Assembly (NCBI GenBank): GCA_963677765.1
Contig: OY782392.1
Span: forward strand, 450,001 to 482,000
Origin: Candidatus Saccharimonadota bacterium
Lineage (GTDB): Bacteria > Patescibacteriota > Gracilibacteria > BD1-5 > UBA6164
Length of the DNA stretch: 32,000 bases
Reading direction: 5' to 3'
The notes beneath the pieces are model-generated. The model worked only from the letters and a program-made list of their open reading frames with translations, ran no database searches and was not told the DNA's origin. A program made the translations under genes and the position numbers. Below, one piece after another: positions 1 to 32,000 of the stretch. Each line of letters opens with the position of its first letter. Positions within the stretch are counted from its first letter, which is position 1.

Positions 1-564
1 TAATTTATCTGTAATTAATTTTTGTTTTGGTATATCATCATGATACATTAATTCCAAATAATAGTTATCTAGACCAAAAATATCTTGATATTCTTTTATC
101 CTAGATAATATTTCAGATTCATCTTTTCAAGATAAAATAAAAAAAGGTATCTCTCATGAAATAGGTCATGACAAACAAACAATTTCTAGATCTCATACCT
201 TTTCTTTTAAATCCTTTATGTCTTGAAAAGATATTTTTGGTTTTTTTCAAGCATTTTCTAAAGATGCCTTAGTAGTAAGAGATATTATATTTTTATATCA
301 ATTAAGAGATTTTGCTAATAAAACTAATTTATGATTTATATTTGAATCTATAGAAGATTCTACATAAATCTCTGTACCAAGTATAGGTTTAATACCTGCT
401 CATATTGCTTCTTTGTATAATTCATGACATCAATGTACATTTGAGGTATCTGTTATAGCTATTGCTTGCATTCACATTTCAAGTGCTTTTGCGACATAAT
501 CTTTTGGCTTTGGTAAACCTTCTAATATAGAATAATGAGAATGGTTATGCAAATGTACAAACAT
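1..564 (-). CDS. dnaE: DNA polymerase III alpha subunit, N-terminal PHP domain (partial; continues beyond the window start)
   Basis: Code-25 translation of the minus strand from ATG (complement of 562-564) gives MFVHLHNHSHYSILEGLPKPKDYVAKALEMGMQAIAITDTSNVHGCHELYKEAIGAGIKPILGTEIYVE..., the classic PHP-domain start of DnaE. In-frame TGAs fall on expected Gly positions (LEMG, VHGCHE, GAGIKP). Confidence 0.85.
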
Positions 565-695
565 CAAAAAAAAATTATAAAATAATATATTAAATCTTAG
601 ATTATTCTATTCATTTTTTATAAAATGTCATTATTTTGACTAAAAAAAATATATGTGATAACATTTTATTAATTATAAATTTAATAACAATAAAT

Positions 696-1478
696 ATGTC
701 AGCTGAAAGCCTTAATCAAAACTTTGAACAAAATAAAATTGAAACTAAAGAAAAACATTATCTAGAAGAATGATTTAACGAATTAGGTCAATATGAAGTA
801 CAAAAAGAAGATTGAACTGAAACCTTATACTCTATACTTCCAGAGTTAATAAATAGGAATTTTGAAGTAAAAGATAGAACTTTTTTGAGAAATATGATTT
901 TATCAAATATAGAAGAAATCAACAATATTCAAAAAGGAGATATTATTGAAATAAATCAAATTGATTCTAACTCATATGAATTAAGAGTAAGTGAAGATTT
1001 TTTTGTAATAAATTTACACAATGAAAGCTTTACAAAAATGGATAATGAAAATGATGTAATAAATAATATAAATAAAGAAGAACTTGATCAATATAAATTA
1101 ACAAACGAAGAAATTGAAACTTTAATCAAAGCAATAAATATAGAAACAAATAAAGCAGAAGTTTGATTATTTGCATGACAATTAGATACATATACTATAA
1201 AAGTAGGAAAATTTATAGAATGGAATTTACCAACAAATGCGGAACCTGTAGATTTGATTGTAGCAGTTGATCCAAATAAAGTTATAGAAAAAACAAAAGA
1301 TGTAATGATGTGACAAGATATAGATTCAATAAATGTTAATGATCTAACATTTAGTTGAGATGAAAAAATGAGAGAAGAAACAGCAAAAAAAGTAATACAA
1401 GAATTTAAAGGATTTGTAACTTCACTTATAGAATGAACAGAATATAGAGTTTATAGATCAATATGAGCACTAGATTAA
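696..1478 (+). CDS. Hypothetical acidic cytoplasmic protein (260 aa)
   Basis: ATG 696 to TAA 1476-1478 is open under code 25 and contains several in-frame TGA. The track ORF 885..1166 is an in-frame fragment of it. I recognised no motif. A shared hairpin terminator follows. Confidence 0.6.
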
Positions 1479-1480
1479 AA

Positions 1481-1514
1481 AAAGAAGAAAACTATATGTT
1501 TTCTTCTTTTTTTT
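1481..1514. terminator. Bidirectional rho-independent terminator between two convergent genes
   Basis: Perfect 12-bp stem aaagaagaaaac (1481-1492) / gttttcttcttt (1498-1509) with loop tatat, an A-run before and a T-run after. It overlaps the last codons of lysS. Confidence 0.6.
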
Positions 1515-3090
1515 CTTCAGTATTTAAACTTTTCATAAGTGGAAATAATGTAACATCTCTAAGATTTTCTTGTCATGTTAATAAAGAAAATACTCTTTCA
1601 ATTCACATACCCCATCCAGATTGACATGGCATACCATATTCCATAGCTAAAACGAAATCATCATCTCAACTAGTAGCTTCTTCATCTCATCTTTCAATTG
1701 CTCATGATTGTTCATCAAAGTTTTGAGCCTGAATTCTAGGATCAACTAATTCAGAATAAGCTTTTATAATTTCCCAACCATTCACAACTACTTGAAATTG
1801 CTCAACTATTTCAGGATTAGAATCACTTTGTCTTGCTAATGGCTGCATTGTTTTTGGATAATTATATACAAATGCAGGTCATACAATACTTGGTCTTAAA
1901 ACCTTTTTGTATAAATAATCTATAAGAGTTGGAACTCACATTTTATCCATACCTTCAAAAACTACTCATGCATCTTTGATATCTCAAATCAATTTTTTTT
2001 CATCTCATACCTTATAGTCAGATACATCTATTCAACATGCTTCTTTTACTCAAGCAACATAATCTATTCTTTGCCAAGGAGTTTGAAAATTTACCATTTT
2101 TTCATTTCAATTTTTATCTTTTACCATAACTTCTTTATTTAATTCTGGTATATTATTAAAAACGAAATCAAACATATCTTCAGTAAATTTCATATTATCT
2201 TCAAAATTCCACCATGCTGAATAATGCTCAATAGCAGAAAATTCTTGCATATGAGAAGGGTCACTTCATTCATTTCTAAAATTTCTAGTAAATTCTACTA
2301 CTTTTTCAAATCTACCAACAGTAGCTTTTTTAAGAGCTGTTTCAGGAGAAATTCTTAAATAAAAATCCTCATCAAAATCATTATGATGTGTTATAAAAGG
2401 AGCAGCAGCAGCTCATGATGCAGCATTACCTAATACTGGAGTTTCAATTTCTATAAATTCATTATTATGATAAAAGTCTCTTAATGATTTAATAAATTTA
2501 CTTCTTAATTTAAATCTTGAAAAACTATCTTCATTCATTATCAAATCTAGATATCTTTGTCTATAAATAGTTTCAATATCTTGAACTCAGTGAAATTTTT
2601 CTGGAAGAGGTCTAATAGCTTTAGATAAAATTTGAAATTCATTAACAAAAATTGTTAATTCTCAATGCTTAGTCAAAAATAAATCTCATTTTACTCAAAT
2701 ATAATCTCATACTTGGCAAAATTTTTCAGCTATTTTAAATGATGATTTTTCTTCACCTCATAATTCAATAGAAGTTAAAATTTCTTTTCAAGTATTAAAT
2801 ACTACCTTATCTCTAGAAAAACATAATTGAATATCTCAAGTATTATCTCTTAGTTTTGCAAATAATAATTTTCACATACCCCTACTAGATATAATTCTTC
2901 AAGCTGTTTGAAAAGTGTTTTCACTTCAATTTTCCATCATATCTGATGCTTCTTTTATTGAATTTTCTTGAGATCTAATAAAATCAATATTTTGTTTTCA
3001 TCTATAATTATTAGCATAACAAATAACTCAAGCATTTTTCAAATCTTCAATTTTTTTAATTCTATCTAAACTCTCTTTTGAATAGTCCAT
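1492..3090 (-). CDS. lysS: Lysyl-tRNA synthetase, class II (532 aa)
   Basis: Minus-strand code-25 translation from ATG (comp. 3088-3090) to TAG (comp. 1492-1494); length is divisible by 3. It contains ...[17 protein letters not shown]..., [55 protein letters not shown] and [14 protein letters not shown], which are LysRS class II signature regions. Confidence 0.9.
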
Positions 3091-3208
3091 TATAATACTT
3101 AATTACTAAATAAATTTTATTTCTATTTATAACAATTTTTTACAAAAAAACAAGATAAAAACAATAAGTAATTATTAAATAAATATATTTAAATAAGTAA
3201 GTAATTAA

Positions 3209-3237
3209 TTGTCAATCTATTATAGTTTAAATATATA
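3209..3237 (+). promoter_or_regulatory. Candidate sigma70-like promoter for the T4SS-like module
   Basis: TTGTCA (3209-3214), a 17-nt spacer, then TATATA (3232-3237), about 50 nt upstream of the ATG at 3287. AT-rich background makes chance matches likely. Confidence 0.3.
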
Positions 3238-3286
3238 AATAAATATGCTAAAATAATACAAAATAGTTAATAAATAAAACAAACAA

Positions 3287-6106
3287 ATGAGAAAAATAAT
3301 TTTCTTTATAATCTGATTTTACTACTCTATAAATAATACATTTGCTAGAGTATTAACAACTAGTTGACAAACCCCTACAACAAAGGAACAAGTAAAAGAA
3401 GAAACTTGATCAATGACAGATTGAACTTTTTTAGATGTTACTGATTGATGACTTTTTTATGATTTAGCATGATTTGCTCTATTAATTATTGCAACAATAA
3501 TAATTCTATTATTTATAAGGAAACTTTTATGACTTATATTTGAATTATACTATGCAAAAAATCTTAGATATCTAAAAGTAACTTTGCCTAGAGCCGATTC
3601 AAAAATGGATAAAGAAAAGGAAACAAAGAAGGATTTCAAGGAAAAAATTTGAATAATGAGTATGTTTTATAAAGCTATTCATAAATTAAGTGAAGCTTGA
3701 TTGCATGACACTCTTTTAAACATAATTTTCTGACATTCAAAAATTTCTTTGGAATTAGTATATGACAAATGACAAGTATACTTTTACATAGTTACATTTA
3801 AAAATTATGTAAATCTTATTAGTCAACATTTAACATCAAATTATAATGATGCTGAAATATTAGTAATAGACCCTAAAGATTGATATGTAGATCTAAAAGA
3901 AAAATGATACAAAATGAGAGCCGCATCTTTATGAAAAGAAAATGATGATGTATATCCAATAAAAGTATTCAAATACCTTGAAGATGATCCAATAAACAAC
4001 TTTACAAATGTTTTTTGAGGATTAGCAAAAGATGATAAAGCAGTTTTTCAATTAATTATAAAACCAGAATCATCTAGATACAACAAAAAAGCATTAAAAG
4101 CAGCAAGATTAGTAGCAAAATGAAAATATAAAAAATGAAAAAAATGATTATTTAGTTTTTTAAGTTTTCTACGGAATCCATTAGTTGCATTGATAGAATG
4201 ACCTGAAGATATGGTTTCAAATAATGCTCCTTGAGCATCAGAATGAGATGCATATAAAATATTTAACCAAGCAGAAACAGAGGCTCAAAAGACAATGTGA
4301 GAAACTGCAGCCCAACCTACTTTTAAGTCATCAATTAGAGTATTGGTATCAAGTAAAAACAAACAAAGTAGTGAAGACTGAGTTCATGCTATAGTAGCCG
4401 CAGCTTCAATGTTTACTGATGAATATAATAATGCATTAGATAATCCTCAAATTCTTGAAGATGCATTTCCTTGGTTTTTTACACCTGTTAGATACTTTGC
4501 ATTCAAAAATAAACTAGTTTGATTTTTACAAAATGTATCTTGGTTTTCGTCAGATGAAATATCTACTTTATATCACTTACCAGATATAAATTACAATAGA
4601 TCATCTATTATAAGCTGGTTAGATTATAAAAAACTTCCTACTCCTCATAATTTAAAAACTCCAAGTGATGCTACAATACTAAAAGAAAAAATTGAAGTTT
4701 GAGTGGACGAAAATGGAAAACCAAAATATGAAGAGATAGATAAACATAGACATTTATGATGATTTCCTGTCTATAAAGATTGAGTATTATTATGATGGAA
4801 TGAATATAGAAATAAAAAAACTCCTATATATTTCAATAGAAAAGATAGAGGTAGACATCATTATATAATATGAAAATCATGAGGTTGAAAATCTGTTTTT
4901 GTATGATATTTAGCAAGACAAGATGTCCGGAATGGTGATTGAGTTTGTGTAATTGATCCACATGGAGATTTAGTAGAAGATGTATTAGCATTTACACCTA
5001 AAGAAAGAGCAAAAGATGTAGTTGTTTTTGATCCTGCTGATTGAGATAGACCAATGTGATTAAATATGCTAGAAGTAATATCTACTGATCCTGATTTAAG
5101 AAAAAGAGAAATGGACAGAGCTGCGATGGATGCAACTGAAATTTTTATAAAAATATTTGGTGATGAGATATTTTGACCAAGAATACAACACTACTTTAGG
5201 AATGGTTGTTTGACATTAATGGAAGATGTCGAAGATGGATGAACTCTTATAGATGTACCAAGATTATTTGTAGACGATGCTTTTATGAAATATAAAGTAT
5301 CAAAAGTAAAAAATCCTGTAGTAAAATCTTTTTGGGATCATGAATATGCAAATACTTGAGAAAGAGAAAAACAAGAAATGATTCCTTACTTCTCTTCTAA
5401 ATTTTGACCATTTATTACTAACACAACTATAAGAAACATTATTTGACAACCTAAATCTGCTTTTAATATTAGACAGATAATGGACAATCAAAAAATACTA
5501 CTTGTTAACCTATCTAAAGGTAAAATTTGAGCACTTAATGCACAATTACTTGGTCTTATATTTGTATCAAAGGTAAATATGGCGGCTATGTCTAGAGCCG
5601 ATATTCCAGAATCTGAAAGAAAAGATTTTTACATGTATGTTGATGAGTTCCAAAACTTTGCAACAGAAACATTTTGAGAAATATTATCGGAAGCCAGAAA
5701 ATATCACTTAGCATTAATAATGGCTCACCAATTTATTGCACAAATTTGATGAAGTTGATCTCAAAAATGAGATAAACCAAGTATAAAAGATGCTGTATTT
5801 GGTAATGCCTGAACAATTATGAGCTTCAAAGTTGGTGCTGATGATGCAGAATATATGGAAAAAGAATATGCTCCTTTATTATCACAACAAGACATTATAA
5901 GTATTGCCAACTTTACAGCATATTGTAAATTAAATATTGATAATGCTACAACTAGACCTTTTGACTTAAAAACTATACGGGATAATAATTATAAAAATCA
6001 ACAAATAGCTGATATTATAAAAGAATATTCTAGAAAAAAATATGGTAGAAAAAAGAAATATGTTGATATGGAAATAGAGGCTAGATTATGAATTGATCCA
6101 AACTAA
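3287..6106 (+). CDS. VirD4/TraG/TraD-family (T4SS coupling-protein-like, FtsK/HerA-type) membrane-anchored P-loop ATPase (939 aa)
   Basis: ATG 3287 to TAA 6104-6106 is open under code 25; track ORF 5819..6091 is its in-frame tail. There are N-terminal hydrophobic segments (FALLIIATIIILLFI). Walker A is RHHYIIGKSGGGKS (4871-4894, with three of four Gly encoded by TGA). Walker B-like FYMYVDEFQNF is followed by ALIMAHQF. Confidence 0.75.
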
Positions 6107-6139
6107 AAGTAAACACTCCAAAAAAGTGTTTACTTTTTT
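6106..6139 (+). terminator. Rho-independent terminator
   Basis: Perfect 11-bp stem aaagtaaacac (6106-6116) / gtgtttacttt (6126-6136) followed by a T-run. Confidence 0.6.
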
Positions 6140-6195
6140 GTTAAATAGTAAAAAATATGTTAAAATATTATCAAATATTAAATAAATAATAATTT

Positions 6196-7335
6196 ATGAA
6201 AAAAATATTAATTTTATTGGCTATAATTTTTAGCTTTGTAAATATAGATATTGCTTTTTGAGAACAAAGTTGTTTTATAGATTGAAATTTTATACAACAT
6301 TGAAAAACAATAACTGCATATGAATCAAGTGTATCTTCAAATTGTCAAAGCACTTCAAGAACATGTAATGATTGAACTTTAAGCTGAAATAGCAATTATA
6401 ATAGTTTAAGTTGTCAAGAGTATAATAATAATGAATTACCAAATTCTAATAATTTAGATATTTGACAAACATCAAATAAAAACTCTACAACAAATGATTA
6501 TTTAAAAGAATTATGAAAAAGTTGAGATTGAGATATAAGAGTATGAAATGAATGAGAAAAATCAATAGTTAGATTCTTATATAACATAGCTAAGGATTTA
6601 AAAACAGTTATATATATAATATCTTGAGTTTATTTCATGATAATAACTATAAAATTAATACTATCTAGCAATACAGAAGAAGAGATATGAAATTTTAAAA
6701 AATGAATTATATGGATAACTATTGGTATCATACTAATGCAAATAGTATTCTTCTTTGTAGAAATATTATATGCAAAAGAAGTTTGAGCTGCATTAGCTGC
6801 AAACTTAGCAAAAAATATAATTGAACCAATAATAAAGATATTAGAAACAGCTGCTTCATTTTTCTTTTTATTAGTTGCTATATATGCATTTTATAGAATA
6901 GTAACTGCTAATTGAGAAGAAGATAAAGTAAAATCATGAAAAATGAGTATAATATATGCTATTATATGATTTATAGTAATAAAATTATCAAAAGATATAG
7001 TATATGCTGCTTATTGAAGAGTAAACTGTAATGAATCTAGTTTTTTATGAGTATTTCAAGTAAATTGAAATAATTGTGTTACAGAGAATCAAATATCAGG
7101 TATAAGTCAAATAATTGTTCAAATAATTAACTGGGCAAATAGTTTTATATGAATTATAATTATCTTGATGATTATATATGCTTGAGTTCAAGTTCTATTC
7201 TCATGAGGTGATGAAGAAAAACTTACAAAAGCTAAAAAATCAATAGTTTATATAGCTATCTGAGTAGCTATACTAGTACTAAATTATTTTATATTAACTT
7301 TCTTCTTAAGACCTGAAGTTTCAATAACTATATAA
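6196..7335 (+). CDS. Secreted/membrane protein with a 4-Cys N-terminal domain and three tandem VirB2/TrbC-pilin-like hairpin modules (379 aa)
   Basis: ATG 6196 to TAA 7333-7335 is open under code 25. Signal peptide MKKILILLAIIFSFVNIDIAFG. Cys-rich stretch SCFIDGNFIQHGKTITAYESSVSSNCQSTSRTCNDGTLSGNSNYNSLSC. Three repeats of TM / short charged loop / TM follow, e.g. YAFYRIVTANGEEDKVKSGKMSIIYAIIG and YAGVQVLFSGGDEEKLTKAKKSIVYIAIG. Confidence 0.65.
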
Positions 7336-7344
7336 TAAAAAAAC

Positions 7345-8265
7345 ATGAATAAAATAAAAAAAATAATAATCTGATTAATCATATGATTGTTTTGATTTTG
7401 TAATATAAGTTATGCAGCAAATATTCAATGATTAACTTGATGAGCAATAGATAGTACATCTAATGGTAATGTTTCTATTCAAATAACATGAACTGATTCT
7501 ACAAGTATATCAAAAACAGTAGAAAATGTATGATTGAATTTATTAACAAAAATAAAATATATATTTTCATGAGTATTATTAATATTTTTGGTATATGCTT
7601 GAGCACAAATGGTAATGTCAATGTGAACAGATGAGGATGCTCTATCAAAATCAAAAAGAACAATATGGTATTCTATGATTTGATTGGTATTTATAAATAT
7701 GCCTTGAACTTTATATGAAGCATTAAAATGAGACAAAACAAGTGTAGCATGATGAATATGAAGTTCTTGGGCAAATGAAATTAACTCTACAACTACTAAT
7801 CTATTTATAAATCTTGATATATTTGCAGTAACTCTAAACGATTATATAATTAAGTTTTTACAAATAATATTAGTTTCTGTTGCTATACTAGTTATAATAA
7901 TTGCTTGATTAAAAATAATTACATCTAGATGAAGAGAAGAACAAGTAACAGAATCAAAAAATAAAATTTTATGGTCAATTGTATGACTTATATTCATATG
8001 ATTTATTGAAGTATGGCAAAAATTTGCATATGGATGAGAAATTAGTGATTGACAAGATATATTTGAAACTATTGCTAACCTGCTTTTATTCTTGGCATGA
8101 CCAATAGTTATATTCTTCTTAACTATGGCAGGTTATTATTATATAACTGCTAATTGAGATGAAGATAAGGTAAAAAAATGAAAAAATATAGTAGTAAATG
8201 TACTATTAGCTACTGCAATACTACTTATATCATACATATTTTTAAATGATTTAATTACACTATAA
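7345..8265 (+). CDS. Membrane protein with three tandem VirB2/TrbC-pilin-like hairpin modules (306 aa)
   Basis: ATG 7345 to TAA 8263-8265 is open under code 25. Signal-like N-terminus MNKIKKIIIGLIIGLFGFCNISYA. The modules are VYAGAQMVMSMGTDEDALSKSKRTIWYSMIGLVF, IIIAGLKIITSRGREEQVTESKNKILWSIVGLIF and TMAGYYYITANGDEDKVKKGKNIVVNVLLATAIL. Confidence 0.65.
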
Positions 8266-8720
8266 TGAAAAAAAAGATATTAATAATAGCAATGCTATTA
8301 GCAGCTATATTTTGATTAAATATAAATAATACGTTTGCTAACTCATGAACAACAAATGAAAAAGTAACAATAGTAATAGTTAGTGAAAAAGTTCCATGAG
8401 CAAAATGTAAAGGTATCGATAAAGCATGAAATGAAACTAAGGATAACGAAAGTATAATATCTTGGAAATGTGAAGTATGACAATGAGCAAGTACAATTGT
8501 ATGAATGCTATGAGATATAATAAGATATTTTACATATCTGGCATGATTAGTATGAGTATTATTTATAGTATATAATGGTATATTATATAGTATGTGATGA
8601 GCTGATCAATCATTAAAAGAAGAATCTAAAAAAAGAATTATATGAACTCTTATATGATTAATTGTATTACTATTAAGTGGACCAATACTACAATTAGTTG
8701 CACCATGGATATATAAATAA
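8265..8720 (+). CDS. VirB2/TrbC-family pilin-like protein, single module (151 aa)
   Basis: The ATG at 8265 overlaps the upstream TAA (TAATG). Signal peptide MKKKILIIAMLLAAIFGLNINNTFA. C-terminal hairpin LAGLVGVLFIVYNGILYSMGGADQSLKEESKKRIIGTLIGLIVLLLSGP. TAA at 8718-8720. Confidence 0.65.
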
Positions 8721-8734
8721 TTCCTGAAAAAATA

Positions 8735-8770
8735 AAAAAGCACTGTTAAATTAATAACAATGCTTTTTTT
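8735..8770 (+). terminator. Rho-independent terminator (one mismatch in the stem)
   Basis: aaaaagcactgtt (8735-8747) / aacaatgcttttt (8756-8768), followed by a T-run. Confidence 0.45.
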
Positions 8771-8779
8771 AGTTTTAAT

Positions 8780-8854
8780 TGGTTGCGGAGACAGGAATTG
8801 AACCTGTGATCTTCGGGTTATGAGCCCGACGAGATACCACTTCTCCACTCCGCG
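8780..8854 (-). tRNA. Initiator tRNA-fMet (anticodon CAU)
   Basis: Reverse complement is CGCGGAGTGGAGAAGTGGTATCTCGTCGGGCTCATAACCCGAAGATCACAGGTTCAATTCCTGTCTCCGCAACCA. It has a C1-A72 mismatch, three G:C pairs closing the anticodon stem (GGG/CCC), a CAU anticodon, a T-loop GGTTCAATT, and an encoded CCA. Confidence 0.9.
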
Positions 8855-8898
8855 ATAAAAAAAAATTGCAATAGTTGTTTATAAGACATATAAACAAA

Positions 8899-8973
8899 TG
8901 GTACGGCTACGGGGAATCGAACCCCGGTTGCGTGGATGAAAACCACGAGTCCTAACCACTAGACGATAGCCGC
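8899..8973 (-). tRNA. tRNA-Glu (anticodon UUC)
   Basis: Reverse complement is GCGGCTATCGTCTAGTGGTTAGGACTCGTGGTTTTCATCCACGCAACCGGGGTTCGATTCCCCGTAGCCGTACCA. Anticodon stem is CGTGG/CCACG and the loop TTTTCAT places UUC at positions 34-36. Confidence 0.85.
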
Positions 8974-9004
8974 ATATCTCTATTGCGAGACTTATTATAT
9001 TCAT

Positions 9005-9045
9005 AAAAAAAAATAGTCAAACTTTTTTTTGACTATTTTTTACTT
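9005..9045. terminator. Bidirectional hairpin terminator downstream of the cyclase operon
   Basis: Perfect 11-bp stem aaatagtcaaa (9011-9021) / tttgactattt (9028-9038), flanked by an A-run and a T-run. Confidence 0.55.
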
Positions 9046-9056
9046 TTTTTATATTT

Positions 9057-11159
9057 TTATTTTGATGTCATAACAGAAATCCCTTCCCAATCAGCTTCTG
9101 GAGGATTTTTTATATAAATTTCACACATATCTAAATAAGTTAAACTAGGCTTATCTCATAGGTTTTTTAATTTTTCGAAGTCATTTTTAGCTCAGATAAA
9201 ATCTCTATCTAGATATTTTTTTACTGCATTCTCAAAAGAATTAACAATTTCTTTTTTAGAGTCATCTAATTCTCATTTTAAAGATAAAAGTTCATAAATT
9301 TTGATAGCATTATCTTTTCATTTAACTTTTATTTTATCTAAATATCTAAATTCAAAATACTCTTTAGATTCATTGTAAACCTCTTCACTAACACAAATAT
9401 ATGTTCAATAAAATTTATTTACTCATTCTAAACGAGAAGCTAAGTTTACATTATCACCTAGAGCTGTATATTCCATTTTTCTACCTGCAGATCAAATATT
9501 TCATACAATTGCCTCTCATATATGTAAACCTATTCTAACTTTTATTTCATTAAAACCATTTTTTGACCATTTATTATTTAATTCTGATAATCTTTCCTGT
9601 TGTTTTAAAGCTGAAAAACATGCATGATATCATCATTTATCATAATCTATAAATGATCACCACAAAGCCATTATTGCATCTCACTCATACTTATCAATAA
9701 ATCATTTTTCATCCATTATTATGTCTGACATATTTGATAAATATTCTCTCAAGAAAGATACAAGTTCTTCTGGCTTAAACTTCTCAGAAATAGTTGTGAA
9801 TCATTCTATATCTGAAAAATATATAGCAAGTTTTTTTATTTCTCAATCTAAATTTATTTTTCATGAATTAGATAATACTTCATCAGCAATAGCAGCAGAA
9901 ACATATTCAGAAAGTGCTTTATTTAACTTATTTTTGTTTTTATTCTCAATTAGATACTTTACAGTATTAGATAATGTTAAAGACACTACAAGAGCAAAAA
10001 ATAAGTGTGCTAAATAATTTAGTAAATATGGTGTAAAAACAATTATAATTAATGGGAATATTATCAAAAATATAAAAATAATTGATAAGTTAGAAAGTAT
10101 CAATACTAATCCTGAACGAGATAAATTAAAATATACAGAAAGTATTATAAGCAAGAATATTAAACTAAACTCTATTGAATAATCTAACTCTATTAAAAAA
10201 CTTTTAGTCAAAACTGTATTTATAGCATTAGCTAAAACAAAAACTCAATATTCTATACCATTATATGTTATAAAAGTATCATCCATTCACTTTGCAGTAG
10301 CTCATACTAAAACTATTTTTCATTCAAATACTTTAGGATCAATCTTATTTTCTAAAACATCCAAAAATGAATAATATTTAAAATTAGATAGTTTACCTGT
10401 TGAAGGATCTGGTAGTGGTATATAATTTATCAGTACTCATTTTGTTTTAGTATTTTGAAATGGAACTTTTAAATCAGGTCTTACATAAAAATAATCATCA
10501 TTTGTTTCTTTGTAACTTAAGTAATCCTGTTTAAAAAGTTTAGAATAATAAGCCTTTAATATTGAAATAGAAAAATGATTATAATCATTTAGATTTTTAT
10601 CATAGTCATGAATTTTCATGCTAGGAAAAAAAGATGTAGCTATTTTTGTTCTTTTATCTACATTAGGAGCATAAAATCAGTGTGCAAAAACTCAATTATA
10701 AAATTTTTCTAAAGGCATTTCTATAACTCATAGAATTTCTCCTCAAAAATTTTTAGTTGTAGTAGCTGATCATAAAACAATATTTCATGCTTCTTTTATG
10801 GTATTAGCAAATTTATCATCTCACTCTAAATCACTATGGCTATTATTTGCAAACATGATATCAAATCATATAACTTCAGCTCATCATGAGTTTATATTTT
10901 TAATCAAGTCTGAATAATATGATCTAGAAAAAGGAAATCATAGTTTTTCTAAAGTTTTTTCATCTATAGTAACAACCACAATTTCATCACTAACAATTTT
11001 TGAAGATGAGTAATTCATCATATTAAGTATGGTATATGACTTTATTTTTTCATTAACTATACTTAATATTCATGACAAAGGTATTATTATAAATAAAATA
11101 ATAATAGACAAAAATATAGTAAGAAAAATTCTAGAGTTAAATAATTTAGAAAAATTCAT
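9057..11159 (-). CDS. CHASE2 sensor-domain class III adenylate/guanylate cyclase (700 aa)
   Basis: Minus strand from ATG (comp. 11157-11159) to TAA (comp. 9057-9059); length is divisible by 3 and it is in frame with track fragments 9861..10211 and 10437..10619. CHASE2 signature VVVTIDEKTLEKLGFPFSRSYYSDLIKNINSGGAEVIGFDIMFANNS. Three TM helices. Cyclase domain [67 protein letters not shown]. Confidence 0.85.
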
Positions 11160-11161
11160 AA

Positions 11162-12403
11162 TTAATTAAATAAGTTTTTAAATAAATTCATTATAGAACC
11201 TCAAAAAGATTCTTTGAAGCTATCTTTAACTTCATTTGCATTATTAATTATTGCATCTGTATCAATACTAATAGTATTAACAAGAGTATTATAATTATTT
11301 TGCAATGAATTTCTTAGTTCTGGACTTATATTATCATAATTTATGTTTTCTACATAATTTTTAATACTATCATTTATATTAATATTATTTTCATTTATTT
11401 TTCATAATATATTATTTAAATATTCATAATTATTAGAATCAGAAACATCCTTAACATCATATATAAAACTTTGTGCAACTAAGTCTTTTTCAGTTCATTC
11501 AGATAATAAATATAATTTTTCTTTTATATCCATTTTTAATTCAAATAAAGCTCAATCTTCTGAACTAAATTTATTTAAATCTTGATATGTAGATAAAACA
11601 TTATTATATAATTCATCTTTCTTTGCAGGATCTATTTGTCATATTTCTATAGTTGCAAGATCTGATATTTGAGCTAATTTTTCATTTATATTACTTTTTA
11701 ATAACTTTATTAATTCACTATCTAACTTTCTATTAACTTGCTCAAAAAGAGAGTCTTTATAACTAGATATAAACTCTTCTAATTTTATAAAACTAAAATT
11801 CTTTATATCAAAAGGTTCTTTTTCGTTTATAGAATATGTATTTCAAAGATTATCTATTAATTCAACTCAATGATTAACTACATATAAATAATTATTTTCT
11901 AAATCAACATTATAAACAGTTCATCTAACAGCAGCTTCCATATCCATAAAGCTTTGCTTAAAATAAGAGTCTCATGGTATATAGCTTAATACATTTGACC
12001 AAGTTTTTCATGAAAATAATTCAAAAGCTATATTTAATCTATCCTTAGATTGTGAAACAAATAATTCATTAACTTGAATTTCAGTATTTCATCACAATCT
12101 AGTAACACTTCAATCTCACCATTCAATAATAGCTAAAGAATTCTCTTTAGTAGTTTTTATTACATCTCAAACAGTCAAAGATTTTTTATCTCATACTACA
12201 AGATTTGATTCATTTAAATATCATTCTCATTCAATTAATGATACATATGAGCTCCTATCAACTCCTGGCTTTAATAATCAACTAAAAATAATATAAAATA
12301 TAATAAATATTATTATTGTAATGATAATAAAAATAAACTTATGTTTATTAATGAATCTAGTATTATTATCATTTGAAGAAAAATCACTTTGTATTTTTTG
12401 CAT
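11162..12403 (-). CDS. FecR-domain membrane protein with a long C-terminal coiled-coil/low-complexity region (413 aa)
   Basis: Minus strand from ATG (comp. 12401-12403) to TAA (comp. 11162-11164). One TM (FIFIIITIIIFIIFYIIF). FecR-type beta-sandwich signature LTVGDVIKTTKENSLAIIEWGDGSVTRLGGNTEIQV...MEAAVRGTVYNV. Its stop lies 2 nt before the cyclase start. Confidence 0.7.
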
Positions 12404-12468
12404 TATAGATATTATAATAAAGTAAAATCTAAATTATAATATCTAAAAAATAACAAAATTCAAAATAT

Positions 12469-12873
12469 ATGAAAAAACAATACATATTTCTAGCATTAAT
12501 TTTGATAATATTATACTCTCTATACCTAATAGGAAGTTTTAAATATAAAGAATACAAAATAAACTCACATATAGAATATATAAGCCAATTAAACAAAGAA
12601 ATATCTCAAAAAATAGAAGAGGCTAATAATATAATAGAATACAAAGGTTCAAATTCATATAAAAATATGATACTAAAAGAACAACAATGATATAAAAATA
12701 AATGAGAATTAGTAACATATTTAACAAGTGAACAGATATATAATACATATACAAGTGATATAAAAGACTCTATAACAGAGTTAGCAATTGAATCTATTGA
12801 AGATTGAAACCAAGAAATAAAAGAGATGACAATATATGAAAAATGGATTTACTTACTATTTAATAAAAGCTAA
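12469..12873 (+). CDS. Septum-formation-initiator-like (FtsB/DivIC-like) bitopic membrane protein (134 aa)
   Basis: ATG 12469 to TAA 12871-12873 under code 25; the track stops at the first TGA. An N-terminal TM is followed by a coiled coil, then SYKNMILKEQQGYKNKGELVTYL, which resembles the conserved IARExLGxxKxGExV motif of DivIC/FtsB. Confidence 0.5.
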
Positions 12874-12880
12874 AATAATA

Positions 12881-12910
12881 AAAAAGACTAGATTAAATCT
12901 AGTCTTTTTT
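12881..12910. terminator. Bidirectional terminator between convergent genes
   Basis: Perfect 13-bp stem aaaaagactagat (12881-12893), loop taa, then atctagtcttttt (12897-12909). Confidence 0.6.
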
Positions 12911-13334
12911 ATAAATCTGAAAAGTCAGCTGGTAACTCATCGATTGTATTGATATTAGTAGGATAAGTAGAAGTAGTTCAAAATATATTATTTCAAATAT
13001 CTTCTATTTTTTCAAAAATTCTTTTTGGTTCAGCATATTTTTCTACATCTAAACCTAACAATCTTCATAAGATAGGAAAAAGGAAAATAGTTAATATAGT
13101 AACTACAATACCAATAACAGCATATCTTATTGTATTAATAGCTGGTTTAATTTTATCATCCTTTCCTCATGAAAGTATTAGAAGAAGACCTCACCATAAT
13201 ATAAAAACAATAGAAAATATTCAAGCAACTAAAACAAATAATGAGATTATCAATAATACAAAATCTCAAAATTCCATATTAGATGAAAATAAAGATCATC
13301 CTGTTTCTATTGCATGTACAGTATCTACTATCAT
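12909..13334 (-). CDS. VirB2/TrbC-like pilin-type small membrane protein, single module (141 aa)
   Basis: Minus strand from ATG (comp. 13332-13334) to TAA (comp. 12909-12911). Sequence FVLLIISLFVLVAGIFSIVFILWGGLLLILSGGKDDKIKPAINTIRYAVIGIVVTILTIFLF shows the same TM-loop-TM pattern as the proteins at 6196-8720. Confidence 0.55.
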
Positions 13335-13349
13335 TTTTTATACTAATTA

Positions 13350-13586
13350 TTAATCTAAAACTTTTAAGTTGACTCTTTTATCCATTTTTACTCAATATAA
13401 TCTTAGAATGGATCTAATAGAGTTTATATTATTTCAAGCCTTTCAGATAATACTTCACATATCATTTTTGTCAACTGATAATGTTAAAAGTATTCCTAAT
13501 TCATCTTCTGTTTTTTCTATTTTTATAGCTTCTTTATTATCTACAATATTTTCAATAATAAATTGTAAAAAATTTACTTCATTCAT
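13350..13586 (-). CDS. KH-domain RNA-binding protein (YlqC/UPF0109 family, 78 aa)
   Basis: Minus strand gives MNEVNFLQFIIENIVDNKEAIKIEKTEDELGILLTLSVDKNDMGSIIGKAGNNINSIRSILRLYGVKMDKRVNLKVLD. It has the GxxG KH loop (IGKAGNNINSIR) and the canonical position just downstream of rpsP. The track ORF 13369..13599 (+) is antisense to it. Confidence 0.8.
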
Positions 13587-13647
13587 ATTAAAATTTTAAT
13601 TAAAAAAATAATATCCCTCAACTTTTTAAAATTGAAGGATTAGATTA

Positions 13648-13887
13648 TTATATAGAAACATTATTAGCTTTCATTAATTTTTCTACTCTTGGTGAAAATT
13701 GTACACCGTTAGATACATAAGATTTAACTTTATCTAAGTCTTTAATTTTAAATTCTTTAGATATAGGATTATAAAAACCTAATACTTCTTTGTATCCGTG
13801 TTTAGCAGCAGCAGTGTGTTCAGTTAAAACTACTCTAAAAAATGGCATATTTCTTTTTCAAGCTCTAGATAATCTTATTTTTAACAT
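13648..13887 (-). CDS. rpsP: 30S ribosomal protein S16 (79 aa)
   Basis: MLKIRLSRAGKRNMPFFRVVLTEHTAAAKHGYKEVLGFYNP... The track ORF starts 13 codons late because a TGA encodes the Gly of RAGKR. Confidence 0.9.
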
Positions 13888-14014
13888 AATCAGGTATAAA
13901 TTATAAATTAGTTTTTTATTTTTTTTAAATTGAGAGTTTAAAACCAAAAATAGATTTTTAGCTCAATAACTATCAATTTAGATTAGTTTATCAGTTTTGT
14001 TATAAGTTTTAGTA

Positions 14015-14099
14015 TGGTGCCCAGGGCGGGAATCGAACCCGCACTTCCGAAGAAACGGGATTTTAAGTCCCGCGTGTCTACCAATTCCACCACCTGGGC
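14015..14099 (-). tRNA. tRNA-Leu (anticodon UAA), long variable arm
   Basis: Reverse complement is GCCCAGGTGGTGGAATTGGTAGACACGCGGGACTTAAAATCCCGTTTCTTCGGAAGTGCGGGTTCGATTCCCGCCCTGGGCACCA. Anticodon loop is CTTAAAA, it has a type II variable arm, and CCA is encoded. Confidence 0.9.
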
Positions 14100-14125
14100 A
14101 AATTTATAACACAATTGAGAAGTGT

Positions 14126-14143
14126 GCCTCGCAAAAGCGAGGC
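14126..14143. other. GC-rich hairpin between rpmB and tRNA-Leu
   Basis: gcctcgc aaaa gcgaggc is a perfect 7-bp GC-rich stem in an otherwise AT-rich spacer. The T-run lies only on the + strand side, so on the gene-bearing minus strand it looks more like a processing or stability element than a terminator. Confidence 0.4.
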
Positions 14144-14149
14144 TTTATT

Positions 14150-14347
14150 TTATATTAATCATTTTTTTCTAAGAGTTTTTAAACCTTTAGCTGAAACTTT
14201 TATTTTATAAACAATTCCAGTTTCTGGATCTCTTATATTTTTATAAAAAAGATTTGGGTAAAATTTTCTTTTTGTAGCTCTCATTGAGTGAGATCTATTA
14301 TTACCTACCGCAGTTCTTTTTCATGTTATTTCACATATTCTTGCCAT
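14150..14347 (-). CDS. rpmB: 50S ribosomal protein L28 (65 aa)
   Basis: Minus strand under code 25 gives MARICEITGKRTAVGNNRSHSMRATKRKFYPNLFYKNIRDPETGIVYKIKVSAKGLKTLRKKGLI, matching the L28 signature MAxxCxxTGKxxxxGNNxSHxxxxTKRxFxPNL. It is absent from the track because of two TGA-Gly codons. Confidence 0.9.
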
Positions 14348-14379
14348 AGTATCAATTTTTTATTTAAATAATTTGTTAA

Positions 14380-14697
14380 TTAAGCTTTTATTTCAATACC
14401 TACACCATTAGGAATAGATAAATCTTGTAACATATCCATAGTTTGAGAACTTGGTTCTAAGATATCAATTAATCTTTTATGTCTTCTTATTTCAAATTGT
14501 TCTCTAGCATCTTTATTAACAAAAGTTGATCTATTAACAGTAATTTTTTCAATTTTTGTTGGTAAAGGGATAGGTCCAACTACTTTAGCTCCAGAATCAG
14601 AAGCTATAGTAACTATTTTTTTAACAGCTTCGTCTAATATTTTGTGTTCAAATGCTTTTACGCTAATTCTAATTTTATTTGCAGCTTTTTTTGCCAT
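14380..14697 (-). CDS. rpsJ: 30S ribosomal protein S10 (105 aa)
   Basis: The track ORF is intact (no TGA): MAKKAANKIRISVKAFEHKILDEAVKKIV...GPIPLPTKIEKITVNRSTFVNKDAREQFEIRRHKRLIDI. Confidence 0.95.
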   Translation of the reverse strand: MAKKAANKIRISVKAFEHKILDEAVKKIVTIASDSGAKVVGPIPLPTKIEKITVNRSTFVNKDAREQFEIRRHKRLIDILEPSSQTMDMLQDLSIPNGVGIEIKA

Positions 14698-14796
14698 ATA
14701 CTTTTTAAATAATTAATAAACTTATATTTAATATATTCTAATTTCTAAGTATTAGACAGAGCTAATACTTAGTTTATCAGATTATATTAATTCAAA

Positions 14797-15987
14797 TTAT
14801 GCGCTAATTTTAGCAACAACTCCTGAACCAACAGTTCTACCACCTTCTCTGATTGCAAATCTTAATCATTCAGTCATCGCAATTGGAGATTGTAATTTAA
14901 CTGACATTTGGATGTTATCACCAGGCATAACCATTTCTACACCAGCTGGTAATTCAATATCACCAGTTACATCAGTAGTTCTGAAGTAGAATTGAGGTTT
15001 ATATCCTTTAAAGAATGGAGTATGTCTACCACCTTCGTCTTTAGTAAGAACATATACTTCAGCTTCGAAATCAGTATGAGGTTTAATTGTACCAGGTTTA
15101 GCTAATACTTGTCCTCTTTCTACATCATCTCTTTGAGTACCTCTTAATAAGATACCTGCATTATCTCAAGCTTGACCTTGATCTAATAATTTGTGGAACA
15201 TTTCTACTCATGTAACAGTAGTTTTTTGAGTATCTCTGATACCTACGATTTCAACTTCTTCACCTACTTTAATAATACCAGTTTCAATTTTACCAGTAAC
15301 TACAGTACCTCTACCTTTAATAGAGAATACATCTTCAATAGGCATTAAGAAATCTTTATCAGTTGGTCTATCAGGAACTGGTACGAATTCTTCAATAGCA
15401 TTAAATAATTCTACTATAGTTTTAGCACCATATTCTTTATCCATATCAGCTGGGTTTTCTAATGCTACTAAACCAGAACCTCTGATTATAGGAGTATCAT
15501 CACCTGGGAAATCATATTTAGATAATAAATCTCTAATTTCCATTTCAACTAATTCTAACATTTCTTCATCGTCAACCATATCACATTTATTCATGAATAC
15601 AACGATGTAAGGAACACCTACTTGTCTAGATAATAATATATGTTCTCTAGTTTGAGCCATAGGACCATCAGTAGCAGCAACGATTAATATAGCAGCATCC
15701 ATTTGTGCAGCACCAGTAATCATGTTTTTAACGTAGTCAGCATGCCCAGGACAATCAACGTGAGCGTAGTGTCTGTTAGCAGTTTCATATTCTACGTGAG
15801 ATGTATTAATAGTAATACCTCTTGCAGCTTCTTCAGGAGCGTTATCAATAGAAGCAAAATCTCTAATTTCAGCACCATTCATAGTACCTAATACAGTAGA
15901 TATAGCAGCAGTAGTAGTAGTTTTACCGTGATCAACGTGACCAATAGTACCTACATTCATATGTGGTTTAGATCTATCAAAAGCCAT
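14797..15987 (-). CDS. tuf: Elongation factor Tu (396 aa)
   Basis: The track ORF 15208..15987 holds the first 259 aa ([21 protein letters not shown]). Reading its terminal TGA (15208-15210) as Gly continues perfectly: [27 protein letters not shown]...[26 protein letters not shown], ending at TAA (comp. 14797-14799). Confidence 0.97.
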
Positions 15988-16059
15988 AATATTGTTTTTT
16001 AATATAATAAAATAATTTTGTATTAAAACTTTAATAATTTATTTGGGAAAATCAAATTT

Positions 16060-16146
16060 TTATCTTTTAGTCTTTTTTACTTTTTTTTCAATTATGTTCA
16101 GAGCTCTTCTTAATTTTTTGTGAGCGTATCATGTTAATCTTGGCAT
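16060..16146 (-). CDS. Tiny, highly basic ORF (28 aa), unassigned
   Basis: MPRLTGYAHKKLRRALNIIEKKVKKTKR. Its ATG (comp. 16144-16146) lies 1 nt after the stop of the upstream 69-aa ORF. It sits between the tRNA pair and tuf. I recognised no family. Confidence 0.35.
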
Positions 16147-16147
16147 A

Positions 16148-16357
16148 TTATATTTTGTTAAGATTTATTTGATATTTGTTCAGTTTTGCTGTAACAACCT
16201 TAACAGCATTTAACAACCATTTAGTTTCTCATTCAAATTCGATTCTTTGTTGCAGTTTTTTATAATGAGCTACAGCCTTACCAACTTTACCTCATGTTTT
16301 AGGTCATTTTTTGTTAACTGCATAATTTAATCTTCTAGGTCTTTTATTTGCAGGCAT
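16148..16357 (-). CDS. Small basic ORF (69 aa), unassigned
   Basis: MPANKRPRRLNYAVNKKGPKTGGKVGKAVAHYKKLQQRIEFEGETKWLLNAVKVVTAKLNKYQINLNKI. It is open only under code 25 (three TGA). It resembles a ribosomal protein in composition, but I could not match it to L32, L33, L35, S20 or S21 by eye. Confidence 0.4.
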
Positions 16358-16453
16358 AATTCTTTATTATGTAATATAAAGTTCAATTATAACTCAAAAC
16401 CGAATCACTTTGCAGTAACTCGTAAAGCTTAATTGTAGTCATTTTAAAAAAAA

Positions 16454-16530
16454 TGGTGGAGCCTAGGAGAGTCGAACTCCTGACCTCCTGCGTGCAAAGC
16501 AGGCGCTCTAGCCAACTGAGCTAAGGCCCC
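16454..16530 (-). tRNA. tRNA-Ala (anticodon UGC)
   Basis: Reverse complement is GGGGCCTTAGCTCAGTTGGCTAGAGCGCCTGCTTTGCACGCAGGAGGTCAGGAGTTCGACTCTCCTAGGCTCCACCA. It has the G3:U70 identity pair and anticodon loop TTTGCAC. Confidence 0.92.
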
Positions 16531-16556
16531 AAATTTTAAGCATCAAATTTTAAGCA
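16531..16556. repeat. Tandem direct repeat of a 12-13-mer in the tRNA-Asp/tRNA-Ala spacer
   Basis: aaattttaagcat c aaattttaagcat lies immediately 5' of tRNA-Ala in the minus sense. Each copy contains TAAAAT on the minus strand. Confidence 0.5.
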
Positions 16557-16648
16557 TATATATATTGTCAGTACAGAGGCGATTTTAATTACAATAATAA
16601 CAATCACTTTAGACTCTCTACTTGTTAAGCAACTTTGTGCTACATTAA

Positions 16649-16725
16649 TGGCGGACACGACGGGGCTCGAACCCGCGACCTCTGCAGTGACAGTGCAGCG
16701 CTCTAGCCAACTGAGCTACGCATCC
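16649..16725 (-). tRNA. tRNA-Asp (anticodon GUC)
   Basis: Reverse complement is GGATGCGTAGCTCAGTTGGCTAGAGCGCTGCACTGTCACTGCAGAGGTCGCGGGTTCGAGCCCCGTCGTGTCCGCCA. Anticodon stem is CTGCA/TGCAG and the loop CTGTCAC places GUC at positions 34-36. Confidence 0.88.
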
Positions 16726-16744
16726 ATTTGTTTAATGCTTCAGG

Positions 16745-16772
16745 ATTATATAAAAAAAAATTTAAAGTGCAA
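16745..16772 (-). promoter_or_regulatory. Candidate promoter for the tRNA-Asp/tRNA-Ala/tuf/rpsJ transcription unit
   Basis: On the minus strand: TTGCAC (comp. 16767-16772), a 16-nt spacer, then TATAAT (comp. 16745-16750), 19 nt upstream of the tRNA-Asp 5' end. Confidence 0.45.
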
Positions 16773-16837
16773 ACTTTTTTTTAACTTTTTTTAATAAAAA
16801 GTCTGTTTTAGGCTTATTGATGCTAATAAAATAATAA

Positions 16838-16875
16838 AAAAAATCAAGTATTTTTTAAAAAATACTTGATTTTCA
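16838..16875. terminator. Hairpin terminator immediately downstream of ftsX
   Basis: Long perfect palindrome aaaatcaagtatttttt / aaaaaatacttgatttt, with an A-run on the + strand that reads as a T-run on the minus strand. Confidence 0.6.
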
Positions 16876-16876
16876 A

Positions 16877-17758
16877 CTATCTAAGATATCTTTTTGAAGA
16901 AAAGAATCAACTAAGTCATCATATAACTATAAATAATAGTAATTCAAAAAATAAAACCCCAAAACTAAAATTAAAAGAATATATATGACCAAACATTCAA
17001 TTCAAATGATTAAGCATTATACTAAATAATATAAAATTTAGTATAAATGATATTATAGAAAATATAATTCATTGCATAACAAAAGGTCAATATATAAATA
17101 TATTTGAACCTCAAACTAATTGAGTTATATATATTTCATCTCTATAATAAAATATAAAATTTGATATAACACTATATATAATAACAGCTATAGAGAAAAC
17201 AAATATAAATATGATAATGTTTAATCATAGTTTTAATATATCTAAAACATTAGTTATATCTTCTATTTTTTGATATTGAGTTGAATAATTAGCAAAATAG
17301 TCTTCTTTTGTTTCATCATTTGCCAACAAAAACATTCTAGATTGTATTAAGTTATTTACTCTATCATAATCTTCCAAATTTATATTTGATAAAGCTATAG
17401 TATCAGGTAAAGGATTATTTCTTTCTAGTATTTTTACCAAATTAGGTTCTTTAGCTCTTATTTCAGTTAATATATCGTCTTTTGTTTTATATTCCGAAAC
17501 TATTGATGAATTTATATCTCCTATATCTCTAATAAGATCTGAAACCTCTAGAGAGTTTCTTGAGTATTCATCACTCAAATATAATGATATAGTTAATTTA
17601 GAATTTATAGAATCAATAAGTTTATAACTAATATCATCTAGTATTACTAATATATTTATAAAAAACATTAACAAAGTCAAAACCATAACAGAAGATATAC
17701 TCAAAAATTTATTTCTGAATATATTTTTTAGTGAGTATTTTGTAATACGTTCAAACAT
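16877..17758 (-). CDS. ftsX: Cell-division ABC-transporter permease-like protein FtsX (293 aa)
   Basis: The track ORF 17225..17758 (177 aa: N-terminal TM plus periplasmic domain) continues through TGA=Gly into the permease domain ...EIYITQLVGGSNIFIYGPFVMQGIIFSIISF...IGGLSGFFSSKRYLR, ending at TAG (comp. 16877-16879). This matches the FtsX motif EIxIxxLVGAxxxFIxxPF. Confidence 0.8.
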
Positions 17759-17843
17759 CTTTAAATACTAATTATTAATAACTTTTTTTAGTTTATATAT
17801 TTAAATTTTTTTTGCAAACTTAATAAATTCAATCACAAATCTA

Positions 17844-17871
17844 TTGACAAAAAAATAAATTATGCTAGATT
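17844..17871 (+). promoter_or_regulatory. Near-consensus sigma70 promoter with extended -10
   Basis: TTGACA (17844-17849), a 16-nt spacer, then TGcTAGATT (-10 TAGATT at 17866-17871). It lies about 70 nt upstream of the ATG at 17939. Confidence 0.5.
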
Positions 17872-17887
17872 AATAAAACTTAAGATT

Positions 17888-17908
17888 TTGTAACTCTGCA
17901 GATTACAA
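17888..17908 (+). promoter_or_regulatory. 21-bp near-palindrome in the predicted 5' UTR (candidate operator or RNA hairpin)
   Basis: TTGTAA c TCTGCAGA TTACAA has complementary outer arms and an inner 8-bp perfect palindrome. It sits between the promoter and the ribosome-binding site of the 190-aa gene. Confidence 0.35.
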
Positions 17909-17927
17909 GTTTTAAGAAAAAATAAAA

Positions 17928-17933
17928 AAGGAT
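17928..17933 (+). promoter_or_regulatory. Shine-Dalgarno sequence
   Basis: aaAAGGAtggataATG: an AAGGA core with about 6-nt spacing to the ATG at 17939. I saw no comparable purine-rich SD upstream of any other gene start I inspected in this window. Confidence 0.5.
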
Positions 17934-17938
17934 GGATA

Positions 17939-18511
17939 ATGCATAAAGCAATCTCTACCAACAAAGCAAGAAAAGAACTTGCAGGTATTTTTGGAATTAA
18001 GAACTGGAAAAAAGTAAGTAAAAAAGCTGTTGAAAAATATTTCAACCCTACTGAATTTTTCGGAGAAACACAATATTGGGAAAAGAAAAATAATTTTGTA
18101 TTATTAATTGAAAAATCTTTAAAAAATTTCAAATTAAAACTTACAAAAAATGAAGCAATAGAAACATTAAAAGAACTAGGCTTAACATCAAACGTAGATT
18201 TAAATCTATACTTTGATAAATCTGGTGAAAATTTTTTCACAAAAAAATATGATTTTGATAATCTATTTGAATTAAGAACTTTTGTCAAAGAAAGAATTAA
18301 GTCAAAAGTAAAAAAATACTATGGAAAAAGTTTTGAAGAAATAATTCCACAAGAACAAAAAAGATTAGAAATATACAAAAAAGCTTGGGAATTAAGAAAA
18401 TTAAATGGATCTAAGCTTGCAAACAATACTGTTGTTGAGTTTCTTATAAAAGAAATTGGTCACTGGAGTCCTAAAAATAAAGGACATAATTTATGCAAAA
18501 GAGCCTCATAA
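17939..18511 (+). CDS. Lys-rich basic 190-aa protein of unknown function, with no TGA codon (possible HTH-like segments)
   Basis: The ORF reads identically under codes 11 and 25. All 9 Gly codons are GGN and all 4 Trp codons are TGG. It has its own promoter, SD and terminator. Segments ARKELAGIFGIKNWKKV and SKLANNTVVEFLIKEIG look HTH-like by eye only. Confidence 0.65.
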   Translation: MHKAISTNKARKELAGIFGIKNWKKVSKKAVEKYFNPTEFFGETQYWEKKNNFVLLIEKSLKNFKLKLTKNEAIETLKELGLTSNVDLNLYFDKSGENFFTKKYDFDNLFELRTFVKERIKSKVKKYYGKSFEEIIPQEQKRLEIYKKAWELRKLNGSKLANNTVVEFLIKEIGHWSPKNKGHNLCKRAS

Positions 18512-18530
18512 AAAGAGGTTCTTTATTTTT
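18499..18530 (+). terminator. Rho-independent terminator overlapping the stop codon
   Basis: aagagcctc (18499-18507) / gaggttctt (18515-18523), 9 bp with one G-U pair, followed by tattttt. Confidence 0.55.
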
Positions 18531-18564
18531 GGAAAAAAATTAAGTAAAAATAAAGTTTTAATTT

Positions 18565-18593
18565 TTGATTTAAATTTTTAAATATGTTAAAAT
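18565..18593 (+). promoter_or_regulatory. Candidate promoter for the 910-aa gene
   Basis: TTGATT (18565-18570), a 17-nt spacer, then TGtTAAAAT (-10 at 18588-18593), 34 nt upstream of the ATG at 18627. Confidence 0.45.
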
Positions 18594-18626
18594 AAATATA
18601 AATAATAATTTTATAAATATTTAAAA

Positions 18627-21359
18627 ATGAGAAATAATCCTGAATTTAATAGTTTTCAAGAAGCAAGAGAAAAAGATTTAAGTTTAAGAGAGATAAAAGA
18701 ATCAATAAAAAAACTTTCTATAGAACAAAGACAACAATTGTCGCATGAGATAAATAGACAAATAATATCAGAACTTCATAAATGAATGGAGGTTAAAAGA
18801 TGAGATGAATTAAATTTTTTGAAAGCTTTAACTCTAGAATGAAATAGAATAACATGGACAAGTCAAAGAGAAGCTGATACAATTCATCCATGAGACATAA
18901 TAAAAATAGAATGAGATAATATATTGAAAAATTGAAATTCTATATGAAAAGTTGAATGATTCAAAATAGAAGAAAATCCTCAAAGTCAAGAAAACACAAC
19001 AATAGAAGCAAATAATCAATCTAATAACAATCAAGAAACAGAAAGTCAATCTCAATCAAGCCAAGAAACAAATTCATCAGAAAATTTAACAGTACAACAA
19101 CAAGAACAAACTGTAAATCAAGAAAATTGAACTAACCCAACTATAACTGAAACAATAACTCAATGAGCAACTGATGTAAGAGATGATTTTCAAGAAATTT
19201 TTGATAATCTAACTTGAGCTAATCTTTCTGAAGAAGAAAGACTAGATGTAAGAGCATATTCTCAAGATTGAAAATATTATATAATCTGAGAGAACTGAGA
19301 ACCTGTATTATATAGTTCATTATGATTAAATGAAAACTTTAGAGAATCTATAGAAACCATATGAGAATCAAATAAAAAAATATGAAATTTTGAGCTTATA
19401 ATTTCTGCTCTTGTAAACTCAGAAGAAGATAAATACAAAAATATAAAAGAAGAATTTAATAATAAAATACAAGACTTAGACATATCATCTATGGATTCTA
19501 TTAACAGTCTATTATTATGGATAGATGAAAAAAATAATGAAATAACTGATTGAGAACCAGTAAACTTAAACGATAAACTAGAAGTTATAAGCTTTATAAG
19601 AGACTTAGATAGTAATTGAGCAAATAATTTACTAGTTAATGAATTATTTAATTTAACAAATATAAGTGAAGAAGATTTATATGCTTTTATAGACAACCCA
19701 TCTAATAATGCTGAAAATATTAGAACTTTATTATGAGAAGAAAAATATAGAGAAGTAAGAGAAAAAATAAGAGAGAAAAAAACTCAAGCAGATAATCATT
19801 TTGATGACAATAAAGACTTATTTATAAAACAGCTTATAGAAAAAAATTGAATGGATATTAATCAAGCCACTGAATTAGTTGAACAACAATATAAACAGTC
19901 TATAATAGATAGTTTTGTATGAAGTTACGCTAGAAATGAAATATTGCTTTCTTATGTTGAATGATTATCAGAAACATGAAACTGGCATTGATATAAATGA
20001 GAAAACAAATTAATGGAAATGTTTTCAGATATACAATGAATAGGTTATTTAGATGCTAGAGATAGTACTTTGGCTTCAATTGCATTTTGGTCAAAAGAAG
20101 GTTTTTATATATTAGGGACTCAAATAATAGCAATCGCAGCTTGAGCTGTAACTATGTGAGCTGGTTATGTATGAGTTAATGCTGCTGTTTGGTGAACAAG
20201 ATGATATAGATGAATAAGAGCATTACAAACGGCTAGTAACTTTGCAAATTCTTGAACTAAAATGGCAAGATTAGCACAAGTATGAAGATGGTGAGCTATG
20301 AGTACTGTATGATGAGCTAGCTTTTATACTTGATATGCTTGAGTTCAATCTATAGCAGAATGAGAAAATATGTATTCATGGGAAGGTTTATGAGAGTCTA
20401 TATTGTACACATGAGCATTTAGAGCTTTATCATCTATACCATGATTAAGAATAGACCCTAGCAAACCACTAAGTCAACAAAAATTAAAACTAGCAATTGC
20501 TACACCTTTGGATGCAATAGCATTCTCTTCTATATGATTAACTTTGGAATGAGTAATATTAGAACCAGGTGAATGGAATGCAGAACTAATAATGCAAGCA
20601 ATAGTTATGGCTGCAATATTTAGAACATGATGAGCTACTCTACAAAGAATGAAATTTAAAACAAATTGAAACAATGTAGAAATACTAGAATGAGCATCTA
20701 GCACTCCAATAAGATTCTTCAGACATAGTCAAACATGAAAAACATATACTAGAACTCTAGACTGAAAATTCCGTAATGAAAATTGAAGAGTAGTAAGTAA
20801 TTTAAAAGTAGATAATTTAGTTGAAGTTCAAGTAAATGAACAAGTAAGAAGATCAACTATGGATAGAATAAGAACAAGTTCTAGAGAATCTATTTCAAAT
20901 GCTTGAGAAAGAATTAGATGATCTCTATGAAAAATAAATGAAAGTGAATTGATATCATGAGCAGTTCAATGATTAAATCATAGAAGAAAAGTTTTATTTG
21001 AAAAAGCATTAAATTGATTAAAAAATAAATGAATAAATACTGTTACATGAACCAAAAATTTCTTGGCAAATTTAACATATAGAGGTTTTTGAGAATGATG
21101 ACCTGCTTTTAGAAATTGGGTTTTTTATACATGATGAACTATATATAGTTCATGGGAAGAATTAAACACACTATTTGACGCTTTAAATAATAAAGATGAC
21201 ACAATATGGAAATTAGAGCATATTGATGAAGTATGAGAAATAATACTTAACTTAACTTTATTTAAAAGTCTATGATTAATCCGTGCATCAGCTTATACAT
21301 GGGCAATAGAAAAACTTTTCTGAGATGCAGAAACTTTAGAACAAGAAACTACTGAATAA
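18627..21359 (+). CDS. Orphan large protein (910 aa): charged/coiled-coil N-terminal half, Q/N/S/E-rich low-complexity tract, Gly-rich multi-TM core, basic C-terminal region
   Basis: ATG 18627 to TAA 21357-21359 is open under code 25 with dozens of in-frame TGA and no TAA/TAG (I checked it codon by codon). The low-complexity tract lies at about 18969-19126. The hydrophobic Gly-rich core is FYILGTQIIAIAAGAVTMGAGYVGVNAAVWG...GRWGAMSTVGGASFYTGYAGV...ELIMQAIVMAAIF. Four track ORFs on the minus strand here are antisense artefacts. Confidence 0.7.
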
Positions 21360-21374
21360 ATCAGTAGTTTTTTT
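21346..21374 (+). terminator. Rho-independent terminator
   Basis: aaactactga (21346-21355), loop ataaa, tcagtagttt (21361-21370), then a T-run. Confidence 0.6.
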
Positions 21375-21432
21375 GTGTTAATGATTAAATTATGATAAAA
21401 TAATTATAAATTATATATATAATAAAAACAAA

Positions 21433-24162
21433 ATGCAACTAAGTAATAGACCTAGTAATAACCCTAATTCAAATACAGAAGAAATAAAATTATGAAACTT
21501 GGAGCAAAATACTTTTACTCAAGAAGAAATAGAAGAATACAAAGAAGTATTATTAAATAGAGAACAAGCTGAGAGAGTTAGACAATGAAGAATAACAATA
21601 GAAGAAATATCTAGACTAGCAAGAGAGCAACTTAAATTAAATATGGAATCTGAAAGATCTGTTGAACAAAGTCAATTAAGATGAAGAGAAATAAATAGAG
21701 AATGAAACGAAAGCCAAGAAATTGATAGAGAAGATGCTGATAATACATTATCTAGCCTTAATGAAACCGTTCAAAATGCATGAGAACAAGTAAGAGAAAA
21801 AGCTAGTGAAATAAAAGAAAATATAGCAAAAGTAGAATGAGCTTCTGGTATTTTAAACTGGTTAGAACAAGCTAAAGAGAAATGATGAATAATGTGATTT
21901 ATAGCAAGTATAATTCTTTGAATAGCTGGGGTTTTTTGATACAAAAAAGAAGTAAATGAACAAATTCAATCTGTAAGAGAAACTGTAGAGAATGGCTTAA
22001 ATCAAGAACAAATAAGCCAAACAAAACAAACTACAAAAGATACTATAAATCAATCTCTATGAGAATATATAACAAATGAAAATAGAGAAAGATTAAATAG
22101 CGCTATAGATTGATTATCAGAAGAACAAATAAGAAGATTATATCACTCTATAGAGTCATGAGAATTTTGAATAGATGATATAGAAGATATAGCTCCAAGT
22201 ATATTTTTAGAAGTATTAAACGAAGCCCAATTAGAACAAATAAAACAAAATATAGAAACAACTATTATAGAAAATCTATCTAAAACAATAAAAGAGGAAT
22301 ACTGAATTGATGTAGAGTTAAATCCAGAGAAAAAAACTGAATTAATAAACTTAGTAAGAGAGAATCTAAGATTAAGTGATGATAGAATAATGGAAATAAA
22401 AGAAATAGTAAAAAAAGAAGAGTTCAGATACAAAGATTTATCTGAAATATGAGGTGAAACAATTATAAATGGTTTAAGCATAATGTTATGACTTATATCT
22501 AGATGAATAGTTCCTCTTTCTAACTTTACTTTTAGTTTTGTAGAAGCTGGTTGAAAAATAATAGCTATTTGAGCTTGAGCATTATGAATAAACGAAAATA
22601 TAACATTTGAAAATTTTCATAATCAACTTGAAAAAATGAGTGATTCAGAAAGAGCAATGTTTGTATGAATACTTTACAGAAAATGATGATTATTCCTATG
22701 ATTGGTATCAAGTATGATGGAGCATGCTAGTAAATTTACAATATCATCAATTACTAATACTACAGTATCATGAATAGAACTAGCTTGAACATCTTTAACT
22801 AACAACTTTTCTGCACAAGCAGAAAATATTGATAAAATAGCAAGAACAATTAATCCTTCCAATTTGACTGACCATAAATGAGTTTTAAATGAAGCAATAA
22901 GAAACTTAGATAAAGTTAGAGAAAATTATAAAATGATGGATCTAATACAACAAGTGGATTGAAACTTAGATGATGCATCTAAATTATCACAACTAAAATG
23001 ACTTTTATCTACAAATAATATAGATATTCCTAACTGAACTAATAGTTTCGATGATTTAATAAGAGCTCTTTGAGAAAAAAACAATATAGTTACATCTCTA
23101 AATAATAGATGATCTATATCATCTAGCCTAGGTTTTTGAGCAAGTGCCGACTTAAATAGATTAAATAGACAACTAGAAAGAATATCTAGTTCTCAAAAAA
23201 GAATGTTTAATCCAAACTTTTTATTGAATTGATTTTCTAGAATGAGAGAAGCTATAAATATAGCAGAAGTTTCTAGAATGTGAGACAGATTAGCTTTTCA
23301 TTTTGATAGTCCAAGTCAAGCAAGAGATTGATTAAGAAGATTAAATACACTAGCTAATAGATTTCCAGAATTATTAAAATGAGCAATAGATAAAGCTCCA
23401 ATAATAATGGTTGCATGATTGGCTGCAAACGATGATAAACCATTTTTTGAATCTCTAAAAGATCAATTACCTACACTTATACCTATTGTATGACCTATAT
23501 TGATACTTAGTGACTCATGATGGTCATGGTCAGATTGATTTCCTAAGCCTATTGATCCATTAAATGTATGAATATGAGCTGCCTTATTAACTATAGATTG
23601 AGCAATATTATGAAAAGAGATTTACACTTGATGAGCTAGAGCATGAGTATGATATATATTAAAGCCTTTTAGAGATATATACTCTATGTGAAGATGAACT
23701 TTAGATATGTGATATTCTGTTTCTAGAACTATAGCAAGATGAAATCCTTCTGCTATGTGAAATATAATAAAAGAATGAGCTAGAAGAGTAAAAAATATAC
23801 CTGGTTGATCTAGAGTAAGAGCATTAGCATTAATTTGAGCTGTTTGATATGTTTGAGTAAACTATTTATTAGAAGGTTGAGAACAAATAGAATGAATAGA
23901 AGAATTAATGGTAAATTGAAAAGTAGATAGAGAAAGAGTAAGTCAAGTTGCTTGAGAACTTAGCGATTGACAAAAAGAAGAAGCATTAAAAGCTATAATT
24001 CAAGAAGAATGATTAGAATGATTAGAAATAAAAGTAATAGCAAATAGAATTTCTATAGTATCAAATAACCCTAGTATAAAAGCTGATTGGTTTATTGATA
24101 GTGAATTATTTGAATTATTTAAACTAGATTCAGACTATAGATTTGTTTATGAACAAGCATAA
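21433..24162 (+). CDS. Orphan large protein (909 aa): coiled-coil/charged regions interspersed with Gly-rich TM segments; probable distant paralogue of the 910-aa neighbour
   Basis: ATG 21433 to TAA 24160-24162 is open under code 25 (checked codon by codon). TM-like segments are GGIMGFIASIILGIAGVFGY, GGKIIAIGAGALGI, APIIMVAGLAAN, LPTLIPIVGPILILS and RALALIGAVGYVGVNYLL. It shares the hexapeptide GYVGVN (23845-23862) with the upstream protein (20163-20180). Confidence 0.7.
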
Positions 24163-24188
24163 AACACCCTTTACAAAAGGGTGTTTTT
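24161..24188 (+). terminator. Rho-independent terminator
   Basis: Perfect 12-bp stem aaaacacccttt / aaagggtgtttt with a 3-nt loop and a T-run. Confidence 0.6.
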
Positions 24189-24266
24189 ATTGACTAAAAA
24201 ATTAAAAACATATAATAAAACAACCAAATTAATATTGAATATATTTGTATTAATAAATTAAAAAAT

Positions 24267-25316
24267 ATGAAACTATCAGATTTTGATTACATTTTACCAG
24301 AAGAATTAATAGCTCAAACTCCTATAGAACCAAGAGATCATTCTAGATTATTAAAAATAAATCCCAAAGAAAAAAAAATAGAAGAATCAAAGTTTTATGA
24401 AATAATAAATAATTTATGAGAAAATGATGTTTTAGTATTGAATAAAACAAAGGTTATTAATGCAAGATTACACTGAAAAATAGAAAACTCAGAAAAAATA
24501 GCTGAAGTTTTTCTTCATAAACAAATAGATGAGAAATCATGGGACTGCCTTGTATTTCCATGAAAAAAGTTAAAACCATGAAAAGAAATATATTTTTATT
24601 TAGAAAATGAAAAAAAGCCAGTATTAAAAGCAATAGTTAAAGAAGTTTCTCAAAACTGAAGAATAATAGAATTTGATAAATCATGAATAGAATTTTTAGA
24701 AATAATAGATTCTCTTTGAGAAATACCACTTCCTCCATATATAAAAGAAAAACTTGAAAATTCTCAAAGATATCAAACGGTATGGAGTGAGATAGAATGA
24801 AGTGTAGCAGCTCCTACAGCTAGCTTGCATTTTACAAATGAATTAATAGAAAAAATAAAAAACAAATGAGTTAAAATAGAAAAAGTATTATTACATGTAT
24901 GATTATGAACTTTTATGCCAGTAAAAACTGATAATATACTAGAACATAATATGCATAGCGAATACATAGAACTAGAAAAAGAAGTTTCTCAAAGACTAAA
25001 TAAATATAAAAAAGAATGAAAAAGAATAATAGCTGTATGAACTACCTCTATAAGAGTATTAGAAAGTTTTAGCAATGAAAATTGAGAAATTGGTTATGGA
25101 GAAAAAGATACAGATATTTTTATATACCCATGATATAAATGGAAGTTTGTTGATGCTATAATAACAAATTTTCATTTACCAAAATCTACTTTATTGATGC
25201 TAGTATCAAGCTTTGCATGAAAAAATTTTATATTAGAAGCTTATAATTTTGCTATAAAAAATAAATTCAGATTTTTTTCTTTTTGAGATGCTATGTTTAT
25301 AGAAAAAAAAGAATAA
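24267..25316 (+). CDS. queA: S-adenosylmethionine:tRNA ribosyltransferase-isomerase (349 aa)
   Basis: [31 protein letters not shown]...[10 protein letters not shown]...[23 protein letters not shown]...LLHVGLGTFMPV...[13 protein letters not shown]...[20 protein letters not shown]...RFFSFGDAMFI: full-length QueA signatures under code 25. Confidence 0.92.
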
Positions 25317-25379
25317 TTTGACTTTTAATAAAATTATGTTATTTTATATAACACAATTATTTATTTTTAAATAAAAAAT

Positions 25380-26504
25380 ATGAAAAATACCAGCTCTTCT
25401 GATTTAGAAAATCTTATAAAAAATGATGACGTATTCAAAATAAATGAAAGAACAATAAAACAATTTTCTCGCATATCAAAAATATCTCAAATGGTAAGTT
25501 TAGCTTCTTGAGAAGAAGTAGAATGATTAGATGAAAGAAACTTAGATAAATCAAAGCTTAAATCTCCAGAAGTAATAGAAACAGCCAATATAATAATAAG
25601 AAAAATAGAAGAAGTTTTATGAGTAAATGCTTCTGAAATATGATGATCTAGCATAGAAAAAGTTGCTATAAAAGTATGAGATAAATTAATATCATCATGA
25701 AATGTAGAAGATTTTATAATATGAAACTATGTAAAAAGAATAGCATACCAAGTATCAAATATTCATCTAAGATATCAAAGATATACTAAACATATAGAAA
25801 ATAGAGAATTAAAAATAAAAAATAGAATAGATAATCTAACTTGATTATTAACAAAACAATCAATTAATAACTATATAGATTATATAGTAGAAAGAAAATC
25901 TCTATGATCTGATAATTGAAATTATTGAGTTATATTAATGGATATTGATTATTTCAAAGTATTAAATGATAATTTTTGACATGTAGCATGAGATATTGTA
26001 CTAGAGGAAATATCAAATATATTCAAAAAACTATTTAGAGAAACAGATAAAGTTGCTAGATGGTGATGAGAAGAATTTTTAGTAATTATGAAATGATGAG
26101 ACACAAAAAGCTATACAAAAAAAATAAACAGAGTAAGAGAATATATAGATAATAATCTTTTAAATATAGTAAATTCAAGAATAATAAGAGAACAACAAAT
26201 AAAACCAATAACACTAAAACACATAACAATAAGTGCTTGAATAACTATGTTGGCTAATGATGACTGTTTAACAAGTGTAACAAAAAGAGCTGATGAAGCT
26301 CTATATAGTTCTAAATGAAGTTGAAGAAATTCAGTAACACTTATAAGTAAATATAATTCAGATAAAGAAGAAGATTGTGAAACATACTGCCCAACATGAT
26401 GCCAATGAAACGAGGAAATAAAAGAAAGACTTGTAAAAAAAAATCCAAATCTACATGAATTAATAAACTCTAGATGAGAAAAAAATAATAGCACCTATCA
26501 ATAG
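25380..26504 (+). CDS. GGDEF-domain diguanylate cyclase with an uncharacterised N-terminal domain (374 aa)
   Basis: LTGLLTKQSINNYIDY...VILMDIDYFKVLNDNFGHVAGDIVLEEI...FRETDKVARWGGEEFLVIM...ITISAGIT...RADEALYSSKGSGRNSV. The active site is GGEEF (26064-26078, both Gly encoded by TGA). The I-site-like RETD lies exactly 5 residues upstream. The C-terminal tail carries CETYCPTGC. Confidence 0.85.
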
Positions 26505-26515
26505 GTGCTATTATT
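26484..26515. terminator. Bidirectional terminator between convergent genes
   Basis: Perfect 15-bp stem aataatagcacctat (26484-26498) / ataggtgctattatt (26501-26515). It spans the TAG of the GGDEF gene. Confidence 0.6.
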
Positions 26516-26520
26516 TTAGT

Positions 26521-27531
26521 TTAAGAAATATCGACTATTTCTATATCAAATTTAAGTGTTTTTCCTGCTAATTTATGATTTGTATCAATAACTACATTTT
26601 CATCAGTAACATCAATTATAGTTAATGGTCAAAATTGAGTTGGTAAAACATTTCAAGCTTTTAATTCAATACCATTATCTTCAAAAGTTTTAAGATCAAG
26701 TCTAGGAACTACTTGTCTATTTTCTTCACTATATTCTCAATATGCTTCTGATGGAGCTAAAGTTATAGATTTTTTTTCTCATATAGACATTCCTAATACA
26801 GCTTTATCAAAACCAGGAATCATTTGACCTGATCAAGCTACAAACTCTAAAGCATCTCATCTATCATAACTAGAGTCAAATTTTTCTCAATCCTCAAAAG
26901 TTCAAGTATAGTGAACTTTTACTATTGAATCTATTCATATTTTCATAGATTTTTTAGCCTCTTTTTTTGAATCAAGAAAACTTTCATAAGCTTTTAAAGC
27001 AGCTTCTTTATCAAAAACATAATCCTTAAAACTTGTTCAGTTATATTCTTTTATTTTTACTGAGATAATCTTTACTTCTTTTTCTGGTCTATCACTAGAA
27101 TCAGTTTTTACTTTTGATAATTTATCAACATTATCAACTCAATCAACTACTTCTCAAAAAACAGAATGTTTATCATCTAAGTAATTATTATCTGCAACAT
27201 TTATAAAAAATTGACTTCAATTTGTGTTTGGTCAAGCATTTGCCATAGATATAGTATATTTGAAGTTTCTTAATTCAGGATGAAATTCATCAACAAATTT
27301 TTCTCAATAAATACTAGTTCCTCACATTCATGTACCATCTGGATCTCATCATTGAATCATAAATCATTTTATTATTCTATGAAAAATAACTCAATCATAA
27401 TATCAACTAGTAGCTAAACCTATAAAATTATTCACAGTAATAGGAGCTAAATCTTTTTCTAACAATATATTTATAACTCAAGAATTAGTTTTAACTTCAG
27501 CTATAACATCTCATTTTTCATATTTATACAT
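26521..27531 (-). CDS. Dual-family peptidyl-prolyl isomerase: N-terminal cyclophilin fused to C-terminal FKBP (SlyD-like) domain (336 aa)
   Basis: Minus strand under code 25. Cyclophilin part: [48 protein letters not shown]...ISMANAGPNTNGSQFFI...HSVFGEVVDG. FKBP part: [51 protein letters not shown]...HKLAGKTLKFDIEIVDIS. Confidence 0.85.
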
Positions 27532-27555
27532 TCTAATATTTCCTTAATTATATAA

Positions 27556-28044
27556 TTATTTAGATATTTCCATTAACTCTATATCAAAATTTAGAGTTTC
27601 TCATGCTAAAGGATGATTCATATCAACAGTAACATCATCTCATGATATTCATACAACTTCAAAATTACCATACATTGTTGGTAATATAGCTCATGTTTGT
27701 ATAACTATACCATTTTCTTCAAAAGAAGATAATTCTTCTTTTTTAATAACATCGTAATTATCCTCAGTTCTCTCACCATAAGCTTCTTCTGGTGGAAGAC
27801 TTATTGATTTTTTTTCTCAAATAGCCATTCATATAACAGCCGCATCAAATCAAGCAATCATTTCTCATGCTCAAGCAGTAAATTCTAAAGGCTCTCCTCT
27901 ATCATAACTAGAGTCAAATTGTTCACCATCTGTTAGAGTTCATTTATAATGTACTTTTACTATATCTCAGTTTTCTACAACATCAACTGTAGAACAAGAA
28001 GCTATAAATATAGCTAAAAAAGATAGTAATAATGCTTTTTTCAT
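27556..28044 (-). CDS. Lipoprotein FKBP-type peptidyl-prolyl isomerase (SlyD-like, 162 aa)
   Basis: MKKALLLSFLAIFIASCS (lipobox IASC), then [51 protein letters not shown]...HPLAGETLNFDIELMEISK. It is a paralogue of the FKBP half of the upstream fusion. Confidence 0.85.
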
Positions 28045-28062
28045 AATATATATTATTAGGTT

Positions 28063-31000
28063 TTAAATTTTTGCTTTTAATTTTATTTTTCTTTTTCAAG
28101 AACTTCAATTAAAAATCAACAGTAAGTATTCTACAAATTTTTCATCATGTGCAAAGTTTTTTATAGAACTTCTTAATCTAGTAGGACTTACAACTACAAA
28201 ATTTGTATCTCTATCCATATCTAAAAATTTCCTAAGATCTGCAACCTCAATATCTAAATCAAAATCTATTTGATAGTTTATACCTATTTTCTTTATAGAA
28301 CTAATTTTATATTGACTAGATAATATTTTAAGTCTTAATAAGTTAAATAAATTTAAAGTCTCTTTTGCTAGAGTATTATTTAATTCTTCAAAATCTGATA
28401 TAAGATTATTCAAATCTTCAAGAGTTCTAATACTTTCGATTTCTCTATAAAAGTTTATTTTATCTAATTCTCAAGAAAAGTATTCATCAGATATATAGGA
28501 TTCAATATTTAAATCAATAGTTGTATTTATTTTTTTTGTTTTTATTTCATCTTCTCAGATATAGATATTTTGTTCGTTTTTTAATTGCTCAATTTTGTCT
28601 TCTAGCATTTCCAAAAATAGACTAACTCAAACTTCAACAGAACTTCAAGACTGTCTTATTCATAAAATATCTCATCATCACCTTATTTCTAAATCTTTGA
28701 CAGCTAATTCAAATCAAGCTCAAAGATGACTATAATCAACTATTGTTTTTAGTCTTTTTGCAGCATCTTCCTTTATTTTGTCTTTTCTAAATAATAAATA
28801 ACAATATCAATTATTTGCTCATCTACCTACTCTTCATCTAAGCTGATGAATTTGGCTAATTCAAAAATTCATAGCATCATTTATAAAAATAGTATTTACA
28901 TCTCTAAAATCTATTCAGTTTTCAATAACTGTTGTAGCTAATAGTATGTCATATTTTTTTTGTTTGAAGTCAATTATTCTTCTTTCTAAAAGATCACCTC
29001 ATAATTGTCAATGAGCTATAACAACTTTTTTTCAAGGTAGTAGTTTTTCTAAATAAGAAGCAAATCAAGATATTGTTTCAACTCTATTGTGTATAAAAAA
29101 TACTTGTCATCATCTAGAGAACTCTCTTTTACATGCCTCTATTATTAACTTATCATCTAGAGAAGAAACTATTGTTTGAACTGGTTGTTTTCAAACTGGA
29201 GCAGTTGTCAACATAGACACTTGTTTTAATCAATTCAAAGCCATATTTAAACTTCTTGGTATAGGTGTAGCAGACATAGATAATATATCAATATTACCCT
29301 TAAATCATTTTATTTTTTCTTTATCTTTTACTCAAAACTTATGTTCTTCATCTATAACAAGTAATCATAAATCCTTGAATTCAACATCTTGACTAAGCAA
29401 CCTATGTGTACCAATTATCAAATCTATTTTTCACTCCGCTAATTTTTTTAGAGTTGATTTTATAACAGAAGGCTTTTCAAATCTAGTAACAACTTCTATA
29501 TTAAAAGGGAAATCATTAAACCTTTCACGAGCTTTTTCAAAATGCTCATAAGCCAATACAACCAATGGTGAAATTAAAGCAGCTTGTTTTCAGTTTATAA
29601 GTGACTTATATATGGCTGCAAAAGCTACTTCTGTTTTTCAAAATCATACATCTCAACTAAGAAGCCTATCCATAGGGTTTTCTGACTCCATATCTTTGTA
29701 TATTTCATTTATAACATTATACTGATCTGGTGTATAAGTGTACTCAAAACTATTAAAAAATTCAGCTTCAAGTTCTGGTTTTGATTTGAAGCTATGTCAT
29801 ATTTCAAGCTTTCTTTTTGCAAATATATCTAAAAGTTCTCATGCTATTTGTTCGACATCTTCTGACACTTTTTTCAATTTTTTAGCCCAATCTTTTGTAG
29901 ACAATCATGTCAATTTTGGATTTTCTACTCATACATATTTTGATAGCCTATATACCTCAGTTATAGGAACAAAGAGCTTGTCATCATTTTTATACTCTAT
30001 TGTCAAATATTCTTTTTTTATCAAAGCTCAATTTTTTCAAGAAGGAAATTCTTTTGTTATAATTTCCTTAAAAACTCATATTCAATGATCTATATGTACA
30101 ACATAATCTCATGATTTTATTTGCATTAACAAATCCATATTTTCACTAATACTTCTTTTTACTCTTTTTTTGATAAAGATTCTAGAAATATTGTCATCAC
30201 ATATAACAAATATACTTTTAGATTTAAAACTTTTTAAATTATTTAGATTAGACTCAAAAACAATTACATCATCTAAGTTATTTAAATCTAAAAAGTTATT
30301 AATAGTTTTTTTATTTTTTGTAAATATAAATTTTTTTATATTTTTGTCTTCTAATTTCAACTTTAAATCATCTAGATTTTGAATAAGCAAATCACTATAT
30401 CATAAATCTATTGAGTTTTCATGATTTCACAATGATGAAAAAACTATATAATTATCTAATCATGAATATATATCATCAAAAGAAGCATAAAAATCTATAT
30501 TGTCAATAAGAGTAAAAATATTATTTGAAGATTTATATTTATCCAGAAAATAATTATTAGAGTTTCTAGTAAATTCTAAATCGTGTAAAGATTTATTAAA
30601 TCAAAAAACAAAATAGTCAAGATTCTTATCTCAATATATTATTTGATCTATTTCATTATCCCAAAAACTTATTTTTAATAATTGTCAAGTTTTGTCTGTA
30701 TAAGTTAAAGTATCTCACATTATAAAAAATGTATATGGATTTTGACTGTCTGAAAATTTTATATTTAGTTCATTTAACTTTTTACTAAGTTCATTTATTT
30801 CTATTTGTTGTCACTTAGAAATCTTAAAAATATTATTATATTCAAAATTAGATATATTCTCTGTTTCTAGATTAAAAATTTCTTGAGTAGCTATATAATT
30901 AGATATATTGTTATAAAAAACATTAACAAAATCTATAAGATTATCTAGATCATAAAGCTTTAGTCATAAAAAAGATGATATCTTTATATAATTGTTAACT

Positions 31001-31137
31001 TGTTTAGAGTTTTCTACTACAACTAAAAAACTCTTATCAATAGACAAATAATCTTTTGATAAAAGTAACTTATTAAAGTTGTTTGAAAGTCATGTGTAAA
31101 TATTATTTTTTTCTAGATTTTTTAAAATATCAATCAC
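28063..31137 (-). CDS. mfd: Transcription-repair coupling factor (about 1024 aa; start codon uncertain, GTG at comp. 31135-31137 or TTG at comp. 31159-31161)
   Basis: Minus strand under code 25: GDYVVHIDHGIGVF, PMDRLLSGDVGFGKTEVA (29632-29655), LLVIDEEHKFGV, LSMSATPIPRSL, FFIHNRVETI, QLRGRVGRG, GGGDILGIRQSG. Track ORFs 28105..28413 and 30109..30390 are in-frame fragments. There is no in-frame ATG near the 5' end. Confidence 0.9.
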
Positions 31138-31224
31138 TATATTTCATCTTATATTATACAAATTGTTGATAAATTATATAAAAAAATTAAAATAAGAAAA
31201 ATTATTATTTTAGTTAATTTAAAA

Positions 31225-31785
31225 ATGAATTTATTTATAGATACTATATCAAAAAATTCAACAATGATATTATTTGATGATGCTAGAAATATAGTAAAAG
31301 AAAAACAATTTGAGATAAAATGAAATGAATCTAGTTTATTAATACCAAATATAGACAACTTTTTAAAAGAAAACAATATAGAGTATTTTGATTTGGAAAA
31401 TATAGTACTTGTAAATGGGCCTTGAAGCTTTACATGAGTTAGAACAAGTGTTTTAGCCGTTAATACTATAAACTATATAACTAAAAAAGATTTAACATGA
31501 ATGAGTTATTTTGATCTATATAGAAACTACCCTATAATAAAAACAAGCTCTAAAAGAGACTGCTTTATAAAGTTTTCTAAAGAAGATGAGATAAAAATAA
31601 TAAATAATGAAGAAATAATACAAACATTAAAGCAAAAAAATATTGATAAAATATATTGAGATGCTTTATTTGATTGAATACAAACTATTGAAAAAATAGA
31701 TTTTTCTGCTATAATAAAGGATATAAACTTGCAAAAAAATAAAAAACTAGAAGCAATGTATATAAAAAAACCTAATATTTGTTAA
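31225..31785 (+). CDS. tsaB: tRNA threonylcarbamoyladenosine (t6A) biosynthesis protein TsaB/YeaZ (186 aa)
   Basis: MNLFIDTISKNSTMILFDD...ESSLLIPNIDNFLKENNIEYFDLENIVLVNGPGSFTGVRTSVLAVNTINYI. This matches the TsaB pattern (IDTS..., HSexLlP, GPGSFTGlRig). It is divergent from mfd. Confidence 0.75.
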
Positions 31786-31794
31786 TAAAACAAA

Positions 31795-32000
31795 ATGCTA
31801 AAACTGGAAAATATGAAAGAATGAGAAAAAATTCTCATGGTTATTAGAAGACACTGGTTCATATATGTAATGTTATGACTATATTTTTTATGAGCATTAA
31901 TTTTTAGTATAATATTATACTTTTTATTATGAATTAATACATTAACAAATATAGCAAATATAATAATATGGATAATATTTTCACTATTTTTATATTTAGA
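31795..32000 (+). CDS. PH-domain (bPH_2/YdbT-like) membrane protein, 5' part; runs off the window end
   Basis: MLKLENMKEGEKILMVIRRHWFIYVMLGLYFLGALIFSIILYF... The GEKIL..RRHW motif followed by two TM helices is typical of the YdbS/YdbT family. Confidence 0.45.

Follow-up and report, generated by a model that had tools for sequence, protein, structure and literature searches.

UGA read as glycine, and CGG probably as tryptophan, in a low-G+C Gracilibacteria genome

Introduction

Which genetic code is required to read a 32 kb stretch of bacterial DNA (positions 1..32000, the whole of the sequence analysed here and hereafter the window) that has a G+C content of 25% and yields, under table 11, only 11 open reading frames (ORFs) of 100 aa or more, with a maximum of 259 aa? 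Several described codes bear on this question. NCBI table 25, the Candidate Division SR1 and Gracilibacteria code (Campbell et al. 2013 and Rinke et al. 2013, as cited in PMC8629427), reads UGA as glycine and is established for Gracilibacteria (PMC8629427; bioRxiv 10.64898/2026.05.24.727570). An extended Absconditabacteria code, predicted with the program Codetta, combines UGA as glycine with CGA and CGG as tryptophan (Shulgina & Eddy 2021, PMC8629427). According to the same study, the CGG change 'may extend to' some Gracilibacteria, for which CGG was predicted to mean tryptophan as it does in Absconditabacteria; in some other Gracilibacteria CGG was called as arginine (PMC8629427). In table 4, used by Mycoplasmatales and others, including some insect endosymbionts, UGA encodes tryptophan.

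We compared the codons of the window with homologues of solved structure, with large sets of protein homologues and with the DNA of close relatives. UGA is a sense codon in this organism and almost certainly specifies glycine, in line with table 25. The meaning of CGG probably departs from that table.

Results

UGA is a sense codon and UAA and UAG are the only stops

Coverage of the window by ORFs of 80 aa or longer reaches 90% if TGA is taken as a sense codon, the figure given in the original prediction, against 18% under table 11; with the same cut-off, freeing TAG or TAA instead gives 31% and 57%, respectively. The resulting set of 27 protein genes and five tRNAs spans 91-92% of the window. 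It contains 517 in-frame TGA codons, or 5.3% of all codons, distributed over 25 of the 27 protein genes, and of its 26 complete genes 23 terminate at TAA and 3 at TAG, in keeping with the claim that every gene ends in one of the two. UGA is thus a sense codon, with UAA and UAG as the sole stops of the organism.

Only two protein genes lack TGA, fewer than the three or four first thought to be intact under the standard code. One encodes ribosomal protein S10 (105 aa, 14380..14697, minus strand) and is intact under any code. The other encodes an orphan protein of 190 aa (17939..18511, plus strand), which is intact under table 11 and uses TGA for none of its nine glycine codons; neither Pfam nor PHROG gave a match for it and a single homologue was found, and we obtained no support for a foreign origin or for high expression. 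Two proteins of about 910 aa elsewhere in the window also have no Pfam match and are not detectably paralogous to each other.

TGA codons occupy glycine positions

All four motifs on which the original prediction relied are present in the window, at the coordinates given for them. The gene of a TraG/VirD4/DUF87-like secretion ATPase (939 aa, 3287..6106, plus strand, 50 TGA codons) carries its Walker A motif at 4871-4894 as TGA-AAA-TCA-TGA-GGT-TGA-AAA-TCT, which becomes G-K-S-G-G-G-K-S with TGA as glycine. In a GGDEF diguanylate cyclase (374 aa, 25380..26504, plus strand), where all 24 glycine codons are TGA, the active site at 26061-26078 (TGG-TGA-TGA-GAA-GAA-TTT) becomes W-G-G-E-E-F, and helicase motif I of Mfd (1024 aa, 28063..31137, minus strand, GTG start at 31137, 52 TGA codons), on the complement of 29632-29655, reads G-D-V-G-F-G-K-T. 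The last motif lies in EF-Tu (396 aa, 14797..15987, minus strand), whose ORF under table 11 ends precisely at the TGA of 15208-15210 (TCA on the plus strand), inside T-V-T-[TGA]-V-E-M-F. This codon and the two other TGA codons of the gene all align to invariant glycines of solved EF-Tu structures, which bears out the proposal that TGA sits at conserved EF-Tu glycines.

To assume no residue in advance, we masked TGA as X before aligning five conserved proteins with E. coli Mfd, E. coli LysS, T. maritima QueA, S. pombe Ppi1 and EF-Tu 7bbn. The solved-structure homologues have glycine at 64 of the 96 aligned TGA positions (binomial p ~1e-46 against a background of 8%) and tryptophan at none. Mfd contributes glycine at 25 of the 40 TGA columns inside its alignment, again with no tryptophan. 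For lysyl-tRNA synthetase (532 aa, 1492..3090, minus strand), 14-15 of the 28 TGA codons face glycine, in E. coli LysS and in 9jkl alike, and none faces tryptophan. The corresponding fractions are 11 of 17 for QueA (349 aa, 24267..25316, plus strand, 17 TGA codons) and 11 of 13 aligned columns for a cyclophilin-FKBP fusion (336 aa, 26521..27531, minus strand, 24 TGA codons).

A larger sample was available for the secretion ATPase. In 144 diverse representatives, TGA columns are 58.5% glycine (2,682 cells), close to the 61.8% arginine found at AGA columns, which served as a control. Scored codon by codon as log-odds against this profile, TGA gives +49 bits for glycine and -51 bits for the runner-up, while all well-sampled codons retain their standard meaning. 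TGG columns score +21 bits for tryptophan, and residue 683 is tryptophan in 137 of the 144 homologues.

Close relatives, collected from public contigs with S10 as the query and codon-aligned at 84-95% DNA identity, provide a second line of evidence. Five related assemblies are GCA_041642635.1, GCA_028698305.1, GCA_028691535.1, GCA_021129435.1 and GCA_041694155.1. TGA is kept as TGA in 366 of 413 aligned codons across independent NCBI, ENA, JGI and Logan assemblies. Where it is altered, the commonest replacement is GGN (27 of 47 cases) and TGG is never seen; in the reverse direction, TGA codons of the relatives that differ from the window face GGN in 25 of 34 cases. TGG, for its part, is conserved in 40 of 41 aligned codons, and UGG remains a tryptophan codon.

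Composition points the same way, as glycine makes up 6.9% of residues when TGA is counted and 1.6% when it is not. With 517 of 673 glycine codons (77%), TGA is the dominant glycine codon of the window and not a minor addition to the GGN set, a difference from table 25. EF-Tu and the ribosomal protein genes S10, S16 and L28 are set apart from this pattern: UGA is strongly avoided there and GGT preferred, with only 3 of the 38 glycines of EF-Tu encoded by TGA.

Blind alignment, interchange among relatives, composition and lineage (see below) are four independent tests, and each of them upholds the original reading of UGA as glycine, including the glycine preference that an alignment to orthologues was expected to reveal. 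We regard this reading as almost certain.

Two other accounts of the TGA codons can be set aside. The standard code, with in-frame TGA produced by pseudogenisation, sequencing errors, selenocysteine or programmed read-through, has in its favour the presence of these codons and nothing further, and is vanishingly improbable against 517 instances in 25 of 27 genes that are conserved across independent assemblies, concentrated at glycine positions, located in genes whose lengths agree with those of their homologues, and far too frequent, at 5.3% of codons, for selenocysteine or read-through. Table 4, the code of Mycoplasma and some insect endosymbionts with UGA as tryptophan, resembles the code of the window more closely: UGA is sense, ORF boundaries are identical to those of table 25, loss of release factor 2 is expected, the low G+C content would fit, and table 4 was used for most public gene calls on these contigs. 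It differs in the amino acid, and the column counts refute it, leaving it a very small probability. Tryptophan is absent from the TGA columns of solved-structure homologues, the ATPase profile favours glycine, and the relatives exchange TGA with GGN and not with TGG. Table 4 would moreover place tryptophan at about 5% of residues, including the catalytic glycines of the Walker A, GGDEF and helicase I motifs, raising tryptophan to 5.9% of residues (0.55% from TGG alone) and leaving glycine at just 1.6%.

CGG is probably a tryptophan codon

Only three CGG codons occur in the window, all of them inside the secretion ATPase gene (about 3 per 10,000 codons). CGA is absent from all 27 genes, and AGA supplies 93% of arginine codons. 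The first CGG codon, at ATPase residue 296 (4172..4174, plus strand), corresponds to W, Y or F in Gracilibacteria homologues, or to R where the entry is table-translated; at the DNA level it is TGG in two relatives (L022 and L023) and CGG in two others (L024 and L025). The second, at residue 548 (4928..4930, plus strand), faces R in 98, W in 22 and K in none of the best 120 homologues, and the codon is CGG in all five relatives whose DNA was read, being thus kept at the nucleotide level in six genomes although TGG is available. The third, at residue 898 (5978..5980, plus strand), is tryptophan in 110 of 120 homologues, and its codon is TGG in L022, L024, L025 and also L002, whose DNA is 93% identical.

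Taken together, the window and five relatives offer six sites at which CGG can be aligned, and its partners are CGG, TGG and TAY only, never AGA, AGG or CGT. When the sequences of relatives are translated with table 25, W stands in the CGG columns 31 times, R 13 times, Y or F 4 times and K never. For comparison, the 33 AGA columns hold no W in 525 cells and K in 34, lysine being their commonest substitute. These counts derive from three codons of one window gene, or six sites with the relatives, and those taken from relatives lack phylogenetic independence. The three positions are not conserved in distant ATPase homologues that use the standard code, and these are therefore uninformative on CGG; they settle the meaning of TGA only.

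A strict table 25, in which CGG is still arginine and the alternation of R and W at the three sites is a true amino-acid polymorphism, has to be weighed against this pattern. Residue 548 is variable in distant standard-code homologues, where R and K are both found, the window offers just three CGG codons, and Codetta called CGG as arginine in some Gracilibacteria (PMC8629427). Such a polymorphism would have to explain why CGG never pairs with AGA, by far the main arginine codon, and pairs instead with TGG and TAY; why its columns lack the lysine that most often replaces AGA-encoded arginine, when the AGA columns lack tryptophan; why residue 296 is aromatic and residue 898 nearly always tryptophan; and why a relative with 93% identical DNA has TGG at the CGG of position 5978. 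We therefore consider strict table 25 unlikely. CGG is, on this codon-level evidence, probably read as tryptophan, and the original statement that tryptophan is always encoded by TGG is probably wrong for the codons at 4172, 4928 and 5978.

The CGG codons are also unevenly placed, as 17 of the 18 that can be aligned across the six genomes fall in the T4SS-like ATPase gene. Rare CGG codons might limit the translation of this gene.

The lineage and its public annotation

Among the best 120 matches to Mfd and the best 120 to the ATPase, all proteins with a named source (about 10-15 per list, at 52-79% identity) belong to Candidatus Gracilibacteria, apart from one assigned to Altimarinota. These matches place the organism, as far as protein similarity can indicate, in Gracilibacteria (BD1-5; NCBI 'Candidatus Altimarinota').

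The original prediction also held that automated annotation would reduce such a contig to a graveyard of fragments. This is true of table 11; in practice the lineage has mostly been called with table 4, under which ORFs stay intact. Tryptophan stands at TGA-encoded glycines in 102 of the 120 nearest Mfd homologues and 104 of the 120 nearest ATPase homologues, a mark of table-4 translation, and in a collection of 15 billion proteins the EF-Tu and QueA of the source genome itself carry tryptophan at every TGA.

Candidate decoding tRNAs

Neither the window nor some 120 kb of related loci contains a tRNA with a UCA or CCG anticodon. A scan of genome contigs for a glycine-type tRNA(UCA) returned 15 matches, none of them from BD1-5 and all on contigs without a TGA-sense signature; they were rejected as chance matches or as glyT-like tRNAs whose anticodon is UCA or whose anticodon loop is shortened. 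A looser pattern applied to metagenome contigs listed 120 matches, among which at least four distinct and convincing glycine-type tRNA(UCA) genes lie on low-G+C, TGA-sense contigs (L130, L118, L108/L121 and L046) that are unlinked to the source genome. The text of Hanke et al. 2014 contains nothing on the tRNA or the release factors.

By analogy with what is established for the lineage, UGA would be read by a tRNA-Gly with anticodon UCA, expected to carry G1:C72, C2:G71, G3:C70 and U73, and release factor 2 would have been lost, in which case RF1 would terminate translation at both UAA and UAG. For CGG, the presumed decoder would be a tRNA(CCG) of tryptophan identity.

Discussion

The window very likely derives from a Gracilibacteria genome that reads UGA as glycine, most likely reads CGG as tryptophan, and terminates only at UAA and UAG. 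Since code 25 was already established in Gracilibacteria, the core finding on UGA is not new. The window shares with table 25 the meanings of UGA, UAA, UAG and UGG, and its source shares the Gracilibacteria/BD1-5 lineage and a small, low-G+C genome; what sets it apart is that CGG is probably not arginine. In this respect it is closer to the extended Absconditabacteria code, with CGG likewise very rare (fewer than 7 per 10,000 in that case, PMC8629427) and found at tryptophan or aromatic positions, and with AGA as the dominant arginine codon. It differs from that code in that its genes lack CGA, that no tRNA(CCG) was detected in the window or the related loci, and that the source is a Gracilibacterium, not an Absconditabacterium. 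We consider it likely that the organism uses a code without an NCBI table, in which UGA is glycine, CGG is tryptophan and nearly confined to the ATPase gene, and CGA is unused; this pattern would represent an early stage of sense-codon reassignment.

The choice of code has direct consequences for everything else that is read from this DNA. Proteins of the window are fragmented under table 11, and under table 4 they carry silent errors at about 5% of residues, among them catalytic glycines; any other finding on the window therefore needs TGA as glycine and probably CGG as tryptophan. If table 25 is indeed to be supplemented by the latter, its strict form still mistranslates three residues of the window. 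Homology searches, the building of profiles and structure prediction all suffer from such tryptophan-for-glycine errors in public entries. For the lineage, the behaviour of CGG offers independent, codon-level support for a probable reassignment that has so far rested on computational prediction.

Reading frames and gene content

Coverage of the window, which has a G+C content of 25%, by ORFs of at least 80 aa was measured under alternative stop assignments: it amounts to 18% with table 11, 31% with TAG as sense, 57% with TAA as sense and 90% with TGA as sense. The TGA-sense gene set comprises 27 protein genes and 5 tRNAs (Met, Glu, Leu-UAA, Ala and Asp), covers 91-92% of the window and contains 517 in-frame TGA codons. 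In the table-11 track just 11 ORFs reach 100 aa, and EF-Tu is truncated at 15208. UAA and UAG are the stops, as originally predicted: of the 26 complete genes, 23 end in TAA and 3 in TAG.

Pfam recognizes a DnaE PHP domain, LysRS, a TraG/VirD4/DUF87-like secretion ATPase (3287-6106), four T4SS_pilin proteins, a CHASE2 cyclase, KhpA, S16, L28, S10, EF-Tu, an FtsX-like protein, QueA, a GGDEF protein, a cyclophilin-FKBP fusion, Mfd (28063-31137, minus strand) and a TsaB-like protein; a 162-aa protein apart from the fusion (27556-28044) is labelled FKBP-like by resemblance only. Mfd starts at a GTG (31137) and has 1024 aa; the first ATG would give 885 aa, and the 139 residues upstream of it show conservation in relatives.

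The ATPase belongs to a T4SS-like cluster (3287-8720 and 12909-13334), in which this DUF8128/TraG-VirD4/DUF87 protein is followed by three T4SS_pilin proteins of 379, 306 and 151 aa, with a fourth of 141 aa nearby. The cluster is conserved and syntenic in four related loci (L002, L022, L023 and L025). Two adjacent plus-strand genes (18627-21359 and 21433-24162) encode proteins of 910 and 909 aa with 69 TGA codons each, one or two hydrophobic segments, Gly-rich C-terminal halves and no Pfam match. No paralogy between the two is detectable. Their orthologues in the related locus L001 are only 56-59% identical, against 74-100% for neighbouring genes.

UGA encodes glycine

UGA is a sense codon meaning glycine, and UGG is tryptophan. 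Four motifs in which glycine had been predicted at TGA are present as described: with TGA translated, the ATPase P-loop (4871-4894) reads G-K-S-G-G-G-K-S, the GGEEF site (26061-26078) W-G-G-E-E-F and Mfd motif I (complement of 29632-29655) G-D-V-G-F-G-K-T, and EF-Tu contains T-V-T-[TGA]-V-E-M-F, with its TGA at 15208-15210 on the minus strand. With TGA masked as X, so that the test presupposes no residue, we aligned five conserved proteins with homologues of known structure from organisms that use the standard code. Glycine occupies 25 of 40 TGA columns in Mfd (against E. coli Mfd), 14 of 28 in LysRS (E. coli LysS), 11 of 17 in QueA (T. maritima), 11 of 13 in the cyclophilin (S. pombe Ppi1) and 3 of 3 in EF-Tu (7bbn); tryptophan occupies none in any of them. 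Pooled, 64 of the 96 TGA columns aligned to a residue are Gly and 0 are Trp (binomial p ~1e-46 for the Gly excess over a background of 8%), which bears out the predicted assignment.

A second, independent test compared the ATPase with 144 diverse representatives at 32-49% identity. Glycine fills 58.5% of the 2,682 cells at TGA columns, a signal as good as that of the positive control, Arg at AGA columns (61.8%). In codon-by-codon log-odds, TGA scores +49 bits as G, whereas the runner-up residue scores -51 bits; no well-sampled codon departs from its standard meaning. Composition was also computed: glycine makes up 6.9% of residues with TGA as Gly and 1.6% without it, while tryptophan would reach 5.9% under code 4, compared with 0.55% from TGG alone.

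The DNA of relatives was compared codon by codon. An identical S10 occurs in 20 public contigs, six of which have 84-95% DNA identity to the window and none of which is identical to it. The window's TGA is kept as TGA in 366 cases and, where changed, becomes GGN in 27 of 47; reciprocally, a TGA in a relative opposite a different window codon faces GGN in 25 of 34 cases, although these counts are not independent events because overlapping loci were pooled. No TGA is paired with TGG, TAA or TAG in these alignments.

CGG is probably read as tryptophan

The original prediction that Trp is always TGG probably does not hold. Arginine is written AGA 316 times in the window; there are no CGA codons and 3 CGG codons, all three in the ATPase gene (4172, 4928 and 5978). 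Among 120 Gracilibacteria homologues, the corresponding residues are W 68, Y 33, R 12, F 6 and S 1 (residue 296), R 98 and W 22 (residue 548), and W 110 and R 10 (residue 898), and each R examined in the DNA of five relatives (L002 and L022-L025) is itself a CGG codon. Across six sites in the window and these relatives, alignable partners of CGG are CGG, TGG or TAT/TAC only, never AGA, AGG or CGT. With relatives translated by table 25, the three CGG columns hold W 31, R 13, Y/F 4 and K 0, against W 0 of 525 cells and K 34 at 33 control AGA columns, counts that are not independent since the relatives are related to each other. Distant ATPase homologues are uninformative at the three sites.

Within the lineage, CGG behaves as Trp, and on these alignments we consider it likely, from few codons, that CGG means Trp. 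The pattern agrees with a Codetta prediction for Absconditabacteria, in which CGA and CGG are Trp and which 'may extend to' some Gracilibacteria (PMC8629427). The predicted code 25 is supported for UGA, but the full code probably extends table 25 by a reading of CGG as Trp. Of the 18 alignable CGG codons across the six genomes, 17 lie in the ATPase gene, and at residue 548 all six genomes share the CGG codon itself.

TGA usage among genes

TGA accounts for 517 of 673 glycine codons (77%) and is strongly avoided in translation-apparatus genes: EF-Tu (14797-15987) uses it for 3 of 38 glycines, S10 (14380-14697) for 0 of 4, S16 (13648-13887) for 1 of 4 and L28 (14150-14347) for 2 of 5, that is, 6 of 51 against 82% elsewhere (Fisher p = 6e-25). 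This low share may reflect selection for GGT in highly expressed genes.

A 190-aa orphan protein (17939-18511, plus strand) also has no TGA among 9 Gly codons (chance ~2e-7 given the 82% share in other genes). Its gene, flanked by those of the FtsX-like and 910-aa proteins, is an insertion relative to L001. The protein matches nothing in Pfam or PHROG and has a single homologue in the whole protein collection (73% identity), in which the conserved Gly positions are also G. The protein could be highly expressed or recently acquired.

Decoding machinery

From published knowledge of the lineage, the genome would encode a tRNA-Gly(UCA) and a Trp-type tRNA(CCG) and would have lost RF2. Both tRNAs are absent from the window and from ~120 kb of related loci, and a pattern scan of genome contigs for Gly-type tRNA(UCA) returned no BD1-5 tRNA among its matches. 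A scan of metagenomes with a looser pattern found such genes on low-G+C, TGA-sense contigs with no link to the source genome. One, L130 (2.4 kb, 25% G+C), resembles the window in composition, and reading TGA as sense raises its ORF coverage from 0.24 to 0.93; its tRNA (1549-1622, minus strand; G1-C2-G3, U73, anticodon UCA) is of the expected UGA-decoding tRNA-Gly type.

Matches of the genome-contig scan include glyT-like tRNAs with anticodon UCA from standard-code hosts (L011 596-666, L012 2860-2933, L014 507-580 and L017 153-226; Streptococcus sp. LQJ-218 and Thalassotalea, Patescibacteria and Alphaproteobacteria MAGs). Two of them, those of L012 and L017, adjoin tRNA-Tyr at a glyT-like position, the order in L012 being Thr-Tyr-Gly-Thr. 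Such tRNAs may represent natural opal suppressors or errors of assembly. In several further matches the anticodon loop lacks one base.

Lineage and public translations

The best matches to Mfd and the ATPase (P0001 and P0121), encoded on one contig common to NCBI and ENA, do not differ from the window proteins outside the masked positions and have W at the window's TGA positions and R at its CGG. More distant matches with a named source (~10-15 per best 120) are all Candidatus Gracilibacteria, with one Altimarinota, the current NCBI name of the Gracilibacteria phylum (taxid 363464). UGA-to-Gly reassignment is described for Gracilibacteria and Absconditabacteria (PMC8629427), and GTDB class JAEDAM01 (orders BD1-5 and Absconditabacterales) is assigned table 25 (gTranslate preprint, bioRxiv 10.64898/2026.05.24.727570). 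Code 25 is established for the group; the core finding is correct but already known, as is the lineage.

The predicted 'graveyard of fragments' is real for table 11, but what commonly goes wrong in public data is translation with table 4. Among the best 120 homologues in a 5.8-billion-cluster collection, 102 for Mfd and 104 for the ATPase have W at TGA columns and were translated with table 4. For the source genome's EF-Tu and QueA, the protein collection contains table-4 versions and no table-25 versions. Such calls stem, according to the gTranslate preprint, from a coding-density heuristic by which CheckM, GTDB-Tk and others split table 11 from 'UGA recoded' and then apply table 4. The UGA-Gly code is of high practical value for anything else read from the window.

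Follow-up and report, generated by a model that had tools for sequence, protein, structure and literature searches.

The locus described here lies in a window of 32,000 nucleotides (the whole stretch of DNA that was analysed) and raises the question of why one of its genes should be free of in-frame TGA in a genome where TGA is the usual glycine codon. The host genome (1.05 Mb, 23% GC) uses code 25, with a tRNA-Gly set that consists of the UCC and UCA species only and with RF2 absent, and TGA accounts for 77% of its glycine codons. A preliminary description of the window had presented this gene as a self-contained, code-neutral cassette and had offered two explanations, either a very highly expressed native gene or a gene that was recently acquired, or that must be readable without UGA decoding. 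The observation behind that description is confirmed as real and its checkable details were borne out, with corrections regarding the uniqueness of the Shine-Dalgarno (SD) site and two flanking repeats.

Organization of the gene unit

The features of the unit, all on the forward strand, are the following:

17823..18560, +, cassette (approximate extent), present here and absent from sister species, inserted here in place of some 55-75 nt of unrelated spacer
17844..17871, +, sigma-70-type promoter, -35 TTGACA at 17844-17849, 16-nt spacer, extended -10 TGc-TAGATT at 17863-17871
17879..17916, +, leader hairpin/palindrome, core TTGTAA (17888-17893), nine-nucleotide spacer CTCTGCAGA, TTACAA (17903-17908)
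17928..17936, +, SD site AAGGAUGGA, AAGGA core at 17928-17932, 6 nt 5' of the ATG
17939..18511, +, coding sequence, 190 aa, pI 9.8, 18% Lys, without TGA
18498..18533, +, intrinsic terminator, hairpin at 18498-18524 (10-bp stem, 4 G-C pairs, TAA in the loop) followed by a T-run

The open reading frame ends with TAA and, as first reported, none of its nine glycine codons is TGA (3 GGT, 5 GGA and 1 GGC). The counts for other genes of the window also agreed with the earlier account, with TGA in 8 of the 12 glycine codons of ftsX and in 69/76 and 69/78 of those of the two downstream giant genes, and with few or none in tuf (3/38) and rpsJ (0/4), the two genes in which avoidance had been noticed. 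If TGA were used at the bulk rate of the genome, nine glycine codons would all be free of it with a probability of about 9e-7; with the rate seen in ribosomal-protein and elongation-factor genes the figure is 0.25. Overall GC content and third-position composition of the cassette are nearly host-like, with GC3 of the gene raised to 0.152 (genome mean 0.10).

The promoter, the near-palindrome followed by AAGGA at 6 nt from the ATG, and the stem-loop terminator after the gene were all found as previously described. The pattern TTGACA-N16-18-TAnnnT occurs in the 200 nt upstream of the start in only 25 of the 869 genes, and the fit of the cassette promoter to the consensus is on a par with that of the top 3% of genes. 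The terminator scan, for which 0.1 sites were expected, revealed 4 in 3 kb. This DNA is rich in promoter-like strings (34 in 3 kb, with 23 expected) and the core TTGTAA-N9-TTACAA is expected by chance about once per genome, both of which would suit the view that a short glycine-poor reading frame happens to lack TGA and is preceded by strings that resemble a promoter and an SD by accident, the DNA being AT-rich. This reading is extremely improbable, given the probability of 0/9 TGA at the bulk rate and the recurrence of the combination in 12 relatives as well as in 7 further genes of this genome; the conservation in relatives described below, which includes purifying selection on the protein, refutes it for practical purposes.

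The palindrome at 17888-17908 extends into an imperfect 15-bp stem over 17879-17916, with a folding energy of -8.9 kcal/mol (z = -1.4) that is not significant alone. Across lineages the two arms covary and the 9-nt spacer is kept (100% of the cells paired, 4 of 6 pairs compensatory) in an alignment whose register was picked by eye. A search of the genome for further copies of the palindrome, as expected for a regulon, gave none, so that the site is unique, and an Rfam scan of the window returned tRNAs only, with no match for the leader hairpin. This element is considered a candidate mRNA-stabilising stem-loop and/or auto-operator.

SD-led genes without TGA and codon usage linked to expression

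The anti-SD sequence CUCCUU is kept at the 3' end of both 16S rRNA copies. When an SD site was defined as AAGGA, AGGAG or GGAGG within positions -20 to -4 from the start, only 14 of the 869 genes (about 1.6%) were found to carry one, the cassette gene with its AAGGA among them, and 8 of these 14 contain no TGA (Fisher p = 4.7e-12). The SD site was correctly noticed in the preliminary description, but it is not strictly the only one in the window, as AAGGA also precedes the gene at 26521-27531 (-); this SD-led gene uses TGA in 24 of its 32 glycine codons. Genes free of TGA amount to 16 of 869 and fall cleanly into two groups. Eight of them (ndk, L7/L12, S10, L19, L22, EF-Ts and others) show a high expression-type codon score and have no SD; the other eight, including the cassette gene, combine an SD site with a bulk-like codon score. 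The cassette gene has no TGA although its codon score differs from that of the highly expressed set, and its orthologues in other code-25 genomes have likewise kept the SD and the UGA-free state. It is therefore a member of a genome-wide class of SD-led genes without in-frame UGA.

SD-poor bacteria may keep a few genes with a strong SD, such as rpsU (bS21) in Flavobacteriia, a group whose anti-SD is normally sequestered. The present genome resembles this situation in its intact yet almost unused anti-SD and in its few strong-SD genes, and the fact that so few genes keep a strong SD points to a special translational status; however, the SD genes found here are non-ribosomal and exclude the reassigned codon.

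Expression level was one of the two explanations proposed at the outset. According to it, UGA would be avoided in this native gene because it is slowly decoded by tRNA-Gly(UCA), as in ribosomal-protein, EF-Tu and S-layer genes, and the strong promoter, the 5' hairpin and the SD would serve maximal output of, for example, a nucleoid-associated protein. In this genome the TGA share does drop with the expression-type codon score (r = -0.60), S-layer-like genes, like tuf, contain few TGA (1/60 and 1/74 of their glycine codons), and the share of C-ending codons in the cassette gene (27%, 97th percentile) equals that of the highly expressed set, a bias which indicates that high expression may contribute here; the promoter fit and the probability of 0.25 given above also favour this explanation. 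However, the overall codon score of the cassette gene is intermediate (-0.061, rank 115 of 869, with a bulk mean of -0.15 and a highly expressed mean of +0.11), its G-ending codons (6.7%) stand between those of the highly expressed set (2.1%) and the bulk (9.8%), and the highly expressed genes of this genome have no SD. Moreover, the relatives lack internal TGA without any consistent expression-type bias (L027, L029 and L010 are examples that do not show it), and the occurrence of the family in a small part of its order and its absence from sister species would be odd for an abundant core protein. The gene thus shares with expression-linked codon bias a TGA depletion and a C-ending preference, but the SD-led class is bulk-like at other codons and the avoidance is positional, affecting the bodies of the genes and not their tails (see below), a split that an argument based on decoding speed does not predict. 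The explanation by high expression has been weakened by these data and is regarded as rather unlikely.

Insertion site, relatives and position of TGA codons

In the two sister species analysed (G002 and G003) ftsX directly faces the first giant gene and the cassette is absent from the site, an outcome of the presence/absence comparison suggested in the preliminary description. The distance between both genes is 156 bp in G002, 175 bp in G003 and 868 bp here. Homology with the sister genomes stops near TTTTTTTTGCAAA (about 17820) and restarts near TTTGAT (about 18562), and no scar of the cassette was detectable in the sister genomes, where the similarity is AT-rich noise. Compared with the sister species, the cassette represents an insertion polymorphism, and the comparison of loci has shown that in the present species the unit occupies a new site, adjoining a hypervariable surface-protein locus. 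The identical 12-mers that had been described as bracketing the unit (17799-17810 and 18568-18579) are real, but they are not significant (2 observed against 0.57 expected; 11 of 100 shuffles reach 2) and they do not represent a target-site duplication, since both lie in flanks common to the sister genomes. An insertion sequence or transposon was discarded because the unit contains a single open reading frame without Pfam match and the flanking 12-mers are native and not significant, and a toxin-antitoxin module was discarded because the unit is monocistronic, between its own promoter and terminator.

Relatives of the gene (n = 12, 24-73% identity) were found in other code-25 genomes; they include L006, L010, L011, L012, L014, L015, L017, L018, L027, L028 and L029. 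The matches that came from six-frame genome searches carry no bias from gene calling, and the DNA-level analysis covers the family without the representatives P0008 and P0010. In other genera the cassette is flanked by a polA-like exonuclease gene on one side and by an oxidoreductase gene on the other (4 loci adjoin the former and 6 are near the latter), and its neighbours elsewhere are polA-like, ClpB, PfkB and oxidoreductase genes, with ftsX and the giant membrane-protein genes as neighbours here. An empty canonical site in the present genome was also considered and dropped; the oxidoreductase gene faces a different gene of 957 aa, which indicates that the canonical locus has been rearranged.

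The layout of the unit is repeated in the relatives, with a promoter whose -35 is TTGACA or TTGACT at the equivalent place in all 12, an inverted repeat in the leader, an SD-like site, which is weaker in L014/L028, L029 and L018, and GC-containing hairpins of a like kind on the 3' side of those whose downstream DNA was examined. The conserved bodies of the 12 relatives contain 71 GGN codons and no TGA, and the genes adjoining them contain 2-35 TGA each. TGA codons in the relatives are confined to the last 7 codons, and 3 of the 4 glycine codons of the C-terminal tails are TGA, compared with 0 of 63 in the bodies (p = 8e-5, counts that are not independent as the family members are mutually related); among ordinary genes, 21% have TGA in the last 8 codons. 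L028 ends in TGA-TAG, L010 has TGA and then TAG 6 codons on, and in L016 a terminal TGA precedes immediately the terminator hairpin. The preliminary description had named orthologues with TGA and without SD as evidence that would speak against it, and the opposite was found, that is, no internal TGA and a conserved SD.

Comparison of the cassette gene with L011 yielded a dN/dS of 0.19 (dS about 1). Shared glycine codons show exchanges among GGN codons and never a change to TGA. Over the 100 nt that precede the start, the sequence matches that of L011 at about 87% of positions, compared with 65% for third codon positions. The idea that the cassettes share a more recent ancestor than the genomes that carry them was considered and dropped, as the pS of the cassette gene with L011 (0.54) is about equal to that of a neighbouring housekeeping (oxidoreductase) fragment (0.60), the latter from a short alignment that contains an indel.

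TGA-free bodies with TGA in the tails only argue for selection against internal UGA, and the same pattern argues both against a recent import from a standard-code source and against plain expression-linked codon bias. From this comparison of coding sequences it is shown that selection has preserved the absence of UGA in this family across genera, and that UGA is excluded only where a cut would hit the conserved protein. Selection seems to keep the gene readable without the altered code, in support of the initial suggestion that it must be readable without UGA decoding; the companion suggestion of a recent standard-code donor found no support, with every relative belonging to the same order and lying in a code-25 genome. 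A point against such selection is that no mechanism is known by which UGA would do harm in a cell without RF2.

If the cassette had been imported, recently or repeatedly, from code-11-compatible mobile DNA, its SD and its lack of TGA would be donor features not selected in the host; the candidate sources are standard-code-compatible phages predicted to infect Gracilibacteria/Absconditabacteria or a moron-like promoter-gene-terminator unit. Code-11-compatible phages with these predicted hosts have no in-frame TGA and carry backup stops (Liu et al. 2023, mBio, PMC10746230); the former feature recurs in the cassette gene and the latter in L028 and L010, so that TGA-free genes tied to code-25 hosts are common to both systems. 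The insertion polymorphism at a hypervariable locus, the raised GC3, the sporadic and modular family (found in 7 of the order's 204 genomes, and including short and permuted forms as well as forms with the N domain only) and weak fold matches of the protein to small phage HTH, AlpA and Cox proteins also favour an import. However, searches of 50,697 phage and 72,556 plasmid records yielded no homologue, those of IMG/VR viral contigs no close relative, that of genome contigs no relative, and PHROGs no consistent match; the surroundings of the cassette contain neither phage, integrase or transposase genes nor a target-site duplication; and the relatives are all chromosomal, in code-25 genomes, often in the same syntenic slot. 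The nearly host-like composition and the divergence from L011, similar to that of the housekeeping fragment, also stand against this origin, which is thus considered unlikely. The broader host range put forward for code-11-compatible phages (PMC10746230) is not obviously applicable to a chromosomal gene. Phage morons are autonomous promoter-ORF-terminator units, and the cassette resembles them as a self-contained unit between two genes, present or absent among close relatives, but it is located outside any prophage.

The protein family and a possible role of the unit

The protein consists of an N-terminal domain (aa 1-64, winged-helix-like), a middle region (aa 65-105) and a C-terminal domain (aa 106-180), which is the most conserved part. 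The N-terminal domain was modelled with a pLDDT of 91.8 in the order helix-helix-beta-hairpin-helix, and its weak Foldseek matches in the PDB are nearly all winged-helix proteins (best E = 0.16, TM 0.47-0.52). Foldseek searches of PDB and BFVD with the full-length model, and of PDB with the N domain, gave nothing below E = 0.16, and the protein and 10 family members had no consistent match in Pfam, PHROGs, PADLOC or PDB sequences. Judged by these searches, the family is a new, lineage-restricted orphan of one order of the Gracilibacteria/Absconditabacteria-type lineage. Since there is no significant fold or sequence match, DNA binding is a topological guess, but the guess made in the preliminary description is compatible with the winged-helix-like model of the N domain.

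Small, basic winged-helix repressors (ArsR/SmtB, MarR, PadR and RosR) and phage AlpA/Xis-type HTH proteins have a comparable helix-helix-beta-hairpin N domain, and such self-regulating repressors act through palindromic operators; the palindrome of the cassette lies between promoter and start codon. Nevertheless, there is no significant sequence or fold similarity to them (TM never above 0.52 and E never below 0.16), and the best conserved part of the cassette protein is a separate C-terminal helical domain.

With moderate confidence, the cassette is interpreted as an autonomous single-gene unit that encodes a lineage-restricted basic winged-helix-like protein, probably nucleic-acid-binding and probably self-regulating. 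Transcription would start about 7 nt downstream of the extended -10, and the mRNA would open with the stem-loop, which may act as a 5' stabilising hairpin or, as DNA, as an operator for the gene's own product; DNA binding and autoregulation by the protein are what we infer from this arrangement. The AAGGA would pair with CUCCUU at the 3' end of 16S rRNA, at a type of site almost unused genome-wide, tRNA-Gly(UCC) would suffice for decoding and tRNA-Gly(UCA) would never be required, and the stop codon would fall within the loop of the terminator hairpin.

A further proposal, speculative and quite improbable, is that UGA decoding is undependable at times, for instance because tRNA-Gly(UCA) has been depleted or cleaved, because a phage supplies a release factor that reads UGA, or because UGA still causes some termination. 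SD-led, UGA-free genes would then form an 'emergency' or anti-takeover regulon at the level of the code, which could be translated even if the remaining proteome were blocked. In that case the terminal TGAs of the relatives (including that of L016) would mark spots where UGA still ends translation, and a self-regulated winged-helix protein beside a hypervariable surface locus would be among the protected genes.

Stop-codon reassignment is usually held to be all-or-none in a cell, and the cassette points to chromosomal genes that are kept readable under both codes, within a gene set that uses a mode of ribosome binding dropped by the rest of the genome. The cassette constitutes a compact test object (about 700 bp) with a candidate operator or hairpin, which should be readable in standard-code bacteria. 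If the interpretation is true, the reading of UGA as glycine would have a hidden position-dependent cost, or these genes would sometimes be translated under other rules, for example in stressed cells, in the course of a phage attack or inside a different cell.

The host genome and the cassette gene

The genome is a single contig of 1,048,296 bp with 23.2% GC, in which the window occupies positions 450001-482000. Long open frames were obtained in the window only when TGA was taken as a sense codon, TGA makes up 77% of Gly codons (869 ORFs, minimum length 100 aa), the two tRNA-Gly genes have anticodons UCC and UCA, and RF2 is absent, since a single release factor with a PCRF domain is encoded. 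The host is therefore a code-25 organism (UGA read as Gly) of the Gracilibacteria/Absconditabacteria type. Its 16S rRNA ends in ...GGACUAUCUCCUUAU, so that an anti-Shine-Dalgarno able to pair with AAGGA(G) is present.

Features of the cassette are the following (window coordinates):
Upstream of the ORF: promoter, TTGACA, 16 nt, TGcTAGATT
17888-17908: palindrome in the leader, between promoter and ATG
6 nt 5' of the ATG: Shine-Dalgarno (SD) AAGGA
17939-18511 (+): CDS, 190 aa, pI 9.8, 18% Lys
18498-18524: terminator hairpin, end of the ORF

Codon counts bore out the preliminary description of a TGA-free ORF among TGA-heavy neighbours: its nine Gly codons are all GGN (3 GGT, 5 GGA and 1 GGC), and TGA encodes 8 of 12 Gly in ftsX and 69/76 and 69/78 in the two ~910-aa genes downstream (the giants). 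The promoter, palindrome, AAGGA and terminator were each found to match that description. The AAGGA had been considered the only clear SD; it is present, but AAGGA also lies about 10 nt before the start of a 336-aa gene at 26521-27531 (-) in the window. TGA use in this gene is normal (24 of 32 Gly), so an SD-like string alone does not imply TGA avoidance. The identical 12-mers proposed to bracket the cassette are not significant; both lie inside sequence common to the sister genomes, which rules them out as insertion footprints.

Relatives of the cassette gene and its chromosomal position

Twelve relatives in other genomes were read as DNA (L006, L010, L011, L012, L014, L015, L017, L018, L027, L028, L029 and, treated apart, L016). 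The first eleven lie on low-GC contigs with neighbours rich in in-frame TGA where this could be checked (e.g. 17-35 in L006). The -35 box is TTGACA throughout, TTGACT once, with a spacer of 16-17 nt; an inverted repeat lies early in the leader of all relatives read, and a GC-containing terminator follows wherever downstream sequence was inspected. The code-25 orthologues with TGA-Gly codons and without SD that had been envisaged as a contrary case were not encountered: in the conserved bodies Gly is written as GGN 71 times and never as TGA, and an SD-like site (AAGGATGGA, AAGGA, GGAGGA, AGGAG or AAGGAG) is found in all relatives read, weaker in L014/L028, L029 and L018. Several relatives came from six-frame genome searches reading through stops and others from assemblies with neighbouring genes called whole across many TGAs, which rules out a code-11 gene-calling artefact.

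TGA occurs in the family at just three codons: two in L010 (146 and 150, out of 152) and the last one in L028 (142 of 142), which directly precedes TAG. Gly is thus encoded by TGA at 3 of 4 positions in tails and 0 of 63 in bodies (Fisher p = 8e-5). Since 21% of ordinary genes in the host genome also have TGA in the last 8 codons, family tails behave as bulk DNA and bodies do not. The conserved protein would be obtained from every family gene under either code.

The homologue L016 (209-580 on a contig from another genome within the order, with 45% GC) matches the N domain with E = 6.7e-7. This genome reads as code 25 in an open-frame test on another contig. The gene has AAGGAG upstream. TGA first comes at codon 108, shortly 5' of a GC-rich terminator hairpin, with the next TAA about 45 codons beyond. 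An ABC ATPase gene, also on this 3.2-kb contig, contains a single TGA, 8 codons before the stop. These ORFs either end at UGA or belong to a foreign (code 11) contig.

High expression of a native gene, one of the two explanations put forward initially, accounts at most partially for the absence of TGA. Among two-fold codons the cassette gene uses C endings as often as highly expressed genes do (27%, 97th percentile). G endings, however, follow the bulk, and no expression-type codon bias was seen in L027, L029 and L010; high expression may therefore contribute here but does not account for the family. If expression acted through decoding speed, the position of TGA should not matter; the position-dependence found should be expected instead from a risk of truncation or non-decoding. 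Compared with L011, dN/dS of the cassette gene is 0.19 (dS about 1), the upstream 100 nt are ~87% identical and third codon positions 65%, and, at the four Gly positions in common, two have switched among GGN codons and none to TGA. The best reading of these sequences is that selection keeps a conserved protein UGA-free, together with SD-led initiation.

Within the other initial explanation, the variant of a recent acquisition from a standard-code donor finds no support. Code-11-compatible phages predicted to infect these bacteria have no in-frame TGA and place backup stops after a terminal TGA (PMC10746230). They are the nearest published parallel to the cassette family, which has the same signature but is chromosomal and gave no homologue in the phage records searched.

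Comparison with the sister genomes G003 and G002 (ftsX identity 83% and 79%) showed that the cassette is missing at this site. The gap from ftsX to the first giant is 175 bp and 156 bp, respectively, versus 868 bp in the window; homology breaks off near 17820 and returns near 18562, with ~740 bp in the window against ~55-75 nt in the sisters, where no scar was detectable. The order ftsX (16877-17758), then giant 1 and giant 2 (together 18627-24162), is kept in both sister species (L025, L026), whose giants of 923 and 889 aa are each followed by a second long ORF. Elsewhere, a polA-like 5'-3' exonuclease gene adjoins the family gene in L006, L010, L014 and L015, and a FAD/NAD oxidoreductase gene lies downstream in L006, L011, L015, L027 and probably L029. 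These recurrent neighbours indicate a long-standing chromosomal home, and the window species carries the cassette at a new place. Its synonymous divergence from L011 is about that of a neighbouring gene fragment; it may have been relocated or re-acquired from a relative.

The protein family and the leader element

Very few relatives of the protein exist. Among 5.8 billion sequences a single one, at 73% identity, was retrieved, and nine family representatives were obtained with E < 1e-3 among 1.8 billion. Seven of 204 genomes searched within the order, and 2 of 401 sampled across the class, contain a match, and the gene was missing from all three same-genus genomes searched. The protein is modular, with N (STNKAR...YF...YWE.K), middle and C (R.KSKVKKYW..IP..R..Y..W.R...PN....L..GHW) domains, and the family includes C-only (85-94 aa), N+C (141-162 aa), permuted and N-only (57-61 aa) forms. 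The permuted P0003 (L006, 10001-10561) has the order middle-C-N instead of N-middle-C, which suggests that the three modules fold and act independently.

N-only mini-genes were located at L017 (G006, 1410-1700), L018 (G175) and L015 (G187). They keep TTGACA (TTGACT in G187), an SD-like site, GGN-only Gly and a GC-rich terminator, and could be pared-down but functional forms, or remnants that have been well preserved. In G006 and G175 the leader hairpin is kept too, in a version with 10-bp arms.

The full-length model (pLDDT 75.8) comprises two helix-helix-beta-hairpin modules and a three-helix C domain; the N domain modelled by itself reached pLDDT 91.8 and pTM 0.75. Foldseek gave no significant match, and its weak list is almost all winged-helix (RosR, SmtB/ArsR, MarR, PadR, forkhead, AspA, TubR, ROQ domain), so the protein is, with low confidence, winged-helix-like and probably nucleic-acid-binding.

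The leader contains a 15-bp imperfect stem (17879-17916) beginning about at the expected transcription start, with the core TTGTAA-N9-TTACAA and CTGCAG in the spacer; this site occurs once in the genome. Arms in relatives are AAGCAA/TTGCTT (L014, L028), GTGTAA/TTACAT (L029) and GAGTGA/TCACTC (L012, L027), with 9-nt spacers each holding its own 6-bp palindrome. An alignment of six sequences has every cell paired and compensatory changes at 4 of the 6 pairs, a result reached by no shuffle or slide; as the register was set by eye, this covariation is supportive, not decisive. Folding energy is unremarkable by itself (z = -1.4). Covariation does not tell an operator in DNA from a hairpin in RNA. 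The element is a candidate 5' stabilising stem-loop or a candidate auto-operator, and both readings are live. The long leaders of L014 (1405-1425) and L028 (60-82) also carry a strong SD with a two-codon mini-ORF (AGGAGG-N6-ATG-GAT-TAA) upstream of a conserved CTGCAGATTGC hairpin, and similar AGGAGG or AGGGGG elements lie early in the leaders of L010 and L029.

TGA-free genes across the host genome

Sixteen of the 869 genes lack TGA, and they split cleanly into two groups when ranked by a codon score that leaves Gly out and takes ribosomal-protein and elongation-factor genes as its training set. Eight (ndk, L7/L12, S10, L19, L22, EF-Ts, a STAS protein and one more) rank 2-50 and lack an SD. 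The remaining eight, all SD-led, rank 115-841: the cassette gene, a dapD-like gene, a CDP-alcohol phosphatidyltransferase, a glucosaminidase and four small orphans. Among long genes, the strongest expression-type TGA avoidance was seen beyond the window in a pair of S-layer-like genes (913 aa, C1:487530-490271, and 1155 aa, 491824-495291), with TGA at 1/60 and 1/74 Gly codons.

SD and TGA-free status are associated over the 869 genes (Fisher p = 4.7e-12). A separate TTGAC(A/T) promoter precedes every SD-led TGA-free gene, and several of these genes sit after a terminator. The dapD-like gene (C1:191402-192445) has 41 Gly codons without TGA, and its SD is AAGGAGA; TGA is likewise missing from the orthologues of four further genomes (L030-L033; G003, 78% identity, G018, 63%, G047 and G004). 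No account of SD-led, UGA-free genes as a chromosomal class in code-25 bacteria came up in full-text literature searches. The UGA-free observation extends beyond the cassette, both across the host genome and across the gene family.

Follow-up and report, generated by a model that had tools for sequence, protein, structure and literature searches.

Our analysis demonstrates that, in the genus to which the window belongs, the DNA from about codon 117 of one gene (here called A) to the stop codon of the gene that follows it (B) acts as a hypervariable cassette, and that conspecific genomes carry drastically different A and B alleles at one fixed site, which is new here. The window, by which we mean the whole stretch of 32,000 nucleotides that was analysed, comes from a genome of the Gracilibacteria type (BD1-5, CPR) in which UGA is decoded as Gly. 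A and B encode two large helical proteins with hydrophobic segments, the two genes are transcribed separately, and the pair is the window's most interesting uncharacterised feature, as an initial annotation made from the sequence had judged.

TGA is a sense codon in the window, since no long open reading frames are seen unless it is translated, and it encodes Gly, not Trp: all three TGA codons of the window's EF-Tu gene align with Gly residues of Escherichia coli EF-Tu. With the code verified in this way, both genes proved real under code 25, with the lengths first given for them (Table 1). Most of their Gly codons are indeed TGA (69 of 76 in A, 69 to 70 of 78 to 79 in B), although this preference reflects genome-wide usage and is not special to A and B. 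Read with the standard code, the same stretch yields just short antisense open reading frames (19277-19783 and 22143-22616), which bears out the earlier remark that conventional annotation would miss the pair.

Table 1. Features of the A-B locus, in positions of the window
Feature	Position	Strand	Residues	Description
A promoter	18565-18593	+		-35-like TTGATT, 17-nt spacer, extended -10 TGTTAAAAT; from consensus scan
Gene A	18627-21359	+	910 aa, code 25	Modular, membrane-anchored, lineage-restricted
A N-terminal domain	18627-18971	+	1-115	Most conserved part of A; left recombination anchor
A linker	18972-19196	+	116-190	Variable, low complexity, Q/N/S/E/T
A acidic helical region	19197-20078	+	191-484	Net negative charge
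A Gly-rich hydrophobic core	20079-20651	+	485-675	From hydropathy of window and family
A conserved segment	20694-20831	+	690-735	PIRFFRHSQTGKTYTRTLDGKF..; predicted beta-rich; kept in family alignment
A C-terminal module, type I	20859-21356	+	745-910	
A terminator	21346-21376	+		Hairpin AAACTACTGAA/TTCAGTAGTTT, then T-run (hairpin and T-run also given as 21346-21370)
B promoter	21393-21401	+		Extended -10 TGATAAAAT, 31 nt 5' of ATG; kept in 8 loci
Gene B	21433-24162	+	909 aa, code 25	Polytopic membrane protein; large undescribed family
B N-terminal module, type 1	21433-21837	+	1-135	Charged, helical
B strongest transmembrane segment (predicted)	21886-21942	+	152-170	GIMGFIASIILGIAGVFGY
B hydrophobic cluster 2	22462-22743	+	344-437	Near-invariant L-Y-R-K-G-G, residues 414-419 (22672-22689)
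B most conserved core	23110-23622	+	560-730	QKRMFNPNFL, SRMGDRLAFHF, PELLKGAIDKAPIIMVAG, LIPIVGP
B last hydrophobic segment	23815-23871	+	795-813	Holds GYVGVN
B acidic C-terminal domain	23875-24159	+	815-909	Predicted alpha-beta-beta-alpha-beta, low confidence (pLDDT about 50)
B terminator	24161-24187	+		AAAACACCCTTT-ACA-AAAGGGTGTTTT, then T-run; right boundary of variable cassette

Each gene had been credited with its own promoter and terminator, and comparison among loci upheld this. Sigma70-like or extended -10 elements 5' of A and B are kept in up to eight related loci; the pattern preceding A (TTGAxx, about 17 nt, TGnTAnAAT) is kept at eight A-slot loci, even in the distant L018 and L019, and the extended -10 of B reads TGTTATAAT in L019. 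A plain promoter consensus scan by itself was not above shuffled sequence (53 elements found versus 46 +/- 6.5). The 5' arm of the A terminator is made up of the last codons of A, ACT ACT GAA (T-T-E), and because these codons form the stem arm, the C-terminus "...TTE" is invariant across unrelated C-terminal modules of A. This terminator is kept in all alleles (the stem differs in L019 and is still a hairpin followed by a T-run), and the stem sequences of the B terminator follow the B allele type from locus to locus.

Cassette alleles are 12 to 77% identical among genomes whose right-hand flanks are about 97% identical. When the window is compared with L007 and L005, respectively, the identities of the flanking proteins are 0.94 and 0.93 (QueA) and 0.96 and 0.96 (PPIase), and those of the pair are 0.83 and 0.35 (A) and 0.62 and 0.53 (B). 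L005 and L007 are themselves 97.5% identical in nucleotide sequence at QueA, 99.2% at PPIase, and 97.1% over 6.8 kb of the right flank, and their cassettes are unalignable or 66 to 71% identical. The identity of about 97% picks up again at the 3' end of B in L007 and, in L005, beyond a strain-specific 97-aa open reading frame downstream of B. Small strain-specific open reading frames near the cassette are seen both in the window (orf190) and in L005 (orf97).

The alleles are mosaics reassorted at three anchors, namely, the N-terminal domain of A, the A-B intergenic island, and the B terminator. The island, which holds the B promoter, is the sole stretch hereabouts over which the alleles of L005 and L007, divergent as they are, can be aligned. 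L010 combines the A allele of L007 with the B allele of L009, and B of L007 matches L009 at 85 to 100% over residues 1 to 200 and L002/L004 at 88 to 98% over residues 270 to 690, with a dS of 0.43 in the latter region versus 0.7 to 1.2 in the flanks. Some modules are common to different species. In this comparison of only about eight independent loci, selection within module or allele classes is strongly purifying (dN/dS 0.02 to 0.25), and dN/dS above 1 is confined to the low-complexity linker of A. The diversity is therefore put down to long-standing allele classes and recombination, and not to any demonstrable positive selection still under way. It had been envisaged that the pair might be fast-evolving filler; divergence between close relatives is indeed extreme, but the dN/dS of 0.02 to 0.2 within allele classes shows that the proteins are functional and no filler.

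A is a modular, lineage-restricted partner with a conserved N-terminal domain, a replaceable middle with membrane hairpins, and alternative C-terminal modules. Only six homologues were found among 5.8 billion clusters. The A-slot protein of L019 matches in the N-terminal domain (E = 9e-38) and in the C-terminal module (E = 1e-12), and the 1166-aa A-slot protein of L018 matches A with E = 4.4e-9, the conserved segment at residues 690 to 735 being the core of that match. Across most of its length A displays a dN/dS of 0.02 to 0.17. The N-terminal domain (dN/dS 0.06 to 0.11) is 98% identical between the window and L005, versus 12 to 32% for the remainder of A, and 48% identical to that of L019; searches against PDB and Pfam gave no match to it, with a ThiS signal below threshold. 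The Q/N/S/E-rich tract noticed at the outset is present (18969-19126) and belongs to a linker whose length and sequence vary in every homologue (identity 17 to 47%, dN/dS up to 1.2), with a poly-Q run in L007. The acidic region that follows is helical in a low-confidence model, and the alleles of L005 and L019 carry unrelated sequence in its place. The Gly-rich core is 74 to 88% identical even against distant alleles; it includes a long hydrophobic stretch (residues 492 to 523, with GYVGVN) and a hairpin-like pair (622 to 645 and 654 to 672), with basic flanks at residues 511 to 570 and 661 to 720. The position of the C-terminal module is occupied by an unrelated type II module in L002, L004, L005, and L019.

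The term orphan, which had been applied to both proteins, was mistaken for B, which has relatives in at least 78 clusters that together make up an undescribed family. A B profile, scanned exhaustively with HMMER, retrieved 78 clusters at E <= 1e-3 and 30 at E <= 1e-30, about 50 being full-length and colinear. Family members, standard-code and high-GC ones included, are proteins of about 900 aa; seven or eight hydrophobic segments are conserved among them, and in or beside these segments lie near-invariant residues (YR..G, P, G, GP, D, P). Among 38 full-length members, conservation reaches 89% for Y415, 94% for R416, and 84% for G419 in cluster 2, and 97% for P645, 94% for G662, 100% for G687, 92% for P688, and 97% for D722 in the core; Y415, R416, and G419 are invariant in a 13-sequence alignment (A7) of the window's B with 12 G-translated members. 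The core, with hydrophobic segments at residues 647 to 665, 679 to 697, and 709 to 727 (the last with D722), is 75 to 95% identical between allele classes, and dN/dS is 0.01 to 0.25 over residues 240 to 909. The N-terminal module exists in a second, unrelated type (MSIETINQ...) in L007, L009, and L010, with identities of 12 to 21% between types versus 85 to 100% inside type 2. The strongest predicted transmembrane segment has a KD value of 2.0 in the window (family mean 1.2 to 1.8). Strongly basic loops precede the last hydrophobic segment and an acidic loop follows it, and the number of spanning segments conflicts with the positive-inside pattern.

The initial annotation had proposed that A and B are distant paralogues. 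This was rejected: BLASTP between them gave a best E of 0.058, off-register, hhalign gave a probability of 5.5% (0.4% against a deep B profile), and A-family proteins were absent among the 78 matches of the B scan, so that neither pairwise nor profile alignment found similarity beyond composition. The matching architecture holds loosely, in that both proteins combine helical regions with hydrophobic clusters, but A has one such cluster (residues 485 to 675) and B has four (152 to 170, 344 to 437, 647 to 727, and 795 to 813). The motif GYVGVN is present in both, at residue 513 of A (20163-20180) and residue 805 of B (23845-23862), but a shared 6-mer is no more than chance would give (P about 0.08 in shuffles), and in the deep B family its columns reach a conservation of only about 50%. 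As first remarked, no enzymatic or structural domain could be recognised in either protein: Pfam, NCBIfam, PADLOC, PHROGs, and PDB sequence profiles gave no match. A search for SMC-like coiled coils, another of the early suggestions, came back empty, and no signal peptide and no adhesin-like or receptor-binding domain was detected in either protein. Structure predictions, of low confidence (pLDDT 37 to 38), are largely helical.

Drastic mosaic divergence at a fixed site is typical of proteins facing hosts or viruses. We tentatively favour, with a probability of roughly 0.4, an envelope complex at the host, prey, or phage interface that is under diversifying selection. A and B would be subunits or co-workers of a cytoplasmic-membrane complex indispensable to the lineage. 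B, through its conserved membrane core with a putative buried Arg/Asp pair and Pro/Gly kinks, may perform a constant task, for example as a conduit or in a step coupled to energy or ions, and specificity for a changing external partner would lie with the swappable soluble modules of the two proteins. That partner would be either the host or prey cell surface needed by these episymbiotic or predatory bacteria or phages for which the complex serves as receptor. Under negative frequency-dependent selection, ancient and divergent allele classes would then persist and recombine as cassettes. Gracilibacteria and Absconditabacteria are inferred or have been shown to be host-dependent or predatory and have elaborate, fast-evolving envelope proteins (PMC8080830, PMC6851277, PMC11452946). 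Against this reading count the lack of a signal peptide and of any adhesin-like or receptor-binding domain in the two proteins and the restriction of dN/dS above 1 to the linker. In addition, the most variable modules (the A linker, the A C-terminal module, and the B N-terminus) would be cytoplasmic on a simple reading of the topology.

That same predicted cytoplasmic placement of much variable sequence would suit lineage-specific morphogenesis, division, or membrane-organising proteins, whose divergence would reflect the weak constraint on a coiled-coil scaffold and no arms race. The order ftsX, A, B, queA was found in all the relatives examined, conspecifics as well as distant ones (down to 34% identity in B; L001, L002/3, L004, L005/6, L007, L018, and L019-21), and this universally syntenic core position among translation and division genes, beside an FtsX-like gene, also fits such a role, as do the helical predictions and the purifying selection. 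However, ftsX lies divergently on the opposite strand and is not co-transcribed with A and B, which have promoters of their own, and relaxed constraint does not produce unrelated alternative modules, the sharing of modules across species at a lowered dS, or identities of 12 to 35% between conspecifics with 97 to 99% identical flanks. We therefore regard a housekeeping scaffold as rather unlikely. An anti-phage or superinfection-exclusion membrane module, with allelic turnover like that of defence islands, would account for a membrane-associated two-gene cassette swapped within species between conserved flanks, with extra strain-specific small open reading frames close by. It is improbable, as PADLOC gave no match for any family member, no nuclease, NTPase, or other effector domain is present, no relatives of the pair were found on phages, plasmids, or IMG/VR contigs, and the pair sits at one site in every relative with an ancient B family, whereas defence systems are patchy.

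Slightly more doubtful still is a polymorphic effector, in which A would be delivered or inserted and B would be its cognate membrane partner, chaperone, or immunity-like protein. The constant N-terminal domain of A (as a trafficking domain), its replaceable remainder, and its alternative C-terminal modules resemble polymorphic-toxin logic, its bilobed or hairpin hydrophobic segments recall Inc-type or T4SS-delivered membrane effectors, and T4SS-like ATPase and pilin-like genes lie 10 to 15 kb upstream of the pair. Yet no known toxin or trafficking domain was found, the acidic "...TTE" terminus is accounted for by the overlapping terminator stem rather than by a secretion signal, A C-terminal and B N-terminal modules lack allele-class linkage in the few loci compared, and B is as large as A, its membrane core is deeply conserved, and its distribution is much too wide to fit an immunity protein. 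Finally, the Gly-rich segments, the GYVGVN motif in both proteins, and the T4SS-like genes of the window had suggested that A and B are paralogues that build a T4SS channel like VirB6/TrbL or a pore of the glycine-zipper kind. This is very improbable, given the rejected paralogy, the chance-level motif, the lack of any match to TrbL/VirB6 or another T4SS family, the absence of GxxxGxxxG from every hydrophobic segment (with GxxxG at or below expectation), and the position of the pair, which sits among conserved translation and housekeeping genes and is adjacent to T4SS genes in none of the loci.

Among known systems, the likeness to VirB6/TrbL is that of a polytopic membrane protein in a genome with T4SS-like genes; size and architecture differ, sequence similarity is absent, and A-B lies outside and away from the T4SS-like cluster in every locus. 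The C-terminal 65 or so residues of B, modelled as alpha-beta-beta-alpha-beta, offer a lead toward the ring-building-motif domains of SpoIIIAH-SpoIIQ and T3SS PrgH type, to which several Foldseek matches were obtained, all below threshold (E 1.6 to 9, pLDDT about 50), with nothing from PDB or Pfam sequence profiles; being acidic and placed after the last hydrophobic segment, the domain is possibly extracytoplasmic, and the locus has no other such components nearby. Polymorphic toxin and CDI-type systems share with A-B a constant N-terminal domain with swappable downstream modules, a cognate gene directly downstream, and cassette exchange by recombination. In contrast to those systems, no toxin, trafficking, or immunity domain can be recognised in A-B, the downstream gene encodes a conserved 909-aa polytopic protein, A itself has membrane hairpins, and the locus is core, not accessory. 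Hypervariable, recombining loci for envelope or surface proteins at fixed sites of the chromosome, such as those for the polymorphic membrane and surface proteins of host-associated bacteria and a hypervariable gene with PTD repeats in a closed Gracilibacteria genome (1.34 Mb, 28.9% GC; Sieber et al. 2019, PMC6851277), a genome and gene different from those studied here, resemble A-B in extreme local diversity among near-identical genomes, in its concentration at one locus bounded by conserved flanks, and in membrane association in a host-dependent lineage. They differ in that A and B are non-repetitive polytopic proteins of about 900 aa without a signal peptide or adhesin domains, that they vary by replacement and reassortment of whole modules rather than by repeat number or point hypervariation, and that the membrane core of B is deeply conserved into distant lineages.

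Our comparison of related loci indicates that the two tandem genes, A and B, belong to the core of this lineage and encode a previously undescribed pair of membrane proteins; together they make up a hypervariable cassette, mosaic and recombining, that always occupies one chromosomal site. The 32-kb window has a GC content of 25%, and long open reading frames (ORFs) appear only once TGA is taken as a sense codon. Because all three TGA codons of the window EF-Tu gene line up with Gly in E. coli EF-Tu, the code in use is code 25 (UGA read as Gly) and not code 4 (UGA read as Trp). TGA makes up approximately 90% of the Gly codons in A and B, with the same bias genome-wide, in agreement with the initial annotation, which had held that most Gly residues are TGA-encoded. 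Its further observations of a GYVGVN hexapeptide in both genes, a Q/N/S/E tract in A and, on an ORF scan, only short antisense ORFs under the standard code were also borne out. In most genes of the window, TGA accounts for 60 to 100% of Gly codons; its much lower share in EF-Tu (8%) and S10 (0%) suggests that highly expressed genes avoid the reassigned codon. A 197-aa code-25 ORF that overlaps a tRNA-Met gene has an atypical composition with a single TGA and is probably not a gene.

Features of the A/B locus and its surroundings (nucleotide positions in the window unless a locus is named; aa, residues of A or B)
Feature	Position	Strand	Remark
T4SS-like genes	3287-6106, 6196-7335, 7345-8265, 12909-13334		lying within 3287-8265 and 12909-13334
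197-aa ORF	8255-8848	-	code 25
tRNA-Met	8780-8854		
Ribosomal protein S10	14380-14697	-	TGA 0% of Gly codons
EF-Tu	14797-15987	-	TGA 8% of Gly codons (3/38)
190-aa ORF	17939-18511	+	between ftsX and A
Terminator-like hairpin after 190-aa ORF	18498-18524		
A	18627-21359		910 aa, code 25
Q/N/S/E tract of A	18969-19126		
GYVGVN in A	20163-20180		
Hairpin at A 3' end	21346-21370		followed by T-run
Extended -10 of B	21393-21401		TGATAAAAT
B	21433-24162		909 aa, code 25
GYVGVN in B	23845-23862		
Hairpin at B 3' end	24161-24187		followed by T-run
TTGACT ... TATAAT pair	24190-24216	+	15-nt spacer
Mfd (TRCF) ORF	28063-31173	-	
97-aa ORF of L005	L005:7492-7785		between B and queA
High-GC locus with B homolog P0041	L016:141-5551		Logan DRR438482
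A N-domain	aa 1-115		highly conserved
A linker			after N-domain; low-complexity, length-variable
A acidic helical region			between linker and hydrophobic core
A Gly-rich hydrophobic core	aa 485-675		hairpin-like segments, basic loops on flanks
A beta-rich segment			after hydrophobic core; short, conserved
A C-terminal module			two unrelated versions
B conserved hydrophobic segments	aa 152-170, 344-367, 408-437, 647-665, 679-697, 709-727, 795-813		38-member alignment

The gene order in every recovered locus is an FtsX-like gene on the minus strand, the A-slot gene, B and QueA. Since the slot is the same in every locus, the pair is a core chromosomal feature and not an island. Closer relatives extend past QueA with GGDEF, PPIase, FKBP, Mfd and TsaB, and EF-Tu, S10, L28 and S16 are found on the opposite side of the pair from QueA. 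The Mfd ORF of the window is open for 1036 codons and gives 885 aa from its first ATG; as relatives are 1014 to 1045 aa long, translation probably begins farther upstream, at a codon other than ATG. The 190-aa ORF contains no TGA, nine GGN Gly codons and four TGG codons, has no Pfam match and is without a counterpart in any related locus. With 868 nt between ftsX and A in the window versus 155 to 182 nt elsewhere, it resembles an insertion specific to this strain on the border of the variable cassette. The 97-aa ORF is present in one strain alone (represented by loci L005 and L006), with a signal-peptide-like N-terminus and a sub-threshold match to DUF3316 (E about 1e-3).

A plain consensus promoter scan of the window found 53 candidates versus 46 +/- 6.5 in shuffles, which is not above chance. 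An arrangement of TTGAxx, a spacing of about 17 nt and TGnTAnAAT is kept 5' of the A-slot gene in eight loci, very distant ones included. Between A and B lies a conserved island made up of the A terminator, a T7-8 run and the extended -10, the last about 30 nt ahead of the B ATG. The last codons of A, ACT ACT GAA, make the 5' arm of this terminator, which explains the invariant "...TTE" end of every A allele, regardless of its C-module. In the distant locus L019, the stem sequence of the A terminator is another one, yet the hairpin and T-run are retained. This conservation across loci, together with the two hairpin/T-run terminators, shows that the earlier assignment of a separate promoter and terminator to each gene was correct. 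The promoter-like pair between the B terminator and queA is kept in most related loci.

The shared hexapeptide had been taken to suggest distant paralogy of A and B. The best BLASTP alignment of the two had an E value of 0.058 and was off-register, and hhalign of their family alignments gave a probability of 5.5%, or 0.4% with a deeper B profile. When 1.84 billion representatives were searched exhaustively with the B profile (HMMER), 78 proteins were recovered, none of them from the A family, and the A HMM did not match B homologs even with filters off. Shuffled sequences of the same composition have some hexapeptide in common in about 8% of cases, and across the wider B family conservation at the GYVGVN columns is only about 50%. 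The searches thus argue that A and B are not paralogs, and the hexapeptide is compatible with chance.

No significant match was obtained for A, B, their family members or their sub-domains in Pfam, NCBIfam, PADLOC, PHROGs and PDB sequence profiles, consistent with the previous statement that neither protein has a recognizable enzymatic or structural motif. Neither A nor B matched the TrbL/VirB6 Pfam models at E <= 10, nor did 13 B-family members at E <= 0.1. In the window, tRNA, EF-Tu, S10 and ftsX genes lie between the T4SS-like genes and A/B, and the pair adjoins T4SS genes in none of the loci recovered; the proposed VirB6/TrbL-like channel is therefore not supported. The T4SS-like genes are interrupted by a CHASE2-type adenylate/guanylate cyclase, a FecR-like protein and tRNA genes. 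Their 939-aa membrane-anchored ATPase matches T4SS-DNA_transf, DUF87 and TrwB, and the T4SS_pilin domain (PF18895) occurs one to three times in each of three window proteins. A glycine-zipper pore former had also been suggested; GxxxGxxxG is absent from the hydrophobic segments of A and B, its sole copy being in the soluble N-domain of A (aa 103), and GxxxG counts (5 in A and 4 in B) are under expectation (6.3 and 6.7). The idea of an SMC-like coiled coil fails likewise, with no match to SMC or Walker-type ATPase heads in Pfam, NCBIfam and PDB profiles and only noise-level coiled-coil matches (E > 0.01). Toxin and immunity families were not matched by A or B, and six A-family and seven B-family members had no significant match to the defense proteins cataloged in PADLOC. 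Mobile-element cargo was rejected: tblastn gave no match for B in phages or for P0041, a distant B homolog, in plasmids, and the A N-domain was not found in IMG/VR.

The matches to B, by contrast with the earlier term "orphan," place it in a substantial undescribed family of polytopic proteins of about 900 aa, with neither a Pfam model nor a solved relative, referred to here as LYRKGG. Grouped at 50% identity, the family comprises 78 clusters at E <= 1e-3 and 30 at E <= 1e-30 (HMMER), counts that come from a scan with W-coded rows. About 50 matches are full-length (830 to 1090 aa) and colinear over profile positions 10 to 910, approximately. Some members are translated with Gly and not Trp (G-rich, with W about 1% or less), and members also occur in high-GC genomes. 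One of these is P0041, a standard-code protein of 852 aa on the 68% GC contig of L016, which implies that the family reaches well beyond low-GC recoded genomes. P0041 precedes, and does not follow, a 926-aa Ala-rich helical protein without a Pfam match or similarity to A; neither this partner nor the fragment beside another distant B homolog (L017) showed any relation to A. Conservation was calculated from a Gly-corrected alignment of 38 full-length members. The family has seven to eight conserved hydrophobic segments, all found in window B. In or beside them are Y415, R416 and G419 ("LYRKGG"), P645, G662, G687-P688, D722 and P745, each present in window B and 84 to 100% conserved in the 38 members (97% for D722). 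The buried Arg/Asp and the Pro/Gly kinks suggest that B has a working membrane core and is not a passive anchor.

A search of 5.8 billion clusters yielded only six relatives of A, and genome-collection and metagenome scans with the Gly-free N-terminus of A returned only loci already known. The A-slot protein of L019 (994 aa) differs in its middle but has the N-domain (E = 9e-38) and the type-II C-module (E = 1e-12), and the 1166-aa A-slot protein of L018, also a distant locus, matches the second hairpin and beta segment of A (E = 4.4e-9, filters off). These similarities indicate that the A slot is old. A "Pseudomonadota" match to the A N-terminus (L014) proved spurious, lying out of frame in standard-code DNA of 50% GC, and a ThiS/beta-grasp signal in the N-domain (E about 1e-3, under the Pfam cutoff) was not accepted.

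The variability of the cassette, which extends from about codon 117 of A to the B stop, stands out against its flanks. Between the window and two relatives, L007 and L005, amino acid identity is 0.94 and 0.93 for QueA and 0.96 in both cases for PPIase, versus 0.83 and 0.35 for A and 0.62 and 0.53 for B. These A/B values are no better than those to genomes whose housekeeping genes are 74 to 86% identical. L005 and L007 are, by nucleotide identity, effectively conspecific (97.5% for QueA and 99.2% for PPIase, with dS of 0.04 to 0.11, and 97.1% over 6.8 kb of the right flank), yet their cassettes are unalignable or 66 to 71% identical. High identity ends about 116 codons into A and returns at the 3' end of B in L007, just beyond the strain-specific 97-aa ORF in L005.

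The alleles are also mosaic. B of L007 has the N-terminal 200 aa or so of B of L009 (85 to 100%), and its center is 88 to 98% identical to B of the more distant L002 and L004, with a dS of 0.43 versus 0.7 to 1.2 in the flanks. B of L009 resembles the window from about aa 240 on (83 to 95%) and has an unrelated N-terminus. In A of L005, the N-domain is of the window type (98%), the middle is essentially unrelated and the C-module is of the L002 type, one of two types among the alleles; in L010, the A allele is that of L007 and the B allele that of L009. Cassette-like reassortment of this kind can be explained by three conserved anchors: the N-domain of A, the intergenic island and the terminator of B. 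Within module classes, dN/dS is 0.02 to 0.25, and only the low-complexity linker of A approaches or tops 1. This strong purifying selection contradicts fast-evolving filler, the case that the initial annotation had named against its own proposal, and indicates that A and B are functional proteins in old, divergent allele classes.

Structure models were made from six-row alignments of the database W-for-G versions of A and B; their pLDDT values were 38.4 and 37.5, and Foldseek found no match for them at E <= 1e-3. The clade's genes are stored in public collections as code 4: among database proteins related to A or B, P0001-P0012 and most of P0015-P0090 contain 5 to 10% Trp, and P0001, which is A itself, is listed at "92% identity." Such storage hampers word-based homology searches and is probably one reason why structure prediction failed here. 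The practical lesson is that translations with Trp at every UGA degrade both kinds of analysis clade-wide. Neither protein has a signal peptide, hydropathy and the positive-inside rule gave no self-consistent topology, and several of the variable modules may be cytoplasmic.

A lineage-core pair with a conserved membrane core in one protein, swappable soluble modules in both, and allele replacement and module sharing is most economically read as an envelope complex whose specificity determinants would face a changing external partner; we give this a probability of roughly 40%. A specificity determinant would be expected to show just this replacement of alleles within species and sharing of modules across species. 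The lack of signal peptides and the possibly cytoplasmic variable modules weaken this reading. The partner would most plausibly be a host or prey surface, or else phages, for Gracilibacteria and Absconditabacteria, which are inferred or shown to be host-dependent or predatory (PMC8080830, PMC6851277, PMC11452946). Neither protein family is described in the Vampirococcus and groundwater Gracilibacteria papers, and the hypervariable Gracilibacteria gene of Sieber et al. 2019 (PMC6851277) is a different kind of gene in another genome.

The leading alternative, a division or morphogenesis scaffold under weak constraint, is itself unlikely and is contradicted chiefly by the module replacement and cross-species sharing. 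A defense or exclusion module is less probable again, given the universal presence of the pair and the lack of PADLOC matches. Lower still we place a polymorphic effector with its partner: polymorphic toxin systems share with A a constant N-terminus and exchangeable C-modules, but they have a recognizable C-terminal toxin and a small immunity gene, whereas here there is neither and the downstream gene encodes the 909-aa B. The T4SS or glycine-zipper paralog idea, built on the shared hexapeptide, is very improbable in light of the searches against it.

How episymbionts and predators of the CPR/Patescibacteria recognize hosts, attach to them and take up resources is a central open question, and to our knowledge there is almost no candidate host-contact machinery besides pili and generic giant surface proteins. 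The A/B locus is a concrete, testable candidate. As a long shot, the envelope complex might be the membrane core of a hitherto undescribed conduit for cell-to-cell contact or feeding in Gracilibacteria and related CPR. The conserved polytopic core of B, with its buried Arg/Asp, would then be a channel or energy-coupling unit, its acidic C-terminal domain would assemble into an extramembrane ring comparable to SpoIIIAH-SpoIIQ, and the swappable A/B modules would decide which host or prey is recognized, with allele classes matching host range. The C-terminal 65 aa of B, approximately, were modeled at low confidence as alpha-beta-beta-alpha-beta, a secondary-structure order that fits ring-building-motif (RBM) domains (SpoIIIAH, PrgH/YscD and EscJ). 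A profile of 35 such B domains found nothing in PDB and Pfam, and the model gave several sub-threshold Foldseek matches (E 1.6 to 9) to the RBM domains of SpoIIIAH, PrgH, YscD and CdsD. Diversifying envelope loci are a known theme; what is new here is that this one is built from protein families without a characterized relative.
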